Shown: positions 1 through 64,000 of the stretch, one piece after another
How the letters are laid out: each line of letters begins with the position of its first letter
Numbering within the stretch: position 1 is the stretch's first letter
From: an uncultured Acidobacteriaceae bacterium
GTDB lineage: Bacteria > Acidobacteriota > Terriglobia > Terriglobales > Acidobacteriaceae
Direction: 5' to 3'
DNA length: 64,000 nucleotides
Assembly: GCA_963721155.1 (NCBI GenBank)
Contig: CAVRID010000017.1
Location: forward strand, 863-64,862
Notes under the pieces: model-generated
Database searches by the model: none
Seen by the model: only the letters and a program-made list of their open reading frames with translations
Told to the model about the DNA's origin: nothing
Position numbers and translations under genes: made by a program

Positions 1-639
1 CACCTCTTCTTTAGCTGGGCCTGCGAATTGGCCCTGAAGCCTGCGGTCCTCGACGTGGTTGAATCCTTGGTTGGGCCGGAAATATTGTTGCATTCCACTC
101 GGCTTTTCTATAAGCATCCGAAAGACCCGGCTTATGTATCGTGGCATCTTGACGGTAGATACTCGGGCCTGAATTCCTACCAGGCTCCAACGGTGTGGAT
201 TGCGCTTACCGAGAGTAACCGGCAGAATGGCGGCCTGCGAATCGTACGCAGCTCCCACCGGTTCGCGCCGGCCTCCTTCGTCGAGAAACCCCACGCTGAT
301 AACCTTGAAAATCACGGGCAGGAAGTGGATGTGGACTCGACTCGTGCTGACATTGTGGATGTCTCCTTGCAACCGGGTGAAATGTCAGTTCATGACGTAA
401 ATGTGATTCACGGGTCAGAGGCCAACTCCTCCGATATTTCCCGGATCGGTTTCTCGATTTCGTACGTGACCCCAAAGGTTCCGACGTCGATCCTGCCCTT
501 GGTGCGCGCTCGGGGCACCGAGCCATGCGATCATCTGCGATTGGTCATGGCACCCGAACCGTGCAGATTGGAACACTCCATTGCTGCTCACGCAGCATTC
601 CTGCAGGCAAACAGTCTGCAAGCTCCACGCTTGGGATAG
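1..639 (+). CDS. Phytanoyl-CoA dioxygenase (PhyH) family Fe(II)/2-oxoglutarate oxygenase, 5'-partial (frame is open to the window edge)
   Basis: The reading frame is open from nt 1. Motifs 'VSWHLDGRYS', 'TVWIALTESNRQNGGLRIVRSSHR' and 'MSVHDVNVIHGSEAN' fit the PhyH HxD...H fold. Confidence 0.65.
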   Translation, partial: HLFFSWACELALKPAVLDVVESLVGPEILLHSTRLFYKHPKDPAYVSWHLDGRYSGLNSYQAPTVWIALTESNRQNGGLRIVRSSHRFAPASFVEKPHADNLENHGQEVDVDSTRADIVDVSLQPGEMSVHDVNVIHGSEANSSDISRIGFSISYVTPKVPTSILPLVRARGTEPCDHLRLVMAPEPCRLEHSIAAHAAFLQANSLQAPRLG

Positions 640-660
640 GCACGTCGCTCTACGCAGGAC

Positions 661-1788
661 TTGATGAGGCTTCTCTACGTTGTAGAACTGTGGCCAAGCA
701 CGCATGCCACCTACCTCTATCGCGAGATGCGGTGGATGCAAGAGCAAGGTCACGCCGTCGCCGTGGTATCGATCGAGCAAGGCGCCGGGCCAGGAGAGGC
801 TAATCTCACGCGCTATGGTCTGGAGAAGGTGCCGGTGTTGATACTGGGACTGCATCCGTCGCCCGAGGCTTTAATCGCGTTTGTAAACGCATTGCGTATC
901 GAAATAATGGATGCGCATGGGGGCCGCGATGCCGGAGAGCTGGCGTGCCAAGCTCACTTAACTACCGGCATCCCTTATGCCTTGCGCTTACACGGAGGCG
1001 ACGTCCATTCCGCCCCTTCCCCTGCCCTTGAACACACCCTGGATCACGCGGCCGTCATCTGCCCGGTGAGCCCGTTTCTAGTTGGCTTCCTTACCGGCCA
1101 GAATCCACCATCATCGCTGCCCGACGGATTGCCTGTTAAATTTGATCAGCAGAAAATGCGAATATGCCGTCATGGTCTCCCACAAGACGAGGTGGCGCTC
1201 CAACCAGTTCTCCAATCGGATAATCAGGAATTGATCGGCTCGGTTGGCCGGCTATCGCCTGTGAAACGTCAGTGTGATCTCTTGACTGCTCTAGCCATGC
1301 TCACTCCTGAATTTCCGCACCTGCGACTGCGATTCATCGGCGGAGGCGAATTGCTTTCAGACCTGGGCGCACAAGCCGAACGTCTCGGTATCGCCACAAG
1401 GGTCGAATTCACCGGCGACATGACGGTTGCGGATACCCTTCGGCTTATGCAGGATTTCAGCATCTACGTGCAGACTTCGGAATTGGAGGGTTTCTGCCTT
1501 GCCACTCTGGAGGCAGCCGCGCAGGGCTTACCTCTGCTCGTTTCTGAAACAGGGATTCATGGAGAGTGCGTCGAGTCAGGCGAGAATGGCTATCTCTTTC
1601 AGCCAGGCGACGTGCAAAGGTTGAGCCGTCGCTTGGCTGAATTAATCCGAAGCGGACGGGACTCCAGGCAGCGAATGGGTGCTGCGAGCCTTAGTATTGT
1701 CCGGCATCGCTTCGCCCTGGAAAGATTGATGTCCCGGCTGGAGGCCATCTATAGCGCGGTGCTCGCCAAGGCGCCGTTGCCAAGCTAG
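661..1788 (+). CDS. Glycosyltransferase family 4 (GT-B)
   Basis: 375-aa ORF. The C-terminal signature 'SELEGFCLATLEAAAQGLPLLVSETGIHGECVESGENGYLF' is the E-x7-E GT4 motif. Confidence 0.85.
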   Translation: MMRLLYVVELWPSTHATYLYREMRWMQEQGHAVAVVSIEQGAGPGEANLTRYGLEKVPVLILGLHPSPEALIAFVNALRIEIMDAHGGRDAGELACQAHLTTGIPYALRLHGGDVHSAPSPALEHTLDHAAVICPVSPFLVGFLTGQNPPSSLPDGLPVKFDQQKMRICRHGLPQDEVALQPVLQSDNQELIGSVGRLSPVKRQCDLLTALAMLTPEFPHLRLRFIGGGELLSDLGAQAERLGIATRVEFTGDMTVADTLRLMQDFSIYVQTSELEGFCLATLEAAAQGLPLLVSETGIHGECVESGENGYLFQPGDVQRLSRRLAELIRSGRDSRQRMGAASLSIVRHRFALERLMSRLEAIYSAVLAKAPLPS

Positions 1789-1846
1789 CCAGTTGCAATT
1801 CCGCAAGTCCAGACCTGGGGTTGTCTCCTCTGAACTAGGAGAAAAA

Positions 1847-2830
1847 ATGCGCATATTGCTTACCAGCCAGCACCGATACCCAGCCGACAGACACCCGGTG
1901 TGTAATGGCGGTCTTGCCTCATACCGAGTGCTTGACACTCTGGTAAAAGGCCTGGCAGAACTCGGACAAGACATCGTCTACCAGTTGGAACAAGGAGCGG
2001 CAGAGCCATTGCCGGCCGGGGTACGAGTGGCGTGCGAGACGGGCTGGCACGCGGATGTGATTCACGTTCAGGACCGGGACTTGACTGTTCCAATTAATTT
2101 GACGGACCCATGGGTGCGGACCTGCCATGCGGACCTTGCCGTTCGCGGCTTGTCGCGAAATTATGCTCGGGACAACTGGATATTTGTCTCCCGCACGCTG
2201 GCCGAGTCTTATGGCCGTAGCCGTCACGTTCTTAACGGAATCGATCCCGGCGACTATGAATATTCTCAGCAGAAAAAGAGCTATTTCCTGGTCATGTGTG
2301 ACTTGGGTCGTTTCCTGCGAAAGGGAGTCGATATTGCCATAACTCTGGCGGACATAACGTCACTGCCACTGGTAATTGCGGGATCCACCAGCGACGCTGC
2401 TGCCGACAGAAGCATTCGCGATCTTGCACGCGGCAAGCCCGTGACGTTCGCCGGCGAGGTCCAGGGAAAGCAGAAGGCAGAGCTCCTCACGGGAGCGAAA
2501 GCGCTGCTATTTCCGACGCGCATCAATGAAGCATTCGGGCTGGTGGTCGCAGAAGCGCTTATGTCGGGTACGCCCGTAATCGCCAGTGATTACGGCGCCT
2601 GCCCCGAGATGGTAACTCCGGATGTGGGATTCGTCTGCAAAGATATGAACGAGTTTGTTCACGCGATGGATCACGTGGGCGAAATCTCTCCGCAAGCATG
2701 CCGGCAAAAGGCCATGACGGATTTCCATTACCGGCGGATGGCGGCCAACTACCTGAAGGAGTACGAAATCGAAATCGGCGGAATTCAGCCCTCGAGACGT
2801 GAAACGAATGCATTTCCGGGAGCGACATAA
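1847..2830 (+). CDS. Glycosyltransferase family 4/1 (GT-B)
   Basis: ATG at 1847 follows AGGAG. The N-terminus is 'MRILLTS'. 'NEAFGLVVAEALMSGTPVIASDYGACPEMV' is a GT4 motif. Confidence 0.8.
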   Translation: MRILLTSQHRYPADRHPVCNGGLASYRVLDTLVKGLAELGQDIVYQLEQGAAEPLPAGVRVACETGWHADVIHVQDRDLTVPINLTDPWVRTCHADLAVRGLSRNYARDNWIFVSRTLAESYGRSRHVLNGIDPGDYEYSQQKKSYFLVMCDLGRFLRKGVDIAITLADITSLPLVIAGSTSDAAADRSIRDLARGKPVTFAGEVQGKQKAELLTGAKALLFPTRINEAFGLVVAEALMSGTPVIASDYGACPEMVTPDVGFVCKDMNEFVHAMDHVGEISPQACRQKAMTDFHYRRMAANYLKEYEIEIGGIQPSRRETNAFPGAT

Positions 2831-2842
2831 GCGCTCCGCTTA

Positions 2843-3916
2843 TCAGGCGAATGCGAGTATGGAGGTCGAGCGACGGTTGGTCGCCCAACTCGCCTTATAC
2901 GGATATCCCCCCCGCAGCAGATCATATTCCCTGAATCCAATGTCATAGGCATGGCGAATCCCTCCGTCCATCAGCAGTGTCCCGGTCGATATGTTCTCCA
3001 CCTCGGGCACGAAGCCACCGCTCCAGGTACACAGGCTGCCCGCCCCCACCATACAAAGATCCATGGCGACTACGCGATCGAACTTAACAAGTCCCAGGAC
3101 CTGCACGCGACCCTGGGCAAACAGCGCTGGCAGCACTTCTCCGACGAAAGCCTGGGCAGCGGCATTGGCGAAACAGCTCCTGGCACCCATGCGGCTCAGA
3201 TGCAAAGAGAGAAAAAGATCAGGCAAATGGGCGGGAGGCAATGTCTGCGGCGTCAGGACTGTCAAATTCAGGCCGGCTGCCGCCGCCTTCCGATACGCCC
3301 GGTTGAGACTTTTTCGATGGACTCTGCTTCTACTCATCAGATAGTCGTTATGGTTGGGCGGCAGCGAAACATATGAGTAAAAGTCGGTAGAGATGCTCGG
3401 AGATGGAAGTTCGGGGTCGGGTCCGATTTCCTTCAGGCTCTGAAGGCAGACGGAGTCTTGCCTAAATCTCGATAGTTTTGCCCTGTAGTCGCGTGACATT
3501 CGATACACGTACCGAAGCAGCACAGCGACGGCATCCGCATCGTCCTTTGTGGCAATCACATCGTTGTAGTCTGTGAAGCCGCGCACGAATTCAAGGGATT
3601 TTTCCTCAGGAATTATCAGCAGGGGCAAGACCGCTGACAGCTTTGAGTATCGCCGGGTCACCACCACGTGCGGTGTCACCGAGGGATAAGATTTGCAGTA
3701 TGCGATATACCAGCTTGAACAACTGAAAGCCCGGTTGCATTGTGTTTTCGCAAGGAGCTCATCCCATTCACGAGCGATCGCTCGGATCTGCGGGAGTTCG
3801 TTCAACAGCTCAAATTCAAGACCGCCCCAGCCGAGCTTCGACGTGCGCGGAGGTAGCAATTCCCCCGTTGTCACGGCCGCCTCTTCCCACGCCTCGCCAT
3901 GGGTCTCTCCGGTCAC
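2843..3916 (-). CDS. GNAT-fold acetyltransferase, CelD/BcsL (FemAB-like) family
   Basis: 357-aa ORF. The C-terminal 'GFREYDLLRGGYPYKASWA' is typical of CelD-like Acetyltransf_6 proteins found in EPS loci. Confidence 0.55.
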   Translation of the reverse strand: MTGETHGEAWEEAAVTTGELLPPRTSKLGWGGLEFELLNELPQIRAIAREWDELLAKTQCNRAFSCSSWYIAYCKSYPSVTPHVVVTRRYSKLSAVLPLLIIPEEKSLEFVRGFTDYNDVIATKDDADAVAVLLRYVYRMSRDYRAKLSRFRQDSVCLQSLKEIGPDPELPSPSISTDFYSYVSLPPNHNDYLMSRSRVHRKSLNRAYRKAAAAGLNLTVLTPQTLPPAHLPDLFLSLHLSRMGARSCFANAAAQAFVGEVLPALFAQGRVQVLGLVKFDRVVAMDLCMVGAGSLCTWSGGFVPEVENISTGTLLMDGGIRHAYDIGFREYDLLRGGYPYKASWATNRRSTSILAFA

Positions 3917-3922
3917 AGCTCT

Positions 3923-4810
3923 TTACCCTAACGAATGAAAGCCATCCACGCACGCCAGCCATTCGCCTTGCGTCACGGGGTGAGCGTCCAGATGATGCAT
4001 TCCGGTTGCGTTCCATCCGGTTCCGGCACCGGTCAGTATAGGGCTCTTGTCGCTCTCCCGCTCGGCATAAGCGTTCTCAGCTAAGTTGAGGACATCAACC
4101 GCTCTCACCCGGCTGCCATAAAGCGGCACCGAATCCTGAGCGTATCGGATCAGCCTGTTTTCCAGGGGCAGCACTCTTCCGGCGGGCCTAGCTCTTCGGG
4201 GATCGCCGCTCACCACTGGACTCGCGGTGTGCTCCTTCCACGGCCCTTCAAGATTGTCTGCACCGAAGAGGCTGAGAGAGTCATGAGCATGCGGAGCGGG
4301 ACACGCGTACATCCACCACCTGCCGCGAAAGCGGAATGGCGATGGGTCCGCAAACACGCCAGACAAGAGGGTCCGCACGAACCGCCATCGTGTGGGGAAC
4401 GATTCCGCCCGGTAAAGACACACCTCCGATAGAGGCAGCGTCTCGGGAATCATGTAATAGTCGCCCTGCCATTCAAAGACCGACGGATAGGACAGGTGAA
4501 ACGGCTCCCGCAGAATGACCTGTTCGTACTTCCAGTCGGCGCCGTCCGAGCTTGTTGCCAGAGCGATAACGCCTGTCTCCGTCTGCCGATCCATGACTTC
4601 GAAAAACATGTACCAAACATTCAGGTGCCTCACCATAAACGGATCGGCCACGAATGCCGCGGCAACATCGGAAACATCCGCTGCCGAGAGGACAGGGTTA
4701 GCGGCTTGTTCAGACGGTGAGAAACTATAAGGCGAGTTCCCCCTATAGATTCCGATAGCCCATACGCAGCGCCAGCGTATTCGAGGTTCCTGGGTCAGAC
4801 CTGCGGCCAA
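3923..4810 (-). CDS. GH43-like beta-propeller protein (family usually annotated as glucosamine inositolphosphorylceramide transferase-like)
   Basis: The long ORF 3923..4990 overlaps the MCO 3' end. The conserved part begins at 'WAIGIYRG'. A TTG at 4810 is preceded by GGGGA. Motifs 'FVADPFMV', 'WYMFFE' and 'YPSVFEWQGDYYMIPE' are present. The start is uncertain. Confidence 0.5.
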   Translation of the reverse strand: MAAGLTQEPRIRWRCVWAIGIYRGNSPYSFSPSEQAANPVLSAADVSDVAAAFVADPFMVRHLNVWYMFFEVMDRQTETGVIALATSSDGADWKYEQVILREPFHLSYPSVFEWQGDYYMIPETLPLSEVCLYRAESFPTRWRFVRTLLSGVFADPSPFRFRGRWWMYACPAPHAHDSLSLFGADNLEGPWKEHTASPVVSGDPRRARPAGRVLPLENRLIRYAQDSVPLYGSRVRAVDVLNLAENAYAERESDKSPILTGAGTGWNATGMHHLDAHPVTQGEWLACVDGFHSLG

Positions 4811-4862
4811 AATCTTGTTCCCCGAACCATTGTTCCCTCCAAAGTCCCTGCCGTCCGGAAAT

Positions 4863-7800
4863 CTACTGTTTCGCTCGCGTCCCACGTTGGACCAGGAATC
4901 GGTCGGAATTGTCTGGCGGACTGGGACGCTGTGAGGCTTTTTGCACAGCCGCCGCCGTCGTCCTCTGTGAAGCAACCAGGGCCGCTGCAAACAGCTCCGG
5001 CTTCGGACTGGGGCACGAAGCGCCCGTCGCTGAAGGTGTCACGCGGAAGACGCCCCAAATGCCGGCCGAACCTTCGGGCGTGGGAAAGCTTTCATAGAGG
5101 TAATCCCCCGGAACTTTGTTACTGCCGCCGGCACTGGCCAGGACCAGGTCGAAATGGTTTTGCGGACCAAAGCCGTCCCGCGCACCCATCCATTGTGAAT
5201 CTTGATTGCTGCCGATAGAGGCGCTCGGAACTCCGTTGGTCGAGACGTAAGGCTCTTCCGGCCATACGTGCCCGTGCAGTGTCCAGACGCTATCAGGGAA
5301 CTGGCCGGGGCCGTCGGGGTGCAGCATTCGAAACCGCACCGGAGTACCGGCCTGGGCGCAGAAGATTGGTGTCTGCGGATCGGCACTGTTCAGGCTGTTT
5401 GCAAACGCCTGACTTATGTCGATGAAATTGAAATTAACACTGGGGCTTTGGTAGCGATAGAACATCGGTTCAGTCCCAAAGTTTACAGACTGGAAATAGG
5501 ATCCGTTATTTAGATAAACATTGTCCTGAACCATGGTCACAAATTCACGGAAGAGGAGGTTCCCGCCGGAATCCTTGACGTCGACTGTGGTGTCGGGAAT
5601 CGCCGGCGACGTCGGCGTGCTGTTGCTGCAGGTCGAGGTTCCGGCTTGGCACCAAACCGAAGCTGCAGGCTCAATAATCAACGAGCCGATCAGCGCGTAA
5701 GGTTGCTGCTCCATTGGGTCCGAGGACAAAAGATTTACCGATCCAAGCTCAACCGGAGTTCCTGTCACCTGGCCATTTGCGCCCGTTGTCAGAGTTCCCG
5801 CATACCAGGAATAGGCCGTTTGCTTCCCCGGAGGTACCGTTTGTGCGGGGTTGAAGCCGACGTTCAGGCCGCTGTCCTTGGTCACGTCATATCCCACCAA
5901 CTGGGGATGGAGACCGACGTTCGGAGATGGGTAGAGGTTTACGGCGAGGTTGTTAATAGGAGAGTTGCTGTCGGGGGTATTAAAAACCCCACTTGTTGCG
6001 ACGAACTTATTGTAGAGAGTCACGTTGATGCATTCGCCGGCCACTGCTCGCAAAACGAGTGGGGCGGCAGGCGTTTGGGTCAGCGGATTGCCCTTGTTGT
6101 CTGCGAGAACGTACAGCAGCGGTGTTGTGACCTGGATCGCCTTTTGGCCGGCCTCTCCTGTGTTATACGTCACCGGTGCCTTCGCAGGGCTGATCGCCGC
6201 CACGTAATATTGGCGTTGAGGCGCATTTGCGGGACAGCTCTGGCTGCTCTGCGGCGGAGCAATGCCGCCGGAAGGATTGTTGGCGAGCGGGACGAGGTCG
6301 GTCAATGGTTTGCTGCCGCTCGCATTGTAGGCGCGCATCAGGCCCCAGTGGCCGTTGGCCAGATCGTCCACCCCCGAACCAGTCATATACAAATAGTCAG
6401 ATGCGGGCAGCGAAACACCCGGACTCGGATTCGATGCAGTCACCGGCATCGTAAACTGCATCTCGAAATGTTCCGAAATGCCCATCGCCTGGTTGTCGCG
6501 GTATCCGGAATTCTCCGCCGACGGTTCAAAGAGCCACTTGATCCCGTGAATGCTGAAGTTGTGGTTCATTAAGTAGCCCCCCACCAGTACCCGCAGTTGC
6601 ACGCGGTCATTCTGATACGCGCGCAGTAGCGGTGTGTAAGGGTCGGGCCCCTGGGCTCCGGTGAAGGGGATCGGAAATTCGAAGCCTGAGTGGCCGATAC
6701 TAGAACCAGCATTGGGCTGGCTGTTCAATGCCGCGGCGACTCTCGGGATGGAAGCGAACGCGTAGGAAAGATCGGTCGAGTTAGCAGGGCAAGTTGGCGC
6801 CACGCACGGGCCCGTCGAACCACTCCCGCCTACTCGCGTCGTGAGCGGTTCACTCCGATAATTCACGGTCGCCGTGCCCGTCGATTGACCACCCGTAATC
6901 AAGCAGGCGGCGGGTGTCGCACTTCCACAGTTCGAGGGATTGACCACCGCGCGAGAGTCGGCCCATCCCCACGGAGTGCCTGTTCCCGGAGGGTTCGGAT
7001 AACTGCCGCTGTAGGGTGTGCACCCAGCCAGTTGACTTTGCGTGGACAACGGATAGCAGAACGACGATGCCAAGCTGTTGCCGGAATAAGCGAGTGCCAG
7101 GTCGCCGAACTCCAGGGCGAATTCCCTGTAACTATCCTGGCCTCCATTGCCGTTCGTGACATTCGCCTTCCAGTCGGTGGGACCGCCGTCCGGTCGAACT
7201 GGATTCACCTTATATCCGCCCATAGTCTGGCCGGTCTCGGAATTTTGCCACGTGGCGTCGGGGGGTTCCACCAGGAGCCCGGCATAGAGGCCGGCCTGTT
7301 GATGCGTGGAAGGACCGAAGTGATCGTGTGTAAACACGGTCCGGATAGTACGGTCCTGCCCCTTGCCATCGTTCTGGCACGGAGGCCATGGGCAACCGTC
7401 CAAAGGATCTGCATACCAGCGCTGGATCGTGGTTTGCGCGCCGAACCATTGGTTGCAGGGTGACTGTGTGGAATTCGGGCAGATTTCTGTCGGCGGAGGC
7501 TGTGCGGTCAGAGTCGCCGGTTGGCCCGTCAACGGTAGCCATTTGCCCCCTGAAGTTTGTAATGCTTTGATTCGCTCCTGTACTTCCTGCGGGCTGAAAG
7601 TACCGTCTTCGTAATTGAAGCCATTCGCGGCGCCATCCGAAGCCAGCACATCGAATTTCACGAGGTGAATATGCTGCCCGAGGATATCGGTCGGGGTCTG
7701 CACCTGAAAATCGTCCAACTGGTAATAGTTTGGCACCAGATTGGTCTGCCAGTACTCCACGATATCGCCACTGTTTGCCCGGAAGAAGAAGGGCTGGGGC

Positions 7801-10250
7801 ATGCGTGCACCGGTCATGGTAGGCATGACGTCGTCCCACAACGTGATAAAGCGCTCCTGGGGGTAGTGCGTTCCAGTCTTACTGAAGACTACGTCTCGCT
7901 GGATATTTGCTCCCCTATACTGGCGGACATTGCCCACGGCGTTGCCGTTATCGTCCACTCCCGGGTCGGCGAAGGGTGCACCTTGTTGTGAGCCCCACTG
8001 ATTTTCCGCCTGTCCAGGTCCTTTGCGCGGTAAACCGTTCACGATGAAGCTCGCCGGCTTCCCGTCGGGACTGAAACTGGGATGTTGCCGGGTGCCAAAG
8101 TAAGCCATTGCTGCCTGCTCAACCGTTGTGCCCGCTTCCGGCAATTGCTGGGCTATCAGGGTGTCGGTGTCCTTGCTGAAGTCCCACACGTTGAATTGAT
8201 TATTGCTGATATGGCCGCTCAATACGACATGTCGGGGGAGTCCGCCATCGAGATACTGCTTGTTCCCGTAACTGTCTGTGAGATAGGCGAAATCAAGCGG
8301 AGGATGAGGAGCGCGATGACCCGCGATCCCTGGCACGAAGAACGGGAATCCGGGATTCCCGGGTCCCAAGACCTGGGCCTGATAGCCAATCTGCTGATTT
8401 CCACCTGGGATTGTCGCCGCGACGATGCTCACCTTTTCCGGAAGCGGAGCCATGCCCAAGGTTGGCACCGGAACTACTGCCGGTATCGGCGTGCCGGTTG
8501 GTATTTCGCCATCGGGCAGTGCTCGGGCGCCGGCTACTGGCCGTCCGTTGCCGTCTAGGACGGTCCCCGCCTCAAACACGTCATGTACACGCCACAACGA
8601 CCACATCCCGGCTGCAAAATGGGGATAGAAATGGCAATGAAAGATGGAGTCTCCAGCAGTTTGGTTCCGGTTACCGCTTCCGTTGTAATCCACTTCCAGA
8701 GTAAAAGCGGCTCCGGGACTGATCATCTGACTATCGAGGTAACTGCTGTTCGGGTCATTCGGTGTGTGCAGCCATTGATGCGCGTGCTGGTGGTGCACAT
8801 GAGTCAGAAAGGCGCCGACGTTGAGAATGCGAAACTTGACATGGTCCTGGACATAGCTGTGATACACATTCGAAGGATCGTCGGGGAAGTAGGCGAGGGT
8901 GGCTTTCGGTGCAGCGAGCGGAGCAGTGGGAGCGGGCGTCGTGCTACCCGAGACCACCCACTCAGTGAATTGATTCTCGAAAGTCGACAATAGGTTTGGA
9001 GACGGCGGCGAGTTGCTCGTCTGATTATCAGGACGGTTGGCCGGGATATCGACGACCATGGCCGGATCGCCCAGCGCCCATGAACTTAGGAAAAATTCTT
9101 CAAAGCGGCAGTCGACACAGCTGGCACTCGCCCCTACCCCCAGCCGGTTCGCCACCACCTCCGCTCCGATTCCGCCGGTACCGTAGTTAATGCCAAGGTT
9201 ATCCTGCCCTGGCGAAAGTGTCGCACCCAAACCGGTTTTAATTGGGTAAAACTGTGTAAACGCCTGAATAGCTTCGAACATTTCGTGATAATGGATAGTA
9301 AATTCGCGGAAAGGCTGGTTCCGCCCGGGAGAGGGGGGTATCGGATCAAACTCATTCGCGGGAAATGGACCTTGATTGGGACCGGTGACGATAGCCGTTA
9401 GGTCGGTGTAGATCAGGTTGTTATTGTCATCCACCATCTTGAGGATGAACTGGCCTGACCGCGGGCCCGAATTGAATTTTGCCAGGTAGTTAAGAATCGG
9501 GTGACCGTCCGGCGTCGTCCCTGTCGTGGCTTGGGCCAGGTCGGCCTGCGTCACTTGGCTGCGGTAGTATTCTGCATTCTTAGGCTCTACAATTACGGCA
9601 CCGAACAACCCGGCGGTGACCTGGCCGCCGCCGTTGGTCGATCCGCCGAAGGTCGCGCCCATGCTGTGAAGCAGATAGGTTCCCTCCTGGGCTGCAAGCA
9701 AGGTGTAGGTGGCCGAGCCACCAGGCTTGACTAAACTTCCTATGCCTCCAGAAGCCCCGTTTTGGCCTACCCACGAGCCGTCGTCGCTGCTACTCGTAGC
9801 CAGTTCCATGCCGTTTACATGGATGGACGCTTCCTTAGTACAGGGCGACAAACTCGCTATTTCGGACTTGTCAGACGTGCAGACTCCCGCAGTAGGCAGG
9901 GGTATCAGCCAGTTGGTAAAGTTGATTTTGAGACACTCCCCCTGGTTGACCCGCAAGACGATAGGACGCGGCCGTTTGTCCGACCGCAGTACAGCGTTGC
10001 CAGCCCCAAGCGGCTGACTGGCATTCAAAGCCACGACATCGCTTTTCAGTGCAAATATCATTCCTTGGGGCATCGCAGCGCCCAGACGGTTCAGCATGAA
10101 AGGCTGATTGAGTGCAACGACGGTGGCGGTGATTGTGTTCTGGGCCGTGCAGGAGATGCTAGATGACTGGGCGACGCCACAAGCTGAAGTCAGGATTGTC
10201 GCAACGAGACAGAAAAACGAGAATCTTAACCCGATTCCTAGTCTAGACAT
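4863..10250 (-). CDS. Giant secreted multidomain multicopper oxidase (MofA/MnxG-like size class)
   Basis: 1795-aa ORF with an N-terminal signal ('FFCLVATILTSAC', possible lipobox). A type-1/type-3 Cu motif 'HCHFYPHFAAGM' lies at aa 538-549 (HCH at nt 8631-8639). Other motifs are 'HVHHQHAHQWLH' (aa 484-495), 'HIHLVKFD' (aa 860) and a Cys-less 'HDHFGPSTHQQAGLY' (aa 975). Confidence 0.85.
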   Translation of the reverse strand: MSRLGIGLRFSFFCLVATILTSACGVAQSSSISCTAQNTITATVVALNQPFMLNRLGAAMPQGMIFALKSDVVALNASQPLGAGNAVLRSDKRPRPIVLRVNQGECLKINFTNWLIPLPTAGVCTSDKSEIASLSPCTKEASIHVNGMELATSSSDDGSWVGQNGASGGIGSLVKPGGSATYTLLAAQEGTYLLHSMGATFGGSTNGGGQVTAGLFGAVIVEPKNAEYYRSQVTQADLAQATTGTTPDGHPILNYLAKFNSGPRSGQFILKMVDDNNNLIYTDLTAIVTGPNQGPFPANEFDPIPPSPGRNQPFREFTIHYHEMFEAIQAFTQFYPIKTGLGATLSPGQDNLGINYGTGGIGAEVVANRLGVGASASCVDCRFEEFFLSSWALGDPAMVVDIPANRPDNQTSNSPPSPNLLSTFENQFTEWVVSGSTTPAPTAPLAAPKATLAYFPDDPSNVYHSYVQDHVKFRILNVGAFLTHVHHQHAHQWLHTPNDPNSSYLDSQMISPGAAFTLEVDYNGSGNRNQTAGDSIFHCHFYPHFAAGMWSLWRVHDVFEAGTVLDGNGRPVAGARALPDGEIPTGTPIPAVVPVPTLGMAPLPEKVSIVAATIPGGNQQIGYQAQVLGPGNPGFPFFVPGIAGHRAPHPPLDFAYLTDSYGNKQYLDGGLPRHVVLSGHISNNQFNVWDFSKDTDTLIAQQLPEAGTTVEQAAMAYFGTRQHPSFSPDGKPASFIVNGLPRKGPGQAENQWGSQQGAPFADPGVDDNGNAVGNVRQYRGANIQRDVVFSKTGTHYPQERFITLWDDVMPTMTGARMPQPFFFRANSGDIVEYWQTNLVPNYYQLDDFQVQTPTDILGQHIHLVKFDVLASDGAANGFNYEDGTFSPQEVQERIKALQTSGGKWLPLTGQPATLTAQPPPTEICPNSTQSPCNQWFGAQTTIQRWYADPLDGCPWPPCQNDGKGQDRTIRTVFTHDHFGPSTHQQAGLYAGLLVEPPDATWQNSETGQTMGGYKVNPVRPDGGPTDWKANVTNGNGGQDSYREFALEFGDLALAYSGNSLASSFCYPLSTQSQLAGCTPYSGSYPNPPGTGTPWGWADSRAVVNPSNCGSATPAACLITGGQSTGTATVNYRSEPLTTRVGGSGSTGPCVAPTCPANSTDLSYAFASIPRVAAALNSQPNAGSSIGHSGFEFPIPFTGAQGPDPYTPLLRAYQNDRVQLRVLVGGYLMNHNFSIHGIKWLFEPSAENSGYRDNQAMGISEHFEMQFTMPVTASNPSPGVSLPASDYLYMTGSGVDDLANGHWGLMRAYNASGSKPLTDLVPLANNPSGGIAPPQSSQSCPANAPQRQYYVAAISPAKAPVTYNTGEAGQKAIQVTTPLLYVLADNKGNPLTQTPAAPLVLRAVAGECINVTLYNKFVATSGVFNTPDSNSPINNLAVNLYPSPNVGLHPQLVGYDVTKDSGLNVGFNPAQTVPPGKQTAYSWYAGTLTTGANGQVTGTPVELGSVNLLSSDPMEQQPYALIGSLIIEPAASVWCQAGTSTCSNSTPTSPAIPDTTVDVKDSGGNLLFREFVTMVQDNVYLNNGSYFQSVNFGTEPMFYRYQSPSVNFNFIDISQAFANSLNSADPQTPIFCAQAGTPVRFRMLHPDGPGQFPDSVWTLHGHVWPEEPYVSTNGVPSASIGSNQDSQWMGARDGFGPQNHFDLVLASAGGSNKVPGDYLYESFPTPEGSAGIWGVFRVTPSATGASCPSPKPELFAAALVASQRTTAAAVQKASQRPSPPDNSDRFLVQRGTRAKQ

Positions 10251-10645
10251 CGGAGAGGTCCTTTCGCTAGGTACAACTTGTCCGAGGCCGAGCCCAAGAT
10301 CCGCCTCACTACATCTGGGCCACTTAAGTGCAGGATAGATAGCAACTTAGATTTCAGAGACCATATGCCCGTTCGTGTCGCGAAGTCAAGATATTTCTGA
10401 CTTAGAAATTGGCGTCCGTCGGCATTGCATTTTAGAGGTGTTTAGTTATCTGTATGGAGACGTTGTAGGTCTGAGAATGCGCGTGTGTTGGAACATAAGT
10501 CACTTCTACATTGCCAAGGCGCACTTCGGCCTATAAAACCAGATCTAGAGGTTGTCTGATATACCTTGGTGTGGCTTCGGCGAAGGGGATGAGGCCGGCT
10601 TCGATGGCGAACCTCTCCCCGCAGCATTCCCGAGGGCTTGAGCTT

Positions 10646-12280
10646 ATGAGGTCGTATTCAGCATTAGCGTCGATAGCTCTATTGGCATTTTCGGCCATAC
10701 TGGCTGACCAAGCTCAAGCTCAGAAGGGGAGCAACACCGAAGCTTCCCGTGATGATCACCCGACTGGATTTCACACTTCAGTTATTCACGAGGGAATCAC
10801 CATTAACGTTGCGATCCAGCCGCCACTTGACGCAGACCCCGGCGCCGCTCTCCTGGCGGGACACCAAGCAGTCTTTCGCCTGGCTTTATCTGATTCAGCG
10901 ACGGGGACGGCGCTACGCGGCCTGCATCCCTTGCTCTGGATTGGGCAACGCATGGAAGCAGGTCCGAATAGCTGCAAGACTCGGATCCAGTCCTACCTTG
11001 GCGGCGGGCTCTTTGTGCCGCGGCCTGATCTCAGCCTCGACAGCTATACTCTCGTGATCCTGAACAGTGATTCCAGCGTTGAAGTTGCTGCTCCTCACTT
11101 CGAATCGGGTAAGTCGCTGCTGCTGGCCCGAGTGCCTCTCCCGGGGCCCGGCGAAGATTGGGTTTTCGCAGAACAGCGCTCGCACCTCTTCGTCTCTGTG
11201 CCAACAGCCGACCGTGTGGCGATGATAGATACCAATTCCTGGCGTTTGTCGGTACTAACGAAAATCCGTCAACCGGCTCGCGTAGCGATCCAACCAGATG
11301 GCCGCAATGTATGGGTTGCTTATGGAGAAGTTGGCAACTCATCGGCGGATTCCGGAGTAGCAGCGCTCTCGGCGCAAAGCGGCAAGGAGCTTGCTCAATT
11401 GCGCACGGGGCGTGGAGGCCACGAAATTGCGTTCAGCAGTGACAGCCGTTATGTCTTCGTGACTAACCGCAGCGATAACACCGTTTCGCTGATCGATGTC
11501 GCTGCTTTACGAAAGGTGAAAGACTGGAGGGTACCCGCTCCAGTCTCGGTGGGTTTCTCCAGCCTTGCTGGCCTCGCATATGTTACCGCCGAGAATGGAA
11601 CGATATTCGGGATCGATGCAGAAAAGAATGCCATAACATCACAGCTATCTCTCGATCGAGGGTTAGGACGTATTCTGTTCTTTGGTGACAGTCGGTTAGG
11701 AATAGTTCTCAATCCCGAGATAGGGCGCATCTACATTTTTGATGCATCACGGAATCGCGTTGTTCAGACGGGCCTCGTATCCGCAAAACCCGATCGCATC
11801 GTCTTATCCGACCAGTTTGCTTACTTGCAATCCCTGGACTATGACACCGTTACGTTGCTGCCTCTCCCTCAACTAGGTACGGTGGACACACCCATTCCCA
11901 TGATCGAATTGCCATCGGGGGAGCGTCAACACCGAAGCGAAGTCGAGATCACGCTGGCGAACTCCATCGCTCCGGTGCCCGGAGAGAATTCCATTGTTAT
12001 AGCAAATTCTGCCGATCGCTCCGTCCACTATTACATGGAAGGCATGGCAGCACCAATGGGAACCTATAGCAACCACGGCGGGGAACCCCGTGCCGTTATC
12101 GCCATGGATAGTAGCCTGAGGGAAACATATCCGGGCATCTACGAAGCCAGCGCGAAGCTGCCTGCCGCCGGCGACTATGAGTTGGCAATCTTTCTGGACA
12201 GCCCACGCATTGGACAATGCATGCACGTGACGTTTAGCGCCCCAGGTGATGTCAACTCTGCGCCTCGGCAGGGTCCTTAG
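10646..12280 (+). CDS. Secreted YVTN-repeat beta-propeller protein
   Basis: ATG at 10646 gives the signal peptide 'MRSYSALASIALLAFSAILADQAQA'. 'RYVFVTNRSDNTVSLIDV' is a YVTN-type repeat. The gene diverges from the MCO gene. Confidence 0.7.
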   Translation: MRSYSALASIALLAFSAILADQAQAQKGSNTEASRDDHPTGFHTSVIHEGITINVAIQPPLDADPGAALLAGHQAVFRLALSDSATGTALRGLHPLLWIGQRMEAGPNSCKTRIQSYLGGGLFVPRPDLSLDSYTLVILNSDSSVEVAAPHFESGKSLLLARVPLPGPGEDWVFAEQRSHLFVSVPTADRVAMIDTNSWRLSVLTKIRQPARVAIQPDGRNVWVAYGEVGNSSADSGVAALSAQSGKELAQLRTGRGGHEIAFSSDSRYVFVTNRSDNTVSLIDVAALRKVKDWRVPAPVSVGFSSLAGLAYVTAENGTIFGIDAEKNAITSQLSLDRGLGRILFFGDSRLGIVLNPEIGRIYIFDASRNRVVQTGLVSAKPDRIVLSDQFAYLQSLDYDTVTLLPLPQLGTVDTPIPMIELPSGERQHRSEVEITLANSIAPVPGENSIVIANSADRSVHYYMEGMAAPMGTYSNHGGEPRAVIAMDSSLRETYPGIYEASAKLPAAGDYELAIFLDSPRIGQCMHVTFSAPGDVNSAPRQGP

Positions 12281-12351
12281 CAGTCTCTTCTGTCTGCAAT
12301 ACGGTTTTGCGATTGAGTCAATGTTTGGCGCAGGAAAGGTAGCAGAATGGA

Positions 12352-13920
12352 TCATTGAGCTGGTTGCGATGTCGTCTCCAGAATAGAAACTCGTTGGGCA
12401 CCCCAATGCTGCTTGGGAGCGTAAGTGAGGGGTAGACATACACCCGTCTGAAATTCTCGCAAGCTCTCGAGTGCAGTAATTAATCCCGCACGGGTGAGAC
12501 TTTTTCCCGCATTTCTGAGGCCCTCGACAAGAAGCGCCGATGCGCAATAGGCGGACTCCTGGAGCTCCAAGTCTAAAGGAGCTATGTGGTGCCTGTCGGC
12601 AAATACAGAGTAAACCTTTGAATCCGGCCACGCCGGGGAGGATAGAACAACCTTACCCCTGAACTCATGCCCAGCACTCTTCAATCGAATGCGGGAGGGA
12701 GAATGCGCGAGTAAGAGTACGCCGCTCCAGTAATCCCTCGTTGCCTGACCCAAAAACGCGGCTGCGTCGCTTGCCGATCCCAGGAAAAGAACCGCTCCTA
12801 CGCCGTTTTGGCTGACATGGTGAGTCACGCTCACCAATGTCGTCTTGCCTGCAAACGGCAGTCGTTTCAAACCGCGCCCGGTCCGCTCGGTGTAGAGATT
12901 CTCCAGATAGGCAAGCGTATCCTGAGATACCTGTCCCTCGGGGTAGACAATCGCCAGGTCGCCGTTCCAATCGCGCTTATCTGTAGCAGACGTCAGCAGC
13001 GCGGCCGCCATTTCCCTCGTCGATACCGAAAGGTAGAAAACTCTGGAATCCTCGGAAGGTTCTACCTCCATCTCGGAAGTCAACGGACCTACTATGGGGA
13101 GATCGTCGGCGGTCACAGTAGGATTGCCTTGGCCTATTCCCGAGGCGGCGGGCACATACGAGCTGACGAATGCCAATACATCGTCATCTTGTCTCTGGCG
13201 CGCGTCCAGTCGACGAGCAGGTTGCACGGCAGCATCCGCTCTAGTTACGACCAAGCTGAGGCGCCGGTTGTAAATGCCACCGTTTTGGCTGATATCATCA
13301 AAGTAGCCTTCAATCACCTGCTCAATCGACCTTCCGAGCTGTCCCGCCGGAAGAATGCTGCCGATGCGGATAATGCTTTCGCTCACGCCGGGAGCTCGTT
13401 CGTTTCCCAGGCACTGCATGTACGCGACCAGAGCATCCAGGTCAGCTTGCGCCATCTGAAACCTTGGCATCTGCTCAGCCAGCGTGTTTCCCGCTGGATC
13501 TATTCCCTCGCGAATTGCTCGCTTCAGGCTTTCTTGAGTGAAGGCAGCGTGTCTTCGTCCGTCAAGATGTTGGTGCCCTTGAGGCGAGCTGAGGCTCTTC
13601 CAGCTGATATCTCCTGACGACGTACCTCGTTCAGTCGTTCCCAATCCGCCAGAGCCATGACAAGAAGCACAACGAAATGCCGACGTCACTGCCTCGGTAT
13701 CTCCTACCCTGACTCGGAGACCCTCGCCGGAGACAGTGGTGCCTTGCAGGTAAATTTCTTTTCCTTGGCGTTGTCGCGCGGACAACGTGCACTGCGCTTC
13801 GGTTGCGTCGAGTCCACTAAGCGCGAACGCAGCTGTGAGCAGAGCAAAAAATGCCAGGTTGACTACAGGATGTGATCTTCGTTTTGAATGCAAGTCAGGA
13901 AACTCACCAGTCTTCCGCAT
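12352..13920 (-). CDS. Cytochrome c domain fused to a type-1 periplasmic solute-binding (Leu/Ile/Val-binding-like) domain
   Basis: It has a signal/TM segment, a single haem motif 'CASCH', and then a ~350-aa PBP1-like region. Confidence 0.65.
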   Translation of the reverse strand: MRKTGEFPDLHSKRRSHPVVNLAFFALLTAAFALSGLDATEAQCTLSARQRQGKEIYLQGTTVSGEGLRVRVGDTEAVTSAFRCASCHGSGGLGTTERGTSSGDISWKSLSSPQGHQHLDGRRHAAFTQESLKRAIREGIDPAGNTLAEQMPRFQMAQADLDALVAYMQCLGNERAPGVSESIIRIGSILPAGQLGRSIEQVIEGYFDDISQNGGIYNRRLSLVVTRADAAVQPARRLDARQRQDDDVLAFVSSYVPAASGIGQGNPTVTADDLPIVGPLTSEMEVEPSEDSRVFYLSVSTREMAAALLTSATDKRDWNGDLAIVYPEGQVSQDTLAYLENLYTERTGRGLKRLPFAGKTTLVSVTHHVSQNGVGAVLFLGSASDAAAFLGQATRDYWSGVLLLAHSPSRIRLKSAGHEFRGKVVLSSPAWPDSKVYSVFADRHHIAPLDLELQESAYCASALLVEGLRNAGKSLTRAGLITALESLREFQTGVCLPLTYAPKQHWGAQRVSILETTSQPAQ

Positions 13921-13935
13921 GCAAATTCCCGGCGC

Positions 13936-14637
13936 TCAGCGCGTGTCAGCCATGCTAAGAATGCAGTCCGCCAGATTCTGCGACGAACCTATCCCATTAA
14001 CGCGAGCCCACGAATTTGCAGATTGGTTCACGATGAGCACGAGAACAGAGTGATTTTGGCTTTGGTTCCCAGCCTCCCCCAGTGCCTGTAACAAGTTGTC
14101 GATTTCCGCCTTCCGACCGTTAACAGCGGTAACAAGAGTCCACCCGGGCTTGGCCTGGAATTGCGCAGCCCACGCTCGTAGCGCGGCAGGTGTATCGTTA
14201 ACCGGATCGACGCTGATCGAGATCAGCCTTATATCTCTTCCCAGCCGGTCACCGAGGAGCTTTTGCAGCTTACCAAAGGTTGCCCCCATCAGTGGGCAAG
14301 TCGTTCCGCACGAGGTATAGATGAAGTTAATCGCTACAGTCCGGCCTGCCACCAAATCAGTTCGGAAGCGCACTTCCCTGTTATTCTGGTCGACCAGTTC
14401 TGAATCCGGAATGGTATGTCCCTGGAACGAAGGGCAACCTTTCGCTTTCCCAGCATCCTCGACCTGCCGTTGGCTGGTTGAGGATTGAGACCAGAGTCGA
14501 GCGGGCACGAACGGGATTGCGAGCAGGGTCAAGTAGCAAATGTTGCGCTTAATGGAATGGAGCATCGCACTGATTTTGGTATCGCGCACCCGTGGCATGT
14601 TACCTCTCCGTTGGTCAGCGTGCTGCACATCATGCAA
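13936..14637 (-). CDS. SCO1/SenC family copper chaperone / thiol-disulfide protein
   Basis: 'INFIYTSCGTTCPLM' is a CxxxC motif in a thioredoxin fold, and there is a downstream conserved His ('NHSVLVLIV'). The true start may be an internal Met ('MLHSIKRN'). Confidence 0.85.
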   Translation of the reverse strand: MHDVQHADQRRGNMPRVRDTKISAMLHSIKRNICYLTLLAIPFVPARLWSQSSTSQRQVEDAGKAKGCPSFQGHTIPDSELVDQNNREVRFRTDLVAGRTVAINFIYTSCGTTCPLMGATFGKLQKLLGDRLGRDIRLISISVDPVNDTPAALRAWAAQFQAKPGWTLVTAVNGRKAEIDNLLQALGEAGNQSQNHSVLVLIVNQSANSWARVNGIGSSQNLADCILSMADTR

Positions 14638-14661
14638 ACCTGCGCTCGCCCTAGACCGATT

Positions 14662-15399
14662 CTATGGCTCAGTCGCAGCTACTGAATCGTCGGCTTTGAT
14701 GGGCTTCCTTCTGTCTCGTCGTTGGCGAAACCGCTCTTCTTCGGCCCAGCCTGCTGTACTGATATTTGCTCCGTGGGTTACGTAGCATGTGGTCGCGCGC
14801 GCTCCCACGATGTTTCCACGAAAACCCTTCTGGACGGCACTCATCACAACATCATCCGGCGTCCCCGGGTCGGCGGATCTCAGCGCTTCTTCGTAAGCGA
14901 CCGCAAACCGACGATTAAAGCATACCGAGTCCGACATGCAACCGGTCGGGTTAAGGTCGAACGGCGCGGCTGGAAAGTAAACGTGTTTACTGCGATATGG
15001 CAGGACAAGGATCTCCGCCAACCTGTTAATCGTGTAGTCAAACCCTTGTAGTTGTTCAACTCCGTGCTCGATATGACTTGCGTAAAAAAAATCGTCATCG
15101 TCGAACTTAAAAAACACCTCACAACCCGACTCGATCAGGCGCATCAATGGGACGCGATAAAATTCCGGTTCCTCTAATCGAGCCGGCGTGAAGTCATGAA
15201 TAACCTCCACCCCGGAGTTTGCGACAATTTCGAGCACGTCCTTTACCGCCCAAAGATAGCTGCGCTCGTGGTTGTTTTCATGAATAGCAATCACCGCGGG
15301 TCGCGTGTGCTGTGCCATGAGTTGAAGAACAGCAAGCCGAAGGAACAAAGGATTGCAATGCGTCGGAAGATAAACGCCGATTTTGTTCAATGTCGCCAT
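14662..15399 (-). CDS. Hypothetical GT-A-like protein (possible glycosyltransferase)
   Basis: ATG at 15399 avoids overlap with the upstream GT2 gene. An acidic 'FKFDDDDFF' DxD-like motif is present. No firm family was recognised. Confidence 0.4.
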   Translation of the reverse strand: MATLNKIGVYLPTHCNPLFLRLAVLQLMAQHTRPAVIAIHENNHERSYLWAVKDVLEIVANSGVEVIHDFTPARLEEPEFYRVPLMRLIESGCEVFFKFDDDDFFYASHIEHGVEQLQGFDYTINRLAEILVLPYRSKHVYFPAAPFDLNPTGCMSDSVCFNRRFAVAYEEALRSADPGTPDDVVMSAVQKGFRGNIVGARATTCYVTHGANISTAGWAEEERFRQRRDRRKPIKADDSVAATEP

Positions 15400-15437
15400 A
15401 TTTTGGTCTAAGGGGACTTTTGACTTCTCCTCGGAGC

Positions 15438-16241
15438 TTAGCCGTTCGGCGGTGGTGTCTCCAAGATTGCGGTGTCCTGAATATCCGGATACACGCGTTC
15501 GCCGAACATATCTTCCACGTACTTGAATCCCCACTTTTTCAAGAACACGTTTTTATCTTTCTGGTTCATTCTAAATTTCTGGTATTCACGGGACACCTCG
15601 AAGGGAGCTGAGCGATGCTCGACGATGCTACTGGGACAATAGACAACTTTTACACCCGCCTCTTTCGCACTCAAAAAAAAATCCTCATGCTCATAGCAAA
15701 CATTGATGTTCTCCTCCCAACGTACCCGACGGGCAAGCTCCGTTCTTGCGATGAAAAAGTTGAATGTCAAATCCGCTTCATAATAGGTGATTTCACGATG
15801 CAGGAGAGGCTTGCTGCGATCGATATCGCGATATTTCAATCCCCCGTCCGGCATGGGTACAAAGGTGGCCTCGTAATGTTGCGGCTCTCCCCGCTGGATA
15901 ACGGTTCCGCCCGCAAGATCAGCAATCGCCATCATCGAAACCAAGTCATGTAGCCTTGACTGCGAAATATAGCTGAAATCATCATCGCCGAGAAGAAAGA
16001 AGGGAGTGCTACAAGCATCGATCAGAGCGTTCCGGCCGACCGAGACGCCTGAGTTCCAAGGCAACCGAATATATTTCTCCACGCCCAAGCCCCTGAGTCT
16101 GCTCTCCTTTTCGCTCGTGAAATGACCGTCATCGGCAACCATGATCAGGATGCCGGGATAATGCTGTCTCAAGGTGCTTACGCAGTTGAAGCAAAAATCG
16201 TCTCTCAAGAATGTTTTGATTAACGCAGTAACATCTTTCAT
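15438..16241 (-). CDS. Glycosyltransferase family 2
   Basis: The N-terminal 'ALIKTF...ILIMVADDGH' and 'LLGDDDF' are GT2 (GT-A) DxD signatures. Confidence 0.75.
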   Translation of the reverse strand: MKDVTALIKTFLRDDFCFNCVSTLRQHYPGILIMVADDGHFTSEKESRLRGLGVEKYIRLPWNSGVSVGRNALIDACSTPFFLLGDDDFSYISQSRLHDLVSMMAIADLAGGTVIQRGEPQHYEATFVPMPDGGLKYRDIDRSKPLLHREITYYEADLTFNFFIARTELARRVRWEENINVCYEHEDFFLSAKEAGVKVVYCPSSIVEHRSAPFEVSREYQKFRMNQKDKNVFLKKWGFKYVEDMFGERVYPDIQDTAILETPPPNG

Positions 16242-16303
16242 CGTTTGAACACCGCGCCCATCGCTTTTGGATTTAAGCTCTCGCCCGAGTATTGCACGGA
16301 CAA

Positions 16304-17764
16304 TTAAAGCCCATTCACACTTGGAAAAACCCTCTCGATACGAAACTGCCTGGATGTCACACTGGTGGAAAGCGAACTATCTTCCAGTTTTAACTCTCCG
16401 CATTTTACCTTTTCAAAATCAGCTGACCACTGCCTGCCCAGACGCGATCGAAGGGGACTGCCGAACGCGGTTGCAGGAGCGGCTGTCAGTGAATCGCGGT
16501 GGCGTCGTCTGATATACAGAAATTTGTCCACATTACGGATCTTCAGATAAAAGAAGGCGCGCAAAAGGAATTGAGTGTCACTGGCAAATATCTGATCAGT
16601 TGAGAGGCCACCAGCAGAAAAGAATGCGGACCGTGTGATCATCAGTGTGGCATGCAGGAGAGCATGGCATGGGCCCGTCTTGAGCGCCGCCGAGACATCC
16701 AAAGGAAATCGCACCGCCGTGACCGTTCGACGGCTCTCGTCGACCCGCAATTCGTGCGATCCAATCATATCGCAATGCGTGGAGCTCATCTCATCACTCA
16801 ACGATGCGAATCGGTCGGTGCATGATAAGTCATCCGAGTCCTGAAAAGCTAACAGAGGCTCAGGGGATCTGGTGGCCAGATCCTGGCGGATGACAAACGG
16901 TCCGGCTGGCGACGGACTTGCCCTGAAGAAGTCGACCTCGGGGTGTTCCTGAATTAGATTGTCATACGCAGCGGGTGTATCTATGTCCAAGCCGACTCGA
17001 ATCCGTAGCGGTACGCCGCGACACCTCAACAAATATCGTAAAGCAATGCGTAAGTGGCGACGCCGGCCGCGATGCGCCATCAGAAGGGCCGTTGGGCCAT
17101 CGGAGCAGGTCGCAGTTATGGGACCGGACGAGGTGTCCGGAATTTGGCGCACAAAAATGTGATCCACATCGCTGATATCCCCGTTCAGAATCGCTTCGAG
17201 AAGCTCGTAACAGGCGTCCCTCGGAGAGAGGTCGGGACGAAGGGCGATTAGCTGTTTAAGCATCCCGGGTGTGCATAACAGAGAGGACACGTCTGGATCC
17301 GACGTGACGTCGACGTCCGTTGGGGCCGCCTCGCGTGGAACTAGGATCACCAAAGTCGACTGTGCAGTCAGTACTAATTTCAACAATAGATCAGCCGACT
17401 CAAGGAATTCTGCATACGACCGGCGGGCAAGGATCAATACCGAGTCTATCGGTTCTTCTAAAACGCTGGAGAGATTCAGAGTGCTGGTATTCCCTGAGTG
17501 GCTCACACAGTGTCTACCTGAAATGCCGGCTACGATCCAGGGGCTCTCGCCGCTGCCGGGGTGTCCAAAGTTTGGGCCTAGATTTGACAGGGTAGTCAGG
17601 AGTATATACACGGCACAGAAGTGGCGCAACGCCGCGCTATAGTATCCCCATGACAAGGGAGCATACGTCGGAGCTAGCAACGAGAGACGGTGGATAATTA
17701 GAACTGGCATAATCATCCCGCATCTCAAGCGCGCGCGTGTCTGGGGCAACGGGCTCGCTTCCAC
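16304..17764 (-). CDS. Two-part protein with a C-terminal GT2-like glycosyltransferase domain
   Basis: 486-aa ORF. 'ALLMAHRGRRRHLRIALRYL' and 'FQDSDDLSCTDRF' are GT-A-like. The N-terminal half is unassigned. Confidence 0.45.
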   Translation of the reverse strand: MEASPLPQTRARLRCGMIMPVLIIHRLSLLAPTYAPLSWGYYSAALRHFCAVYILLTTLSNLGPNFGHPGSGESPWIVAGISGRHCVSHSGNTSTLNLSSVLEEPIDSVLILARRSYAEFLESADLLLKLVLTAQSTLVILVPREAAPTDVDVTSDPDVSSLLCTPGMLKQLIALRPDLSPRDACYELLEAILNGDISDVDHIFVRQIPDTSSGPITATCSDGPTALLMAHRGRRRHLRIALRYLLRCRGVPLRIRVGLDIDTPAAYDNLIQEHPEVDFFRASPSPAGPFVIRQDLATRSPEPLLAFQDSDDLSCTDRFASLSDEMSSTHCDMIGSHELRVDESRRTVTAVRFPLDVSAALKTGPCHALLHATLMITRSAFFSAGGLSTDQIFASDTQFLLRAFFYLKIRNVDKFLYIRRRHRDSLTAAPATAFGSPLRSRLGRQWSADFEKVKCGELKLEDSSLSTSVTSRQFRIERVFPSVNGL

Positions 17765-18006
17765 ACGCGCGGAACTCCTACCTACTCATCAGGTGAAATC
17801 GCCATGGTCAAGGAAGGTTTGACGACGTCGATATTTGTCGCCCAGAAAGATATCAGGCATGTTGCCTCTTGCTGGGTGGCCTTCTTGGGCAATTCTGCGC
17901 GCACTCGGAAAACAAATGTGTTCGACACCCACTCTTAGGCGAACCTGCTTCTTGGATTCTCGTTCCCATCGAGTACCGAAGCTTGTAGCATAGACGCACT
18001 CTACAA

Positions 18007-19290
18007 ATGCGCCCGGCAACTCGAGGTTTCGTGATGCGGCTATCCCGCTCGCTCTTCCTGATCTACGTGGCAGGATTCTTGCGCTCACTCGGAGTTGGCT
18101 TGCTCGGTGTCATTCTAGGGGTCTACCTCTCCCGTGCTGGGATAGGCGCGACCAACATCGGGGTTTTGGTCGGTGCTGGCTTGCTTGGAGCGTGCGCTGC
18201 AACCGGGATGGTGACGTGGGCTGCGGCGCGCGTTGGGTACCGTACCTCGCTGGTGACGCTGTCATTGCTCGCCGCAGTGGGCGGCTTCGCACTCGCGGCC
18301 CTGCCGTCCTTTCCGGTCCTGCTGCTCCTGGTTTTCGTAGGCATGGTGAATGGGATGGGCACCGACCGAAGCGCTGCGTTTGCGCTGGAACAGGCCATCG
18401 TCCCCGGACTCGTTCCCGAACGAAGCAGAACATGGGGTTTGTCGTGGTACAACGTCTTGCTCGACAGCGGCGGAGCACTCGGCGCGCTTGGCGCCGCTCT
18501 GCCACTGGCTGTCAGCGCGTGGACGCACATTGACTTGATGGCCGCATACCGATACATCTTCCTGGGATATGGGGCGCTGCAGGTTGTCATTGCGGTTTTG
18601 TATCTTCGGCTTACCCTGGACAGCCAGCAACCGCACACGAAAACACCCGTCACAACCCAACCCATTGTTTCGCCGCAAAGCCGGAAGATCGTCCATCACA
18701 TCGCAGGATTGTTTGCCATTGACGCATTCGGTGGTGGCTTTCTTACCGACGCCCTGGTTGCGTACTGGTTTTTTCACCGCTTTGGCATTACTGAGCAGAA
18801 GCTGGGGGTCCTGTTTTTTACAGTCCACGTGCTGAATGCCATTTCACATCTGGGCGCTGCATGGATCGCACAACGAATCGGGCTTGTGAACACAATGGTG
18901 TTCACCCATTTGCCATCGAGCATTTTCCTCATCGCCGTGCCACTCGCATCCGGCCCGAAACTGGCAATTGCGCTGTTTCTTCTCAGAGAGACCTTCGTTG
19001 AGATGGACGTGCCGACGCGGCAGTCTTATGTTGCGGCGCTGGTAAAACCAGAGGAACGTCCGTACGCTAGCGGCATTACCAACCTCACCAGAACTGGTGG
19101 GTGGGCAGCGGCGGCGGCATTGTCGGGATTGTTGATGCAGCGGCTTGCGTTCTCAGCGCCGCTGGTCGTCGGTGGGACGCTGAAAATCGTTTATGACCTG
19201 CTGCTCTATCGCAACTTCCGCCACTTGAAGCCGCCGGAGGAGCAAATTGGGCCTCCCCTTACGGAGAGCTCAGTGCACACTACCAATTGA
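18007..19290 (+). CDS. MFS transporter
   Basis: 427 aa with about 12 hydrophobic helices and an MFS-like loop 'GMVNGMGTDRSA'. The start may be at 18034. Confidence 0.8.
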   Translation: MRPATRGFVMRLSRSLFLIYVAGFLRSLGVGLLGVILGVYLSRAGIGATNIGVLVGAGLLGACAATGMVTWAAARVGYRTSLVTLSLLAAVGGFALAALPSFPVLLLLVFVGMVNGMGTDRSAAFALEQAIVPGLVPERSRTWGLSWYNVLLDSGGALGALGAALPLAVSAWTHIDLMAAYRYIFLGYGALQVVIAVLYLRLTLDSQQPHTKTPVTTQPIVSPQSRKIVHHIAGLFAIDAFGGGFLTDALVAYWFFHRFGITEQKLGVLFFTVHVLNAISHLGAAWIAQRIGLVNTMVFTHLPSSIFLIAVPLASGPKLAIALFLLRETFVEMDVPTRQSYVAALVKPEERPYASGITNLTRTGGWAAAAALSGLLMQRLAFSAPLVVGGTLKIVYDLLLYRNFRHLKPPEEQIGPPLTESSVHTTN

Positions 19291-19591
19291 ACGGATACGA
19301 AAGATCGGCTGCTTACTCGTCGGTGATTCCGCATGTGTCCGTGGCAGTCAGCCATGATGGTTCATCGGAGCTTGCCAATACGAGACAATTGGGTGTCGCA
19401 ATTCATTCTCTCAGGATGGCCAAAGCTCGGCGAAATGATCTATTCCAGCGAGCACGTGTGTCTCATGCGAATGAACGGTGTATTGGGGTCATGTCTGGCC
19501 GATTGAGGAAGCGGATGCACCCTAAACAGTATTTGTAAGAAATTCAGAATCGCTGTTGATTCCGGGACGATCCCCGGCCGGAAGGCTTCGA

Positions 19592-20170
19592 ATGTTCTAT
19601 ATACCTGTCATTCTTGGCAGTATCCGAACAAACAGAGAGAGCGCTAAAGTCGCCGACTTCGCGGTTCGTACGCTGGAAACGCGGAGCGCCGTCAGCACCG
19701 AACTGCTGGACCTGAGAGAACTAAATCTCCCCATGATGGAGGAGAGGCTCAGGTTTGCGGACAACCCGCCTCCCAGGGTTAGCGCCTTCAGTTCGAAAAT
19801 CAACCAGGCAGATTCGGTTGTCATTGTCACCCCGGAATACAACGGGGGGTATCCTGGAGTACTTAAGAACGCGCTTGATTACCTGAAGAGTGAGTACAAA
19901 CGAAAACCATTCGGAATCATTACCGTTTCCGTTGCAGACACCGGCGGAATTCTGTGTCTGGTTTCACTACGGCAAATGATCCTTCATCTGGGAGGAATAC
20001 CTATTCCAGCGCCATTACTTGCCACACGGGTGCAGGAATTGTTCGATCCTGACGGAACACTTTCTGATACGCGATTCGCAAAACATGCCAACATTTTTTT
20101 TGATGAGCTTCTGTGGCTTACGGAAGCGCTGGCAACCCAAAGAAGGAAAGATTGCGGCACTATGGCTTGA
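19592..20170 (+). CDS. NAD(P)H-dependent FMN reductase (FMN_red family, SsuE/MsuE-like)
   Basis: ATG at 19592 follows GGAAGG. 'VIVTPEYNGGYPGVLKNALDYL' is the family signature. Confidence 0.8.
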   Translation: MFYIPVILGSIRTNRESAKVADFAVRTLETRSAVSTELLDLRELNLPMMEERLRFADNPPPRVSAFSSKINQADSVVIVTPEYNGGYPGVLKNALDYLKSEYKRKPFGIITVSVADTGGILCLVSLRQMILHLGGIPIPAPLLATRVQELFDPDGTLSDTRFAKHANIFFDELLWLTEALATQRRKDCGTMA

Positions 20171-20314
20171 ATCTGGACTCCCCAATTGTTGTTACGCCAG
20201 CTGCAATTTGCAGGCCTGCCACCTGCCATAAACGGTCATAAGAGCGTAACGTCTGTCTTGCCCGTCGCCTCTCGTAGCTTTTCGTCATTCGTCGGTAAAA
20301 GCGTAACAACTTCG

Positions 20315-21289
20315 TCAGGGTTCTGTTTTCAGACGTCCTTGCCAGTAAATGAGATCAGAATAGAACTTATGAAGCAAGGGGTGGTCTTCTATGTCCACCT
20401 TGACCACTACCCTTATCCGATCAACATTTTCCAGGAAACGAAGCAGCCGAGCTGTTATGTTGGCGCCCCACTGTATGTCCTGATAGAAGCCGCTGCAATG
20501 AAAACCTGGCTTGTAGATCGGGTGGAACCCGCTGGGGTTGGCTTCGATCGCGCGAAAGTTCCCGTCGGGACTAAGTCCGACGTCCCAACCATAGGACGAT
20601 TCTCCGATAATCCCGTTCGGCAGTTGGTCGAGAATCGACTGGATGTAGGCGTTGGGGGCGTCCCGTTCTCCAGGGATATTGCCCCCGGCATACCGATGAA
20701 AAGTACAATCTTCAATAACGTGGTTTTCAATGCTGTGGACGCGATATTCCTTGACCATGGGAATTCGTTCCTGAACGATCAAAGATTCGTCCGTAATAGC
20801 TGTATGTTCAGGAATGGGGTGGTGCTGTCCGGCTTCGATGGAAGCAAGGATTAACTCAGTGCTATCGCAGATCTCGTGGTCACCCGAAGAGTCGCTAAGA
20901 GCAGCCTTGATGTAGAACCCTTCCGGGAACTCATCCTGTAGCGACTGTCGGACACGGCTGCGGCCCACACCCCGCAGGTGGGCGCTTAAGCCGCGCGTTA
21001 CAGGAAATACACCTGGGCAGTAGTGGTTGAACACCAGGGCTTGAACCAGCTTATGCTCTATACGCCAGCGCAGCTGCCGATGCTCACTAAAGCCCAAGGC
21101 CCGATAAAGCTGACGAATGGCTACTGCACGGGGGTCTCCGGCAAGGCCTGCCAGTAGAGGGATGGCATCCGACAATTTCAACGTGAGGATCTGTTCTTTG
21201 ACAGCCCGGCGCCGGGGACCGGCGAACTGGTCGATCTCCTCAATCATCATGCCCGCTTGGTTTGTTTCTTCGGAAACCCAGTTCGGCAT
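20315..21289 (-). CDS. ATP-grasp domain protein
   Basis: 'IVQERIPMVKEYRVHSI' and 'WDVGLSPDGNFRAIEANPSG' match the ATP-grasp Mg/ATP-binding segments. Confidence 0.55.
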   Translation of the reverse strand: MPNWVSEETNQAGMMIEEIDQFAGPRRRAVKEQILTLKLSDAIPLLAGLAGDPRAVAIRQLYRALGFSEHRQLRWRIEHKLVQALVFNHYCPGVFPVTRGLSAHLRGVGRSRVRQSLQDEFPEGFYIKAALSDSSGDHEICDSTELILASIEAGQHHPIPEHTAITDESLIVQERIPMVKEYRVHSIENHVIEDCTFHRYAGGNIPGERDAPNAYIQSILDQLPNGIIGESSYGWDVGLSPDGNFRAIEANPSGFHPIYKPGFHCSGFYQDIQWGANITARLLRFLENVDRIRVVVKVDIEDHPLLHKFYSDLIYWQGRLKTEP

Positions 21290-21648
21290 ACAGTTCTCCC
21301 TATAGTGAGTGGCCCGAGTCAGTCGGAAGCCCGCGAGGCTGAAAGGGGTGCATTCATAAGGATAGACGCAGCGAGGATCCTTCTAACGTCAGCCTTCCCG
21401 CATCGACGCCTAACCCGACGCGGACAGAAAGCGAGGGCCCACCAGCTGTTCCTATGGAGTGCATGGGAGTTTCCACCTGCCGCTTCCTTCCCTTGTGGGC
21501 CGTGGTAATCGCGGCTGGCCCATAGCCACCTGCATTTGGGACGCCGTCAAGTTTCGCAGGGTATCAGACGGCCACGGTAAGGAGCCTTCACGGTCCAGAT
21601 CAGTGGTTTCCGAGATACCGAGCGCGAGCCAAGATTCCGGGCCACAGT

Positions 21649-22557
21649 TTGGTCAGAAAAGCTATTTGTCTCGGCATCCGATTTCGAAAATGCTACTATC
21701 AGCCACGAGAAGACGAGCCAGTGAGCACATCAATCCAGTCACAGCAATACATGCGGCTTCAGGATCGCGCCATCGTCCCGCCCGAAAGCGGTCCATTGAG
21801 CGTAGGGCTGCTTACACAGACCTGGCGCCATACCGATCCTCAAGCAAGCAGCGTTCGTCAGGTTATCATCCAAGGAACGCCGGAGGCACTGTCAATAGAG
21901 TGTTTCGGAACCGGTGCTACTGCGCCGTTACGTTCTCCGGCGGCCAGAGCGAGCGCTCTTTTCGCTGCCAGCTCCGCTTCGCGAGAGGCAATGTCATTTT
22001 TCGTCGAATTGGACTTCGGGTACATGGCTTCTTTCTTCCAGGGCAACGTGAACCTTGGACTCCTGGTCCTGGCCGGCTTTCACGATTTCAAGGATGGCAG
22101 CGACAGATCCAATTACTTCTCCCGTGAATTCTTTTATTCCGTGGCAAGCCCGAAGGCCCAGCTACCCACCCCTCATAACCCAGTTCATGCGACTGGAATC
22201 ACTCGGTTGGATCACTCAGCTCTGCTTGGTTTTTGGCGCAACACAAACAGTGCGTCCTTGGGTGTTGCGGCCATCGAGATTACGGACCATGGTCAAGAAG
22301 TGGGCATAAGAGCCTATGGGGTTGCAGAATCAGGCACGATGGATTGGGGAGAAACCGCGGGCTCGGTTTACGCGAAAGACTGCGTTTCCCCCGACGCCAT
22401 GGCGTTTAGTGCCGCTTTTGGTTTGACAGGAATACGCTGCAGCCTGCAGGCGAATGTAAAACAAGGCGTCCTGGTGGTTGCTTATTTCACCGAGTTTAGA
22501 GATGGCAGCGGACGTTCCAATTATTTTTCGCGAGAGTTCTACTACAAAGAGAGATGA
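21649..22557 (+). CDS. Hypothetical protein made of two tandem copies of a ~140-aa domain
   Basis: Each half ends in a near-identical motif, 'FHDFKDGSDRSNYFSREFFY' and 'FTEFRDGSGRSNYFSREFYY'. The start is uncertain (GTG 21721 or ATG 21751 are plausible). Confidence 0.5.
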   Translation: MVRKAICLGIRFRKCYYQPREDEPVSTSIQSQQYMRLQDRAIVPPESGPLSVGLLTQTWRHTDPQASSVRQVIIQGTPEALSIECFGTGATAPLRSPAARASALFAASSASREAMSFFVELDFGYMASFFQGNVNLGLLVLAGFHDFKDGSDRSNYFSREFFYSVASPKAQLPTPHNPVHATGITRLDHSALLGFWRNTNSASLGVAAIEITDHGQEVGIRAYGVAESGTMDWGETAGSVYAKDCVSPDAMAFSAAFGLTGIRCSLQANVKQGVLVVAYFTEFRDGSGRSNYFSREFYYKER

Positions 22558-23714
22558 TCGACACCAAGCCATCGACCATGGGTGCAGGACCCGTAGCCTC
22601 AGCTAAACCCTTGCGGTTTCACTGGAGTATGTCTTCCGCGGGTGAAAAGTGGAGGGGTGCGAAGGCGCGGGCTGCCCAATCGGGCACTCCTGATCTCAAT
22701 GCCCATCTTGAGTTTTGCCGGACAGCGGAAGACTGCCAGATAGAGAGTCTGCTCACTGCTGTGGGCTTTCATCGCCCCGACCCAATAGCACTCGCTGCCG
22801 CGCTTGGCGTCCTCACTACCAAGATCAAATTCATGGTGGCCTGTCGTTCCGGCCTGATCTCTCCCACGGCCTACGTGCAGCAAGTAAATACCGTATCCGC
22901 ACTTACGCATGGACGAATCTGTCTGAATATTGTCGGCGGACATACGCCGGAAGAACAACGCTACTACGGCGACTTCCTGACCCACGACGACCGCTACGAT
23001 CGTACCGACGAATTCCTCACAATCTGCCGCAGCTTTTGGAGTAGTTCATCGGAGGTGAATTTTCAGGGCAAGTACTTTCATATCGAGAAAGGCAAATTGA
23101 ACACGCCTTTTCTGTATGGCCCGGGCCCGGAGATTTACGTCGGCGGCGCATCCCCCAAGGCTGTTGAACTGGCCGTGAAACACGCTTCGTGCTTCTGGAC
23201 GCTTCCAGCAGGCCCTGATGAACTGTTTCCGAGGATTACCGAGGTGCTTCGTGCAGGTGTAGAGGTCGGTCTCTTGGTCTCATTGATCGCCCGGCCCACC
23301 CGAGCCGAAGCCGTCACCGCCGCACAGGCGATGTTGGAAGACTTGGGAACAGTACCCAAGAAGGTTCACCAAGAATTCTCCAAGCGTTCTGATTCGGTCG
23401 CCTTTGGCTCGACCCTGGCGATGGCGGAAGACAAGCCGCACTGGCTGACAAATTGCCTGTGGAGTGGCGCAGTTCCCTACTTGGGAGCGCCCTCCATTGC
23501 ACTGGTGGGGTCTTTTGAAGAAATTGCGGGAGCGCTGTGGGAGTACCGACAATCTGGCGTCACACAGTTCCTGTTCATGGGTTGGCCAGACATCGAAGAG
23601 ATGCAGTTATTTGCCAGTGGAGTTGTGCCATTGATTCGAGCGCTGGAGTCACGAAGCGCAGCTCAAGAGGCCTGTGCAACTAAAGTTTCATTGGCGGCTT
23701 CTCCAGGGAGGTGA
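22554..23714 (+). CDS. LLM-class (luciferase-like) flavin-dependent monooxygenase, SsuD-like
   Basis: The N-terminus is 'LRFHWSM'. 'KFMVACRSGLISPT...LNIVGGHTPEEQ..YGDFL.HDDRY' parallels the SsuD layout. Confidence 0.85.
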   Translation: MIDTKPSTMGAGPVASAKPLRFHWSMSSAGEKWRGAKARAAQSGTPDLNAHLEFCRTAEDCQIESLLTAVGFHRPDPIALAAALGVLTTKIKFMVACRSGLISPTAYVQQVNTVSALTHGRICLNIVGGHTPEEQRYYGDFLTHDDRYDRTDEFLTICRSFWSSSSEVNFQGKYFHIEKGKLNTPFLYGPGPEIYVGGASPKAVELAVKHASCFWTLPAGPDELFPRITEVLRAGVEVGLLVSLIARPTRAEAVTAAQAMLEDLGTVPKKVHQEFSKRSDSVAFGSTLAMAEDKPHWLTNCLWSGAVPYLGAPSIALVGSFEEIAGALWEYRQSGVTQFLFMGWPDIEEMQLFASGVVPLIRALESRSAAQEACATKVSLAASPGR

Positions 23715-24783
23715 GGGCTCGGCGGAGACCCGTAGCAGCGGGTCATCACGCGCGTCGACTGGCCTCCCCGATCTCACACCTCAGGTGGACTTCTGCCGGA
23801 TGGCAGAGAAACTGGGGATCACAGGGCTCCTGACTGACTTTGGCGCATCCAAACCGGACTCCATCTTGCTGGCGACGGCACTCGGTTTGGCGACCAAACA
23901 AGTGGAATTTATTATTGCCTATCGGTCGGGGCTGATCGCACCCACAAGCTTCGTCCAGCAAATCAATACACTCTCGGCATTGATTGACGGACGGTTGAGC
24001 CTCAACATCGTAGCTGGACATTCGCCTGAAGAGCAGGCATATTACGGCGATCTTCTTCCGCGAGAAGAACGATACGCCCGTACCGTCGAGTTCCTGGAAA
24101 TCTGCCTCGCCTTGTGGCAGCAAGACAGCCCCGTCACGTACAGAGGCCGTTACTATCAGATAATAAATGCTCGCTTGAGTACCCCTTTTGTCTCCTCCGA
24201 ACGTACATTTCCGGAGATTTTCGTCGCGGGTGGATCGGCCGAAGCGCAGGCTATGGCAATAAGGTGCGGAACCCTTTGGATGCAGATGGGAGATACTCCG
24301 GAAAATGTCCGTCAAAGCATCCAACCCGTGCTGGAAGCCGGCAAGGAAGCGGGGTTGCGAATGGCCGTCATTGGCCGCCCTACTCGCGAAGAAGCAGTTC
24401 GCGCTGCCCACGCCCTTATTGACGGTCTCGATCTCTCCCTGGGTGAGCGTCAAAAAGAGCAGCAGTTCGTAAAGAGGAGCGACTCTGTCTCGATGAAGGC
24501 AAAGTTTGAAATCGCGGCCAAAGTGGAGTGGCCAAAGCCATATCTGTGGATGGGGGCGGTAGCCACCCACGGCCCGGCAGCCGTGTGCCTTGTCGGTTCT
24601 CCCGATGAACTGGCCAACGCATTCATGGAATACAAGACAATAGGAGTTTCCCAGTTCATACTCTCGGGCTGGCCGAAGTTGGAAGAAATGGTGTTCTTCG
24701 GTAAGCATGTAATCCCCTTAGTCAGGAAGAAGGAAGAAGAGCTGTCGACTTCTGGCAGCACGATCGTGAAAATCCCGTCGTAG
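23674..24783 (+). CDS. LLM-class flavin-dependent monooxygenase, SsuD-like (tandem paralogue)
   Basis: GTG start giving 'MQLKFHWRLL'. It is colinear with the preceding gene ('EFIIAYRSGLIAPT...LNIVAGHSPEEQAYYGDLL'). The two genes overlap by 41 nt. Confidence 0.85.
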   Translation: MQLKFHWRLLQGGEGSAETRSSGSSRASTGLPDLTPQVDFCRMAEKLGITGLLTDFGASKPDSILLATALGLATKQVEFIIAYRSGLIAPTSFVQQINTLSALIDGRLSLNIVAGHSPEEQAYYGDLLPREERYARTVEFLEICLALWQQDSPVTYRGRYYQIINARLSTPFVSSERTFPEIFVAGGSAEAQAMAIRCGTLWMQMGDTPENVRQSIQPVLEAGKEAGLRMAVIGRPTREEAVRAAHALIDGLDLSLGERQKEQQFVKRSDSVSMKAKFEIAAKVEWPKPYLWMGAVATHGPAAVCLVGSPDELANAFMEYKTIGVSQFILSGWPKLEEMVFFGKHVIPLVRKKEEELSTSGSTIVKIPS

Positions 24784-24960
24784 GGAGCCCAATCCCCACC
24801 AAGACGGAGACGATTGGAAAGTAGAATTCTACTTGACAGCTCTCGCGAGGGAGGATAGCCTCACCGTCATTCTAATAAGAGTTCTCAATGCAGCTGGTCT
24901 GCCGGACCTGTAGTGCCATTAATGCAATCTATCAGGCTCTGACGAGGTGATCTAAGCTGT

Positions 24961-26535
24961 ATGGTTGGCTCAATTACACTGGTTGCTACCCTAGCCGGCG
25001 CCATTTCTAAGGAAACGGTTAGCGAGATTCCGAATGCGGTAAAACTTCTAAGGGTTAGTGGGGACCTGAGTGGAGGCATATCCACGTCATTGCTCCGCAA
25101 TCACTTTCCCGGAGAACTGCTTTACAGCCTGCCACGCCATCGACCCAACGGTTCCTGCGCCGTCCCGCTGAATGTTCGCCCCCGCTGCCTGGTTCAAGCT
25201 GCCCGCGAGTATGACTGTGTGGAACTGGACGCCGATTGCGATCTGGTTCCGGAGGTGCTGGCTGCAATTCCAGCCCAGCAGCGCCTGGTTTTGTGGAAAG
25301 GACCCAGCGGGAGCATAGCCTACCTTCACTCGGTGTTCGAGCGCATTAGTGCAATTCCGGCGCGCTTGTATTCCATGATTATCCCGGGCTCCAGCATTAT
25401 TGACGGGGTCAAACCCCTACGGTTGTTGAAAGAACTTGGGCGAAGCGATGTCACCGCCATCTGTGAAGGCAAGGCCGGATTTTGGAGCCGTCTCCTTACC
25501 CCCCATTTCGGCGCCCCCGTAATGCTTGGAAGGCTGGATAACGGTCCGGTCGGTGATGGCGGCGAGCCGTCTATTCGGCAGCTCATCGAAGACTATGGAT
25601 TTCCCCGATGGTATCCGGTCTCCGAACTCTACGGCATCGTTGGACATCGGGTTTTTCAGTCGCTGTCACCCCGCCTGCACAATGCAGGATACCGTTCCCT
25701 TTGTTATCCGGCTTTGTTTTTGCCGTTCCACGCGGACAATTTCGACGATTTCTGGCGAGAGATTATCGAGACTTCAGTTCTCGAACCTTTGGGATTGGCG
25801 ATCAAGGGACTCACAATTGTCTCTCCGCATAAGGAAGCGGCATTTGCTGTTGCGGCATCACGCAGTCACATGGCTTGCAAAGCTGGAGCCAGCAATATTT
25901 TTCTGCCCAGAGGTGGTTCGTGGGAGGCCCACACCACGGATACAGAGAGTGTTGCCGGTGTCATGCAAAAGGCTAGCACTGCACCCGTGCCAATCAAGGC
26001 TGCTGTGATCGGTTGCGGTGGCGCCGGACGTGCAATCGCCGCTGCCTTGCAGCACGCCGGAGCGCACGTGTCTATCGTCAATCGCGGCAAGGAACGCGGC
26101 GAACTAGCTGTACGGCTTCTCGGCCTACCTTTTATCTCTCTTTCGGACTTCGACCCCGCCCGTTTTTCCTTGCTGGTGAATGCCACGCCCATCGGAAAAG
26201 ATGACAATTCCATACCGTTTGACATCGAGACTGTGGGGCCCGGTACCTTGGTTATTGATCTCGTATATCGCGCACAACCCACGCCGTTGGCTTTGGGTGT
26301 AGTCGCTCGGGGCGGCACAGTGATTGATGGCTACGACGTCCTGCTCAAGCAGGTTCGCAAGCAATTTCACATGATGACCGGCTGCCGGCTACCTCTCACA
26401 ATCGGCAGACTGACAGCAACCCCTCAGGGATTCGAGAACGGGATTTGCTCAAAACGAGAATTGCAAGAGGAAAACCTGCCGGTGTCGCTCACGGAAGGTC
26501 CGGCCCTTCGCATTGAAAGCGCCCCACCAAGTTAA
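24961..26535 (+). CDS. Type I 3-dehydroquinate dehydratase-like domain fused to shikimate/quinate dehydrogenase (AroD-like/AroE)
   Basis: The C-terminal half has 'VSPHKEAAF', 'GCGGAGRAIAAAL', 'NATPIGK' and 'DLVY...PTPL' (AroE family). The N-terminal half aligns by eye to AroD ('VTAICEGKAGFWSRLLTPHFGAPVMLG'). Confidence 0.7.
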   Translation: MVGSITLVATLAGAISKETVSEIPNAVKLLRVSGDLSGGISTSLLRNHFPGELLYSLPRHRPNGSCAVPLNVRPRCLVQAAREYDCVELDADCDLVPEVLAAIPAQQRLVLWKGPSGSIAYLHSVFERISAIPARLYSMIIPGSSIIDGVKPLRLLKELGRSDVTAICEGKAGFWSRLLTPHFGAPVMLGRLDNGPVGDGGEPSIRQLIEDYGFPRWYPVSELYGIVGHRVFQSLSPRLHNAGYRSLCYPALFLPFHADNFDDFWREIIETSVLEPLGLAIKGLTIVSPHKEAAFAVAASRSHMACKAGASNIFLPRGGSWEAHTTDTESVAGVMQKASTAPVPIKAAVIGCGGAGRAIAAALQHAGAHVSIVNRGKERGELAVRLLGLPFISLSDFDPARFSLLVNATPIGKDDNSIPFDIETVGPGTLVIDLVYRAQPTPLALGVVARGGTVIDGYDVLLKQVRKQFHMMTGCRLPLTIGRLTATPQGFENGICSKRELQEENLPVSLTEGPALRIESAPPS

Positions 26536-26570
26536 CCGGCGCACAGGTACAAAGACAAAGTCGGCTCAAC

Positions 26571-27776
26571 ATGAATGGTGTCATGCCAATAGAACTGAAC
26601 TCATTGCAGCAGCAACTTACCTCGCAGGTACGTGATCTGGCACAGTCCAAGTTTGCTCCACGTGCCGCTGAATATGATCGCACCGCTGCTTTCCCTGAAG
26701 AGGATTTCAGGGATCTTTTCCGATCTGGTCTGCTGTCTGCAGCTGTTCCCTCTGAATATGGTGGTTTGGGCTTGGGACCCCGTCACGGAAATGTGCTGAC
26801 GCTTTGGCTGCTCACAAAGGAAATCGCCAAAGCTGATCTCTCACTGGCCCGCTGCTGGGAGGGACACGTCAACTCTCTGGTTTTGCTCGATGGCGTCGCC
26901 AATGCGGAGCAAAAGGAACGCTGGTTTAGTGGAGTGGTGCAGGCCGGAGATATATGGGTGGCATGGAGCGGCGAGCCGCAGGCACGCGCTTCGTCAGAAA
27001 AGATAACGTTCGGCACCACCACAACAAGAGTCGAGGGTGGCTATATTGTGGATGGCAAGAAGGCCTTTGCCACCAGCGCTGGCGGCGCAAGGTGGGCGAT
27101 CCTGCTGGTCAGTACGGCCGGGCCCGGCGGGGCAAGACACCAGGTTGGCAGCGTGGATGCGCAACTCCTCCTGGTCTGCGATCTTTCCGATCCCTCAATT
27201 TCTATTGATCAATCCTGGTGGGACCCAATCGGAATGAGGGGTACGGCCAGTCACGTGATGGAGTTCCATCGCACGTTCATTCCTGACGCCAACCTGATTG
27301 GCAAGCCTGGACAGTATCTGCTCGAAGGTTGGCAGACCTGCTTTATACCTCATTATGCGGCAACGTTTCTGGGAGCCGCGGAAGCAGCTTATGAGTTCGC
27401 CCTGGACTATGTCACATCGCAGGGCAAGGGCCAAGACCCTTACGTCCAACACCACATCGGGCAGAGCGCCATCAATGTAGAAACCGCGTACCTGTGGCTA
27501 CAGCATGTTGCCAATATGTGGGATACAGGCAGGCACCCCGAGGCCCAGCTCGCTGGAAGTCGTGCCCGCCACATCATTGAGCATCTCGCCGAAGATACCG
27601 TGAAACGAAGCATTCGCGCTTGTGGAGCCCGTAGCTTAAACCGTCCCAGCCCGCTGGAACGCATCTATCGGGACCTCTCATTTTACGTGCGGCATGACAA
27701 CGATGATCATGTTCTGGCAACGGTCGGTAAGTCTCTGCTTGGCCAAAAACACGATCCATCGTTCTATAAGCCGTGA
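26571..27776 (+). CDS. Acyl-CoA dehydrogenase-family flavoprotein (possibly a flavin-dependent monooxygenase of the DszC/MsuC/SfnB type)
   Basis: 401 aa with the three-domain ACAD layout. The N-terminal 'AAEYDRTAAFPEEDFRDLFRSGLL' and C-terminal 'RIYRDLSFYVRH' are present. Confidence 0.75.
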   Translation: MNGVMPIELNSLQQQLTSQVRDLAQSKFAPRAAEYDRTAAFPEEDFRDLFRSGLLSAAVPSEYGGLGLGPRHGNVLTLWLLTKEIAKADLSLARCWEGHVNSLVLLDGVANAEQKERWFSGVVQAGDIWVAWSGEPQARASSEKITFGTTTTRVEGGYIVDGKKAFATSAGGARWAILLVSTAGPGGARHQVGSVDAQLLLVCDLSDPSISIDQSWWDPIGMRGTASHVMEFHRTFIPDANLIGKPGQYLLEGWQTCFIPHYAATFLGAAEAAYEFALDYVTSQGKGQDPYVQHHIGQSAINVETAYLWLQHVANMWDTGRHPEAQLAGSRARHIIEHLAEDTVKRSIRACGARSLNRPSPLERIYRDLSFYVRHDNDDHVLATVGKSLLGQKHDPSFYKP

Positions 27777-27817
27777 ACGGAAACCGTTGAATTGGCCCTT
27801 TGTCTAGAGGTTAGTCA

Positions 27818-28996
27818 ATGCCGATGGCCGCCACAAAGCGCGAATACACTTTAGGAATCTGGGCCCTTGCTCTGGGATATTTCGTTTCCTACGTCCCTTA
27901 CAGCGCGTTAACCAAGGCGGCAACCTCTGGCCTTCTGAGCGGCGGGCGTCTCATTCCCGCAACTGAGCTTCTTCCCTCTGCCGCAGTCTCAACGGCTATT
28001 ACAATCTTCCTGTTCATTACCATCATGGGGTGGTGGCAGTACGGGCAGAAGCGCCGAGTATTTGGCTTATCAAATGTTCCTTTTCCAAGGCGACAAACGT
28101 TCATTTCCGGAATCGGCTTTGCAGCTATCATCGTCACGACCACACTGGCTTACAGCTTCAACGGCGTGTCCATCATCCTAGCGCTAGTGTTGATGCGCGC
28201 TGGCACATTGACCATGTCTCCCATAATCGACCAGATTTTCCATCGCCGAGTAAGGTGGTTTTCGTGGGCTGGCCTGATCCTCAGCCTGATCGCGGTGATA
28301 ATCTCTTTAAACGATATTCATGGTTACCAGTTAAGTACGGCGGTGTTGATAAATCTTGCTATTTATCTTGCCGGTTACGCTCTCCGCATTCCCAGCATGA
28401 CCCAGATCGCGAAAACTGGGGACAGAAGAGTCGCTTATGAATATTTTGTAGAAGAGCAGGCCGTTGCGATGCCAGCCTTGATTGTGATTCTGGTCGTCGT
28501 GACGGTGTTGGGGCGCGGCGACGTAGTGAATCATCTCCGGTTTGGCTTTGCTCACCTGTTTAATGCCCCTTTTGCTCTGTTTGGCTGGGCAATTGGCTTA
28601 TTCTACGCCGCGCTTGGGATCTTCCTTTCATTCCTCTACTTGGACAGGCGTGAAAACACCTTTTGTATGCCTTTATTCGCTTGTTCGAGCCTGCTTTCCG
28701 GCATCGTTGCCAGCTATCTTCTCATGTCGTGGATGCATGGGCCGCAGCCCCGTGGGATACAGATCAGCTCGGCATGCTTGCTGATAATTGCATTGCTAGT
28801 AATGTCCCCTTTGCACCATCTGCCGCTTTACATAAGGCAACTGAAAAATGCTGTAGTGGAAAGGCAGTTGGTCTTTGTAGAGTTTGTCTGCAATGATTCC
28901 AAGGAGATATCGGAGGTCGCTCAACCAACGGCGGTGCGTTTTATCACAATAGATATTCAGGGGATACGTCAATTCTTTCGAAAGCAAGCCTCGTAA
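27818..28996 (+). CDS. Polytopic inner-membrane protein, family unrecognised
   Basis: 392 aa with about 10 hydrophobic helices. It is co-directional and closely spaced with its neighbours. Confidence 0.6.
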   Translation: MPMAATKREYTLGIWALALGYFVSYVPYSALTKAATSGLLSGGRLIPATELLPSAAVSTAITIFLFITIMGWWQYGQKRRVFGLSNVPFPRRQTFISGIGFAAIIVTTTLAYSFNGVSIILALVLMRAGTLTMSPIIDQIFHRRVRWFSWAGLILSLIAVIISLNDIHGYQLSTAVLINLAIYLAGYALRIPSMTQIAKTGDRRVAYEYFVEEQAVAMPALIVILVVVTVLGRGDVVNHLRFGFAHLFNAPFALFGWAIGLFYAALGIFLSFLYLDRRENTFCMPLFACSSLLSGIVASYLLMSWMHGPQPRGIQISSACLLIIALLVMSPLHHLPLYIRQLKNAVVERQLVFVEFVCNDSKEISEVAQPTAVRFITIDIQGIRQFFRKQAS

Positions 28997-29096
28997 AGGT
29001 CACGCAAGATTGACTTGTCCAGCACTTGAAATGGTTTGATCGTGGTCCAGAATCACGTCGACGTCCTAGTATCCAGAACTCAGATGTGAGGAACCT

Positions 29097-31043
29097 ATGA
29101 GCCTCTTCGACTATCCGCGCATCAACTTCGAGGGCACCCTGCAACTCAACCCAGGAACCGCCAACAATGACGACTACGCTGCCAACTATTCCTTGCCGGC
29201 TTCGTACGGGCGCTTCGCGGGCCAGCCCCTGGCTCTGATTGATTCGAAGTCGGTTGAGCCGCGCACCTATGCTATGTCTGACGCCGACTTTATTGCGTGG
29301 GCGCAGCAGGTGCAAACCTTCGACATCGTGGGCCAGCCGGGACAGACGGGCCACACCATCCCCGCTGAGTGGAACTATTACGGCGCGATGAATTCGCAAA
29401 GTGTGGCGATTTTGGTTACAGGCGCCCAAGCCGGCCCCGAAGACGCAGGCAGCGGACCGCTGGCGGGCCTGCTGGGCGCGGCGCTGACGTTCTCCGGCGT
29501 CATCACGGACGTCAACTCCGAGGGATCGCCGCCCTCGACGCAGTTCTTTTTCGACGAGATGACACTGTCGGGCGGCGGCATCACTTACCTCAAGGGTGCG
29601 CCGAGTAAAGGTGCCTGCCAATGGCTCAACTTCTACCGCAACGTCAACCTGACGGCCGACGCCGGAGCGGGTGGTTACGTGTACCACGTCTTCCGGAAAG
29701 GGCCGGGTACCACCATCAACATTCCCGGGTTCGAAGCACGCGGCATCGTGGGCGCGATCTTTCGCTATTACCTTTATCGCCCGATTGCGATCAGTGACAA
29801 CGCGCAGATTGCCGAGCTCTACAAACAACGCAACACCAATCCGGTGACGATTCGCATGGCCGGAACGCTGGCGCCGCTGTATGAGCACGAAACCATCTTC
29901 ACCACACCGGTGGGCCGCTTGATGGTTGCCAATCAGGCCACGATACCCGTGCCGCAGGGTTATCAGAACAACAGTCCCAACGGGCTGATCGCGCTTGCTC
30001 CCGGAGTGGTCCAACAAAAAGGGGACAGGATCCTTGCCGATTTTGTGGGCACGTTTCCCGAGAACTATCAGGGCAATCCGAACCTACCCGATCCGAAGTT
30101 CGATTTCGGGCCGGTGTCGTTCGTGGTTGCGGCGGGTGGCGGCAGTGCGACCATCGGTTCGGTCAACTATACGAACGTAGCGGCCGGGAACCAGACGGGG
30201 TGGATCTTCGACTTCGACGTCTCTACCAATCCCGAGGCGCAAAAGATCCTGGCTCATCCCCAAGCTGTATTTAGCCTGCAAAGCACGACCTTGGGTAACG
30301 TGCTGGGCGAGACGGACTACTATTTCGTTTCCAATCAGCAGGGTATGTATACCGAGCAATTGGGCAGCGGCAAGTTGTTCCTGAATCAAGGGCGCGAGGA
30401 ACCTGCGACCATCCAGGTGTACCGCCGTGGCCGTGAGCTAGCGGCGGATCAATGCCCACCGATTACGGTGTGGCAGTACCGGTCGGTGCCCTTGGAGTCG
30501 CCAGGCAACGCCGAGATAGTCGCGACCAACTTCACGCCTGGTCAGCCGATTGTGGTCGACACTTCACAGCCGGGAAATTTCCTTTTCACGTTCTCTATCA
30601 ATGCAACGGACGTGGTGCCGACCAGTTACAGCACATTCATGAATCCACCGTATCTGACGAACTATCCGGCAATCAGTCTGCGGATCCTGCCGAACTCCGT
30701 TGATTTCAGCAAATACTATATCGACCCGAATGCGCAGGAACCGGTGGGCAACGACCTGCTGACGTTCGATGTGGTTTATCAGAACGTGCTGCGTACTTAT
30801 TATCTGCTCTATCCGGCGATGAACCAGATTTTTGCGCTGAATTCAGAGACGGAGGTTAAGAAGGTGGCAGTTTTAAAGGCCATTCTGGCGCGCACGGAGT
30901 TATCGCTCTGGATGACTAGCGACTACATGCCTCGCACCCGGGACATGTCGCATAGCCGACGTACGCTACTGCGAGCATGGTGCCGAAAGATATTGGCGGC
31001 AACGGGTGAAGGCGAAATTGTTAAGGGCCAACCTAAGGCTTAA
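29097..31043 (+). CDS. VioB/StaD/RebD N-terminal-module homologue (paralogue A1), with no ferritin-like domain attached
   Basis: The N-terminus 'MSLFDYPRINFEGTLQLNPGTANND' resembles the VioB N-terminus as I recall it (MSILDFPRIHFRG..NAPTANRD). The C-terminal 'YPAMNQIF...YMPRTRDMSHSRRTLLRAW' is also VioB-like. It is paralogous to the genes at 31121 and 36067. Confidence 0.7.
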   Translation: MSLFDYPRINFEGTLQLNPGTANNDDYAANYSLPASYGRFAGQPLALIDSKSVEPRTYAMSDADFIAWAQQVQTFDIVGQPGQTGHTIPAEWNYYGAMNSQSVAILVTGAQAGPEDAGSGPLAGLLGAALTFSGVITDVNSEGSPPSTQFFFDEMTLSGGGITYLKGAPSKGACQWLNFYRNVNLTADAGAGGYVYHVFRKGPGTTINIPGFEARGIVGAIFRYYLYRPIAISDNAQIAELYKQRNTNPVTIRMAGTLAPLYEHETIFTTPVGRLMVANQATIPVPQGYQNNSPNGLIALAPGVVQQKGDRILADFVGTFPENYQGNPNLPDPKFDFGPVSFVVAAGGGSATIGSVNYTNVAAGNQTGWIFDFDVSTNPEAQKILAHPQAVFSLQSTTLGNVLGETDYYFVSNQQGMYTEQLGSGKLFLNQGREEPATIQVYRRGRELAADQCPPITVWQYRSVPLESPGNAEIVATNFTPGQPIVVDTSQPGNFLFTFSINATDVVPTSYSTFMNPPYLTNYPAISLRILPNSVDFSKYYIDPNAQEPVGNDLLTFDVVYQNVLRTYYLLYPAMNQIFALNSETEVKKVAVLKAILARTELSLWMTSDYMPRTRDMSHSRRTLLRAWCRKILAATGEGEIVKGQPKA

Positions 31044-31120
31044 ATTGAACCACACGAGTTGACCGATTTATGGCATCGAGCCAGAAATTGGCTTGAATCA
31101 ATCAAGTGAAGGGAGAGTTT

Positions 31121-33046
31121 ATGAGCGTTCTTTCGCTTCCCAGAATTAATTTTCTCGGTGCCTGTGACTGGAACCCGAATACGGTTAACAACTCACCTAC
31201 GGTGTACGACGAAAGCACCGCCGAACCGGTCCCACAGAAAGGGATTCCCTTCGATCAATTCGTGCACTGGCTAACCCAGTTAAATCAGCAGGGTACCAGC
31301 CCGAATGGAAGCTGGAACGTGTACGGAGACCATTCCGCCACATTGGTAAACGCCATCGTAAAGACTTGCCAGCCTTCCCCGGCCAATGACCCGTTAATCG
31401 GAAAGCCCATTCAGATATTGGGTAACATACGTGGGAAGAATGCCACGCCGGCGCGTCTGGTGGATATAGATCCGTACGGCTCTACAACCTCGCAGATTTT
31501 CTACGATACGTTCAGCCTGGGCGATCAGACTCTCGGTTTCTCGGCCCATGCAGCCTGTCGAATGTTTTCGCGTTGGCCGAATTTTCAGCGAAATCTCCAA
31601 AAACTTCCGGTCGCCGGACCGATGGGCGTCATCTGGCACACAGCCGCGAAATCGTCCGATATCAAATGGTTCGGGGTGGAGCAATCGCCTACCTTACAGG
31701 CGCTGCAAAAGGCGGCGAATGCCCCTGGGAACCAGGGACTCGTCATGATATTTGCCGCTTATCGCACCCTTTACTACCAGAAAGCGACTTGGGCAGGGAA
31801 ACCGATCCAGAATGGAAAGGACCTGTCGACGGCGTATCAAGCGGGGTTTACGGACGGCAACCCAGCCGAGAGCATCATTGCCGGCACCATCGGCGTTTGG
31901 AAACAAGGCGAACTAGCCAGTGCGCCGATCGCCCGTGTGCTCGGGCCCGATGAGCCAGTCCTGCCTCCGCAGCCGGTGCTGTCCGCAAAGCGCGCCGTCC
32001 AGGAACTCGCGACGCAAGAGGTCGCAGTTGCCGAGAAATCTGTCACCTTGGGTCCTGCTTTAGCCGAAATCGATGATCAACGGCAGGTGGTGGTGCTGGA
32101 CCTGATTGCCACTTTTCCGGAGCAGAACTCCACCCTGGCAAAAGCCGACCTGGGTACCTTCCAGCTGCAGGTCCGCTCCGCCGATGGCACGGTCACACAA
32201 ATCGGACCGCCATTAACTCCGGCTGATTATGGTCAAACGGCGTACGAGGCGACCGCAGGTCTGGTCGAAGTCCCGTTCAAACCGGACCAGTTGCAAGCGT
32301 TGCAAACCGGCAGTCTGGAGATCGCACAACCAGGGAAGGAAGGCACACCCGCTCTCGCTGAGCAGTCTCTGGTGGCGGAGACCGATCAGCGGGGTGTGTA
32401 CGTCGATCAGAGCCAGACCCGGTCCATCACGATAAACGTCTACCAGAAGGGCCAGCTCGCAAGCGGACCGACCCAGCTCCAGATCCTGGTTGCGCAGTAT
32501 GACAACCAGGGTACGCTGATCACGAGTAGTCAGCAGCGGCTGGTGGAAGTGCTCGATCAACAAGGAAAGCCGCTAACCGGGGGCGTAGCCAGCGTGGACA
32601 ATGGAATTGCTTCCATCAAGGTCCGACCTCTGCAACCCGGCACGTGCTCCCTGGGATTCTTTCCATTTCAGGTGGGACAAGCGCTGCCGCAACCGCCCAG
32701 CAATGGATTCCCGGGTACGGGGGATTTCTACGCAGCTATTCGCACACTTCCCTTCGACAACAAGTTCGAGCACCTTCCACCCGACCAGGTGGTGGACTGG
32801 AACTTCGTCTACCAGCATGTTCTTCTCAACTTCGACGTGGTGTATCCCGTAATGTCGTTAATCATCAACCTGCACAATGAAAAGGCAATCGATTCGAGCG
32901 CTCCGGCCATCGAGCATGCAATCTCGCCGTCGCAGTTCGAGTCTACGCTGGCCATGCCCATCACGCGCGAGATGTCGGCGGGTAAACGAGCGCTCTTGCT
33001 CAAATATCTGCAGAACATTGGAAAAACTCCGAGCCCAACGCGCTAG
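31121..33046 (+). CDS. VioB/StaD/RebD N-terminal-module homologue (paralogue A2)
   Basis: ATG at 31121 follows AGGGAGAG. Motifs include 'MSVLSLPRINFLGACDWNPNTVNNSP', 'GVWKQGELASAP' and 'YPVMSLI...MPITREMSAGKRALLLKYL'. Confidence 0.7.
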   Translation: MSVLSLPRINFLGACDWNPNTVNNSPTVYDESTAEPVPQKGIPFDQFVHWLTQLNQQGTSPNGSWNVYGDHSATLVNAIVKTCQPSPANDPLIGKPIQILGNIRGKNATPARLVDIDPYGSTTSQIFYDTFSLGDQTLGFSAHAACRMFSRWPNFQRNLQKLPVAGPMGVIWHTAAKSSDIKWFGVEQSPTLQALQKAANAPGNQGLVMIFAAYRTLYYQKATWAGKPIQNGKDLSTAYQAGFTDGNPAESIIAGTIGVWKQGELASAPIARVLGPDEPVLPPQPVLSAKRAVQELATQEVAVAEKSVTLGPALAEIDDQRQVVVLDLIATFPEQNSTLAKADLGTFQLQVRSADGTVTQIGPPLTPADYGQTAYEATAGLVEVPFKPDQLQALQTGSLEIAQPGKEGTPALAEQSLVAETDQRGVYVDQSQTRSITINVYQKGQLASGPTQLQILVAQYDNQGTLITSSQQRLVEVLDQQGKPLTGGVASVDNGIASIKVRPLQPGTCSLGFFPFQVGQALPQPPSNGFPGTGDFYAAIRTLPFDNKFEHLPPDQVVDWNFVYQHVLLNFDVVYPVMSLIINLHNEKAIDSSAPAIEHAISPSQFESTLAMPITREMSAGKRALLLKYLQNIGKTPSPTR

Positions 33047-33087
33047 GCGGTGAATAACGCAAACTAGCGGTGGAAAGGACGGTCGCT

Positions 33088-35469
33088 ATGAGTCTCATTG
33101 ACTCGAATCGCCAACCAAAGACCCCTGCTCTACACCCGGCCGTGGATAACTGGGATCCCGGGAAGACACTTAAGATCGAAGCCACCGAGAACCCACTTCC
33201 GAACTCCACCCTCGGCGATCTGGGAGTGGCCGCCAGCGTCACAGGAAGTGCGAACTTTCCGTTGACGCTGCTGGTCCTTCCACTCGCCGAAGATGGATTG
33301 ACCGGGATCGATACGTCTTCCGTGCGAGTTTTTCGATGTGACAAAAAGAATAAGCGATATGCGCCGGTTTGGAATTCAGGTATTAACGTTGCCCACGGTT
33401 TTGTTTGGGCCAAGATCCAGCAGCCTGGCATCTTCGTAGCCATCGGTTTGCCGGCCGATCTGGTTTTGAAGGAGTGCCTGCAGCTCGTCTCGCAGCAGCG
33501 CGCTTATTTGGACTCCGGTGCAGCCGAGGAAGTAACCGCATTGACCAAGAGCACCATTACTCAGTTCCTCGATCTGCCGGAAGAGGACTTGGCAACGCTA
33601 CGCAAGATAACCGCAGCGAGCGCGTTAAATTCAGGTGTGAAGCCGGCCTCGCCGAACCAAGTTGAACGAGGGGAAGGTTTTCACGTCACCGGCTTTACCC
33701 TGCCTGGTGGCGGCTCGGTCGCTCAATTGAAGGATCGCATTGCCAAACTGAAAATCCCCGCGGATGGCTTGCCGGAAGAAAGCCTTTTCCTTGGGCCCGA
33801 CCGCCAGGCGATGGGAGTACCACTTTACACACAACTGGAACACGATTCCCTGTTGACATCGAAAATCAGTGCCATGGTTATTCCGGAGTGGAAATCGTGG
33901 CCTCCGATTCATTTTCCATTCTGCTGGTTGTTCTCGCGGAACTGGCCGATGTACCACCACGACCACGACCATAGCGGTCACGCCTCCGGCTGCAGTGGTC
34001 TTACCAGCACGACGGTACAGAATTTGGTCCTCAAGAAATCCGTCGCGGTTCCGGAAGGCGGTACCTTCGTTTCGATTCCCACGATCGCGCACGGCAAGGT
34101 CTACATTGGTACTACCCAAGTAGGCGGCGCAGACGGAGGTTACCTATACAAGATAGACATCGCCACCGGCAACATCGATCACAAGTTCGGAGTTCCCAAC
34201 CGTTTTCCGGCCTACTTCCCAGGGATCGGCGGGTCACCGGCAGTGGCACATGGCCGGATCTACTTCACTGGCCTGCCCGGCTACGTCTATTGTCTGGATG
34301 CGGCCACCTTCGCTGTAGTGTGGTCCTTGGACTTGCGAAATCCCAGCACGGCCATGAACCAGCCAGTCACGAATCCGGTCGCCGATAGCTGGAGTTCACC
34401 AGTAGTGGTGCACGACCGGGTGTACATCGGTTGTGGTGAAGGCGAATCGCAGGCATACGGATTCGTCTATTGCCTCAATGCTCACAGCGGTCATGTGATA
34501 TGGCTGTATAGCACCGACCAGTTCGTCACTGGAACGGACAACTCACCGAACGTTATTCCTGCCGGCGCGGTTGGCTTGCATCCGATGCCAGCCGGGTTCA
34601 CTTCCCATCCGGACCCCCCGCAGTTAGGCGCCTCGGTGTGGTCGTCCTGCGCCTACGATTCCAGGCTTCATCGCATCTATTTTGGCCTCGGCAATTCCTC
34701 CACTGGCGGAGGCCCCCCCGGCGCCATCGACTACAAGTACGGCAGCGGCGTCTTATCCCTGGATGCTCACACGGGAGCGTTCAAGGGCTATTTTCAGCCG
34801 AATCCGTCGGACAGCTACTATCCGGGCGATAGCGACATCGACATTTCCAGCAGTCCGACGCTCTTCAGCCACGGCCACCACCGAGTTTTGGCGATCGGCA
34901 GCAAGAGCGGCGCGTTCATGCTGTTGAACGCTGACACTATGAAGAAGATGCATATTCGTAACGTGCTGCCGCGCGACGCGGCGACGGGTGGCCCACTACC
35001 GAACGTCGACACCGGCGGAAAGACTGGCGGAGAGAACATGTACGGTGTCTTTGGCACCGCCGCCGTCCACCACGGCCTAGGCCGCTTGTTCGTGGGTGTC
35101 GGTGGCTATGCCGGCATAGGCGATGTGTCCACGACCCCGTTCTTGAGAGCGTTCCACTGGAACAACCTCCACGATGCCTGGCACATGGCCAACCAAACGA
35201 TTAACGGCCATCCGGTGGCGAAGTACACGGTACCGGTGCCGCCTATGTACCAGACCGGCGAGGCTGGATGCAGTTCGCCGGCTGTGGTGAACGACGTCGT
35301 CTTTGTATCCACTAACCTGTCGGCGCTGTACGCATTGGACGCCAACACCGGCCTACCCTTGTGGTCGGCTCCGGGACTACCTGGCGGTCAATTCATCCTG
35401 GGACCTGCCATCTACGGAAATCATGTGGTGGTGGGCGCCGGCGGAACGGTGTTTATTTACTCAACCTAA
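33088..35469 (+). CDS. PQQ-like (BamB-type) beta-propeller repeat protein with a ~300-aa unassigned N-terminal extension (B1)
   Basis: Motifs include 'GKVYIGT', 'HGRIYFTGLPGYVYCLDAATFAVVWS' and 'SSPAVVNDVVFVSTNLSALYALDANTGLPLWS'. No signal peptide is evident. Confidence 0.75.
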   Translation: MSLIDSNRQPKTPALHPAVDNWDPGKTLKIEATENPLPNSTLGDLGVAASVTGSANFPLTLLVLPLAEDGLTGIDTSSVRVFRCDKKNKRYAPVWNSGINVAHGFVWAKIQQPGIFVAIGLPADLVLKECLQLVSQQRAYLDSGAAEEVTALTKSTITQFLDLPEEDLATLRKITAASALNSGVKPASPNQVERGEGFHVTGFTLPGGGSVAQLKDRIAKLKIPADGLPEESLFLGPDRQAMGVPLYTQLEHDSLLTSKISAMVIPEWKSWPPIHFPFCWLFSRNWPMYHHDHDHSGHASGCSGLTSTTVQNLVLKKSVAVPEGGTFVSIPTIAHGKVYIGTTQVGGADGGYLYKIDIATGNIDHKFGVPNRFPAYFPGIGGSPAVAHGRIYFTGLPGYVYCLDAATFAVVWSLDLRNPSTAMNQPVTNPVADSWSSPVVVHDRVYIGCGEGESQAYGFVYCLNAHSGHVIWLYSTDQFVTGTDNSPNVIPAGAVGLHPMPAGFTSHPDPPQLGASVWSSCAYDSRLHRIYFGLGNSSTGGGPPGAIDYKYGSGVLSLDAHTGAFKGYFQPNPSDSYYPGDSDIDISSSPTLFSHGHHRVLAIGSKSGAFMLLNADTMKKMHIRNVLPRDAATGGPLPNVDTGGKTGGENMYGVFGTAAVHHGLGRLFVGVGGYAGIGDVSTTPFLRAFHWNNLHDAWHMANQTINGHPVAKYTVPVPPMYQTGEAGCSSPAVVNDVVFVSTNLSALYALDANTGLPLWSAPGLPGGQFILGPAIYGNHVVVGAGGTVFIYST

Positions 35470-35543
35470 GATGGGCCCGAGTCCTGGCAACGCGTAGGAC
35501 TCGGGTTCAGGTTCTCTCCCTCTCTCCTTCATCGGTTGGAGCG

Positions 35544-36029
35544 ATGATTATCATGGGCCATGACAACGATGGTGCAATCTTGATTGTCGAATGGTGCAAT
35601 GACTGGCTAAAGCAGTACATCCGAGACTGTGGTGCCGTCGCGGGTTCCGTCCACTTGCGGGAGAGCAGCGGACTGCGGCTCTCGGCGGCGGTCAATATCC
35701 CTGAGAAAGTTCAACAGATTGTCGAGTGGGTACCGTCTGGCAAAGGTATGGCGGGACAGGCGCTCGCTCGAGGCGAACCTATTTTCACCTGCAATCTAAA
35801 AGATGATTCGTCGGGTGCCATACGGCCGGGCGCGAAGGCGGTCGATGCGCAAGCTGCTGTAGCGTTGCCGGTGCGGGATGAAGCAGGGACTATTGTCGCG
35901 GTGGTTGGGATAGCGTTCGCCCAAGAGCGTTCGTTCTCAGCAGCGGATATCACAGGCTATCTCGTCAAAGCGAAGAGTTTAGTGGCCCAAATCGGAAGTA
36001 GTCCTAGTGCGTCTGCGACCAAAAGTTGA
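35544..36029 (+). CDS. Stand-alone GAF domain protein
   Basis: ATG at 35544. 'VPSGKGMAGQALARGEPIF' and 'AVALPVRDEAGTIVAVVGIAF' show the GAF/fRMsr-like topology. Confidence 0.6.
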   Translation: MIIMGHDNDGAILIVEWCNDWLKQYIRDCGAVAGSVHLRESSGLRLSAAVNIPEKVQQIVEWVPSGKGMAGQALARGEPIFTCNLKDDSSGAIRPGAKAVDAQAAVALPVRDEAGTIVAVVGIAFAQERSFSAADITGYLVKAKSLVAQIGSSPSASATKS

Positions 36030-36066
36030 TCGCTAACCAAGGTATTGTTTTCAGGAATGGACGAAA

Positions 36067-37902
36067 ATGACTTATCTCAATCCGCTTAGGCTGCACTTTG
36101 CCGGGACATTTCAGGCGGCACCTTCTACCGTAAACAACGATCCTTCTCATTTCAATAATGAGACATTTCTCCCGCGTTACCGGAAATACGGCGCGGGGAC
36201 CACGGACGGTTGGTGGAACCCACGCGGCAATGCCGATTTCCGGCTCATCGGCTGCAAGGTAACTGCCGCTTGGCAGGCTGGAAAGCCTGTGTCTGGCGAT
36301 AGCATCTTGCAGTGCTTGATCGCCGATTCCGACACCCGCGTCGCCGGAAAACTTGTGGACTTGGACCCCGAGCAGCAAATGGTTTCGGAAATCTGGGGCT
36401 TGGAAGTCCGTATTTGCACAACGGGCGGAAGCAAGCTGGTGAAGGGACGGTTCCATCCTGCGGCTTTTGCGGACATCTGGCTGCGATTCCCAACCGGGAA
36501 ACCTGACAGCTTCTACGGGGCCATGTACCAATCGGTGCTGACCGATTTGGAATGGGGCGATGTATCCGGATCGCCGTTTCTCACAGCGCTGAAAGGCGCT
36601 GCTTCCACCGGACGGCTCTCCATCAAGTTCAACGTTGACGGCTACGACGACAACGTGACATTGCCGACGTTTACACGGGGACGGATCGTAGGAACGATAG
36701 GGCCGGCGGCGGCCGACGAGCCAGCGCATCTGATCCTGGGTCGCCATTTTCTGGCAACTCCACAGAATCCGATGAACTGTTGCGTCGCCACAGTGGATGA
36801 ATCGGCAGGACTCATCTACGTGGACTTGGGGAACGCGCTTCCCACCAGTGCAGCGGGTGGTCCCATGCAGGATCTCGGACAACTGTCTCTGGCCTGCATT
36901 TTTCCCAACGATTTCAGCAACAATCCCGTGCCGCCCCTGCCTCTGGGCACAATTGCCTACCTGGATGCAAATTGGTATGCCACGACCGCCGGTGTCGTCG
37001 CCGTGCCCGTGACCGGCGTCAACCTGCAGAAGACTCAGTCCAACGCACTCGGTTTGCTGTTGACTACGTCCGGGCCGCCGACCGACGGCATCACCGAACC
37101 GCTCGGCGGCTTGTACGTTCGCGCCGATCAATTTGTTTACCGTCTCGAACCCGGAGAGACTGCGGAGGCAAAACTGTACGCCACGGCTTTTGGCAAGCCA
37201 TTGGCCGGCGCGACCGTGGTGAGCATCTTCGATCCAAGCGAACTTCAAGGACAACCAGTCAAAGACGGCGACACGGCGCCCCCTGTCGCTACGCCGCCCG
37301 GCGCCATTAGCTTTCCGTGCCGCTTGGTAACCGATTCTCACGGCATTGTCACCCTTCCAATCGGAACCTCGGACCCTGGCAATCCGCGCACCTACATCGA
37401 CGGGCAAGTCTATGGCGTAAGGCCCATGCTGGAAACCACAATGCCGCCGCCAGTTGGGTATCCCTTCAATGGTACCGAATTCATCACCATCCTTTTGTGG
37501 AGCGAGTACAAATTTGCCGATCCCCCGACGTGGCAACGATTGAAGCCGGTCTTCCAGCAGTACGCGAATCTCTATCCGGTAATGGATACGTTCTTGGATC
37601 TCGCGGACTATGAATCGGTGTGCAACCACAGCGGCCTGCTGCGGCTGGCGTTCGGATTGCCGGTTTCGGATCCAAACTCTATGCCGGTCACACGGGACCT
37701 TTCGCCGTCCAAACGGGAAGCGATCTTGCAATGGCTGGAACACACGGGTCCGGACGGCAAGCCGGCCCTCGGCACGCCGTCCCCTGCCGCTGTTGCCAAA
37801 GCCGCATCGAAGGCAGCCGAAACGGGACCGCCTTCCGCCGCAATGAAAGGTGGCAAGGGCGCGGCCATGGCTCGCAGAATGTTTCTTAAGCGCACAACCT
37901 AA
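36067..37902 (+). CDS. VioB/StaD/RebD N-terminal-module homologue (paralogue A3)
   Basis: Motifs include 'MTYLNPLRLHFAGTFQAAPSTVNNDPSHF' and the C-terminal 'YPVMDTFL...MPVTRDLSPSKREAILQWL'. A ferritin-like gene follows 15 nt downstream. Confidence 0.7.
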   Translation: MTYLNPLRLHFAGTFQAAPSTVNNDPSHFNNETFLPRYRKYGAGTTDGWWNPRGNADFRLIGCKVTAAWQAGKPVSGDSILQCLIADSDTRVAGKLVDLDPEQQMVSEIWGLEVRICTTGGSKLVKGRFHPAAFADIWLRFPTGKPDSFYGAMYQSVLTDLEWGDVSGSPFLTALKGAASTGRLSIKFNVDGYDDNVTLPTFTRGRIVGTIGPAAADEPAHLILGRHFLATPQNPMNCCVATVDESAGLIYVDLGNALPTSAAGGPMQDLGQLSLACIFPNDFSNNPVPPLPLGTIAYLDANWYATTAGVVAVPVTGVNLQKTQSNALGLLLTTSGPPTDGITEPLGGLYVRADQFVYRLEPGETAEAKLYATAFGKPLAGATVVSIFDPSELQGQPVKDGDTAPPVATPPGAISFPCRLVTDSHGIVTLPIGTSDPGNPRTYIDGQVYGVRPMLETTMPPPVGYPFNGTEFITILLWSEYKFADPPTWQRLKPVFQQYANLYPVMDTFLDLADYESVCNHSGLLRLAFGLPVSDPNSMPVTRDLSPSKREAILQWLEHTGPDGKPALGTPSPAAVAKAASKAAETGPPSAAMKGGKGAAMARRMFLKRTT

Positions 37903-37917
37903 TTCACGAGAGGCCCT

Positions 37918-38988
37918 ATGATTCTTCTCAAATCGGAAGTCGCCGCGAATCTTGACGGCACACTGCCTGGCGTCCGTCGTGCGCTTCAGCAAGCTATCGA
38001 GTTGGAGCACGCGACGTTGCCCACCTATTTGTACGCGCTTTACTCGCTCAAGCCAGACACGAACGAGCGCATCGCCACTCTGATGCTCTCCGTGATCATG
38101 GAAGAGATGCTCCACATGGCGCTCTCTTGCAACATCCTCAACGCCGTGGGTGGACATCCAGTAATCGACAAGGCCGATTTTATTCCGGCGTATCCAGGCC
38201 CGTTGCCGGGCGGGATCGAGTCCAACCTCGAAGTGCCGTTGGCCCCTTTCTCCCTGGCTTTGATTGAAAACGTCTTCATGGTGATTGAAGAACCGGAAGA
38301 TCCACAGCATTTCCCGGTGAAAACAGAGGCGCTGGCGGCCGAAGCGCAAATGACCATTGGTCAGTTCTACGACCGCCTCAAGCGTTGCATTATCGAACTG
38401 TCGGAGAAGGGCAACATATTCACGGGCAATGCAAGCTATCAATTGACGAAGGGCTTGCCGGGATTGATCGCGGTTCACGACGTAAGTACGGCTTCTGATG
38501 CCATCGATACGATCGTGCGGCAAGGGGAAGGCACGCACACATCTCCACTCGATCCGCAGCACACGCCAGCACATTACTATCGTTACGCCGAGATCTTTTA
38601 TGGAAAGACACTGGTACCGAACACGACTCCTCCGCCGGACTTCGCCTATGCAGGCGAGGCGATACCGTTCGATCCCGACGGTGTCTATCCGGTAGTAACA
38701 AATCCGGCTCTGGATGGCTACGCGCCGAAGTCGGCGGCCTCCTTCAACAACGACACGTTCAATTACACTTACACAAGCCTGCTCTGTACGCTTCACATCC
38801 TCTTCAATGGCCATCCTGACCGGCTGATCGCGGCCATCGGCTTGATGGAGTCGCTCAAGGAGCTAGCGTTCGCAATGATGTCGGCGATTCCGGCGGGGCC
38901 AGCCGTGCCAGGCCTTAATGCGGGACCCAGCTTCCAGTACAATCCCACGAATCCTCCTGGATCGTCTAAAGCTATTAAAGAGAACTAA
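37918..38988 (+). CDS. Ferritin-like domain protein of the VioB/RebD C-terminal type (F1)
   Basis: Two ExxH motifs are present in 'ALQQAIELEHATLPTYLYALYS' and 'IMEEMLHMALSCNILNAVGG'. 'QGEGTHTSPLD...HYYRYAEIFYG' is also present. Confidence 0.75.
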   Translation: MILLKSEVAANLDGTLPGVRRALQQAIELEHATLPTYLYALYSLKPDTNERIATLMLSVIMEEMLHMALSCNILNAVGGHPVIDKADFIPAYPGPLPGGIESNLEVPLAPFSLALIENVFMVIEEPEDPQHFPVKTEALAAEAQMTIGQFYDRLKRCIIELSEKGNIFTGNASYQLTKGLPGLIAVHDVSTASDAIDTIVRQGEGTHTSPLDPQHTPAHYYRYAEIFYGKTLVPNTTPPPDFAYAGEAIPFDPDGVYPVVTNPALDGYAPKSAASFNNDTFNYTYTSLLCTLHILFNGHPDRLIAAIGLMESLKELAFAMMSAIPAGPAVPGLNAGPSFQYNPTNPPGSSKAIKEN

Positions 38989-39037
38989 AGCGGCGCACAC
39001 TGTGTGTATCAGACCTTGGAACCAGCGCGGTTGACCT

Positions 39038-41008
39038 ATGATGTTCGGCCGTCTTCAGTTTCTGATTGTCGTCCTATATTTGGTCGCCTTTGTGCCGTTA
39101 TGCCAGGCCCACACGCCGACCGAGCCTCCCTCTCCGCAAAGCAAGGATGATTCAGCGTCCAGCAAAACGACTCCTAACCCTCCGAGCACCACTAAGCCTA
39201 CTCTCGTGACTGTCGTCACCGTCACTGGTGAACCTCTGACCGTCTCGCTGGCTCCAGCCTCGGCCAGTGTGGTTGATGACGAAGAGATGAGGGACGCTCA
39301 CGCACTCACTTCCGCCGATATCATGCGCGCTGTGCCGTTCGTCAACCTTGCACAAAATGGCAGCGCCGGTTCTCTCAGCACCATCACGATTCGCGGAGGC
39401 AAGCCCAATCAGGTGCTGGTGATGATCGACGGTATCCCGGCGAACGATCTAAGCAACCTGCTCGGAGGGGCCTTCGATTTCTCCAGCCTACTCACTCATG
39501 ATGTCGAGCAGATTGAGGTGGTAAGCGGTCCATTATCTTCCGGCTACGGTTCAGAAGCCATGAGCGGGGTTGTCAATGTGATCACGAAGCCCACGCATTA
39601 CGAATCTAACCTCAGCGGCGGCATGGAGACTGGATCGTTCGGCACCGCGGGGGTGAACCTTGGAGCGGAAGGACTGAAAGGCCGGCTGGGATACAAGTTG
39701 TCGGGATCGTTTTTGCGGGTAGGGGAGCAAGTGGAATCCGACGCTTTCTCCACCAGCACGTTTTCCGTAGCCTCAGACTACGCTCACAGTTCGAACACCA
39801 TTGTGAGTTGGACGGCGCGGTGGATCCAATTCGACCGCTCAGGTCTCCCCGAAGGTGGAGGAGGGCCTGAGTTGTCAATCCTCAGAATCCCCAAGACCAG
39901 CAACTCCGGCAACATCCTGGGCGGCTTTGAAGTGCAACATCATTTCAACGATCTCTGGACGGTCAACATCGACGCCGATGTTTTCACGAGAGGTGAGCAC
40001 GCTTACACGCCCCCGATTCTCGATAGTCCTCATCCTTCCCCGGCATCGCAGCCCAGCACCGACACTTACACCCGGTTCACCCGTTCGCGGATGACTCTGC
40101 AGAACGTGTTCAACTTCAAGCCTAAGCTGCAAGGCCATTTCAATGTGCAAGGCGCGGACGAACTTGGATACAACAACACACTTATCCAAGCAGTTTATCC
40201 GTCGCACTTCAGCGAAAACAGGGGCATCTTTAATGCCAACGGCGATCTCGTTTACTCCACGCCAAGAATGACCGGAATGGTGGCCCTCGGGATCAATAAG
40301 ACTGCGGGATTCAACGTGCAGCTTGCGCCGCGGGTTGGCGCCGCTGTGCCGGCCGGAAAAAATACGATCATCAAGGCAAGTTGGGGGCAAGCCTTTCAGG
40401 TGCCTTCTTTGTATGCGCTCGGCAACCCTAACGTTGGCAATCCAAATCTCCAGCCGGAGAAACTGACGGGCATGGATGCAGGGGTGCAGCATCGTTTCGG
40501 CGAGAGATTTACTGTGTCGGGGACCTATTACTACAACCTCTTCTCAAACCTCATCGATTTCAGCTCGGTCGCTTTTCGCTTAGTCAATCGGTCACACGTG
40601 CGTACTGAAGGGGCCGAAACGGCAGTGTCATTAGCAGCACGCTGGATACAAGTGAGGGCCTGGGGATCATTTCTTGATTGGCAGATCGAGCCTGCAGGTG
40701 AGCCGTTGCGCGACCAGCCTGACTGGCAGGCCGGGTTCAGCCTCGATGCTAAGTTTCCCAAACAGATCAGAGCGTCCAGCACTACATTATGGGTGGGCAG
40801 GAGGTATGACTTCCAAGTACCTGCACCAACCATTCCCACCGTAGGAGGGTATTCCACGACAAACTTGGTAGCCGGATACTACGGGTTTCGGCATACCTCC
40901 CTATATGCCAGGATTGACAACCTTTTCAATGCGCGATTTCACGAATATCTTGGCTTTCCCAACCCCGGCATAGCCGCGCAAGTAGGCATTCAGTATCGCT
41001 TGCGATGA
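39038..41008 (+). CDS. TonB-dependent outer-membrane receptor
   Basis: The signal peptide is 'FLIVVLYLVAFVPLCQA'. A plug motif 'ITIRGGKPNQVLVMIDGIPAND' is followed by a ~500-aa beta-barrel region. Confidence 0.85.
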   Translation: MMFGRLQFLIVVLYLVAFVPLCQAHTPTEPPSPQSKDDSASSKTTPNPPSTTKPTLVTVVTVTGEPLTVSLAPASASVVDDEEMRDAHALTSADIMRAVPFVNLAQNGSAGSLSTITIRGGKPNQVLVMIDGIPANDLSNLLGGAFDFSSLLTHDVEQIEVVSGPLSSGYGSEAMSGVVNVITKPTHYESNLSGGMETGSFGTAGVNLGAEGLKGRLGYKLSGSFLRVGEQVESDAFSTSTFSVASDYAHSSNTIVSWTARWIQFDRSGLPEGGGGPELSILRIPKTSNSGNILGGFEVQHHFNDLWTVNIDADVFTRGEHAYTPPILDSPHPSPASQPSTDTYTRFTRSRMTLQNVFNFKPKLQGHFNVQGADELGYNNTLIQAVYPSHFSENRGIFNANGDLVYSTPRMTGMVALGINKTAGFNVQLAPRVGAAVPAGKNTIIKASWGQAFQVPSLYALGNPNVGNPNLQPEKLTGMDAGVQHRFGERFTVSGTYYYNLFSNLIDFSSVAFRLVNRSHVRTEGAETAVSLAARWIQVRAWGSFLDWQIEPAGEPLRDQPDWQAGFSLDAKFPKQIRASSTTLWVGRRYDFQVPAPTIPTVGGYSTTNLVAGYYGFRHTSLYARIDNLFNARFHEYLGFPNPGIAAQVGIQYRLR

Positions 41009-41111
41009 AAGGAATGCGATCGATCTCCATAGAATTGGTCTAGACGGGACGTCTTTCTTACGGGATACTCGTTAGCAATTTCGGATATTGCATCTGCGGC
41101 CTCGAGCACTC

Positions 41112-42152
41112 ATGATCCGGCTGAAACCACAACTATTCGCAGACCTGGACGGCACCGTAGAAGGATTGCGCCGGGCGTTGCAGAACGCGATAGAACTTGA
41201 GCACGCGACGATTCCTACTTATCTGTATGCGCTCTATTCGATTAAACCGGGAACTAACCAGGAGATTGCCGGCCTGATCAAATCGATCGTATCGGAAGAG
41301 ATGCTGCACATGGCGCTGGGCTGCAATATTCTCAATGCGCTTGGCGGCGCGCCGAAGATCGACGACCCCTGCTCCTTGCCAAAATATCCCGGGCCGCTTC
41401 CAGGCGGCGTGGAAAGTGACCTGATCGTGCCCCTGGCGCCATTTTCAAAGCAACTGGTGCAGGACACCTTCATGGTGATTGAAGAACCGGAAGAGCCGCT
41501 TCAATTTCCGGTTCGGGATTTTGCCGCGCTCAGCGTCGAAGAGCAGGTGACTATCGGCCAGTTCTACGCGAAAATCATCGAGCAGATTAAACAGCTCTCG
41601 GATGGGATTTTTACGGGTGATCCCAATAGGCAATTGACCACCGGGTTCAAGCCGCTCCAACAGATTCAGGTCAATAGCGTCGACACCGCGGTTGCGGCCA
41701 TTCAACTTATCATGCAACAGGGTGAAGGCACGACAACTTCTCCTCTGGCTCCGGGGCGAGAGCCAGCGCATTATTACCGCTTTGCGGAAATCTACTATGG
41801 CAGAAAGCTGATCCGTAATCCCGAGACGGCAACCGGGGCGCTGGAGTTCGTGTACGGGGGCCACAAGATCGAGTTCGATCCAGCGGGAGTCTCGCCCGTG
41901 ATCTCGAATCCGAACCGAAACACCTACGCTCCCGAATCGAAAGCGCGAAGTCTTAATGACGCGTTCAATCACACCTACACCGGCCTGCTGAAATCGCTGC
42001 AACTTGTCTTTAATGGAGAACCGGATCGACTCGGACCGGCTATCGGGCTGATGGAAGCGATGAAGGAACAGGCGCAGGTGATGATGTCAACCCAAACGGT
42101 TCAAGGCCAAACAGCTGGGCCCAGTTTTGAATACAGCCCGGTGAGTCCATAG
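41112..42152 (+). CDS. Ferritin-like domain protein of the VioB/RebD C-terminal type (F2, paralogue of F1)
   Basis: It is colinear with F1, with 'ALQNAIELEHATIPTYLYALYS', 'VSEEMLHMALGCNILNALGG' and 'QGEGTTTSPL...HYYRFAEIYYG'. Confidence 0.75.
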   Translation: MIRLKPQLFADLDGTVEGLRRALQNAIELEHATIPTYLYALYSIKPGTNQEIAGLIKSIVSEEMLHMALGCNILNALGGAPKIDDPCSLPKYPGPLPGGVESDLIVPLAPFSKQLVQDTFMVIEEPEEPLQFPVRDFAALSVEEQVTIGQFYAKIIEQIKQLSDGIFTGDPNRQLTTGFKPLQQIQVNSVDTAVAAIQLIMQQGEGTTTSPLAPGREPAHYYRFAEIYYGRKLIRNPETATGALEFVYGGHKIEFDPAGVSPVISNPNRNTYAPESKARSLNDAFNHTYTGLLKSLQLVFNGEPDRLGPAIGLMEAMKEQAQVMMSTQTVQGQTAGPSFEYSPVSP

Positions 42153-42160
42153 GTACGTTC

Positions 42161-43876
42161 ATGAGTAAAACGGATTGGTGGATGTACCACGGCGACGCCG
42201 CCCACACAGGGCTAGCGAAAGGTAGCCGAATAAACGCCCGCAATGCCGGGGAACTCAAGCTACTACATGACATCGATCTCCCGGGTCCGGTTCTTTCAGT
42301 GCCTGCGTTGGTGGATGGCTTCGTTTATGTGGGGCTCGCGAACAGCCACGACGCTCCTGGTGCGAATGGCGGACAGCTACTGAAAATCGACGTGACAACC
42401 GGTCAGACTGTCGCCAAATTTGAATGGGCAATCGACCCAGCGGACGGCGATAGTCACGGCTTCATGGGCATGGGCTGCACACCAGCAGTGATCACGAACC
42501 CAGCTGACGGGAAGGTCAACGTTTATTTCAGCGCCTTTAATGGCAAGCTCTACTGCCTGGCCGCCAGCGACTTGGAACCGGTCTGGGTCACAGACCTGAG
42601 AAACGCTGACCCTGCGCACAACCAACCGGTCTCGAACGTCGGGCCTGGCGCACCTCCGGCCGCAGGATGGAGTTCGCCGGTGGTCGCTACCGATGTTCTG
42701 AATGGTTGCGTCTTCGTCGGCATGGGGGAAGGCGAAAATCCCGCTCTGTTTGGCTTCGTTTTTTGTTTGGATATGACGACCGGCAACGTTAACTGGATGT
42801 ATTGCACCTGCCAATTTCAGGAAGGCATTGCCAATCGACCAAACGTTCTACCGCCTGCGGTCGTGAAGGGCGAACTCCCCTGGCCGTTTAGCGTCGGGCC
42901 TGTGAACCCGACGATTCGCGGATGCTCCGTGTGGTCTTCCATCGCATACGACGATTTGCTTGATCGCCTCTATTGTGCGACGGGCAACCCGGTGCCCGAC
43001 ACCACGTTACCCTCCAAGGGTTTTTCGAACGGCATTCTTGCCCTTGACGCAACCAGCGGAGAGTTCAGGGGATTCTTCCAGGCACCGCCGGAGAGCAGCT
43101 ATCGCGACACCGATGTTGACGTAGATTTCGGCGGCTCTCCAGTGCTGTTTACAAAGAACGGACGCCGATTTGTGGCCGCCGGATGCAAGAATGGCGGCTT
43201 CTTCGTGCTGGATGCGGTTACGATGGAATTAGCTGGTTGGCGACAACTGTTGCCGTACTACAACGACGGGAAGCGGATTCCGTCCGTAGATCCGCATATC
43301 GGACCCAATGATCCGCGGCTTGATCCGCTCGTACCGAACCGCATGTCGGAAGGCGAGGACCAGGAGAACTATTCTGGAACCTACAGCACCCCAGCTATCC
43401 ACGAAGATCTCGGCCGGATCTTCATTGGAATCGGTGGCAACAACTACCACAATGTGCAGGCGGGGATCGACTGCGCAACCACTCCGTTCCTTCGCGTCAT
43501 GGATTGGCAAACGCTTGACGATGCCTGGGAAATGGACAACAGCAATCCCAGGCTGTATGTCCACGCTCAGCCGCCCATGTATCGAACCCCTGGAGAGTCT
43601 GGCCTGAGTTCGCCCGCAGTGGTTAACGACGTTGTCTTTTTTTCTACGTCGAAAATCGCTTTATACGCTTTCGATGCCTGGAGCGGGAAGCCGCTATGGG
43701 AAGACCAATTGGGTGAGCAGACGGGTGGGATGAACGGCGGGTATGGATACTGCCTCGGCCCGGCCATTTGGAGCGATTTCGTTGTAGCAGGGGCGCTCGT
43801 ATTTGGCAAGCGCGGTGGGGTACTGCGGATTTATGCACTGCCCGACCGCGAAAGCCGTAAGTCAGGTGGCCAATGA
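42161..43876 (+). CDS. PQQ-like (BamB-type) beta-propeller repeat protein (B2, paralogue of the B1 C-terminal part)
   Basis: Motifs include 'WWMYHGDAAHTG', 'DGFVYVGL', 'GKLYCLAASDLEPVW' and 'SSPAVVNDVVFFSTSKIALYAFDAWSGKPLW'. No signal peptide is evident. Confidence 0.75.
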   Translation: MSKTDWWMYHGDAAHTGLAKGSRINARNAGELKLLHDIDLPGPVLSVPALVDGFVYVGLANSHDAPGANGGQLLKIDVTTGQTVAKFEWAIDPADGDSHGFMGMGCTPAVITNPADGKVNVYFSAFNGKLYCLAASDLEPVWVTDLRNADPAHNQPVSNVGPGAPPAAGWSSPVVATDVLNGCVFVGMGEGENPALFGFVFCLDMTTGNVNWMYCTCQFQEGIANRPNVLPPAVVKGELPWPFSVGPVNPTIRGCSVWSSIAYDDLLDRLYCATGNPVPDTTLPSKGFSNGILALDATSGEFRGFFQAPPESSYRDTDVDVDFGGSPVLFTKNGRRFVAAGCKNGGFFVLDAVTMELAGWRQLLPYYNDGKRIPSVDPHIGPNDPRLDPLVPNRMSEGEDQENYSGTYSTPAIHEDLGRIFIGIGGNNYHNVQAGIDCATTPFLRVMDWQTLDDAWEMDNSNPRLYVHAQPPMYRTPGESGLSSPAVVNDVVFFSTSKIALYAFDAWSGKPLWEDQLGEQTGGMNGGYGYCLGPAIWSDFVVAGALVFGKRGGVLRIYALPDRESRKSGGQ

Positions 43877-44427
43877 TCGCGACGCTCCTGCTGTTCGGCG
43901 TTTTGGCCGGCCTGGACAACTTACAGGTCTGCTCTTCCATCGGGCTGCTTCCCCTGTCCAGAGTGCGCATGCGTTTATTGGCGGTGGGCTTCATGGTGTG
44001 CGAGATTGCTGCGCCACTGGCGGGATTTCTAATTGGCCATGCGGCACTGGCGCTAGTCAAGCCTTATGCCCGGATGGCTGGGCCGTTAATGACGATGCTG
44101 TGTGGCGCCGCGGTTTTGGCGGCGGCGCTATGGGGCGAGCGCGAAACTGATTCAGTGAAAGCTAACCGCTTCCTCCTTGGGCTGCCTCTTTCGTTGAGTC
44201 TTGACAATGTCGTGGCTGGGGCAGGGGTGAGTTCTATGCATTGTGACGCTTGGACAGCGGCTCTGTCCATCGGGCTGGTGAGCGGCGGAATGTCGTGCGT
44301 AGGGCTTTACGGAGCAGCGTTGTTGCGCCATTCGTTCCAACGGATAATACCGATTCGCGTCGAACCGCTGATGGGCGCATACCTGTGTGCACTGGCGGTG
44401 CGCATGTTGCTGGTGGGCAGGGCCTAG
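43873..44427 (+). CDS. MntP/YtaF-like (DUF204 x2) membrane protein, putative Mn2+/metal exporter
   Basis: Two DUF204-type motifs, 'AGLDNLQV' and 'SLSLDNVVAGAGV', align by eye with E. coli MntP 'SMDAFA' and 'SLDAMAVGVG'. A TM2 Glu lies in 'VCEIAAPLAG'. There is a 4-nt overlap with the upstream gene. Confidence 0.55.
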   Translation: MIATLLLFGVLAGLDNLQVCSSIGLLPLSRVRMRLLAVGFMVCEIAAPLAGFLIGHAALALVKPYARMAGPLMTMLCGAAVLAAALWGERETDSVKANRFLLGLPLSLSLDNVVAGAGVSSMHCDAWTAALSIGLVSGGMSCVGLYGAALLRHSFQRIIPIRVEPLMGAYLCALAVRMLLVGRA

Positions 44428-44429
44428 CG

Positions 44430-45896
44430 ATGGTACCAGTCGCGGATGGTCTGGATTTTCCTACCAGCGTGGTCATCAACCCTCGAGGCTCGATCTTTGT
44501 TGCCGAGTCCGGATTGCCGTTCGACGGGGCGCTGGTCGGAGGCGTTGTTTCCGAAGTATTTCCCGACGGTAGCCGCGCACCTCTCGCAGAGGGTCTCAGA
44601 CCACCAGTCAATGGGCTGGCGTGGCATGAAGGATCGCTGATTGTCTCGGAGGGTGGAACTCCGGGGCGCATCAGCCGCCTTGACCCCGAAACCCGCGAGC
44701 GTTCGACTATTCTCGACGGACTGCCAGGATTCGGAAATTATCACACCAATATGGCGGTGCCCGGTCTCGACGGCAGGCTTTATTTCAGCCAGGGTGCAAT
44801 GACTAATAGCGGTGTCATTGGACCCGACTCCTGTGATCTGGCATGGCTTCGCGAATTGTCACACAACTGCGATGTGCCGGGCTACGATATCACCTTGGCC
44901 GCTTTCGAGGCCGAGACCCCCGATCCGCGTTCTTCGGTTGGTGCACGGGTGCGAACCGGCGGCTTTTCTCCCTTTGGTACATCGGCTGCAGGCCGCCGAA
45001 TTGCCGGGCAAGTCCCGTGTACTGCATCAGTCATGCGTTGTGATTCAGACGGTTCCCACCTGGAGGTTGTGGCCTGGGGACTGCGCAACGCTTACGGCCT
45101 CGGGTTCCTTCCCGATGGACGCCTGATCGCGATAGATCAGGGCGCTGACATGAGAGGGAGCCGTCCGATTGCGAATTGTCCCGATTTCCTGTACGAGGTA
45201 CGCAAAGGCGCCTGGTATGGATGGCCCGATTTCTATGGAGGAAGTCCAGGGACGGACCCCGCGGATTTCATTCTTGCAAATCATGAAGAACTTCCGCCTC
45301 CCGAATTCGCGCTGGTCGAATTCAAACCCAACTCCTGCGCTGTGAAATTTGCGATCGTCCCCAACGGCTTGCCTCATGCGGGCGACCTGATTGTCGCACT
45401 TTTCGGGGACGAGAAGCCAATGGCCGCACCAGAAGGTCCGCGTGTCGGGCGCGAATTAGTCCGCGTTTCGCCGTGCGACTGGTCATTGCACCCGGTTGCA
45501 CCGGTGTCTCTGCGGCGTCCGATCGATATTGCGTTCTGCCCGCGTTCGAAAGCGGCTTACGTTCTGGATTTCGGAGAGTTTGAGATGACAGGAGGCGGGG
45601 GAACTACTGCCCGTGCAGGGAGTGGCTGCCTTTGGAGGCTGCCGCCGAGCTTTATGGAGGTACAAATGGATTCGTCAGTTTCTTTCGAAAAAGACATCGT
45701 TCCTATTTTTCGGCAGTTCCGTGGCGCGATGATGTGGCGGTTCGACCTGACAAGGTTCGAGGACGTCAAGTCAAATGCGGCGGCAATCTACGCCCAGATA
45801 TCTTCGAACTTGATGCCTCTCCCGCCCTTCCCGCCCCTCACGAAAACACAGATTTCCCAATTCAAGGCGTGGATGGACAACGGCTTTCCTGAGTAA
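44430..45896 (+). CDS. Soluble glucose/sorbosone dehydrogenase-like (SGDH) beta-propeller with an extra ~75-aa C-terminal domain
   Basis: ATG at 44430 lies 3 nt after the upstream stop. 'GLRNAYGLGFLPDGRLIAIDQGAD' is SGDH-like. The C-terminal module is 'DIVPIFRQFRGAMMWRFDLTRFEDVKSNAAAIY...MPLPP' (nt 45666-45893). Confidence 0.65.
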   Translation: MVPVADGLDFPTSVVINPRGSIFVAESGLPFDGALVGGVVSEVFPDGSRAPLAEGLRPPVNGLAWHEGSLIVSEGGTPGRISRLDPETRERSTILDGLPGFGNYHTNMAVPGLDGRLYFSQGAMTNSGVIGPDSCDLAWLRELSHNCDVPGYDITLAAFEAETPDPRSSVGARVRTGGFSPFGTSAAGRRIAGQVPCTASVMRCDSDGSHLEVVAWGLRNAYGLGFLPDGRLIAIDQGADMRGSRPIANCPDFLYEVRKGAWYGWPDFYGGSPGTDPADFILANHEELPPPEFALVEFKPNSCAVKFAIVPNGLPHAGDLIVALFGDEKPMAAPEGPRVGRELVRVSPCDWSLHPVAPVSLRRPIDIAFCPRSKAAYVLDFGEFEMTGGGGTTARAGSGCLWRLPPSFMEVQMDSSVSFEKDIVPIFRQFRGAMMWRFDLTRFEDVKSNAAAIYAQISSNLMPLPPFPPLTKTQISQFKAWMDNGFPE

Positions 45897-45957
45897 AACG
45901 AATTTCTTTCCGCGCACCGAGGCGAGACCGTCCAGAACTTCCCGGAAAGGCTGGCCT

Positions 45958-45990
45958 CGACATCGGATTTTCCGATGTCGGGTTTCGACT
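45958..45990 (+). terminator. Candidate intrinsic terminator at the end of the cluster
   Basis: A perfect 9-bp stem CGACATCGG/CCGATGTCG with a 5-nt loop is followed by GGTTTCGACTT, which is only a weak T-tract. Confidence 0.4.
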
Positions 45991-46055
45991 TGTAATGAAG
46001 GCAATGCTTGATCGCAATAGTAGGCGAGGACCCGGTTAGTCCTCCACGCCGGTGA

Positions 46056-46463
46056 TCACGAAGGGCTGCTACCATACTCGACGCCAGCCGCCAACATCAC
46101 AGCAAATAACGTGGCCTGTTGCACCGCATCATTGGGGAGTACCATCGCTAACGGTCGTGCCGCCCGAATCTCAGAGGTCGCAGGCACGACGAATTCTTCC
46201 TCAACGTACGAATCACCCATGTCTTCGTTTGAGCGGACAAGGTCTAAGAAGCACCGTTTGTCTGCTGGAGAAGAAAACGAAAACAGGATTTCGTAAATCT
46301 CAGCATCTGGGTCACCGACTAATGCGAGCACGCGTGTGTCGGTTAGCCAGGCATAACCGAGCAAATATCCAATGTCCTCCGCGTTCCGGGCCCGAGTCCT
46401 AGAATCCTCCGTTGACAAGAACTCAAGCGTGCATAGCCAGTCCTTTTCATCAAGCCGGAGCAA
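46056..46463 (-). CDS. Hypothetical small acidic protein
   Basis: 135-aa ORF with protein-like composition. No motif was recognised. Confidence 0.3.
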   Translation of the reverse strand: MLRLDEKDWLCTLEFLSTEDSRTRARNAEDIGYLLGYAWLTDTRVLALVGDPDAEIYEILFSFSSPADKRCFLDLVRSNEDMGDSYVEEEFVVPATSEIRAARPLAMVLPNDAVQQATLFAVMLAAGVEYGSSPS

Positions 46464-46694
46464 TTCTGGGTTTCTGACAGCGGCACCACCAATTACTTCA
46501 AGGGCTCGCTGGTCAACGGCGAGATGCGCTATGTCTACGAAATGCCCAACGCACCGTCAAGGGGGACATTGACCCGACACTTGACTCTTTCGAAGCTACC
46601 GGACGGCAGCGTGCGTCAGCTGTCGGAACGTTCAACGGACACCGGCAAGACTTGGGTAACCGAGTACGATTTTGTTTACATGAAAAAACAATAG
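46437..46694 (+). pseudogene. Start-less C-terminal gene fragment (DUF1579-like beta-barrel tail?)
   Basis: About 85 codons are open with no plausible start. The fragment reads '...GSLVNGEMRYVYEMP...LSERSTDTGKTWVTEYDFVYMKKQ*'. Confidence 0.3.
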
Positions 46695-46718
46695 AGGATT
46701 GAAGCAGACGGTCCGACG

Positions 46719-46990
46719 ATGAAACAGATCCTGGATAAACGCCCGTTCCTGATTTTATGGTTGACCATCACATCCATCTGCTGCGCGCCAACCAGCAACG
46801 CTCAGCAGAGCGTGCTGACATTGGCCTATCAACTCACTCATATTGACCAGGGCGAGCCGTTTCTTTGTCCGGACGGCGCGAAAATCGTCTTTGAGACAAG
46901 CGTTGCGGAATTCCAGCAGGTCTTCATCATGAACGCGGATGGAACCGGCCGAACGCAGGTCACCCACGACCCAACGGACAATGGAACACC
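46719..46990 (+). pseudogene. N-terminal fragment of a TolB-like/WD40-like periplasmic beta-propeller gene
   Basis: A signal peptide is followed by 'PDGAKIVFE...IMNADGTGRTQVTHDPTDNGTPA'. Protein-like sequence is then lost exactly where the integrase frame begins. Confidence 0.45.
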
Positions 46991-48030
46991 TGCAAAGGAC
47001 TTATCTACCGGCTGCGGGCAGCGATTGGATGCTGCCGCTTTGCGATCGCTACATCGAGCAGATACTCCGTCCCTGTCTCGACGTTCCTCTTGGCGGCGTG
47101 CAGGACAGCACGTCGCCAATGTCCTTCCAGTACGCGAAGTCTTACCAGTCGGCCCTGAACCGCTGGGTCCGGCCGCATTGGCAGGATTACCGGCTTCAGG
47201 AATTCAACAAGCCTGCGGTCCGGGCGAGCATCGAGGAATGGCTGCGCTCCTTATGGCGCTCACCCAAGAACGCCAATGGTCTTGCACCGAAAATGGTTCG
47301 CTCCATTTGGAACGTGATGAAGCTCGCGTTCAAGTTCGCAGTGAAGTGGGGCTACCTAAACGAGAACCCGATGGGCGAAAAGCGGGTCGAATTACCCCGT
47401 GGCTCGATCAAACGGCAAAAGCAACCGATGCAGTTAACGGCAGCCGGGTTCTTCTCGCTATTGAGCCGATTGGGGCCTTGCGAGAAAGTAGCAGTCGCTT
47501 TTGCGGGCTGGCTGGGGCCGCGTATCAGCGAGGCATTCGGACTAAAGTGGCAGGATCTGGAATTGGATCTCGGCGTGGTGTCCTTTCGCCAAGGCTGCGT
47601 CCAAGGACGAATAACGCCACTCAAGACCGAAGCGTCACGCACCAATTTGCCGGTACCGGAAGAGGTGTTGGAGTTGCTGCGCCAGTGGCGCTCCGTCACC
47701 ATTTACGGCGCAGCCGACGATTGGGTCTTTGCCTCGCCCTACACGAAGGGCAAGCGACCGTTCTGGCCGGCGCAGTTGCTGAAGACGCACATCAAGCCGG
47801 TTGCCTTGGCGCTTGGTCTTCCCAACATCGGCTGGCACAGCTTCCGCCACACGGTGAGCGCTTGGGGCAAAGAGGCAGGACTCGAGTTGGAGGAGGTCAA
47901 AACTCTTCTGCGGCACGAGAATCTCGCCACCACATCCGAGGTCTACGGCGATCTTGGAATGGAAGCCAAGCGGAGGATTCAGCAGCAGCTGGTGAACTTC
48001 GTCAAGCCGCAGGCCACACGCGTCCAGTAG
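46981..48030 (+). CDS. Tyrosine-type site-specific recombinase (phage/island integrase)
   Basis: The catalytic region 'HSFRHTVSAWGKEAGLELEEVKTLLRHENLATTSEVYG' shows R..HxxR..Y. It lies 86 nt from the 3' end of tRNA-Asn. The N-terminus may be truncated (an alternative start is at 46939). Confidence 0.85.
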   Translation: MEHLQRTYLPAAGSDWMLPLCDRYIEQILRPCLDVPLGGVQDSTSPMSFQYAKSYQSALNRWVRPHWQDYRLQEFNKPAVRASIEEWLRSLWRSPKNANGLAPKMVRSIWNVMKLAFKFAVKWGYLNENPMGEKRVELPRGSIKRQKQPMQLTAAGFFSLLSRLGPCEKVAVAFAGWLGPRISEAFGLKWQDLELDLGVVSFRQGCVQGRITPLKTEASRTNLPVPEEVLELLRQWRSVTIYGAADDWVFASPYTKGKRPFWPAQLLKTHIKPVALALGLPNIGWHSFRHTVSAWGKEAGLELEEVKTLLRHENLATTSEVYGDLGMEAKRRIQQQLVNFVKPQATRVQ

Positions 48031-48115
48031 AGGCCTGTACCCACCTAGTAAGCTTATGTGACCCTTATCTGACCCAGATTGTTTTCGCGGATTCGCGGCA
48101 AGTCCAAGAAAAGAA

Positions 48116-48191
<76 letters not shown>

Positions 48192-48422
48192 TGTCTGTGC
48201 GCTGTCGGCAGCGCGTCAAGTTGTAGCTGTATTGTAGCGGCACCCGCAGATGCCGTCAAAAGATTCGCGTAACTGAAAGGCACCAGCTGTTCCGTTTTGG
48301 TGCAGGCGCAGTCCTACCGATCGCTTACGATTTTGGGTCGCCACCGCGCCGTCGCGGCGCATTTCGCTGCCCGCTCGGCGGACACTGACCGGATTGTAAC
48401 CCACACTGTTAAACTCGTTGCG

Positions 48423-50567
48423 ATGAATTTCCATGACATCGTCCGCTATTCGCTCACTTTTGGCGCGTCAATGATGCTGCTGGCAACGGCACTGGCGCAG
48501 ACCAATGGCGGCGCCTCTACCATGACCATTTCAAAGCCTCCCGCGACCAAACAACAGCCCGTCACCGACGATTACTTCGGCCACAAAGTTGTTGACCCAT
48601 ACCGCTGGCTCGAAGATGGAAACAGTCCGGAGACCCAGCAATGGGTCGCCCAGCAGTTGGCTTACACGCGCAGCATTCTCGACAAGTTGCCCGGCCGCGA
48701 CAAGCTGCACGGACGCATTGAGCAGTTGCTCGAGATCGGCAACCTGGGCGAGACGCAAGTGGGCGGCGAATATTACTTTCACACTCGCCGCGAAGGCAAG
48801 CAGAACCAGCCCGTCCTCTACGTTCGCAAGCGTGTGGATGGCAAAGACGAGGTGCTGGTCGACGTCAATCAGCTCTCTAAGGATGGAACGGTCGCGCTTG
48901 ACTGGTGGCAGACATCGCGTGACGGCAGGTTTGTCGCCTACGGAACCTCCGAGAGCGGTTCTGAGATGAGCACACTGCACGTCATCGAAACCGCCACCAT
49001 GAAGCTCTTGCCCGACAGCATCGAACGCACGCGTGCGGCCAGCGTAGCGTGGAAGCCTGACGACAGCGGCTTCTATTACACGCGTTACCCCAAGAAGGGC
49101 GCTGTGGCAGAAGGCCAGGAGATGTACAACCGGCACGTGTTCTATCACCCACTCGGGGGCGATCCTGCGAAAGACCCTCTTATCTTCGGAGAGGGCCGCG
49201 ACCCGGAGGATTGGCCGAATGTAACTTTGTCAAACGACGGCCGGTGGCTCTGCATTATGGTCGAGCAGGGCTGGACCAAAAATGAAGTCTTCCTCAAGGA
49301 CTTGGAGGCCAACACCACACCGCTGCGTATCACCAGCGGGAAAGACTTCCTTTACTTCGTCCATATCTATGACGGCGATCTTTACATCCTGACCAATGAA
49401 GGCGGTCCACGCTTTCGCGTTTTCAAGGCCCCGGTAACGACGCCGGCGCGAGAACGGTGGCGCGAGATCATTCCAGAATCTGATGCTGTGCTTAAGGAAG
49501 TGCGCATCATCGGTGGCCAACTGTTCGCACTTTACGAACAAAACGCGCATTCGCTTCTGCGGCGTCTCACCACCGACGGTAAGCCGCTGGGTGAAATTGA
49601 TCTTCCTACCCTCGGCACGATTGTCAACCTGGGTGGTGAGTACGACAGCACCAACGCGTTCTATCTCTTCACTTCATTCACGGTGCCCACCACGATCTGC
49701 CGTTTCGACATCCACTCGGCAAAGAGCACGCGGTGGGACTCGGTCCCATCGGGCATTGACAGCAATGACTATGAAACCAGGCAGGTGTGGTACACGTCGA
49801 AAGACGGTACGCAGGTTCCCATGTTTCTTGTCATGCGCAAGGGACTGAAGCTAACGGGCCACGGTCCTGCTCTGCTGACGGCCTATGGCGGGTTCAACGT
49901 CAGCTTGACGCCGGAATTCAATAAGGCGTTGTTCCCGTGGCTTGATCATGGCGGCGTATTCGCTGTGGCCAATCTGCGTGGCGGCTCCGAGTTCGGCGAA
50001 GATTGGCATCGCGCCGGCATGCTCGACAAGAAGCAGAACGTATTCGACGATTTCATTGCCGCGGCGGAGTATCTGCAGAAAGAGGGCTACACCGACAAAG
50101 AGCACCTTGCCATTCGCGGCGGCAGCAACGGTGGCCTGCTGATGGGTGTGGCGATCACGCAACGGCCTGACCTGTTCCGTGCCGTGATCTGCCAGGTGCC
50201 GCTACTCGACATGCTGCGTTACCAGAACTTCCAAATCGCCAAGCTGTGGATCCCGGAGTACGGTTCCTCGCAGGACCAGAAGCAGTTCGAGTGGCTATAT
50301 GCCTACTCGCCGTATCATCACGTCAAGGAAGGCACGATCTATCCTGCGGTGCTGTTCATGACTGCCGATACCGACACGCGCGTCGATCCCATGCACGCCA
50401 AGAAGATGACCGCGTTGCTTCAGGCGGACAATGGCGGGCCGAACCCGATTCTGCTGCGCATCGAGCCTAAAGCCGGACATGGAGCAGGCAAACCTATCGC
50501 GAAGCAAGTGGAAGAGTGGACCGACATCTACTCGTTCTTATTCTGGCAGTTGGGGATGACGCCGTAG
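48423..50567 (+). CDS. Prolyl oligopeptidase (S9A family), secreted
   Basis: ATG at 48423 gives a signal peptide. 'DDYFGHKVVDPYRWLED' is the POP N-terminal signature. 'GGSNGGLLMG' holds the catalytic Ser. Confidence 0.9.
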   Translation: MNFHDIVRYSLTFGASMMLLATALAQTNGGASTMTISKPPATKQQPVTDDYFGHKVVDPYRWLEDGNSPETQQWVAQQLAYTRSILDKLPGRDKLHGRIEQLLEIGNLGETQVGGEYYFHTRREGKQNQPVLYVRKRVDGKDEVLVDVNQLSKDGTVALDWWQTSRDGRFVAYGTSESGSEMSTLHVIETATMKLLPDSIERTRAASVAWKPDDSGFYYTRYPKKGAVAEGQEMYNRHVFYHPLGGDPAKDPLIFGEGRDPEDWPNVTLSNDGRWLCIMVEQGWTKNEVFLKDLEANTTPLRITSGKDFLYFVHIYDGDLYILTNEGGPRFRVFKAPVTTPARERWREIIPESDAVLKEVRIIGGQLFALYEQNAHSLLRRLTTDGKPLGEIDLPTLGTIVNLGGEYDSTNAFYLFTSFTVPTTICRFDIHSAKSTRWDSVPSGIDSNDYETRQVWYTSKDGTQVPMFLVMRKGLKLTGHGPALLTAYGGFNVSLTPEFNKALFPWLDHGGVFAVANLRGGSEFGEDWHRAGMLDKKQNVFDDFIAAAEYLQKEGYTDKEHLAIRGGSNGGLLMGVAITQRPDLFRAVICQVPLLDMLRYQNFQIAKLWIPEYGSSQDQKQFEWLYAYSPYHHVKEGTIYPAVLFMTADTDTRVDPMHAKKMTALLQADNGGPNPILLRIEPKAGHGAGKPIAKQVEEWTDIYSFLFWQLGMTP

Positions 50568-50572
50568 AAGCT

Positions 50573-50600
50573 GTCAGCCATCAGCTTTCAGCCGTCAGCT
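50573..50600. repeat. Heptanucleotide tandem repeat (NTCAGCY)x4
   Basis: GTCAGCC ATCAGCT TTCAGCC GTCAGCT begins 6 nt after the stop codon at 50565-50567. Confidence 0.7.
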
Positions 50601-50668
50601 AGGGGCAGGGCTGTATGTTTGCGCGCAGAAATAAGGGCATCCGCATCGGTTAGGTGAGATAATAGGGT

Positions 50669-50851
50669 ATGACTTACTACCGAGTTGAATTTCCGGCCGG
50701 AACCCCCAAGCCGCATCATCCTAAGAGGTTCCGCACCGAAGAAAAGGCGAAGCAGCACGCCAGAAAAGTCCTTGGCATAACAGAAGATGGCGGTTTGGCC
50801 GCGAGGGTCACTATTCTCCCGGTCAGCAGCAATGAAGTGGCACCATCATGA
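50669..50851 (+). CDS. Small hypothetical protein
   Basis: 60-aa ORF whose stop overlaps the next start (ATGA). Confidence 0.3.
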   Translation: MTYYRVEFPAGTPKPHHPKRFRTEEKAKQHARKVLGITEDGGLAARVTILPVSSNEVAPS

Positions 50852-51036
50852 TCTGTCCAGAGTGTGGAGGGGAGCTGTCTAAAGTATGGCAGCCTCAACA
50901 GGCGGTCACCACTCTCCCCATCTCGCGAGTACAGTGGCACTGCGGGACCTGCGGCGGAACCTTCACCCGTGAACAGTTGCGCCCTCCGGCTAAGCGGCAA
51001 CCAGCTGCTCCCGCGCAAGAGCCCCTTCTCCCCTAA
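50848..51036 (+). CDS. Small zinc-ribbon protein
   Basis: 'CPEC' and 'CGTC' form a CxxC...CxxC pair. The gene is translationally coupled to the upstream ORF. Confidence 0.4.
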   Translation: MICPECGGELSKVWQPQQAVTTLPISRVQWHCGTCGGTFTREQLRPPAKRQPAAPAQEPLLP

Positions 51037-51257
51037 GAGTTTGTGGACTGCTCCGGCTTGGGGATTGTTGACCTAAGCCTAGACTTGATCGAGATCTCGC
51101 TTGCGTGAAGCAGTCGGGATAACTGCTTACATCAGGCGTTCAACGTACTGCATTCCGGTTAACTTCATGCGGCGTGACTGTCAATTACTGGGGTTGCGCG
51201 CTGCCAATACTACCCGATAGCATTAAAGGTTTGCAGTTCGCTGCGGAGGGCAATTTT

Positions 51258-52793
51258 ATGGCTACTATGGAACAAAAACCGGCAGGCGTTCATACCGGCG
51301 CTAAAACCAAAGTGTTCAAGAACTTTATCGGCGGAGAGTGGGTCGAGAGCCGCACCGGTCGCACTTTTGAGAATCTCAATCCCGCCGACACGCGCGAAGT
51401 GGTCGGCATCTTCCAGAAATCCGGCAAAGAAGACGTAGATCATGCCATCGAAACCGCCAAGCAGGCGTTCAAGAAGTGGCGGCTGGTGCCGGCGCCGCGC
51501 CGCGCCGAGATGCTCTACAAAGCCTCCGAGCTGCTGATCACGCGCAAAGAGGAATACGCCCGCGACATGACCCGGGAGATGGGCAAGGTTATCAAGGAGA
51601 CGCGCGGCGACGTGCAGGAAGCCATCGACTGTGGCTACTACACGGCCGGCGAAGGCCGACGCTTATTCGGGCCGACGGTGCCGTCGGAGCTGCCGAACAA
51701 GTTTGCGATGGCCATCCGGCAGCCGCTTGGGGTCTGCGCGATGATCACGCCGTGGAACTTCCCAATGGCGATCCCGTCATGGAAGCTTTTTCCGGCGCTG
51801 GTGGCCGGTAACACGGCGGTGATCAAGCCCGCGCAAGACACCCCGCTATCGACTTTCAATTTCGTTCAGGCCCTACATGACGCTGGCATTCCCGCGGGCG
51901 TGGTCAACATTGTTACCGGATTCGGTGGCGAGGTCGGCACGCCGATGACCGAGCATCCGGAGGTGCGCGCGGTTTCGCTTACGGGATCGACGGCGGTGGG
52001 CCGCATTGTCGGTCAGGAGGCGGCCAAGACTTTCAAGCATTGCTCGCTGGAGCTCGGTGGCAAGAACCCGATGATTGTGCTTGACGATGCCAATCTTGAC
52101 CTCGCGCTGGAAGGCGCGCTGTGGGGCGCGTTCGGCACCACCGGGCAGCGCTGCACCGCGACCAGCCGCATCATCATTCAGAAGGGTGTGTACAAGAAGT
52201 TCGTGGATGAACTGGTGGCGCGCGCGAAGAAGCTGAAGGTGGGCAATGGTCTGGACGAGAGCGTGGACATGGGTCCGGCAGTCAACTCCAGCCAGATGGA
52301 GACCGACCTGAAGTACATCAAGATCGGCAAGGACGAAGGCGCAAAGATGCTGTGCGGCGGACATCGACTGGAAGGCGAAGCGTACAACCATGGGTGGTTT
52401 GTTGCGCCCACGGTGTTCGCGGATGTCGATCCCAAGATGCGCATCGCGCAGGAAGAAATCTTTGGGCCGGTGGTTTCTATCATCCCGTGCGATGGCCTGG
52501 AGAACGCCATCGAGATCGCCAATGACATTGAGTACGGATTGTCATCGTCGATCTACACCAAGGACGTGAACAAGGCGTTCACGGCGATGCGCGATCTTTA
52601 CGCCGGCATCACTTACATCAACGCACCGACGATCGGCGCCGAAGTGCATCTGCCCTTCGGCGGCACCAAGGCCACGGGCAATGGTCATCGTGAAGGCGGT
52701 ATCGGGGCTATCGATTTCTACACTGAGTGGAAGTCGGTGTATGTAGATTATTCGGATAAGTTGCAGCGCGCCCAGATCGACCGTCCGGAGTGA
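51258..52793 (+). CDS. NAD(P)+-dependent aldehyde dehydrogenase family protein
   Basis: ATG at 51258 follows GGAGGG. Motifs include 'PWNFP', 'VIKPAQDTP', 'ELGGKNP', 'GQRCTA' and 'EEIFGPV'. Confidence 0.9.
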
Positions 52794-52908
52794 GGTTCAC
52801 GTTTGCCAGGGGGCTGTTTTACGAAATGCGCAACTCTGGCTTGCGGAAAGCCCCTCAACGCGCAACAATAGATCTATTCGGTCCTTGTCACAGCGCGTTG
52901 CGCGGAAG

Positions 52909-52940
52909 CCGTGCCGGGTGAGGCGCGGCGTGTGTTTTTG
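52909..52940 (+). terminator. Candidate intrinsic terminator after the aldehyde dehydrogenase gene
   Basis: The stem CCGTGCC/GGCGCGG (one G-U pair) with loop GGGTGA is followed by CGTGTGTTTTTG. Confidence 0.4.
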
Positions 52941-53000
52941 TAACGTACACGCGGTTCAGGTCATCGAATGAAGTGAGTAGTAAAGAAGCGTCAACCTGTA

Positions 53001-53133
53001 GCTTCAACATCCCCGTAGGTCGGGCGCAGTACGCGTAGTGGATCTACTGAAGCCTCGGGTCAGCTTTCAACATCCCCGTTCCAGGGCGTGAGTTTCTCAT
53101 CAAGACGAAGCCGCGTGGCTGGGACTGAAGGCA
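53001..53133 (+). promoter_or_regulatory. NAD+ class I riboswitch (tandem nadA motif) in the nadA leader
   Basis: There are two tandem domains, each with the conserved 'CAACAUCCCCGU' bulge. Domain 1 has P1 GCTTCA (53001-06) / TGAAGC (53048-53). Domain 2 has P1 GCTTTCA (53063-69) / TGAAGGC (53126-32). The 3' strand of domain-2 P1 overlaps the GAAGG Shine-Dalgarno sequence 11 nt before the GTG start at 53144. Confidence 0.75.
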
Positions 53134-53143
53134 GAGACAAAAA

Positions 53144-54262
53144 GTGGCTACAGCACCGATTATCGAAGCGGTATCCTGCTCGCTCGAAAACTATCTGGTA
53201 CTTCCCGATAGCTCCATGGACGGCCGTATTGCGGCCGCCAAAGCTACCTTGGGCAGCGAGTGCATCATTCTTGGACATCATTATCAGCGCGATGAAGTCG
53301 TCCGCTTTGCCGATTGCCGTGGCGATTCCTATCGCCTGTCGCAGATGGCGGCGCAGGCCAAAGGCAGCTACATCGTCTTCTGCGGCGTGCATTTCATGGC
53401 GGAAAGCGCCGACATATTGGCTCGGCCCGGACAAGCCGTCGTTCTGCCGGACCTGAACGCCGGTTGTTCCATGGCCGATATGGCCGAGATCGGGCAGGTG
53501 GAAGACGCCTGGGAGCAACTCGTCCATCTCCGGCTGACCGACGATGAAGGACACGGCATCACCCCAATTACTTACATGAACTCTACCGCTGCCATTAAGG
53601 CATTCTGTGGCGAGCGCGGAGGCATGGTGTGCACTTCCTCCAACGCGAAGTCTGCGTTCGAGTGGGCCTTCAATCGGAATGGCAAGATTTTGTTCCTACC
53701 CGACCAGCACCTGGGGCGCAACACGGGTTATGCGCGCGGCATTCCGCTGGACGAGATGGTGGTTTGGGATCCCTATATGCTCCAAGGTGGCCAGACCGCG
53801 GATCGACTGCGCAAAGCCAAAGTGATTTTGTGGAAGGGGCATTGCTCGGTGCATCAGCGTTTTCTGCCCGAGCATGTGGAGAAAGTGAGAGCGAACTATC
53901 CGGGGATCCAGGTCATGGTCCATCCCGAATGCCGCTGGGAGGTCTGCCAGAAGGCCGACGGGATCGGCTCGACCGATTACCTCATCAAAGTTGTGCGGCA
54001 AGCGCCCGCAGGATCGCAGTTCGCCATCGGAACGGAGATTCACCTGGTAAACCGTCTGGCGAAAGAAAATCCCGACAAGCACGTCATTACACTCGACGAC
54101 TCCGGCTGCCTTTGCACGACCATGTTCCGCATCTCGCCGCAACACTTGTGCTGGGCGCTGGAAAACCTGGTGGACGGCAACGTTGTCAATCAAATCAAGG
54201 TAAAAGACAGCGTCAAGAAGTGGGCACGCGTGGCGCTTGATAGAATGTTAGAAATACAGTGA
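53144..54262 (+). CDS. nadA: Quinolinate synthase NadA
   Basis: GTG start. 'CGVHFMAESADIL', 'NAGCSMADMA', 'YMNSTAAIKA', 'MVHPEC' and 'CTTM' (Fe-S Cys ligands) are NadA signatures. Confidence 0.9.
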   Translation: MATAPIIEAVSCSLENYLVLPDSSMDGRIAAAKATLGSECIILGHHYQRDEVVRFADCRGDSYRLSQMAAQAKGSYIVFCGVHFMAESADILARPGQAVVLPDLNAGCSMADMAEIGQVEDAWEQLVHLRLTDDEGHGITPITYMNSTAAIKAFCGERGGMVCTSSNAKSAFEWAFNRNGKILFLPDQHLGRNTGYARGIPLDEMVVWDPYMLQGGQTADRLRKAKVILWKGHCSVHQRFLPEHVEKVRANYPGIQVMVHPECRWEVCQKADGIGSTDYLIKVVRQAPAGSQFAIGTEIHLVNRLAKENPDKHVITLDDSGCLCTTMFRISPQHLCWALENLVDGNVVNQIKVKDSVKKWARVALDRMLEIQ

Positions 54263-54393
54263 TTATTCGCAAACGTCCCCGGGAAAAATATTGGCGTCGC
54301 GTTCCGCGGTATTGGTCGGACCTGCGGGCGTATCGGCGTCGCATGGCAAATCGCCACAAAGCTTACGATCAAGCCGGACTGGGAAGTATAGAT

Positions 54394-54828
54394 ATGGCAC
54401 GTACATTTACCGTTTCCGAAGCTGAGACCCTGCTGCCAGTGCTGGAGTCGCTGCTGCGCTCGGCCATGCAGGCCAAGGCGCTGATTGAAGAAGTTGATGG
54501 CGAGCTGCAATCGCTGGCCAACCGCATCTTCATTAATGGCGGCACGTTAGTTGACGTGGTGTCGGTGGCCCGGCGAAAGGCTGAGCGCGAGAAGGCTGTA
54601 CAGCGCGCCAAGGATGCTGTCGCTGAAATCGATGCAACCGGCGTTCAAGTGAAGGACCTCGACATCGGCCTGCTCGATTTTCCCTGCATCGTGGGGGAAG
54701 AGGTCATCCTGCTCTGCTGGAAGCTAGGTGAGAAAAAGCTCACGCATTGGCATGGTACCGAGGAGGGTTTTGCCGGCCGCAAGCCTATCGACGAGCGCAT
54801 CCTCCGGGGCCAGAAGAAGAGCAATTGA
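54394..54828 (+). CDS. DUF2203 family protein
   Basis: ATG at 54394. 'FTVSEAETLLPVLESLL', 'GVQVKDLDIGLLDFPC' and 'LCWKLGEKKLTHWH' are typical DUF2203 motifs. Confidence 0.65.
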   Translation: MARTFTVSEAETLLPVLESLLRSAMQAKALIEEVDGELQSLANRIFINGGTLVDVVSVARRKAEREKAVQRAKDAVAEIDATGVQVKDLDIGLLDFPCIVGEEVILLCWKLGEKKLTHWHGTEEGFAGRKPIDERILRGQKKSN

Positions 54829-54830
54829 AA

Positions 54831-54865
54831 AACAGCCGTTAGCGATTAGCCATTAGCTCTTAGGA
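54831..54865. repeat. Heptanucleotide tandem repeat (NTTAGCN)x4-5
   Basis: (AACAGCC) GTTAGCG ATTAGCC ATTAGCT CTTAGGA begins 3 nt after the stop at 54826-28 and runs into the RBS of the next gene. Confidence 0.65.
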
Positions 54866-54868
54866 ACA

Positions 54869-55531
54869 ATGAAGAAGTGGATTCTGCTGGCGGTGGGTTT
54901 GCTGCTGCTTCTTCCAGAGGCTTGGTATTTGATTTCCGGTCCGGCTCGACCTGATGATGCCAGAGTTGCGTTTGAAAATTTGGTTGAGATTCCAGTTTCC
55001 CAGTTACAGGAACAGTATTCGGTGAACGTTAGTGTGCCTGCACCGAATAACCCCGCTTGGAAACGCATCATGCGCGGCTGGGGTGAACCCAGCTATACAA
55101 TCGCGCTTCTTTCATCAACCGGGAATTATCAGTATTGCTTCGACAAAGTTAACGTCAAGGTGAGCCAAGAAGATCGTCAGTTGAATCTTGAACATGCCAA
55201 TTGGATATACGGCGTCTCTAGTAGCGACTACGATAAATTTCCTCAGGAGTGCAAGTCGGAGGGCGAGACGTTTCGTGTTCGGCCCGGTTCCATAGTGCAA
55301 ATTCAGCTCGCGGCTAAAGGCGATCAACTACCTCATGGCGCGAACATCATCGTCAGGCCCGTTTGGTACTACACGAAAGACAAATTAGTCGGTTTGGATC
55401 TCGATGAGGATCTGCATCGTATTGCGAGATGGGTGGCTGTCTCAGGATTGGGAATGATGCTATTGGCGGGGTTGCTTTTTGTGAAACACGAACATCGTTC
55501 ATTTGCTCCACAAAAGAATAAGTCGTCATGA
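54869..55531 (+). CDS. Hypothetical bitopic membrane protein
   Basis: The N-terminal ('WILLAVGLLLLL') and C-terminal ('VSGLGMMLLAGLLFV') segments are hydrophobic. The stop overlaps the ABC-F start. Confidence 0.5.
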   Translation: MKKWILLAVGLLLLLPEAWYLISGPARPDDARVAFENLVEIPVSQLQEQYSVNVSVPAPNNPAWKRIMRGWGEPSYTIALLSSTGNYQYCFDKVNVKVSQEDRQLNLEHANWIYGVSSSDYDKFPQECKSEGETFRVRPGSIVQIQLAAKGDQLPHGANIIVRPVWYYTKDKLVGLDLDEDLHRIARWVAVSGLGMMLLAGLLFVKHEHRSFAPQKNKSS

Positions 55532-57468
55532 TCCAGCTTTCTTCCGCAGGGAAACGCTTCGGTCCCAAACTTCTCTTCAATGAACTTGATTGGCTCATCA
55601 CCCCGCGCGATCGCGTAGGTTTAGTGGGCGCCAACGGCACTGGCAAATCAACCCTGCTAAAGATCCTGGGCGGCATTGAGTCCCTCGACTACGGCACTGT
55701 CACCCCTGCCAAGAACATGACGTTCGGCTATCTGCCACAGGATGGGCTGCAGCTTTCCGGCCGCACCGTGTTCGACGAATGCATGTCGGTGTTCAGCGAT
55801 CTGCGTTCGCTGGAGCAGGAGATGGAAGAACTTGCCCACAAGATGGGCGAACTGGACCACACCTCCAGCGAATACGCGCAGGTTGCGGACCGCTACCAGC
55901 GCATCACTGGAGAGTTTCGCGTGCGCGACGGTTATGCCTTGGATTCGCAGGTGGGCACTGTGCTGGACGGTCTTGGCTTCCGCAAGGAAGACTGGACGCG
56001 GCAGACGGAAGAATTTTCCGGCGGCTGGCAGATGCGAATCGCGCTGGCCAAACTCCTGCTGGCCAAGCCCAACCTGCTGCTGCTCGATGAGCCCACCAAT
56101 CATCTCGATCTTGAAACCCGCAACTGGCTGGAACAATACCTCCTGCAATATCCGTATGCGTATCTGCTGATTTCGCACGACCGCTACTTCCTGGATGTAA
56201 CCGTGGATCGCATTGTCGAGATATGGAACAAGCGGGTGCAGTTCTATAGCGGAAATTACGAAAAGTATTTACAGCAGAAACAGGAGCACCGCGACTCGCT
56301 GGTCGCTGCCTACAAGAACCAGCGCGAACGCATCGAGCAGCTTGAGGCTTTCATTAATCGCTTTCGCGCCCAGGCCACTAAAGCGAAACAAGTGCAAAGC
56401 CGCATCAAGGAACTGGAGAAAATCGATCGCATCGAGATTCCACCCGACGAAAAAACCATTCACTTCAGCTTTCCCCAGCCCAAGCCCAGCGGCCGGTCGG
56501 TCGTGGAGTGCGCAGGCGTGGCGAAAAGCTATGGCGAAAAGGAAGTTTTTCGCGACGTGGACTTTACGATCCAACGCGGAGATCGCATCGCGCTGGTCGG
56601 AGTCAACGGGGCAGGCAAATCGACGCTGATCAAACTTCTCGCCGGTATTGAACCGCTCACTGCAGGCGCACTACAGCTCGGTCATAACGTAGAAGCTGAC
56701 TATTTTGCGCAGGACCAGTACAAGGAACTCGATCCTACGCGACGCATGCTTGACGATCTCTCCGATGTAGCGCCGCAGAAGTCGATGACCGAATTGCGCG
56801 GCGTTCTCGGCTGCTTCCTCTTCTCCGAAGACGACGTGTTCAAGCCAATTGGTGTGCTTTCGGGCGGCGAACGCAACCGCTACGCACTGGCGCGCATGCT
56901 GCTACATCCCTCGAACTTTCTGCTACTCGACGAGCCCACCAACCATCTCGACCTGCGCGCCAAAGACGTGCTGCTGGAGTCACTGGAGAAATACAACGGT
57001 ACGGTAGTTTTTGTTTCGCACGATCGATACTTCATCGACAAGCTAGCTACGCGCGTCTTCGAAATCGGAGATGGGCACGTCGAGGTTTTTCCTGGCAATT
57101 ATGAAGACTATCTCTGGCGCAAGCAGCGAGTCAGCGCAGGAGATGATGCTGCGGCAGTGGCGAATGGAGGCAGTGGCTGGACTCCTACGTTGTCGGATGT
57201 TCCCGGATATGAGGAGCAGAAGCCGGCGTCCCGGAAGCGTGTCAATCCGATCAAGCGCAAGCAAATGGAAGAGCGATGCAAGCAGGTTGAAGACGAAATC
57301 GCGCACTTGGAAAGTGGTATCGCCGAGTGCGAGCGCGAGTTGCAATCATTTGTAAATGCTGAGGAGACGGCGCGCTGGACGGATTTGCTGGCCAAACGCC
57401 GCGCGGATCTCGAACCGCTGATGGCCGAGTGGGAAGAGCTCTCACAAGAACTGCAACCCAGTCAATAG
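55528..57468 (+). CDS. ABC-F family ATPase (two ABC cassettes, no TM domain; YheS/Uup/EttA class)
   Basis: Two Walker A motifs ('GANGTGKST', 'GVNGAGKST') and two signature motifs ('LSGGWQMR', 'LSGGERNR') are present, with a C-terminal coiled-coil. Confidence 0.9.
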   Translation: MIQLSSAGKRFGPKLLFNELDWLITPRDRVGLVGANGTGKSTLLKILGGIESLDYGTVTPAKNMTFGYLPQDGLQLSGRTVFDECMSVFSDLRSLEQEMEELAHKMGELDHTSSEYAQVADRYQRITGEFRVRDGYALDSQVGTVLDGLGFRKEDWTRQTEEFSGGWQMRIALAKLLLAKPNLLLLDEPTNHLDLETRNWLEQYLLQYPYAYLLISHDRYFLDVTVDRIVEIWNKRVQFYSGNYEKYLQQKQEHRDSLVAAYKNQRERIEQLEAFINRFRAQATKAKQVQSRIKELEKIDRIEIPPDEKTIHFSFPQPKPSGRSVVECAGVAKSYGEKEVFRDVDFTIQRGDRIALVGVNGAGKSTLIKLLAGIEPLTAGALQLGHNVEADYFAQDQYKELDPTRRMLDDLSDVAPQKSMTELRGVLGCFLFSEDDVFKPIGVLSGGERNRYALARMLLHPSNFLLLDEPTNHLDLRAKDVLLESLEKYNGTVVFVSHDRYFIDKLATRVFEIGDGHVEVFPGNYEDYLWRKQRVSAGDDAAAVANGGSGWTPTLSDVPGYEEQKPASRKRVNPIKRKQMEERCKQVEDEIAHLESGIAECERELQSFVNAEETARWTDLLAKRRADLEPLMAEWEELSQELQPSQ

Positions 57469-57677
57469 CAGAACGTGGGCATCTCTACTCCGGGGTTTCA
57501 CTTCGGCATTGCCCTCCTTTGAAGACGGCGTTTGCGCGCGCACTGATAGAATCCTGCTATGGGTATTTCGCGACCTGTTGTGCGCAGAATAGGCGGGCGA
57601 GATCGAACTCTGTCGAGGGAGAAAGTGTGCCAGGGTCGATTCCATTCGCAGGATAGGCACTGGACCGGGTCCTTACC

Positions 57678-58010
57678 ATGAGTTCTTTCACACAGGAGCC
57701 GCAGGATGGGAATCGGGAGCCCAACCGACCCGTGCTGGTGATGTCGTCGCCCCTGCCTCAGAAGCGGCCGCATATCTGGCTGCAGCGTATTTGGTTGGTA
57801 GTGTTTGTGCTGTTCTGTCTGGAAGTGGGCATAATCCTCACAGTCCTTCCCTGGACGCGAATTTGGGCGGACAACTCTCTTCTGCTCGGTCACCTGCGAA
57901 TCCGGGAGTTCCTGATGCAGGATTTCGTGCGTGGCTTGGTCAGTGGGCTAGGATTGGTCGACATCTGGATGGGAATCGCCGAGGCGGTCCGCTATCGCGA
58001 AGCTTCCTGA
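57678..58010 (+). CDS. Small hypothetical membrane protein
   Basis: 110 aa with the TM helix 'IWLVVFVLFCLEVGIILTVLPW'. Confidence 0.4.
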   Translation: MSSFTQEPQDGNREPNRPVLVMSSPLPQKRPHIWLQRIWLVVFVLFCLEVGIILTVLPWTRIWADNSLLLGHLRIREFLMQDFVRGLVSGLGLVDIWMGIAEAVRYREAS

Positions 58011-58096
58011 CGTGCACCCCCCTAACGCAGCCTTCGTGCTTTTCGCATCCAAGATGCATCTTCTGGAAATTCTCGATGAACTGAGATAGCAATTCC

Positions 58097-58990
58097 ATGA
58101 CTGACAAGACCGAAGAACATCTTCGCCACAATCGCGCCCCACTGGCCTACGAGAACAAGAAATTTCTCAACGGGCCGGAAGGACGCATCCTGCGCATCCT
58201 TGCCGAATATCAAGAGCCGCTGTCGCGCTTTCGTCGGGAACGCATCCAAGACACCATCGTGTTCTTTGGCTCAGCACGCTTTCATAGCCGCTCGCAAGCG
58301 GAAGAGGCCCTGCAGCTGCTGGACAAGCCGGGCTCAGCAACCCTGGCTCCTGAGGAGGAGCAGCTGCGAATTCGTCGTGCGCAGGCCGATGTCCGAATGG
58401 CGCGTTATTACGAAGACGCCCGCAAGCTGGCTTTCCTGGTGACTCAGTGGACGAAGACCATCAACCAACCGCGGCATCGCTTCGTCATTACCACCGGCGG
58501 TGGACCGGGAATTATGGAAGCTGCCAATCTGGGCGCTTCCGAAGCAGGTGGCAAGACGATAGGACTTAACATTCATCTGCCGTTCGAGCAGATGCCCAAT
58601 CCGTACATCTCGCCAGAGCTGAATTTCGAGTTCCACTACTTTTTCATGCGCAAGCTGTGGTTCGCTTACCTGTCAAAGGCGCTGGTTGTATTTCCTGGAG
58701 GGTTCGGCACCTTCGACGAGCTGTTCGAGTTGCTGACCCTCGCCCAGACTGAAAAACTGGCCAAGCGCATTTGCATTGTGGTGTATGGCAAAGATTATTG
58801 GGACCGGGTGATCAACTTCCAGGCGCTGGTGGACGCCGGCACCATCTCTCCAAAGGACCTGGAGTTGTTTCACTGGGCCAATACGCCCGAGGAAGCCTTC
58901 GAATGCCTGCGGCAGGACCTGACCACGCATCACATGGATCAGTGGAACGCACGTGAGAAGGAACCCGAGATCGCCAAGACCAGACCGTAG
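58097..58990 (+). CDS. LOG family (TIGR00730) nucleotide 5'-monophosphate nucleosidase-like protein
   Basis: 'TTGGGPGIMEAANLGA' and 'FPGGFGTFDELFE' carry the PGGxGTxxE LOG motif. Confidence 0.85.
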   Translation: MTDKTEEHLRHNRAPLAYENKKFLNGPEGRILRILAEYQEPLSRFRRERIQDTIVFFGSARFHSRSQAEEALQLLDKPGSATLAPEEEQLRIRRAQADVRMARYYEDARKLAFLVTQWTKTINQPRHRFVITTGGGPGIMEAANLGASEAGGKTIGLNIHLPFEQMPNPYISPELNFEFHYFFMRKLWFAYLSKALVVFPGGFGTFDELFELLTLAQTEKLAKRICIVVYGKDYWDRVINFQALVDAGTISPKDLELFHWANTPEEAFECLRQDLTTHHMDQWNAREKEPEIAKTRP

Positions 58991-58994
58991 AAGG

Positions 58995-59057
58995 CCAGTT
59001 GTCAGTTGTCAGTAGTCGGTAGTCAGTAGTCGGTAGTCAGTAGTCAGTAGTCAGTTA
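58995..59057. repeat. Heptanucleotide tandem repeat (TCRGTWG)x9
   Basis: CCAGTTG TCAGTTG TCAGTAG TCGGTAG TCAGTAG TCGGTAG TCAGTAG TCAGTAG TCAGTTA begins 5 nt after the stop at 58988-90. Confidence 0.85.
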
Positions 59058-59290
59058 TTACTCACCGGTGTCCCCTCCAACAAACACATTGATGCGATCT
59101 TTTGACCAAAACGTCCTTAGCACTGACCGATCGCCGTTCCGTTCTGGAGTCCGAGCGGAACCTTGACCATAACTGACAACTGGCTACTGGCACCGACAAC
59201 TAGCGCTTTCGTGCCTGTCGATTTCTTCACTGGCGCCTGGCACTTTCGGTGCTCGCGCGATTTTGCTATACAGCGTAAACTGTTGCCCGA

Positions 59291-60073
59291 ATGTCATTAA
59301 CACTAGAGGTCGCTGGCCGCAGCGATGTAGGACGGGTGCGCCCGTCCAACGAAGACAATTTCGGCTACGATCAGCGGCTGGGCATTTTTGTGGTATGCGA
59401 CGGCATGGGTGGCCATGCCGCGGGGGAAGTTGCCAGCCAAATTGCGGTGGATACCATGCTGAGCTACTTTCGCGAGCACGCGCCTAAAGTCGAACAGAAC
59501 GCTTTCCTGGACGATGCCCCAGTCGGCGCACGCCTGCTCGCAGAAGCCGTGAAGAAGGCCAACGATGCAATTCTGGATTATGCCGAAGAGCACAAGAACA
59601 CCAGCGGAATGGGGACAACACTGGTGGCGGCACGCTTCTCGGACGGCGTTTTCAGTATTGCTAACGTCGGCGACAGCCGCATCTACCTGTTTCGCGAAGG
59701 GCAATTACTGCAATTGACCGAGGACCACTCTCTGGTAATGGAGCAGGTCCGCCGTGGCATGCTCACGTTGGAGGAAGCCAAGCGCTCATCGGCCCAGAAC
59801 ATCATCACCCGCGCGTTGGGAACCGACGAAAGCACGCTTCCCGATCTTGGAGAGTTTCCGGCACAGGATGGAGACGTCCTGCTGCTGACAACCGACGGCG
59901 TACTGCGTCACGTCGCCGACCAGGAAATGAGCAACATCCTGCTGCAAATCCCGTCGCTGGACGCTGCTTGTCAAACCCTGATCGACGCGGCCAATGAAGG
60001 CGGGGGAGAAGACAACGCCACTTGTGTCCTTGTCCGCGTGCGAAATGGAAAGCCTGGCGAAGAAGACGCTTAG
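59291..60073 (+). CDS. PP2C-family Ser/Thr protein phosphatase (Stp1-like)
   Basis: Motifs include 'RPSNEDNF', 'VCDGMGGHAAGEVAS', 'GTTLV' and 'LLTTDGV...GGEDNATCVLV'. Confidence 0.9.
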   Translation: MSLTLEVAGRSDVGRVRPSNEDNFGYDQRLGIFVVCDGMGGHAAGEVASQIAVDTMLSYFREHAPKVEQNAFLDDAPVGARLLAEAVKKANDAILDYAEEHKNTSGMGTTLVAARFSDGVFSIANVGDSRIYLFREGQLLQLTEDHSLVMEQVRRGMLTLEEAKRSSAQNIITRALGTDESTLPDLGEFPAQDGDVLLLTTDGVLRHVADQEMSNILLQIPSLDAACQTLIDAANEGGGEDNATCVLVRVRNGKPGEEDA

Positions 60074-60148
60074 AGCCCGCCCGTAAGAGCTGTCTCCGGC
60101 GTCCTTATGAGCGGAAATGTTGCGGCCCGGGTCAGGAGGTGCCCGTAG

Positions 60149-61639
60149 ATGCAGCGAGAATTGTCGCGCCGTAAGTTCTTGTCTACTTCAGTCGGTGCTG
60201 TCGTCGGAAGTGCAATGCTCCCGCATTGCAGCTTCGCCAATGTAACTTATTTTCTTCCGCAGGTTTCGCCGCAAGAAAAGCCCGCTTCCCCACCCACAGC
60301 GATCCAAGCCACGAAACGCACGCTGGATATTAACGGCAAAGCAGCCAGCGTAATGGGACTGTTACAACCCAATGGTACCCAAGGTATGAGCTGTGTCGTG
60401 AACGATCCCTTTGCGGTGATACTCGAAAATAAATTGTCGGTGCCGACTGCGATCCACTGGCACGGCCTGCACCCGCCAAATAATGAAGATGGCGTTCCCG
60501 GGGTCACGCAACCCCCCATACGTCCCGGCGCCAGCGTCTTCTACAACTTCCCCATTCAACCCGCGGGCACGCATTGGATGCATTCGCATCAGGGATTGCA
60601 GGAAGCTTTATTGCTGGCGGCGCCGTTAATTGTGCACGACCCAGCGGATCGCGTTCGCGACGAGCAAGAGGTTGTCGTGTTTCTGTCGGACTTCAGTTTC
60701 ACACCGCCCGAGGAAATCTACAGCAACCTTCGGCAGGGGCAGAAAGGCATATCGGTCGTCGGCCAACGACAGAGTCCTCAAAGCATGGACAACATGAAGG
60801 CAGGCGCTAAGCCGGATGCGAATGACGTGAACTACGATGCTTACCTGGCGAACGACCGCACCCTCAATGATCCTGAGGTAGTGAAGGTCGAGAAGGGTGG
60901 GCGGGTCCGTTTGCGGATTATCAACGGCAGTAGCGGCACGAACTTCTTCATCGATTTAGGATCACTGCGTGGCGAAGTGATCGCGACCGATGGAATGCCG
61001 GTAAGGCCTTTTCAGGGTGGTCGCTTCCCGATTGCCATCGCGCAGCGTCTCGACATAGTCATAAATCTGCCAAGTGATGGAGGCGCATTCCCCATCCTGG
61101 TTTTACGTGAACTGGCGGTGGAACAAACCGGCATCGTGCTGGCTACTCCCGGCGCCACGGTGCCGCGCCTGCCGGTTAAGGGAGCAACTCCCACTGGACT
61201 GCTCACCTTGGATATGGAACGAAAGCTCTCTGCGGTGAATCCGCTGAACTCGAGGCCCGCCGATACGACCAGCCTCCTGCGCCTGCAAGGCAACATGAGC
61301 CGCTACGAATGGCTTATTAATGACATCGCATTCAACGTGGCCAATCCAGCCAGCGAAAAAGCGCAAGTGCATGTGAAGTGGGGGCAGCGGGTGGCACTCA
61401 AATTTGTCAATGAAACACCTATGTCTCATCCTATGCACCTTCACGGACACTCTTTTGAGGTGGTCGCCATCAACGATAGCCGTTTCACTGGAGCGCTAAG
61501 AGACACGGTGTTAGTCCCCGGTCTAACGAGTGTCACGGTGGAATTCGACGCCAACAATCCTGGGTTGTGGTACGTCCACTGTCATGTTCTGTGGCACCTG
61601 GACGCCGGTATGGCAACTCTTGTGCAGTACGAGGCATAG
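60149..61639 (+). CDS. Three-domain multicopper oxidase (CopA/CueO-like) with a Tat signal
   Basis: 'RRKFLST' is a twin-arginine motif. Cu motifs are 'HWHGL', 'HWMHSHQG', 'HPMHLHGH' and 'HCHVLWHLDAGM'. Confidence 0.9.
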   Translation: MQRELSRRKFLSTSVGAVVGSAMLPHCSFANVTYFLPQVSPQEKPASPPTAIQATKRTLDINGKAASVMGLLQPNGTQGMSCVVNDPFAVILENKLSVPTAIHWHGLHPPNNEDGVPGVTQPPIRPGASVFYNFPIQPAGTHWMHSHQGLQEALLLAAPLIVHDPADRVRDEQEVVVFLSDFSFTPPEEIYSNLRQGQKGISVVGQRQSPQSMDNMKAGAKPDANDVNYDAYLANDRTLNDPEVVKVEKGGRVRLRIINGSSGTNFFIDLGSLRGEVIATDGMPVRPFQGGRFPIAIAQRLDIVINLPSDGGAFPILVLRELAVEQTGIVLATPGATVPRLPVKGATPTGLLTLDMERKLSAVNPLNSRPADTTSLLRLQGNMSRYEWLINDIAFNVANPASEKAQVHVKWGQRVALKFVNETPMSHPMHLHGHSFEVVAINDSRFTGALRDTVLVPGLTSVTVEFDANNPGLWYVHCHVLWHLDAGMATLVQYEA

Positions 61640-61660
61640 CAGCAGGCGGTCAGACCTTCT

Positions 61661-63106
61661 GTGAATCGTTCCCATCCGATTCGTCGCGCAACTAGGGCCT
61701 TACTATCCGCGGGAGTAGGGATAGTGCTGCTAACAGGGTTGTCCAACTACGCCTTATCTCAGCCAGTATTCCTTGACCTCTCTACGGATGCCCAAAACGC
61801 CAACTCCCCGGATGGGAGCTCGCAATCGCAGAGTCCTTCTTCCGCGCAAGCACCCACCCAACCTCCGCCCACTCCTCCCAAGCCACGCAGGCTCGATTGT
61901 CAGCACCCCGCCGATCCGCACCGCCGCCACATTGGTTGCAAGGACGAAGAAGTCGATTGGGACGAAACTCTGTCGAAGGGTTGGAATGGCATTCGCTCTG
62001 AAATGCGACGGCTGGGACTTACGCCAGCATTGTCGTACACGGGCGTCCTGCAGACCAATGCGACCGGCGGTCCCCATCAGATTTGGGGTTACGCCGGTCA
62101 ACTGGCTGGCGGTCTCGATATCAGCCTGGAGAAACTGCTCAAGGTCCGTGGAATGTCCGTGTACGTGGGAGCTTCATGGGGTACGGGCGATAACTTGAGC
62201 GGTCCTCTGCACAACCTATTTCCGGTGAATTCGCTCTACGCGCCCACCTATTACCTGGGAGAGATGTACCTGCAACAGACGCTGCTCAACAAGAACCTCA
62301 CTTTGGTTGGAGGTCGTTTGGGAGCGGCGAACACTTTTGCCACTCTTCCCGTGTTCGTCAACTATGTGAACTACGGGATCGATCCCAATCCGTATCCGCT
62401 TGGCGCGAACGACATCAGCTTCTTTAGTCCACCGTCTGGGACCGAGTGGGGCGCGCAGGCGATCTATGATGTCACCCCAGTGATCCAAATATCCGCCGGA
62501 CTCTTTAACACCAACGTTAACTCGGCGAATGGCGCCAACCACGGAACGGATTTTGCTCTGCAACAGGGAAACAAGGGCGCGCTGGTGACCGCCGAAGTCA
62601 GCTACTTCCCGCACCAAATAGAGAAAGACCAGGGCAAGCAAGGTGAGTACACGTTGGGCTTTCTAACCGACAACAATCCGTTGCCGCCGCTTGCCAGCGG
62701 CAAAGCTCAGAGCGGTGGATACTCCGGGGTGTTTGCTCTGGGTCAAGAGATGGTTTATCAGCCTAGCGGCCCCGGCAGCTCACGCGGACTCACTGTCTGG
62801 GGCAGCTGGGCGTACAACTCCAAGCCCGTTGTCAGTCCCATACCTTCATTCTGGGGAGCTGGCGCGAGTTACGAAGGGCTCATTCCGGCACGCAAGAGGG
62901 ATGTCGTTTCGGCGGGCTGGATTTACGGACGTGTCAGTAACTTCATCCCCGGCACCACCGCGGAGCAGGTGTTGGAAGTGAACTACCAATGGAAGTACCG
63001 CAGCGTACTGGTCGTCACCCCTGACTTCCAGTACATCTGGAAGCCAGGCGGATACAATGCACCCGGGATTGCAGTTGCCGGCATTCAGGCGGCCGTCACG
63101 TTCTGA
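61661..63106 (+). CDS. OprB-family (carbohydrate-selective-type) outer-membrane porin with a Pro/Ser-rich N-terminal linker
   Basis: It has a GTG start and a signal peptide. 'TPDFQYIWKPGG' is the OprB signature, and the C-terminus ends in Phe. Confidence 0.7.
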   Translation: MNRSHPIRRATRALLSAGVGIVLLTGLSNYALSQPVFLDLSTDAQNANSPDGSSQSQSPSSAQAPTQPPPTPPKPRRLDCQHPADPHRRHIGCKDEEVDWDETLSKGWNGIRSEMRRLGLTPALSYTGVLQTNATGGPHQIWGYAGQLAGGLDISLEKLLKVRGMSVYVGASWGTGDNLSGPLHNLFPVNSLYAPTYYLGEMYLQQTLLNKNLTLVGGRLGAANTFATLPVFVNYVNYGIDPNPYPLGANDISFFSPPSGTEWGAQAIYDVTPVIQISAGLFNTNVNSANGANHGTDFALQQGNKGALVTAEVSYFPHQIEKDQGKQGEYTLGFLTDNNPLPPLASGKAQSGGYSGVFALGQEMVYQPSGPGSSRGLTVWGSWAYNSKPVVSPIPSFWGAGASYEGLIPARKRDVVSAGWIYGRVSNFIPGTTAEQVLEVNYQWKYRSVLVVTPDFQYIWKPGGYNAPGIAVAGIQAAVTF

Positions 63107-63201
63107 CTAGTGTGTTTATCGAGCGCAAAAGTTGCATACGAGCGGAACTGGCTTGGGCTGGCTTGAGGGAAATCGCGCCGGATTCGGATAACAACACCGC
63201 T

Positions 63202-64000
63202 CTAGGTCCAGCGAAACCAGCGTAGCGCGAGGAAGAACGACACACCGCCCCAGATTGCCAAGATGGCGATTCTGCTGGCTTGCGAGTTAAGCGTGGCGCC
63301 TTGCAGAATGATGGCACGTAGCGCGTCGTTGAGCGCCGTCAGTGGTAGAGCTTTGATCGCCGGCTGTACGATCTGCGGAAAGCGCTCGTAGGAGAAGAAC
63401 ACTCCGGAGAAGATCCACATCGGCATCATGACCAGGTTAATAAGTCCGCTCACGCTCTCGATCTTTTGCGCGCGGCTGGCAGTCAGCAATCCGATGCCAC
63501 CGAACGAAACCGCACCGAGCCCTCCGATCAGAAGGATCGCCAGCAGCGAGCCTCCACTCGCATGTGAAAAACCAGCACCCCAAACCCAAGCAGCAGTGCC
63601 ACTTCGATCAGCATAAGCACCAGGCGGCTGCTGCCGAGCGCCAGAAGAAAATCGGTGCGGCGCATTGGCGAAGCAACGAAACGCTTCAGCAACTTGCGCT
63701 GGCGCATGTCCACTACGGCAAAGCCGATGCCCCACATGCCTGAGTTCATCAAGTTCATGCCGAGCAGTCCGGGGACCAGAAAATCAATGTAGCGTGCGCC
63801 CGGCTCGCTGGACTGCGTGGCATCTGTCTTGACTGGACTGCTGCGGCCGGCTGCAGTTTGTAGCGCGTCGTCCACTTGGGTGCGAGCCAAGACACTCTCG
63901 GGCCGGGCCGGATCATAGCGATAATGCACTCCGTTATCGTCCGCGGTTACGACGAGGGCATACTTGCCCAAACGAAACTGATCCAAGGCAACCGTGCTGT
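63202..64000 (-). pseudogene. ABC-2 type transporter permease, interrupted by a 1-nt frameshift (or sequencing error). The 5' end lies beyond the window.
   Basis: The N-part runs in one frame ('...ALLLGFGVLVFHMRVE') and the C-part in another ('GGSLLAILLIGGLGAVSF...PLTALNDALR...LRWFRWT'). The frame switch is at ~63550-63558. Confidence 0.6.

Follow-up and report, generated by a model that had tools for sequence, protein, structure and literature searches.

We have identified, in a 64,000-nt stretch of DNA from an uncultured Acidobacteriaceae bacterium (contig CAVRID010000017.1, here called the window), a gene that probably encodes a long-form (Pseudomonas-type) MnxG, a secreted enzyme of ~190 kDa in which six cupredoxin domains would provide one catalytic unit and for which Mn(II) is the likeliest substrate. 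The protein is homologous to MnxG and shares its domain architecture, its copper ligands are conserved, and it lies in a conserved gene neighborhood. Mn(II) is favored as the substrate because of the homology to two MnxG enzymes that have been proven genetically or biochemically; experimental support in the whole MnxG superfamily extends to only these two members. The gene and its N-terminal signal are as follows.

4863..10250, minus strand: mnxG-like gene for a six-domain multicopper oxidase precursor of 1795 aa and 191 kDa (ORF, NCBIfam and PDB match)
10170..10250, minus strand: candidate signal peptide at the N-terminus, aa 1-~27; its lipobox, LTSAC, is doubtful (sequence read directly)

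The gene is a single ORF with an ATG start, running on the minus strand from 10250 to 4863, and the one giant ORF of 1795 aa described in the first-pass annotation is borne out with that strand assignment. A plus-strand reading of 4863-10250 is full of stops on translation and was ruled out. The oxidase ORF is likewise intact in a relative that is 87% identical. By eye, MSRLGIGLRFSFFCLVATILTSAC at the N-terminus has the look of a signal peptide. The lipobox candidate within it, L-T-S-A-C24, is weak because position -3 is Thr (consensus [LVI][ASTVI][GAS]C). Its Cys is common only to the 87%-identical relative, where it appears as LISTC with an atypical Thr at -1, and in other homologs the signal ends in AxA-type cleavage sites with no lipobox Cys.

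Profile and structure searches place the oxidase in the MnxG family. Of all families, only NCBIfam NF041487, "manganese-oxidizing multicopper oxidase MnxG", matches strongly (1094.4 bits, E=0); the match falls into three collinear stretches, the first pairing aa 37-611 with profile positions 2-589. The second-best NCBIfam family, CopA, scores 15.7 bits, no family besides MnxG exceeds 16 bits, and no other profile in Pfam or NCBIfam gave a meaningful score; the relationship is to MnxG in particular, and these profiles showed no link to MofA. MnxG of Bacillus (PDB 9bxa) is the sole PDB sequence match, at E 1.2e-76 over seven collinear blocks. The first-pass annotation had argued from the size class of Mn(II)-oxidizing MofA/MnxG enzymes, and NCBIfam, PDB and Foldseek all support membership in the MnxG family itself; the top matches are the MnxG model and structures, and not the non-Mn oxidases with which a grouping would have spoken against that annotation. 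The score amounts to a third of the NF041487 equivalog cut-off of 3100 bits, which is not reached. Homologs from Duganella, Massilia, Aquimarina, Pyxidicoccus and a Burkholderiaceae MAG likewise score only 1089-1198 bits, and the cut-off is therefore a narrow one that delimits the Pseudomonas clade. All 13 diverse relatives compared match NF041487 as well. The family is present in at least 572 GTDB species, and JGI and MnGenie label its members "manganese oxidase", those of acidobacterial MAGs included; it is already common and widely annotated in soil bacteria. A plasmid search returned only distant matches, labeled "hypothetical" or "multicopper oxidase domain-containing".

By hhalign on slices of the 70-sequence alignment and by AF2/Foldseek, the oxidase resolves into six cupredoxin domains, paired in three tandem units. 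The domains are listed here from the N-terminus, together with one further segment.

9486..10145, minus strand: cupredoxin domain 1, aa 36-255, odd type (Pfam Cu-oxidase_3, E 5e-8; hhalign)
8556..9413, minus strand: cupredoxin domain 2, aa 280-565, even type (hhalign; weak Pfam Cu-oxidase_2)
8016..8453, minus strand: segment X, aa 600-745, beta-rich, between domains 2 and 3 (AF2 model)
7221..7943, minus strand: cupredoxin domain 3, aa 770-1010, odd type, with the other half of the predicted trinuclear-cluster ligands (hhalign)
6306..7178, minus strand: cupredoxin domain 4, aa 1025-1315, even type (hhalign, conservation)
5631..6233, minus strand: cupredoxin domain 5, aa 1340-1540, odd type (hhalign)
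5025..5603, minus strand: cupredoxin domain 6, aa 1550-1742, even type (hhalign)

The repeats are evident in hhalign both among the odd-type domains (domains 1 and 5, probability 99.3%, E 1e-20; 1 and 3, 90%; 3 and 5, 97.6%, E 3e-12) and among the even-type domains (4 and 6, 99.1%, E 7e-19; 2 and 6, 97.7%; 2 and 4, 94%). With Pfam, run on the whole protein and on eight segments, domain 1 matches Cu-oxidase_3, domain 2 matches Cu-oxidase_2 below threshold, and nothing else is detected; by itself, this result would wrongly refute the multi-domain claim, which took profile-profile and structure comparisons to establish. AF2 was run on two overlapping pieces of the oxidase with 41-sequence alignments, and the two halves reached pTM values of 0.84 and 0.86, with long low-confidence insertions. 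Foldseek gives 9bxa_A as the top match for both halves (E 6e-32 and 4e-58), followed, for the C-terminal four domains, by ceruloplasmin and factors V/VIII. The first-pass annotation had foreseen several cupredoxin domains, only some with blue copper, and fewer than four would have undermined it; hhalign and AF2/Foldseek give six, with a predicted blue copper in one.

Domain 1 keeps H144 (67/70 homologs) and has no HxH pairs. Domain 2, which aligns to residues 251-381 of Bacillus MnxG, is predicted to contribute half of the trinuclear-cluster ligands and to be alone in having a blue-copper site; an insertion of ~130 aa within it carries C378-x-x-C381, a CxxC found in 68 of the 70 homologs. Segment X, modeled by AF2 as strands and one helix, resembles none of the six domains in hhalign and matches nothing in Pfam, and it is largely missing from Bacillus MnxG, the oxidase being ~120 residues longer there. 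Domain 3 aligns to Bacillus MnxG 428-610. Domain 4 has no Cys at the T1 position, a Cys-rich insertion of ~110 aa, and invariant H1230, E1260, H1261 and E1263. A single His, H1448 ("GLHPQ"), is kept in domain 5, which aligns to Bacillus MnxG 877-966. Domain 6 also has no Cys at the T1 position and keeps H1659-G-H1661 (H1661 in 70/70), at the same place as "HLHGH" in Bacillus MnxG. The C-terminal third as a whole aligns to three separate parts of the Bacillus protein.

Four copper motifs were recognized in domains 2 and 3.

8778..8801, minus strand: copper motif 3, H484-V-H486-H487-Q-H489-A-H491, HxxHxH type (alignment, n=70)
8604..8639, minus strand: copper motif 4, H538-C539-H540-x3-H544-x4-M549, predicted T1 Cys/His/Met and two T3 His (70/70 homologs)
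7665..7673, minus strand: copper motif 1, H860-I-H862 (identical 70/70)
7302..7328, minus strand: copper motif 2, H975-D-H977 plus H983 (identical 70/70)

Motifs 3 and 4 in domain 2 precede motifs 1 and 2 in domain 3, the order also seen in Bacillus MnxG. Motif 3 is preceded by T and aligns with "THVFHYHVHQW" of that protein; H484, H486, H487 and H489 are identical in all 70 homologs and H491 in 67 of the 70. From canonical multicopper oxidase motifs, it would supply one T1 and two trinuclear-cluster ligands. The HCH of motif 4 occurs once in the oxidase, at 538-540. In the alignment with Bacillus MnxG the residue opposite H544 is number 340, which has been mutated to Ala in the protein of PDB 9bxa ("Mnx H340A"). 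The Bacillus counterparts of motifs 1 and 2 are "FHIHFVKFD" and "FFHDHLFANSHQQ", respectively. None of the predicted T1 and trinuclear-cluster ligands varies among the 70 aligned homologs, a degree of conservation far beyond chance. HCHxxxHxxxxM at 538-549 and HxH motifs at 484-495 and 860-862 had been noted in the first-pass annotation, and these residues are present as given and conserved. Its "HDH...H" at 975-983 was correctly placed, but the interpretation as a Cys-less blue-copper variant did not stand: it corresponds to the second HxH of the trinuclear cluster and is not a degenerate blue-copper site, because its domain is of the odd type, which has no blue-copper sites.

These assignments suggest a mechanism in which only one of the two-domain units is catalytically equipped. 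A single blue-copper (type-1) site would be formed in domain 2 by H484, C539, H544 and M549, and H487, H489, H538 and H540 of domain 2 together with H860, H862, H975 and H977 of domain 3 would form the trinuclear cluster, at which O2 is reduced to water, with the eight His split between the two domains and their distribution over the individual coppers predicted from sequence. Following export, which the signal peptide suggests, the enzyme would take electrons one at a time from Mn(II), its presumed substrate, and yield Mn(III)/Mn(IV) outside the cytoplasm. The adjoining SCO1/SenC protein probably supplies the copper.

The partner genes of the oxidase, missed in the first-pass annotation, adjoin it upstream (10646-14637) and encode a beta-propeller, a cytochrome c/solute-binding fusion and SCO1/SenC.

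10251..10645, no strand: divergent intergenic region of 395 nt between the oxidase and beta-propeller genes (gene starts)
10646..12280, plus strand: YVTN/YncE-like beta-propeller, secreted, ~544 aa from M46 of ORF 10511-12280 (sub-threshold Pfam YNCE; NCBIfam YVTN/PQQ-propeller)
12352..13920, minus strand: fusion of cytochrome c (C84-A-S-C-H) and a Peripla_BP_6 solute-binding domain (Pfam Cytochrome_CBB3/Cytochrom_C and Peripla_BP_6; CxxCH at aa 84)
13936..14637, minus strand: SCO1/SenC-family copper chaperone with a CxxxC, C110-G-T-T-C114 (Pfam SCO1-SenC, E 6e-16)

Conservation of this arrangement was counted over the 80 best loci from a genome scan, none of them from Pseudomonas. A beta-propeller homolog lies within 10 kb of the oxidase in 55 of the 80 (E down to 1e-110), and homologs of the fusion and of SCO1/SenC lie beside it in 40 and 44, respectively. 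The fusion and the beta-propeller are conserved partners of the oxidase. The start of the beta-propeller was placed at M46 because its ortholog is 545 aa long. The intergenic region and its counterpart in the 87% relative share 88% identity; a promoter scan of it gave one sigma-70-like site, no more than by chance, no sigma-54 -24/-12 box was seen in it by eye, and promoter and terminator scans around both ends of the oxidase gene gave nothing above chance. Downstream on the same strand, the GH43-like and CelD-like acetyltransferase genes of the first-pass annotation are both present, the former as a GINT1_N protein (E 2e-54) that matches GH43 only at E 4e-4, below the cut-off, and the latter as an Acetyltransf_6 (CelD-like GNAT) protein. 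A functional link to these two genes was rejected, as their homologs occur in only 4/80 and 3/80 loci, and they are lineage-specific bystanders. Their adjacency to the oxidase is kept in the 87% relative. The ORF at 3923-4990 overlaps the oxidase gene by 128 nt, probably through an over-extended start, since its ortholog is called at 256 aa.

A comparison of this locus with that of P. putida GB-1 shows both shared features and disparities. The P. putida MnxG (PputGB1_2447) and the oxidase are both of the long form (~1.8-1.95 kaa) and share the four copper motifs; the likeness to Pseudomonas MnxG of this protein, from an uncultured Terriglobia-like host, was gauged with the profile NF041487. 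[quoted passage not shown] 2), with two SCO1/SenC genes, the cytochrome c-SBP fusion and a SurA-like protein gene (PMC11409713). Three of these four partner families are shared with our locus, the beta-propeller being YVTN/lactonase-like and the counterpart of the operon's propeller gene. In contrast, there is one SCO1/SenC gene here rather than two, and no SurA-like gene was found among the neighbors scanned. The order also differs: here SCO1 leads into the cytochrome c-SBP gene, followed by the propeller gene, convergent with the latter and divergent from mnxG, whereas in Pseudomonas mnxG comes first and all genes run in one direction.

Like the oxidase, MnxG of Bacillus sp. PL-12 (PDB 9bxa; MnxG-E3F3, 211 kDa) consists of six cupredoxin domains, of which domain 2 has the one T1 site (H340, equivalent to H544 here) and domains 2/3 have the trinuclear-cluster motifs, and a CxDC-x2-EE motif and His remnants in domains 4, 5 and 6 are common to the two proteins. 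Identity is 19-22% over the Foldseek alignments, and relative to the 1217 aa of Bacillus MnxG the oxidase is enlarged by five insertions totaling at least 430 residues and by tails. The Bacillus mnxA-G operon is not known to contain a propeller, SCO1 or cytochrome c-SBP set. Bacillus MnxG requires the small subunits MnxE and MnxF, encoded immediately upstream (PMC5622069). Judged by position, no mnxE- or mnxF-like genes lie upstream of the oxidase, where 395 nt are followed by the divergent propeller gene. The three tandem two-domain units are also found in eukaryotic ceruloplasmin and in the A-domains of coagulation factors V/VIII; for domains 3-6, Foldseek matches the ceruloplasmin fold with TM ~0.41-0.43 and E ~1e-20 at ~10% sequence identity. 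Ceruloplasmin carries blue copper in domains 2, 4 and 6, with its trinuclear cluster between domains 1 and 6. The oxidase differs in having the Cys only in domain 2, the cluster motifs in domains 2/3, and a single His (H144) in domain 1.

The main competing explanation, to which we give appreciably less weight, accepts the MnxG-family fold and copper sites but makes Fe(II), Cu(I) or phenolic/humic soil compounds the physiological substrate, Mn oxidation being a side activity. Multicopper oxidases are promiscuous, the NF041487 score lies below the equivalog cut-off, and the SCO1 neighbor could point to Cu(I) and copper homeostasis. The family is also large and diverse (771 clusters at 50% identity, E<=1e-30), with several paralogs per genome in some MAGs (L030/L043/L064), and functional divergence is therefore suggested. 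A preprint by Kurdi/Geszvain cautions that homologs need not be Mn oxidases. CueO and CotA oxidize Mn only poorly in vitro. Favoring Mn(II) over these substrates, however, are the conservation of three of the four accessory families of the Mn-oxidizing Pseudomonas operon and the invariance of the catalytic ligands and of many further residues common to Bacillus MnxG; the CueO, CopA and laccase families resemble the oxidase in generic fold only, CopA scoring 15.7 bits. It is very improbable that the protein is a decayed relic, large and surface-located but no longer an oxidase: four of the six domains are without copper ligands and the low-confidence insertions are long, but the complete T1 and trinuclear set is invariant in 70 homologs at 45-55% overall identity, Bacillus MnxG is active with the same single copper set, and the ORF is intact here and in the 87% relative. 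Least credible of all is an oxidase of the MofA, MoxA or McoA type, or a fusion of the laccase/bilirubin-oxidase kind, that shares only the size class of MnxG, for although the size argument of the first-pass annotation and the one or two generic Cu-oxidase domains seen by Pfam would allow it, the strongest matches by far are MnxG models and structures, the motif order is that of Bacillus MnxG rather than that of three-domain laccase-like oxidases, and the six domains form a triplication.

The reading of the oxidase as a long-form MnxG bears on the distribution of Mn oxidation. Few natural oxidants are stronger than Mn(III) and Mn oxides, which influence the breakdown of litter and humus, the scavenging of metals and the degradation of pollutants, and the known bacterial Mn oxidizers are mostly Proteobacteria, Firmicutes and Actinobacteria. 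One survey assigned 98% of Mn-oxidase homologs to those three phyla and never mentioned Acidobacteria. Among the best 80 GTDB species matches to the oxidase, 58 are Acidobacteriota, many with the full accessory cluster. Cultured carriers identified in the genome scan include Pyxidicoccus fallax DSM 14698, Aquimarina sediminis w01, Massilia frigida CCM 8695, Duganella sp. CT11-25 and Undibacterium spp. The literature searched reports no Mn-oxidizing Acidobacteriota isolate and gave no useful result on Mn oxidation by the cultured carriers Duganella and Massilia. We suggest tentatively, and with considerable doubt, that the Acidobacteriota (Terriglobia, Thermoanaerobaculia, Pyrinomonadaceae/Blastocatellia) may harbor a large store of functional Mn(II) oxidases of the MnxG type that has been overlooked, and would then be producers of soil Mn(III)/Mn oxides that have gone unrecognized. 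As part of the same suggestion, the ~430-580 extra residues of the long form may stand in for the Bacillus MnxE3F3 hexamer, and the invariant His/Glu remnants at the pseudo-symmetric domain 4/5 (H1230, E1260, H1261, E1263, H1448) and 6/1 (H1659, H1661, H144) interfaces may be extra Mn or Cu sites for Mn(III) handling or oxide nucleation. For the enzyme family there is nothing new in kind, as the architecture, copper sites and operon partners are those of Pseudomonas and Bacillus. If these enzymes do oxidize Mn, the Mn oxidizers would have to include a phylum that ranks among the most abundant in soil.

The multicopper oxidase of the window is essentially certain to be an MnxG-family six-domain enzyme with one functional copper set and a conserved accessory cluster. 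A search of NCBIfam returned a single overwhelming match, NF041487 ("manganese-oxidizing multicopper oxidase MnxG"; 1094 bits, E=0, from profile position 2), with the runner-up family at 15.7 bits, and the sole match in a PDB sequence search was 9bxa_A, MnxG of Bacillus sp. PL-12 (E 1.2e-76), with which the oxidase aligns in seven collinear blocks. These matches bear out the guess of an MnxG-like enzyme made in the first-pass annotation. Pfam detected only Cu-oxidase_3 at residues 111-225 and, below threshold, Cu-oxidase_2 at 458-551. The oxidase scores below the curated NF041487 cut-off of 3100 bits, as do its counterparts in Duganella, Massilia, Aquimarina, Pyxidicoccus and a Burkholderiaceae MAG (1089-1198 bits); the model therefore delimits a narrow Pseudomonas clade, and the oxidase lies as near to it as its proteobacterial relatives do. 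The gene is a new representative of a known family, one that is already annotated widely. It and its three accessory genes are located as follows:

4863-10250, minus strand: oxidase ORF, 1795 aa, 191 kDa
10646-12280, plus strand: secreted YVTN/YncE-like beta-propeller, upstream of the oxidase and divergent from it
12352-13920, minus strand: cytochrome c (CxxCH at residue 84) fused to Peripla_BP_6 (cytochrome c-SBP)
13936-14637, minus strand: SCO1/SenC (CxxxC at residue 110)

The first-pass annotation had the coordinates of the oxidase ORF exactly, but the strand is minus. The translated N-terminus is MSRLGIGLRFSFFCLVATILTSAC. The possible lipobox proposed there is weak, having Thr at -3 and a Cys shared only with the 87%-identical relative, L082; comparison of homologue N-termini found AxA-type signal peptides in the others. 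At its 3' end the oxidase gene is overlapped by 128 nt by a listed 355-aa ORF (3923-4990, minus strand). Because the L082 orthologue of this ORF is called at 256 aa, its start probably lies near 4690, which would remove the overlap.

The oxidase was modelled with AlphaFold2 as two overlapping pieces, residues 26-1060 (pLDDT 75, pTM 0.84) and 740-1760 (pLDDT 79.5, pTM 0.86). Foldseek ranked 9bxa_A ("Mnx H340A complex") first for both (E 6e-32 and 4e-58, respectively), followed by two-domain laccases for the N-terminal half and by factor V/VIII and ceruloplasmin for the C-terminal four domains. When slices of the family alignment were compared pairwise with hhalign, the odd-numbered cupredoxin domains matched one another (D1 and D5, probability 99.3%, E 1e-20; D3 and D5, 97.6%, E 2.8e-12; D1 and D3, 90.4%, E 1.4e-06), as did the even-numbered ones (D4 and D6, 99.1%, E 7.3e-19; D2 and D6, 97.7%, E 2.5e-12; D2 and D4, 94.0%, E 1.4e-07). 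Odd-versus-even pairs gave no score in this comparison, and the segment at 600-745 matched none of the six domains. This clean triplication shows six domains arranged as three two-domain units, a plan shared with ceruloplasmin and Bacillus MnxG. The Bacillus protein has 1217 aa; compared with it, the oxidase has ~430 extra residues in five insertions and longer termini. Across the largest insertion, the oxidase is collinear with the opening stretch of NF041487, the Pseudomonas-type profile.

All copper motifs noticed in the first-pass annotation were found at the residues it named. In an alignment of 70 full-length homologues, H484, H486, H487, H489, H538, C539, H540, H544, M549, H860, H862, H975, H977 and H983 are identical in 70/70, and the motifs are therefore not due to chance. 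D2 carries an HxxHxH-type motif (H484..H491) and an HCHxxxHxxxxM motif (538-549) that includes the only HCH of the protein (538-540), while two HxH motifs (H860/H862 and H975/H977) fall in D3. What had been described as a Cys-less "HDH...H" variant is in this odd-type domain and instead supplies the trinuclear cluster with its second HxH motif. Bacillus MnxG shares these motifs at the aligned positions; H544 aligns with position 340 of 9bxa_A, which is Ala there because the structure is of the H340A mutant. In D4 and D6, C539 and the histidines on either side of it are replaced by other residues, and the enzyme therefore has a single blue copper and a single trinuclear cluster; the assignment of individual histidines to coppers is putative and follows canonical multicopper-oxidase motifs. 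The earlier expectation of several cupredoxin domains, only some with a blue copper, fits the six found here, with a blue copper predicted in D2 only.

Additional conserved residues are present in the copper-less domain pairs 4/5 (H1230, E1260, H1261, E1263 and H1448) and 6/1 (H1659, H1661 and H144), at the pseudo-threefold equivalents of the trinuclear-cluster site. The four D4 residues H1230, E1260, H1261 and E1263 are identical in 70/70 homologues, H1661 and H1659 of D6 in 70/70 and 54/70, and H144 of D1 is kept in 67/70; H1448 of D5 is supported by the family consensus and the Bacillus MnxG alignment, outside the 70-sequence count. Bacillus MnxG partly shares these extra His/Glu residues. 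The insertion that separates domain 1 from domain 2 contains a C-V-D-C motif (C378-x-x-C381, then EEFFL; window 9108-9119, minus strand) conserved in 68/70 homologues, with "CPDCDSEE" as its Bacillus counterpart; this cysteine pair might form a disulfide or bind a metal.

The informative neighbours of the oxidase are the upstream genes. [quoted passage not shown] 2). When the window's neighbour proteins were searched by tblastn against 80 related loci, homologues of the propeller were found at 55/80 (E to 1e-110), of SCO1/SenC at 44/80 and of the cytochrome c-SBP at 40/80, many loci without partners ending at contig edges; the GINT1_N and Acetyltransf_6 proteins had homologues at 4/80 and 3/80. 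Most of the 80 loci have the Pseudomonas order (oxidase, propeller, SCO1, cytochrome c-SBP). In the window, SCO1/SenC and the cytochrome c-SBP form a two-gene unit on the oxidase strand, convergent on the propeller, and this arrangement recurs in the nearest relatives (L001, L003, L007) and in L082. The four-gene unit sits between glycan-synthesis genes (28-4990 and 14662-17764), with two GT4/GT1 glycosyltransferases, Acetyltransf_6 and GINT1_N on one flank and a GT2 on the other; the GINT1_N and Acetyltransf_6 genes are part of this flanking glycosyltransferase cluster. In L082 the left-hand side is laid out in the same way, with an additional PhyH gene. The divergent intergenic region (10251-10645) is 88% identical to that of L082, about the level of coding DNA, and a 54-aa ORF is called there in L082 (3182-3346, minus strand). 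Elsewhere in the window, ORF 53144-54262 is immediately preceded upstream by two tandem nadA riboswitch matches (53000-53054 and 53063-53132, plus strand), which exceed the gathering score at 58 and 52 bits, and there is one tRNA gene (48119-48190, minus strand; Rfam, 72 bits).

At E<=1e-10, clusters at 90% identity that match the oxidase number at least 2774, many already named "manganese oxidase" by JGI; among the matches listed, the closest is 87% identical and the next 55% or less. Its N-terminal 1035 aa match 771 clusters at 50% identity (E<=1e-30). At least 572 GTDB species have a relative, and Acidobacteriota account for 58 of the best 80 (counted from record titles), the others including Proteobacteria, Bacteroidota, Myxococcota, Chloroflexota, Gemmatimonadota and Actinomycetota. 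When the core region was analysed by neighbour joining, the oxidase grouped with L082, two Terriglobia MAGs and Ca. Angelobacter, and the tree interleaved acidobacterial clades with proteobacterial and Bacteroidota clades. Distinct MnxG-like paralogues occur in Thermoanaerobaculia MAG SMAG_U12094 (L030, L043 and L064, each with a propeller directly downstream) and in Pyrinomonadaceae MAG SMAG_U3205 (L023 and L047, where tblastn found no propeller homologue); paralogues of one MAG fall on different branches. L066 (DYGR01000032.1), a contig binned to an archaeon and labelled Candidatus Methanoperedens nitroreducens, carries an MnxG-like gene of full length and, downstream of it, a weak homologue of the propeller, which reflects either mis-binning or lateral transfer. 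Of the Mn-oxidase homologues in a 2022 survey, 98% came from Proteobacteria, Actinobacteria and Firmicutes, and Acidobacteria go unmentioned in it; MAG studies have reported mnxG in further phyla, and a 2026 rock-varnish study listed one Acidobacteriota MAG as "MnxG only".

We consider it fairly probable that the oxidase oxidizes Mn(II), given its homology to two validated enzymes and the shared operon. The main rival is an identical MnxG-type enzyme with a substrate other than Mn(II). In the literature searched, no test of Mn oxidation by an acidobacterial isolate or enzyme was found. SCO1/SenC proteins have a known role in copper donation. Because of this role and their presence in both Pseudomonas Mn-oxidase operons (PMC11409713), the SCO1/SenC protein probably serves as copper donor to the oxidase. 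Of the validated enzymes, Bacillus Mnx was purified as MnxG-E3F3 (PMC5622069), and P. putida MnxG has support from genetics, as cited in PMC11409713. Mn oxidation in Pseudomonas needs cytochrome c maturation genes (PMC11409713), and it may be speculated that the operon-encoded c-type cytochrome is tied to that need. As its most useful by-products, this analysis yields a conserved four-gene cluster, a set of close relatives dominated by Acidobacteriota, and a list of cultured carriers open to immediate testing.

Follow-up and report, generated by a model that had tools for sequence, protein, structure and literature searches.

The cluster described here, from a soil bacterium, encodes homologues of the two halves of VioB/StaD/RebD, the haem enzyme that initiates violacein and staurosporine synthesis, as separate and multiplied polypeptides, accompanied by a conserved set of partner genes. 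It lies within a 64-kb stretch of DNA, hereafter the window, and comprises eleven plus-strand open reading frames between positions 29097 and 45896, confirmed at or near the coordinates first given for them (Table 1). All of the predicted components are present: three proteins related to the VioB N-terminal half (A1, A2, and A3), two ferritin-like proteins related to its C-terminal half (F1 and F2), two PQQ-type propellers, a GAF protein, a TonB-dependent receptor, an MntP-like protein, and an SGDH-like propeller. The set is not a chance assembly, given the E-values linking its paralogues and families and the recurrence of the same genes at many independent loci. Three recurrent modules lying side by side describe the eleven genes better than a single unit does.

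Table 1. Genes of the cluster and one possible accessory gene, in window coordinates
Product	Position	Strand	Length	Features
Possible accessory gene	27818..28996	+	392 aa	Polytopic membrane protein, no family match
A1	29097..31043	+	648 aa	VioB N-half homologue, A1 subfamily; without signal peptide
A2	31121..33046	+	641 aa	VioB N-half homologue, A2 subfamily
PQQ-type beta-propeller	33070..35469	+	799 aa	290-aa N-terminal extension of unknown type; without signal peptide
Stand-alone GAF-domain protein	35544..36029	+	~161 aa	PF13185 GAF_2
A3	36067..37902	+	611 aa	VioB N-half homologue, A3 subfamily, partner of F1
F1	37918..38988	+	356 aa	Ferritin-like PF12902, VioB C-half homologue, A-linked type
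TonB-dependent outer-membrane receptor	39038..41008	+	656 aa	Signal peptide
F2	41112..42152	+	346 aa	Ferritin-like PF12902, VioB C-half homologue, propeller-linked type
PQQ-type beta-propeller	42161..43876	+	571 aa	Without signal peptide
MntP-family polytopic membrane protein	43873..44427	+	184 aa	PF02659
GSDH/NHL/ScyE-like beta-propeller	44430..45896	+	~488 aa	~70-aa C-terminal domain; without signal peptide

With family-consistent starts, the gaps between the eleven genes are 77, 23, 74, 37, 15, 49, 103, 8, -4, and 2 nt. The A2 start gives the MSxL N-terminus found family-wide. The GAF gene, whose open reading frame itself reaches back to 35361, probably begins at 35544, and 44430 is the more likely start of the GSDH-like gene (open reading frame from 44250).

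Profile comparison shows that the A proteins are homologous along their entire length to the first ~580 residues of VioB, StaD, and RebD. Among themselves they are divergent: A1 and A2 share 21% identity over their full length (E 6e-23), and A3 and A2 share 22% (E 3e-11). A profile built around A2 aligns by hhalign with the NCBI-named VioB/StaD profile over 567 columns, placing A 1-630 on VioB 1-582 with a probability of 100% and an E-value of 5.6e-63. The homology that the original prediction had drawn from the VioB N-terminus and internal blocks is thereby borne out; the VioB strings it cited are present in the NCBI-named VioB P0378, and the N-terminal strings quoted for A1, A2, and A3 are found in the translations. 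A1 has no Pfam match. The VioB model TIGR04492 aligns residues 550-627 of A1 with VioB 501-577 (E 3.4e-6), residues 538-635 of A2 with VioB 487-584 (E 2.1e-17), and residues 52-227 of F2 with VioB 666-831, in an order that matches VioB.

Across the A1, A2, and A3 types and the VioB/StaD N-terminal halves, 32 columns are at least 85% conserved, including R8, D115, W152, R272, Y370, E414, M578, and M612-P-x-T-R616, and each A protein of the window keeps all of the universally conserved residues. The AlphaFold2 model of A2 (pLDDT 93.2, pTM 0.91) has no neighbour in the PDB by Foldseek, where the best TM-scores are 0.15 or less, and a search for a solved structure or paper covering the A fold or this gene system found none.

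F1 and F2 are 57% identical (E 4e-137), and both carry the PF12902 domain predicted for them (E 1.4e-65 and 1.2e-69, respectively). They are homologues of VioB 596-935 on the basis of a profile–profile alignment of F 14-341 with that region (probability 99.6%, E 6.8e-25), in agreement with the earlier assignment to the VioB C-terminal half. F1 keeps E30, E63-M64-x-H66, E124, QGEG, and H219 in common with VioB, and the residues shared by F1, F2, and VioB C-terminal halves are E30, Y37, E63-M64-x-H66, N72, E124, QGEG, H220, and M314. Since A matches VioB 1-582 and F matches VioB 596-935, A plus F together reproduce the VioB architecture in order, and this domain order is mirrored by the A-then-F gene order of the window.

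The closest characterized relatives, VioB, StaD, and RebD (iminophenyl-pyruvate dimer synthase or chromopyrrolic acid (CPA) synthase, TIGR04492), share with the A proteins an invariant N-terminal PR..F.G...T.N motif, GxxGxW..GE.a..P.GR, YPxM, and MPxTR, and with the F proteins the series E, E-M-x-H, E, QGEG, and H. They differ in being single chains of ~1000 residues, whereas the window divides the same regions between two polypeptides and holds three A and two F paralogues. The window proteins score only 21-62 bits against a TIGR04492 cut-off of 1250 and fall into clades separate from VioB and StaD. Their partners are propellers, an MntP-like protein, a GAF protein, and a TonB receptor rather than a Trp oxidase, P450, VioC/D, or VioE. 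A Pfam scan of essentially every open reading frame of at least 150 aa found no amine oxidase, P450, VioC/D-type flavoenzyme, or VioE in the window, upholding the earlier observation that canonical bisindole partners are missing.

An unfused gene pair of a different kind occurs in a metagenomic locus (L087), where an A gene (P0453, 668 aa) is followed, with a 4-nt overlap, by a gene for a 417-aa PF12902 protein. P0453 shares 43% identity with VioB and falls inside the StaD-like clade, and so represents a true CPA-synthase type that was split recently, whereas the A proteins of the window reach only 14-78 bits against it.

Structural comparison of the F family leads to a single solved protein. 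The AlphaFold2 model of F2 (pLDDT 86.6) has one real PDB neighbour by Foldseek, the Caulobacter ferritin-like protein CC_0557 (3hl1, PF12902, function unknown; Foldseek E 4.9e-9, TM 0.57/0.68; profile E 1.5e-18). The two share the E...E-M-x-H...QGEG motifs, but identity is 24% and the alignment covers just the first ~210 residues of F; as CC_0557 is uncharacterized, it gives no functional information on F. The first two F helices, including a Glu and the Glu-Met-x-His segment, also align with bacterioferritin (1nf4 and 9viw), in which the aligned residues are the di-iron ligands and the haem-ligating Met. With an E-value of 0.011, and Foldseek values of E above 0.1 and TM 0.2-0.27, this likeness to bacterioferritin and Dps is very weak; F is also twice as long and shows no sign of a cage or iron storage.

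The gene set of the window recurs across ~170 related loci as three modules. The first is an A3-type gene followed by F, found in at least 11 phyla: Bacillota, Chloroflexota, Planctomycetota, Actinomycetota, Bacteroidota, Chlorobiota, Gemmatimonadota, Myxococcota, Verrucomicrobiota, Pseudomonadota, and Acidobacteriota. A representative A3-type protein from Paenibacillus (L007, 639 aa) matches the A profile with an E-value of 6.3e-43. The second module consists of an F2-type gene, a PQQ propeller, an MntP gene, and a GSDH-like gene, in that order. The third combines a GAF gene with an A pair and often adjoins an outer-membrane receptor. Metagenome loci L099, L103, L168, L089, and L006 carry most of the window gene set in a different order.

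Among 65 assessable F loci, 29 have F directly preceded by an A3-type gene and 24 have it directly followed by a PQQ propeller; both neighbours are present in 2 and neither in 10. Every F gene with a downstream propeller is closer in score to F2 than to F1, and no A gene lies within 10 kb of the F2-type modules in Undibacterium. A1-type genes always adjoin an A2-type gene (L001, L089, L121, L124, L129, L136-138, and L152), and triads of GAF, A2-type, and A1-type genes recur in metagenomes. A2-type genes also occur alone (L004) or, in 27 loci, with an unrelated secreted protein of ~420 aa.

At 50% identity, unfused A proteins fall into at least 2174 clusters, of which the best 150 are all 382-803 aa long, and unfused F proteins give more than 2200 matches. 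Of the 78 proteins retrieved with VioB as the seed at E <= 0.001, almost all were fused enzymes of ~1000 aa. Because the unfused A and F proteins are far more numerous, and A-then-F pairs span so many phyla, the fused bisindole enzymes are probably a specialized offshoot of the larger unfused family, not its source. The original prediction of a "dismantled" VioB therefore probably has the direction backwards. In their separate form, the VioB halves make up a large, widespread family that is unstudied and has conserved partner genes of its own, and the literature yielded no description of such an arrangement or its function, as had been anticipated.

The accessory proteins match known families to varying degrees. 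The 799-aa propeller matches PF01011, PF13360, and PF13570, as well as TIGR03075 (91.5 bits) and TIGR04528 (70.7 bits), both far under their cut-offs; its homologues adjoin GAF and TonB-receptor genes in L008, L010, L089, L100, L103, and L168. The 571-aa propeller, whose gene begins 8 nt past F2, matches PF01011 (E 1e-16) and the quinohaemoprotein alcohol dehydrogenase 1kv9 (E 1e-8). Both resemble PQQ-dependent alcohol dehydrogenases and the "acido-empty-quinoprotein group A" (TIGR04528), but their scores of 65-92 bits fall short of the cut-offs (480-650), they lack a signal peptide although true PQQ dehydrogenases reside in the periplasm, and the alignment leaves the position of the catalytic Asp ambiguous. 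The GSDH-like propeller matches PF07995 weakly (20.2 bits, cut-off 25) and the ScyD/ScyE family NF033206 at 38 bits, under the cut-off of 80 (E 1.1e-9); its Undibacterium homologue also touches the SGL and NHL families.

The GAF protein (GAF_2, E 2.8e-11) has homologues of 145-165 aa in 27 related loci, typically encoded immediately upstream of an A2-type/A1-type pair. The MntP-like protein (E 7.2e-13, 49 bits against a cut-off of 24.4), whose gene begins within the last 4 nt of the propeller gene before it, has homologues in 38 related loci, nearly always between PQQ and GSDH-like genes. The TonB receptor combines a Plug domain (E 2.1e-21) with a barrel domain (E 2.4e-24); its N-terminus (MMFGRLQFLIVVLYLVAFVPLCQA) reads as a signal peptide, and it has homologues in 26 related loci. 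Its best NCBIfam match is BtuB/TonB-B12 (169 bits, cut-off 600), followed by haemin and siderophore families.

We propose, with a probability of about 0.5, that the locus encodes a cytoplasmic multi-subunit haem/di-metal oxidase system of three modules acting on a non-bisindole substrate. As a chemical reference, CPA synthases contain haem and join two imines at C-beta (PMC10851217). A3 and F1 would form a two-subunit equivalent of VioB, in which the C-terminal helical region of A3, with its invariant YPxM and MPxTR, may dock on F1, since the equivalent VioB region directly precedes the ferritin-like domain. F2 would work with the PQQ-type and GSDH/ScyE-like cytoplasmic propellers and the MntP-family membrane protein, the four genes probably being translationally coupled; their gaps of 8, -4, and 2 nt, like the 15 nt between A3 and F1, fit co-translation. 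A1 and A2 may act as a paralogous pair alongside the small GAF protein. No signal peptide is present on the A, F, or propeller proteins, and all soluble components would therefore act in the cytoplasm, while the receptor could carry substrate, haem, or a metal chelate over the outer membrane. F would contribute a bacterioferritin-like site (E30, E63-M64-x-H66, E124, E205, and H220) and A the substrate-binding part, together catalyzing one-electron oxidation or coupling of an electron-rich, carboxylate-bearing small molecule other than a bisindole precursor.

The homology, colinearity, conserved residues, gene linkage, and lack of bisindole partners are direct results, whereas the complexes, cofactors, cellular location, and chemistry are inferred, the VioB-like chemistry originally suggested from conserved residues only. 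No imine- or enamine-supplying enzyme was identified, and A and F also occur apart and are not obligate partners, both of which count against the proposed oxidase system. So do the weak bacterioferritin likeness of F and the existence of isolated A-then-F pairs without tailoring genes, unlike typical biosynthetic clusters; the TonB receptor and MntP-like protein fit metal or haem homeostasis equally well.

A somewhat unlikely alternative is that A and F are catalase- or peroxidase-like haem/di-metal proteins, or haem/iron-handling proteins, in peroxide defence or metal/haem homeostasis. The receptor would then import haem or a metal chelate, the GAF protein would sense or bind a tetrapyrrole or metal, and the MntP-family protein would move Mn/Fe across the inner membrane. 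Membership of F in the ferritin superfamily, with Dps and bacterioferritin as distant neighbours, the tight linkage of MntP-family to F2-type genes in 38 loci, the best models of the receptor, and the spread of lone A-then-F pairs, which resemble housekeeping or stress genes more than biosynthetic clusters, are all in keeping with such a role; RebD reportedly has catalase activity. However, the cluster has no Fur, PerR, or MntR regulator or riboswitch, the receptor lacks an accompanying periplasmic binding protein or ABC importer, every receptor match is far under its family cut-off, and the ~20 invariant residues and three conserved arginines of the 600-aa A proteins fit a specific small molecule better than peroxide alone.

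Less probable still is a catabolic or uptake locus whose receptor imports an environmental aromatic or tetrapyrrole-like compound for degradation or transformation by cytoplasmic A/F oxidases and dehydrogenase-like propellers. Carriers originate from soil, peat, and freshwater, a dehydrogenase-type propeller is always close at hand, and A-type pairs repeatedly accompany outer-membrane receptors (L001, L006, L099, L103, L111, and L150; in L124, a CarboxypepD_reg/OMP_b-brl_4 receptor), but no known type of inner-membrane importer or catabolic enzyme (ring-cleavage, CoA chemistry) is conserved with the set, and Gram-positive Paenibacillus has an A-F pair without a receptor.

A cryptic pathway to a bisindole or related natural product, with its tryptophan oxidase and tailoring genes elsewhere in the genome, is highly improbable: although the only characterized relatives make bisindoles, the VioB-shared residues are fully conserved, and the last propeller weakly matches the ScyD/ScyE family of the cluster for scytonemin, an indole alkaloid, the oxidase and P450 always kept together with CPA synthase in described indolocarbazole clusters (PMC10851217) are absent from the window and the ~170 related loci, the TIGR04492 scores and clade placement given above set the window proteins apart, and the ScyE match is under cut-off, with ScyE's own role unresolved.

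Membership of the 392-aa hydrophobic membrane protein in the proposed oxidase system is doubtful; it matches no Pfam or NCBIfam family, and its gene lies directly upstream of A1-A2 only in L089 and L100, close relatives at 83-87% identity, and never in a distant locus. The nearest F homologues belong to Bryobacterales and Acidobacteriaceae MAGs (57-71% identity), consistent with the Acidobacteria-like origin first proposed for this DNA.

The eleven consecutive plus-strand genes of the original prediction are confirmed, with gaps of 77, 23, 74, 37, 15, 49, 103, 8, -4 and 2 nt that presuppose family-consistent starts: 31121 for A2 (N-terminus MSVLSLPRINF), about 35544 for the GAF gene and 44430 for the last propeller. 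The ferritin-like domain PF12902, expected on both F genes, was found by Pfam on F1 (E 1.4e-65, 221.7 bits) and F2 (E 1.2e-69, 235 bits), passing the gathering score of 22.3 bits and covering profile positions 1-220 of 221 in each. The three A proteins have zero Pfam matches. A1 and A2 are 21% identical over their full length (E 6e-23), A3 and A2 22% (E 3e-11), and F1 and F2 57%; the paralogues are real but old. The propeller PQQ799 carries an N-terminal extension of ~290 aa that matches no family, and the final ~70 residues of the glucose/sorbosone-dehydrogenase-like (GSDH-like) propeller, read by eye, resemble a cytochrome-c-type domain without CxxCH.

Genes and other features of the window
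Feature	Position	Strand	Assignment
A1	29097-31043	+	Homologue of VioB N-terminal half
A2	31121-33046	+	Homologue of VioB N-terminal half
PQQ799	33070-35469	+	PQQ-type propeller (Pfam)
PQQ799 extension	33070-33940	+	
GAF protein	35544-36029 (ORF from 35361)	+	GAF_2 (Pfam)
A3	36067-37902	+	Homologue of VioB N-terminal half
F1	37918-38988	+	PF12902, homologue of VioB C-terminal half
TonB receptor	39038-41008	+	TonB-dependent receptor, Plug and barrel (Pfam)
F2	41112-42152	+	PF12902, homologue of VioB C-terminal half
PQQ571	42161-43876	+	PQQ-type propeller (Pfam)
MntP-like protein	43873-44427	+	PF02659, MntP (Pfam)
GSDH-like propeller	44430-45896 (ORF from 44250)	+	GSDH match below Pfam threshold
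Organosulfur-like set	19556-27776	+	FMN reductase, two SsuD-like luciferase-type monooxygenases, 524-aa shikimate-dehydrogenase-like protein, SfnB/DszC-like acyl-CoA-dehydrogenase-fold protein
Integrase ORF	46939-48030	+	Phage-integrase family
486-aa ORF	46719-48179		
tRNA-Asn(GTT)	48116-48190	-	
nadA riboswitches (two)	53000-53132	+	
nadA	53144-54262		Quinolinate synthase
1795-aa ORF	4863-10250	-	One multicopper-oxidase domain
Cytochrome c fusion	12352-13920	-	Cytochrome c fused to periplasmic binding domain
SCO1/SenC gene	13936-14637	-	
Multicopper oxidase	60149-61639		Three domains; adjoins OprB porin
OprB porin	61661-63106		

VioB, StaD and RebD open the biosynthetic routes to violacein, staurosporine and rebeccamycin. 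Homology to VioB, which the original prediction had proposed, is demonstrated by a curated model and by profile-profile comparison. The model TIGR04492 aligns A1 residues 550-627 to VioB 501-577, A2 residues 538-635 to VioB 487-584 (E 2.1e-17) and F2 residues 52-227 to VioB 666-831. These matches fall in the correct order and, at 25.2, 62.2 and 21.2 bits, miss the whole-protein cut-off of 1250 bits; the same search gave no match on A3 or F1. The reference search was seeded with a VioB query sequence, and only the database sequences that it returned were used downstream. The best of them, P0378, is an NCBI-named VioB from Chromobacterium phragmitis, 91% identical to the query, and StaD/RebD-type 'chromopyrrolic acid synthase' proteins were also returned. 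With hhalign, an A-family profile of 66 sequences was compared with a VioB/StaD profile of 23 sequences. This comparison could have shown that A has no homology to the N-terminal part of VioB; homology was found, with A 1-630 placed on P0378 1-582 (probability 100%, E 5.6e-63, 567 columns). F2 14-341 fell on P0378 596-935 (probability 99.6%, E 6.8e-25). Taken together, A and F thus match VioB along its entire architecture in the same order, and the VioB linker between the equivalent parts measures only ~14 residues. VioB/StaD-type proteins are single fused chains (990-1142 aa for named proteins), whereas the window encodes A (611-648 aa) and F (346-356 aa) as separate genes. With both halves homologous, in the same order and retaining the family-invariant residues, A and F resemble VioB, at the level of sequence, in architecture and retained residues; they differ from the VioB equivalog in score, fusion and genomic partners.

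An alignment of 69 sequences, comprising A1, A2 and A3 types and VioB/StaD N-halves, contains 32 columns that are at least 85% conserved. In A2 numbering, these include M1, S2, R8, F11, G13, T21, N23, N66, G69, D115, W152, P248, G255, R272, Y370, E414, Y575-P-x-M578 and M612-P-x-T-R616. The conserved residues are kept in A1, A2 and A3, with two conservative exceptions in A2 (A271 for Gly and F571 for Tyr), and conservation of Met1-Ser2 at the N-terminus speaks for the annotated starts. F1, F2 and the VioB C-halves have in common E30, Y37, E63-M64-x-H66, N72, E124, Q-G-E205-G, H220, N266-P and M314. The E...E-M-x-H segment of F aligns weakly (E 0.011) with bacterioferritin 1nf4 and with 9viw; the equivalent residues of bacterioferritin are di-iron ligands and the haem-ligating methionine. 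This alignment provides a testable rationale for haem binding across the VioB family. The catalytic core looks intact in every A and F copy. A keeps three invariant Arg as well as Asp, Glu, Tyr and Trp, which points to either a small-molecule substrate bearing a carboxylate or the propionates of haem. Direct candidates for the haem and metal sites are two Met and the three Arg of A and the bacterioferritin-like Glu/Glu-Met-x-His set of F.

AlphaFold2 modeling of A2 (pLDDT 93.2, pTM 0.91) predicts beta-rich N-terminal and middle portions and then a helical C-terminal region (~545-635) that bears both invariant Met motifs. Foldseek comparison of this model with the PDB gave no neighbour, only Ig-like sandwiches with TM <=0.15 among the 50 matches listed; phmmer searches of A against the PDB returned nothing, and the VioB profile found no relative there by sequence. 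VioB, StaD and RebD are themselves without a solved structure and without a Pfam model for their N-terminal 580 residues. The F2 model (pLDDT 86.6) is a helical bundle whose only real PDB neighbour is the uncharacterised Caulobacter protein 3hl1, followed by Dps and bacterioferritin at marginal scores. Smaller, separately expressible A and F subunits would be easier targets for structural work. Identity of A as a LodA/GoxA quinoprotein amino-acid oxidase was rejected because A has no sequence or fold similarity to LodA (no Pfam match, and no LodA among the 50 Foldseek matches listed). Fungal lodA-like quinoprotein amino-acid-oxidase genes are reported to lie beside PF12902 ferritin-like genes (PMC4417212), a further case in which an imine-forming oxidase is paired with a homologue of the VioB C-half.

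Searched against 1.84 billion representatives, the A profile matched 2174 clusters (50% identity level) at E <= 1e-3, and the 150 best-scoring ones all measure 382-803 aa. The F2 search returned more than 2200 proteins, the best 120 all of ~345 aa. The unfused form is therefore the prevalent one, and the original description of a VioB-like chemistry "dismantled" into subunits probably has the direction reversed: the bisindole enzymes, which are fused, look like a specialised branch of an unfused family. This direction is an inference, since the tree is unrooted (midpoint only). In this neighbour-joining tree, A1, A2, A3 and VioB/StaD form four clades. A split pair, consisting of the database protein P0453 and a 417-aa PF12902 protein with a 4-nt overlap, nests inside the StaD-like subclade, and fusion or fission has happened more than once. 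VioB/StaD/RebD as the fused tip of a much larger two-protein family (thousands of clusters, at least 11 phyla) would offer a new place to look for their origin and mechanism. A full-text literature search found no description of unfused VioB homologues or of the cluster's gene set; VioB/StaD/RebD are the only known representatives of the fold family, whose unfused, multiplied form and partner set are undescribed.

Recurrence of the gene set was assessed in 79 genome loci anchored on F and 80 metagenome loci anchored on A2 with a narrower, A2-type alignment. Neighbours were annotated as stop-to-stop ORFs by similarity to window proteins, and those lacking window homologues were judged by rough clustering alone; the 13-15 Undibacterium genomes among the F loci are non-independent observations. 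Enough flanking sequence on either side was available for 65 F genes: 29 of them carry an A3-type gene directly upstream and 24 a PQQ propeller directly downstream, the latter normally followed by MntP and GSDH-like genes; 2 F genes combine both arrangements and 10 show neither. A-then-F pairs were seen in Paenibacillus, Chloroflexia, Planctomycetota, Actinomycetota, Hymenobacter/Dyadobacter/Spirosoma, Chlorobiota, Longimicrobium, Myxococcota, Verrucomicrobiota, Chromobacterium, Photobacterium and Acidobacteriota. The F-PQQ-MntP-GSDH module is carried by Acidobacteriota, by many Undibacterium genomes and by Lysobacteraceae and other Burkholderiales, and its Undibacterium loci have no A gene within 10 kb. 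All propeller-linked F genes score nearer F2 than F1; F1 and F2 therefore represent functionally distinct subtypes. GAF/A2-type/A1-type triads and F-then-A2-type pairs recur in the A2-anchored loci, and at one locus (L124) an outer-membrane receptor and another PQQ-like propeller adjoin the GAF-A-A triad. Most of the window's gene set is found in another order at loci L099, L103, L168, L089 and L006. The gene set is a conserved system of three modules, and given their recurrence the window cluster reads as blocks placed side by side: A1-A2, PQQ799-GAF, A3-F1, the TonB receptor, and F2-PQQ571-MntP-GSDH-like. This partner set outlines a candidate new pathway in Acidobacteriota, Undibacterium and Lysobacteraceae, all abundant soil bacteria, and some cultured carriers could serve for genetics. 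Cultured candidates include Paenibacillus sp. YYML68 with an A-F pair, several Undibacterium species with F-PQQ-MntP-GSDH, Chromobacterium haemolyticum DSM 19808, Hymenobacter aranciens and Sorangium cellulosum So ceGT47.

Neighbour annotation in the Undibacterium and GAF-A-A loci revealed no conserved enzyme that would be informative. Seeming A-F fusions in L063, L074 and L166 were dismissed as artefacts of stop-to-stop ORFs or frameshifts. A gene for a secreted protein of ~420 aa without a Pfam match immediately precedes the A2-type gene in 27 loci, with Nostoc among the carriers (L114:2277-3533, L002:7231-8544 and L006:1662-2903, for example); no homologue occurs anywhere in the window. A Lipocalin_5-domain gene follows F-PQQ-MntP-GSDH in Undibacterium (L020:14782-15354), and in the window's close relative L001 a second (4226-4666) precedes the A1-A2 pair by a few kb; the window contains none.

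The overall reading, to which we assign a probability of about one half, is that A3 and F1 would form a two-subunit VioB-like haem/di-metal oxidase, A1 and A2 would be a paralogous pair working with the GAF protein, F2 would work with two propellers and the membrane protein, and the TonB receptor would supply a substrate or cofactor. Signal peptides are absent from A, F and all three propeller proteins. The receptor, with a visible N-terminal signal sequence, is the sole predicted exported member, and the MntP-like protein and a 392-aa upstream protein of doubtful membership are predicted polytopic membrane proteins. More tentatively, and taken jointly, A, F, the empty-quinoprotein-like propellers, the MntP-family protein, the GAF protein and the outer-membrane receptor may constitute a widespread undescribed metabolic system that applies haem/di-metal radical chemistry of the VioB type to a common substrate other than tryptophan, and from which VioB/StaD/RebD would have been recruited as a late fusion. 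Such an ancient system might serve, for example, in the synthesis or recycling of a cofactor, pigment or signalling molecule that is not yet known.

The MntP-like protein matches PF02659 at 49 bits (gathering score 24.4) over profile positions 8-152 of 152 and no NCBIfam equivalog, so it is a putative Mn exporter at most. A role in peroxide or metal/haem homeostasis is the strongest of the competing explanations, and we consider it rather unlikely. The receptor matches PF07715 (76.8 bits) and PF00593 (87.5 bits) and misses the BtuB cut-offs (169 vs 599.7 bits for TIGR01779; 135 vs 836 bits for NF007926). Genes for BtuB, the vitamin B12 receptor, usually come with a cobalamin riboswitch; a riboswitch search found none within the cluster. 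That the cluster is a catabolic uptake locus is less probable still. Both PQQ propellers fall below the cut-offs of TIGR03075 (84-92 vs 480 bits) and TIGR04528, acido-empty-quinoprotein A (65-71 vs 650 bits). They lack the signal peptide expected of PQQ-dependent dehydrogenases, which are periplasmic, and comparison of their PQQ/Ca ligands with 1kv9 is ambiguous in alignment at the catalytic Asp. The GSDH-like propeller misses the NF033206 (ScyD/ScyE) cut-off of 80, with 38.3 bits over only 54 residues. This weak match is N-terminal; ScyD and ScyE belong to the cluster for scytonemin, an indole alkaloid.

A cryptic bisindole pathway is very improbable. Published indolocarbazole clusters keep the oxidase, the haem-containing chromopyrrolic acid synthase and the P450 together (PMC10851217). 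As originally predicted, Pfam scans of essentially all ORFs of at least 150 aa in the 64-kb window revealed no L-Trp oxidase or other amine oxidase, no P450, no VioC/D-type monooxygenase and no VioE. L-Trp oxidase (VioA/RebO/StaO), P450 and VioE/C/D are likewise absent among recurrent neighbours in the related loci. Promoter-like and terminator-like sites do not exceed shuffled expectation.

Upstream of the cluster, the FMN reductase, the SsuD-like pair, the SfnB/DszC-like and shikimate-dehydrogenase-like proteins and the 392-aa membrane protein were considered as cluster members and left out because synteny holds only in relatives that are 83-87% identical. The last three adjoin A1-A2 only in close relatives (L089, L100), and the stretch from the reductase to the SfnB/DszC-like gene resembles an organosulfur-utilisation set. 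About 1 kb downstream of the cluster, an integrase-family ORF abuts tRNA-Asn(GTT). A genomic island was considered and rejected: GC content is flat, and the tRNA region has no repeat of 13 nt or longer elsewhere in the window, so no island boundary is definable. The 486-aa ORF overlapping both the integrase ORF and the tRNA looks spurious past its first ~90 residues. Tandem nadA riboswitches (58 and 52 bits; gathering score 37.5) lie immediately upstream of nadA. A copper theme is also apparent towards both ends of the window, at 4863-14637 and 60149-63106.

What the first reader, a model, noticed from the sequence alone, without database searches (positions are those of the whole stretch)
36067..38988. 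Gene-level fission of a VioB-like enzyme exactly at the N-module/ferritin-like boundary (A3 + F1)
A3 (611 aa) ends 15 nt before F1 (356 aa). Their summed length and order (N-module, then ferritin-like module) reproduce the single-chain VioB/StaD architecture. The A3 C-terminus ('MPVTRDLSPSKREAILQWLEH...') is followed by a low-complexity Ala/Pro/Lys-rich tail. This tail looks like a former interdomain linker. A two-subunit version of the enzyme would allow combinatorial pairing with the other A and F paralogues.
Basis: partly seen in the sequence, partly recalled or inferred. Interest (0 to 1): 0.75.

Follow-up and report, generated by a model that had tools for sequence, protein, structure and literature searches.

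The report
Two-gene relative of the VioB enzyme
Two adjacent genes together match the two halves of the pigment and antibiotic enzyme VioB, but the split is the normal inherited form of a large, unstudied bacterial enzyme family, not a break that happened in this genome.

Summary
A3 (36067-37902, 611 aa) ends in TAA, and F1 (37918-38988, 356 aa, PF12902) starts 15 nt later behind a GAGAGG ribosome-binding site.

Profile-profile comparison shows that A3 is homologous to the whole VioB N-module (E 3e-28 to 7e-42). F1 is homologous to VioB 589-946 (E 4e-26). The two genes are colinear with VioB, and the gene boundary falls on the VioB inter-module junction.

The "fission" reading is only partly right.
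- The separate A->F arrangement is the rule in this family. It holds for 83 of 85 evaluable pairs in genomes of at least 10 phyla. The median gap is 10 nt, and 27 pairs have 4-nt overlaps.
- A3 lies inside a large clade in which every member is split.
- Fused and split forms have interconverted several times. VioB/StaD is a small fused branch that itself contains split members.
- The A3 tail is not a leftover linker. 41 of 43 full-length fused relatives lack it. It ends in a conserved GGKxAAxxRR motif, found in 71 of 79 A3-type genes.

Most likely A3 and F1 are two co-translated subunits of an uncharacterised VioB-superfamily metallo-oxidase. The substrate is unknown, and no violacein or indolocarbazole genes lie nearby. 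Interest is moderate.

The parts
36067..37902 (+). A3: stand-alone homologue of the VioB/StaD N-terminal module (611 aa)
   Evidence: ORF. No Pfam or NCBIfam hit. More than 1786 homologues, nearly all 600-650 aa stand-alone proteins. hhalign against the VioB/StaD profile gives prob 99.8-100%, E 3e-28 to 7e-42, over 525 columns. AF2 model has pLDDT 89.4 and pTM 0.90.
36067..37506 (+). A3 residues 1-480: beta-rich body made of stacked beta-sandwich domains
   Evidence: DSSP of the AF2 model. Foldseek against the PDB finds only weak multi-Ig/macroglobulin-type matches (TM <= 0.15), so no solved homologue exists. Residues conserved in all three clades here: R8, F11, G13, N23, N51, D98, E218, R226, Y298, E344.
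37531..37740 (+). A3 residues 489-558: C-terminal helical subdomain, the part most similar to VioB
   Evidence: Helices 489-558 in the model. BLASTP A3 493-583 ~ VioB 509-599, E 1e-6. HMM match E 9.5e-13. M506, M539, P540, T542 and R543 are conserved in all clades.
37745..37899 (+). A3 residues 560-611: clade-specific tail, an Ala/Pro-rich spacer followed by a terminal helix
   Evidence: pLDDT 41-68, helix 597-610. Tail median 53 aa in 79 genome loci. Absent from 41 of 43 fused relatives, from A1/A2 and from the split VioB-like P0201/P0203.
37852..37878 (+). Conserved terminal motif G596-K597-x-x-A600-x-x-R603-R604 (GKGAAMARR)
   Evidence: G596, K597, A600 and R603 are at least 90% conserved among 118 sequences. 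The motif G[KR]xx[AS]xx[RK] lies in the last 32 aa of 71 of 79 A3-type genes.
37900..37902 (+). A3 stop codon TAA, in frame with F1
   Evidence: Invariant in four independent assemblies.
37903..37917 (+). 15-nt intergenic spacer with Shine-Dalgarno-like GAGAGG (37908-37913)
   Evidence: Spacers are 15, 15, 17 and 15 nt in the four aligned assemblies. Family-wide median gap is 10 nt.
37918..38988 (+). F1: stand-alone ferritin-like module (PF12902), homologue of the VioB C-terminal module
   Evidence: PF12902 E 1.4e-65. hhalign against the VioB family gives prob 99.7%, E 3.6e-26, F1 6-352 ~ VioB 589-946. PDB 3hl1 at E 1e-10. E30, E63, H66, E124, E204 and H219 are conserved with VioB. More than 2328 homologues, and the top 120 are all stand-alone proteins of about 345 aa.
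39038..41008 (+). TonB-dependent receptor (BtuB-like), a recurrent neighbour
   Evidence: Plug and barrel domains. Homologous receptors occur in 11 of the loci, including L008, L088 and L089.
41088..42152 (+). F2: second ferritin-like paralogue, 59% identical to F1, belonging to an 'F-propeller' module
   Evidence: PF12902 E 1.3e-69. Its nearest relatives are F genes that precede a propeller gene, in L001 and L022.
42161..43876 (+). PQQ-like beta-propeller (Prop2), no signal peptide
   Evidence: The F-propeller pairing recurs in L001, L022, L064, L069, L076 and L080.
44250..45896 (+). GSDH/NHL-like propeller protein that travels with the F-propeller module
   Evidence: Weak GSDH hit. Homologues in L001, L069, L076 and L080.
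29097..33046 (+). A1 and A2: tandem paralogues of a different, tail-less A clade, 21-23% identical to A3
   Evidence: A2 543-640 hits TIGR04492 VioB 487-584 at E 2e-17. Relatives of this clade have F upstream in F->A order (L007 and L085).
33070..35469 (+). PQQ-like beta-propeller (Prop1) with an N-terminal extension of about 280 aa
35361..36029 (+). GAF-domain protein directly upstream of A3 (true start probably downstream of 35361)
   Evidence: GAF_2 E 2.8e-11. A 147-aa GAF gene sits in the same position in L089.

Best explanation
A3 and F1 are the two subunits of a two-gene member of the VioB/StaD/RebD enzyme superfamily. A3 supplies the beta-rich N-module and its C-terminal helical subdomain. 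F1 supplies the ferritin-like helical module, with a conserved set of four Glu and two His that resembles a dimetal site. The genes are co-transcribed and translated back to back, and the products most likely assemble into one oxidase equivalent to single-chain VioB. The separate-gene state was inherited from a deep ancestor of a very large family found in many phyla. It did not arise here. Single-chain forms, VioB/StaD included, are repeated fusions or less common states of the same module pair. The 50-residue A3 tail is an extension specific to the A3-type clade, a disordered spacer plus a conserved basic terminal helix, and not a linker relic. I infer that it docks onto F1 or another partner. 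The substrate is not known. The pairing with amino-acid oxidases in some genomes, and the VioA-VioB precedent, suggest oxidative chemistry on an amino-acid-derived imine, enamine or aromatic compound. Shown: homology, colinearity, boundary position, conservation of the split, co-inheritance, motif conservation. Inferred: heteromer formation, metal or haem use, tail function, substrate class.
For: Homology and colinearity:
- hhalign of the A family against the VioB/StaD family gives prob 99.8-100%, E 3e-28 (local) and 7e-42 (global), A3 1-608 ~ VioB 1-618.
- hhalign of the F family against the VioB family gives 99.7%, E 3.6e-26, F1 6-352 ~ VioB 589-946.
- 34 columns are conserved along the whole A module in all clades.
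- E30, E63-M-x-H66, E124, Q-G-E204-G and H219 are shared between F and VioB.

The split is the rule:
- There are 83 split A->F pairs against 2 fused in genome and metagenome loci. The median gap is 10 nt, 27 pairs have 4-nt ATGA overlaps and 4 have 1-nt overlaps. The taxa span Acidobacteriota, Chloroflexota, Chlorobiota, Planctomycetota, Actinomycetota, Bacteroidota, Pseudomonadota, Verrucomicrobiota, Myxococcota and Gemmatimonadota.
- One of the two fused cases (L014) has a further frameshift inside F, so it is probably an assembly artefact.
- The stop codon is invariant in four assemblies.

Functional linkage:
- Natural fused relatives exist and are reproducible across assemblies.
- A and F pairwise distances correlate at r = 0.88 over 70 pairs, against a permuted maximum of 0.20.

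Polarity:
- A3 lies in an all-split crown clade.
- Fitch parsimony on the NJ tree gives 7 changes and a split root when rooted on the A1/A2 clade.
- That outgroup clade uses the reverse order, F->A.

Tail:
- It is absent in 41 of 43 fused representatives.
- The motif is present in 71 of 79 A3-type genes.

Substrate hint:
- A flavin amine oxidase lies directly upstream of A in Hymenobacter (L023) and in L013.
- LodA/LodB-like amino-acid oxidase genes lie next to A-F in L023, L048, L052 and L040.
Against: - No direct evidence of a complex. The AF2 model of the natural fusion P0056 was of low confidence (pLDDT 68.9, pTM 0.57), so module packing and tail docking remain unresolved.
- The trees are neighbour-joining without bootstrap, and the root is assumed. 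An ancient fission at the base of the A3-type clade cannot be excluded.
- 'A-only' cluster representatives could include truncated gene calls.
- The window contains no amino-acid oxidase, and such neighbours occur in only about 10% of loci.
- The commonest neighbour is an ABM + glyoxalase/VOC protein, in 36 loci, whose role is unknown.
- The split VioB-like pair P0201/P0203 has no tail, so a tail is not needed for a split enzyme.
- A has no universally conserved His or Cys, so the haem site known for VioB/RebD cannot be placed.
Confidence: 0.78

Rival explanations
1. Ancient fission: the ancestor of the whole family was a single fused VioB-like chain, and the A3-type clade descends from one old fission followed by acquisition of the tail.
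For: Fused forms are numerous and widespread: 45 of the top 147 representatives, including two sizeable fused clades that branch below the A3 crown clade. A fission inside the fused VioB/StaD clade evidently happened (P0201/P0203 nested), so fission is feasible in this family.
Against: The basal branches of the A3-like superclade and the whole A1/A2-type clade are split. The latter uses the reverse gene order F->A, which a simple fission cannot produce. Observed recent transitions in the A3 crown are fusions by stop loss that keep the tail (P0056, P0325). The representative list was ranked in a way that favours fused proteins.
Confidence: 0.17
2. Recent, local gene fission in this genome or lineage.
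For: A3 and F1 are in the same frame and separated by a single TAA, which is what a nonsense mutation in a fused gene would leave.
Against: All close relatives (94%, 81% and 50-80% identity) have the same split, with their own spacers, frames and ribosome-binding sites. The frame relation across the family is spread over 0, 1 and 2 (25, 19 and 39 pairs). F1 has the N-terminal segment (MILLKSE...) typical of stand-alone F proteins, and A3 has the conserved tail of stand-alone A proteins.
Confidence: 0.02
3. Assembly or sequencing artefact, or a pseudogene: really one gene.
For: None beyond the shared frame.
Against: The TAA is invariant in four independent assemblies from different samples and methods. 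One has a 17-nt spacer that puts F out of frame. Both proteins are full length and conserved.
Confidence: 0.01
4. A3 and F1 are merely co-transcribed and act as separate enzymes or partners of other proteins, for example the propellers or the TonB receptor, without forming a VioB-like unit.
For: F paralogues occur without an adjacent A, in F-propeller modules such as F2-Prop2. A1 and A2 have no adjacent F. PDB 3hl1 is a stand-alone PF12902 protein.
Against: For the A3-type, adjacency to F is near-universal, with translational-coupling overlaps. Fusions recur independently. The distance matrices are tightly correlated.
Confidence: 0.08

Closest known systems
VioB (iminophenyl-pyruvate dimer synthase, TIGR04492), violacein pathway
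   Same: Same two modules in the same order. A3 is homologous to VioB 1-~578 and F1 to VioB 589-946. They share invariant residues in both modules, such as the YP(V/F)M and MPxTR(D/E)LS motifs, EEMxH, QGEG and the H219 equivalent.
   Different: Two polypeptides instead of one chain of about 1000 aa. Only about 20-27% identity, and scores far below the TIGR04492 cut-off (A3 none, A2 62 bits, F2 21 bits against 1250). A3 has an extra 50-aa tail. It lacks the VioB inserts and the C-terminal extension of about 50 aa (VioB 947-998). The window has no vioA, vioC, vioD or vioE. The haem b and catalase activity reported for VioB (PMC9705886) are untested here.
StaD / RebD chromopyrrolic acid synthases (indolocarbazole pathways)
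   Same: Members of the same fused clade as VioB (P0187 and P0199 are named as such), so the same modular homology to A3 plus F1 applies.
   Different: Single chains of 1010-1140 aa that sit in bisindole clusters with an L-Trp oxidase. The window pair is split and has a different gene neighbourhood.
Split VioB-like pair P0201/P0203 plus a 417-aa PF12902 protein (locus L005)
   Same: Also a two-gene A->F arrangement, with a 4-nt overlap.
   Different: 42-43% identical to VioB and nested within the fused VioB/StaD clade. No tail. A gene fragment resembling an amine oxidase lies upstream. It is an independent split event, not the same lineage as A3/F1.
PDB 3hl1, 'ferritin like protein' (Caulobacter, structural genomics)
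   Same: Stand-alone PF12902 protein and the only solved relative of F1 (E 1e-10, F1 15-213).
   Different: No assigned function. More distant from F1 than F1's own family. Its first helix reads DLELW where F1 reads ELEHA. It has no known A partner.
Fused A3-like proteins of 870-1080 aa (e.g. P0329 in Ca. Angelobacter, P0327, P0338)
   Same: 38-49% identical to the A3-type fusion P0056 over both modules, in A>F order.
   Different: Single chain. The last A helix ('...WLDNPVYM') runs straight into the F module, with no Ala/Pro spacer and no GGK...RR motif.

Membership tests
VioB/StaD/RebD (TIGR04492 equivalog; chromopyrrolic-acid / IPA-imine-dimer synthases) | Score above the curated equivalog cut-off (1250 bits) | tested here: not met
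   A3 has no hit at E <= 0.01, and F1 has none. A2 scores 62 bits and F2 21 bits. A true VioB sequence scores 1924 bits.
VioB/StaD/RebD (TIGR04492 equivalog; chromopyrrolic-acid / IPA-imine-dimer synthases) | Single polypeptide of about 1000-1140 aa carrying both modules | tested here: not met
   Two ORFs separated by TAA plus 15 nt.
VioB/StaD/RebD (TIGR04492 equivalog; chromopyrrolic-acid / IPA-imine-dimer synthases) | Homologous N-module over its whole length | tested here: met
   hhalign prob 99.8-100%, E 3e-28 to 7e-42, 525 aligned columns. 34 conserved columns from residue 2 to 543.
VioB/StaD/RebD (TIGR04492 equivalog; chromopyrrolic-acid / IPA-imine-dimer synthases) | C-terminal PF12902 ferritin-like module | tested here: met
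   F1 matches PF12902 at 221.7 bits against a cut-off of 22.3. hhalign to VioB 589-946, E 3.6e-26.
VioB/StaD/RebD (TIGR04492 equivalog; chromopyrrolic-acid / IPA-imine-dimer synthases) | Clustered with an L-Trp oxidase (VioA/StaO/RebO) and the downstream pathway genes | tested here: not met
   No Amino_oxidase, VioE, VioC/D or P450 genes among the window ORFs scanned. Amine-oxidase or LodA-like neighbours occur in only about 8 of 80 related loci.
VioB/StaD/RebD (TIGR04492 equivalog; chromopyrrolic-acid / IPA-imine-dimer synthases) | Haem b cofactor; coupling of two IPA imine molecules; catalase side activity | not testable with these tools
   These properties are taken from the literature (PMC9705886). 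They need biochemistry.
Pfam PF12902 'Ferritin-like' | Match above the gathering threshold over the full domain | tested here: met
   F1 residues 23-227 match profile positions 1-220 of 221, E 1.4e-65.
Ferritin-like dimetal-carboxylate superfamily | Four-helix bundle with an E / ExxH / E / E...H ligand set | tested here: inconclusive
   E30, E63, H66, E124, E204 and H219 are conserved in the F family and in VioB, and the region is helical in the P0056 model. Neither the geometry of the site nor metal binding could be checked.
A3-type two-gene family (defined here: stand-alone A followed by stand-alone F) | A gene immediately followed by an F gene on the same strand, with a gap below about 50 nt | tested here: met
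   Window gap is 15 nt. There are 83 split pairs with a median gap of 10 nt.
A3-type two-gene family (defined here: stand-alone A followed by stand-alone F) | C-terminal tail of about 50 aa ending in G-K-x-x-A-x-x-R | tested here: met
   A3 596-603 reads GKGAAMAR. The motif occurs in 71 of 79 family members.

The most novel reading that the evidence does not exclude
The A3-type A-F pairs form a large, unannotated family of heteromeric metallo-oxidases, with thousands of sequence clusters in at least 10 phyla, including Pseudomonas cichorii, Ralstonia pickettii and Bradyrhizobium. VioB/StaD would then be only a small fused offshoot specialised for bisindoles. The family would carry out oxidative coupling or oxidation of amino-acid-derived imines or aromatic substrates outside known natural-product pathways. 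The conserved GGKxAAxxRR tail helix would be a dedicated docking element that holds the two subunits, or a third partner, together.
Probability: 0.35. Interest if true: 0.65.

Novelty: new variant of a known kind. Interest (0 to 1): 0.45.

Why it matters
VioB, StaD and RebD perform the key C-C coupling step in making violacein, staurosporine and rebeccamycin. None has a solved structure, and the N-terminal 600 residues have no Pfam model.

This work shows three things that could help:
- The N-module is a stand-alone protein family paired with PF12902 proteins across many phyla. That gives a natural two-piece system for expression, structure determination and dissection of which module binds haem, metal or substrate.
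- VioB-type enzymes become a minority form of a much larger uncharacterised enzyme family.
- The amino-acid-oxidase neighbours in some genomes give a starting point for finding new substrates.

For the window itself the result is sobering. The split is ordinary for the family and is not an evolutionary event caught in the act.

Tried and rejected
- Exact-sequence look-up of A3 found nothing on record.
- Sequence search of A3 against the PDB found no hit even at E 10.
- Foldseek of the confident A3 model against the PDB gave only generic multi-beta-sandwich matches with TM <= 0.15, so nothing could be learnt about the fold or a cofactor site.
- I tried to model the real A3+F1 pair by translating across the stop codon.
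- Mixed alignments of fused, A-only and F-only sequences (A2, A3) were unusable, because MAFFT stretched the A-only rows over the F part.
- The substitute model of the natural fusion P0056, built with remote VioB-like rows only, had low confidence (pLDDT 68.9, pTM 0.57). It says nothing reliable about the interface or the tail.
- I considered an encapsulin cargo-targeting peptide for the tail. No encapsulin gene is present among the ORFs scanned, and the motif differs from the ones I recall. Rejected.
- I considered a membrane-targeting amphipathic helix for the tail. This is not excluded. However, fused relatives carry no equivalent motif at their own C-termini, which fits an inter-subunit role better.
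- I considered the 936-aa antisense ORF 36004-38814. I judge it spurious, because the plus-strand proteins have thousands of homologues.
- Literature searches for VioB structure, PF12902 and 'iminophenyl-pyruvate dimer synthase' found no description of split homologues.
Full report
**Observation**

A3 is 36067-37902 (+, 611 aa). F1 is 37918-38988 (+, 356 aa). The junction reads ACC TAA ttcacGAGAGGccct ATG. F1 is in the same frame as A3, so the two are separated by a single in-frame stop and a 15-nt spacer with a Shine-Dalgarno-like GAGAGG. There is no frameshift.

The stop codon is genuine. It is invariant in four independent assemblies:
- the window;
- an identical Logan contig (L088);
- an ENA contig whose A protein is 94% identical (L089), where the spacer is 17 nt and F is therefore out of frame;
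- a Ca. Sulfotelmatobacter MAG at 81% identity (L008).

The best matches place the window in Acidobacteriota, near Ca. Sulfotelmatobacter. This placement is an inference from best hits.

**Homology to VioB**

A3 has no Pfam or NCBIfam hit. F1 matches PF12902 'Ferritin-like' at E 1.4e-65. The paralogue A2 (residues 543-640) matches the NCBIfam VioB model at positions 487-584 (E 2e-17), and F2 matches positions 666-831.

It scores 1924 bits over the full TIGR04492 model, against a cut-off of 1250. It is 91% identical to a database VioB. All VioB numbering below refers to this sequence.

Pairwise BLASTP gives colinear matches:

| Query | VioB region | E-value |
|---|---|---|
| A3 1-120 | 1-161 | 0.059 |
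| A3 493-583 | 509-599 | 1e-6 |
| F1 23-337 | 605-931 | 2e-7 |

The decisive test is profile against profile:
- A-family profile (119 sequences) against a VioB/StaD-family profile (real sequences): prob 99.8-100%, E 3e-28 local and 7e-42 global, 525 aligned columns, A3 1-608 on VioB 1-618.
- F-family profile against the same VioB/StaD-family profile: 99.7%, E 3.6e-26, F1 6-352 on VioB 589-946.

The conserved A core ends near residue 560, which corresponds to VioB ~578. A3+F1 therefore cover VioB 1-946 of 998, and the gene boundary falls on the roughly 10-residue inter-module connection. The homology claim stands.

**The split is the family norm**

A3 has more than 1786 homologues, and the best 120 are almost all stand-alone proteins of 600-650 aa annotated 'hypothetical'. 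F1 has more than 2328 homologues, and the best 120 are all stand-alone proteins of about 345 aa.

A scan of species-representative genomes returned 80 loci from at least 10 phyla. They include cultured Pseudomonas cichorii and P. capsici, Ralstonia pickettii, Bradyrhizobium, Cupriavidus, Hymenobacter, Dyadobacter and Spirosoma.

I called ORFs and searched them with my own A and F HMMs. The result was 83 separate A->F pairs:
- median gap 10 nt;
- 27 pairs with a 4-nt ATGA overlap and 4 with a 1-nt overlap;
- frame relations 0, 1 and 2 in 25, 19 and 39 pairs.

Only two were fused. One (L014/P0099) has a further frameshift inside F in a long-read MAG, so it is probably an artefact. The other (P0056) is an in-frame stop loss that still carries the tail and the translated spacer.

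A and F pairwise distances correlate at r = 0.88 over 70 pairs, against a permuted maximum of 0.20. The two genes are therefore inherited as a unit.

**Fused and split forms across the superfamily**

The VioB search returned only 84 clusters. These were the fused VioB/StaD/RebD proteins plus two stand-alone N-modules (P0201, P0203) that are 42-43% identical to VioB. P0201 is followed by a 417-aa PF12902 gene with a 4-nt overlap.

P0204, a relative of the window's A1/A2, has its F gene upstream in F->A order with a 4-nt overlap. L085 shows the same arrangement.

An exhaustive search with the fused P0056 found 4243 cluster representatives at 50% identity. Of the top 147, 96 were A-only, 45 were fused A>F and 6 were F-only. 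This ranking favours fused proteins. The fused forms are real. One 917-aa cluster occurs on at least 9 contigs, including Ca. Angelobacter.

Neighbour-joining trees of the N-module show three deep clades:
- the A3-type;
- the VioB/StaD clade, with the split P0201/P0203 nested inside it;
- the A1/A2-type.

With the representatives added and the tree rooted on the A1/A2-type, Fitch parsimony needs 7 fused/split changes and reconstructs a split root. A3 lies in a crown clade of at least 70 representatives that are all split. The fusions P0056 and P0325 are nested within it as singletons.

These trees have no bootstrap support and the root is assumed. My conclusions are:
- A local or recent fission is excluded.
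- A split ancestor with repeated fusions, including the one leading to VioB/StaD, is the more parsimonious reading.
- An ancient fission at the base of the A3 superclade remains possible.

**The tail**

A3 residues 560-611 consist of an Ala/Pro-rich spacer and a terminal helix. In the AF2 model the tail has pLDDT 41-68 and a helix at 597-610. The model as a whole has pLDDT 89.4 and pTM 0.90.

The very end of the tail is conserved. G596, K597, A600 and R603 are at least 90% conserved in 118 sequences. The motif G[KR]xx[AS]xx[RK] lies in the last 32 residues of 71 of 79 A3-type genes, and the other 8 carry variants. The median tail length is 53 aa.

Among full-length fused representatives, 41 of 43 lack the tail entirely. 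In these, the last A helix ('...WLDNPVYM') runs straight into the F module. Only the two stop-loss fusions retain the tail. Fused proteins do not carry the motif at their own C-terminus. A1/A2 and the split VioB-like P0201/P0203 also lack it.

The tail is therefore a functional extension specific to the A3-type clade, not a former interdomain linker. I infer a docking role towards F1 or another partner. A membrane-binding amphipathic helix is an untested alternative.

**Structure and candidate catalytic residues**

A3 is predicted with confidence as a beta-rich body (residues 1-480) plus a helical subdomain (489-558). The PDB holds no sequence relative. It holds no structural relative beyond generic beta-sandwich arrays with TM <= 0.15. 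This agrees with a review stating that the VioB structure is missing (PMC9705886).

Residues conserved in all three A clades are R8, D98, E218, R226, Y298, E344, M506, M539-P-x-T-R543 and several Gly/Pro. No His or Cys is universal.

In F, the residues E30, E63-M-x-H66, N72, E124, Y151, Q-G-E204-G, H219 and M310 are shared with VioB. Four Glu plus two His is the ligand count of ferritin-like dimetal sites. Whether they form one here is an inference.

An AF2 model of the fused P0056, built with only remote VioB-like rows, was of low confidence (pLDDT 68.9, pTM 0.57). It is uninformative about the interface.

**Genomic context and function**

The window lacks VioA-like or other bisindole pathway genes. 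Around A3-F1 lie:
- A1 and A2;
- a PQQ-like propeller;
- a GAF protein;
- a BtuB-like TonB receptor;
- F2;
- a second propeller;
- a GSDH/NHL-like propeller.

The set {A-F} + {TonB receptor, F, propeller, GSDH-like} recurs in Lysobacteraceae (L076, L080). Part of it recurs in L001, L022, L064 and L069. F2 is closest to the F genes that precede a propeller.

Across the 80 loci, the commonest neighbour after F is an ABM + glyoxalase/VOC protein directly upstream of A, found in 36 loci.

In a minority of loci, A-F sits next to amino-acid oxidases:
- a flavin amine oxidase (the Pfam family of VioA) directly upstream of A in Hymenobacter (L023) and in L013;
- a fragment resembling one upstream of the split VioB-like pair in L005;
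- LodA/LodB-like quinoprotein oxidase genes in L023, L048, L052 and L040.

A 2015 survey had also noted PF12902 genes beside fungal lodA/lodB-like genes (PMC4417212). This echoes the VioA->VioB logic, in which an oxidase makes an imine that the partner enzyme couples. It is the best available hint of substrate class, but it does not apply to the window itself.

**Verdict**

The evolutionary reading (fission here, tail as linker relic) is not supported.

What is present is an ordinary member of a very large, uncharacterised, two-gene branch of the VioB superfamily. That family is moderately interesting as enzyme 'dark matter' and as a natural two-piece model for VioB/StaD. The particular locus is not exceptional.

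Noticed in passing
window 29097-35469: A1 and A2 are tandem paralogues of a separate, tail-less A clade, 21-23% identical to A3 and closer to the VioB HMM than A3 is. They are followed by a PQQ-like propeller that carries an extra N-terminal region of about 280 aa. Relatives of this clade (L007, L085) have their ferritin-like gene upstream in F->A order with a 4-nt overlap, the reverse of A3-F1.
   Followed up: partly
window 39038-45896; L076 59-7309; L080 10-6679; L001 11879-16354: A module of TonB-dependent receptor, ferritin-like F, PQQ-like propeller and GSDH/NHL-like propeller recurs next to A-F pairs in Acidobacteriota and Lysobacteraceae. None of the soluble proteins has an obvious signal peptide. 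In L001 an MntP manganese exporter gene is inserted in the module.
   Followed up: partly
36 related loci, e.g. L087 7228-8004, L049 7105-7929, L071 7094-7957: A protein of about 250 aa that fuses an antibiotic-biosynthesis-monooxygenase (ABM) domain to a glyoxalase/VOC domain (VOC-only in some loci) sits directly upstream of A. It is the commonest neighbour after F. It is absent from the window, where a GAF protein occupies that position.
   Followed up: partly
L023 6179-15998 (Hymenobacter aranciens); L052 4334-11772 (Spirosoma oryzae); L048; L040; L013 4273-6294: A-F pairs lie next to amino-acid oxidase genes. A flavin amine oxidase (PF01593) is directly upstream of A, and LodA-like plus LodB-like quinoprotein oxidase genes are downstream. 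This parallels VioA-VioB and suggests substrates derived from amino acids.
   Followed up: partly
L046, L047, L063, L066, L068 (Ramlibacter, Lysobacteraceae): Two A-F pairs occur in tandem (A'-F'-[VOC]-A-F). The upstream pair forms its own sister clade to the A3-type and has a variant tail motif (GAGKTAVILQYEQR).
   Followed up: no
window 36004-38814 (- strand): A 936-aa ORF runs antisense across all of A3 and most of F1. It is almost certainly spurious, a long antisense ORF in GC-rich coding DNA, but a naive ORF caller would pick it as the longest.
   Followed up: partly
window 19556-27776: A run of genes encodes an NADPH-dependent FMN reductase, two luciferase-like monooxygenases, a shikimate-dehydrogenase-like protein and an acyl-CoA-dehydrogenase-like protein, preceded by an MFS transporter. 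This looks like an organosulfur or xenobiotic oxidation cluster directly upstream of the A1-A2 block.
   Followed up: no
window 4863-10250 (-), 13936-14637 (-), 60149-61639 (+): Copper-related genes are scattered through the window. They are a 1795-aa protein with a multicopper-oxidase domain, a SCO1/SenC protein and a three-domain multicopper oxidase. L001 shares the SCO1/SenC, cytochrome c-periplasmic binding protein and THOC3-like propeller genes in synteny with window 10511-14637.
   Followed up: no
L014 8001-10945 (P0099); L089 2360-4012: Long-read MAG assemblies show frameshift-like breaks. One is an apparent A-F 'fusion' with F split into two frames. The other is a PQQ-like propeller broken into three short ORFs. 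Apparent fusions or fissions in such assemblies need caution.
   Followed up: partly
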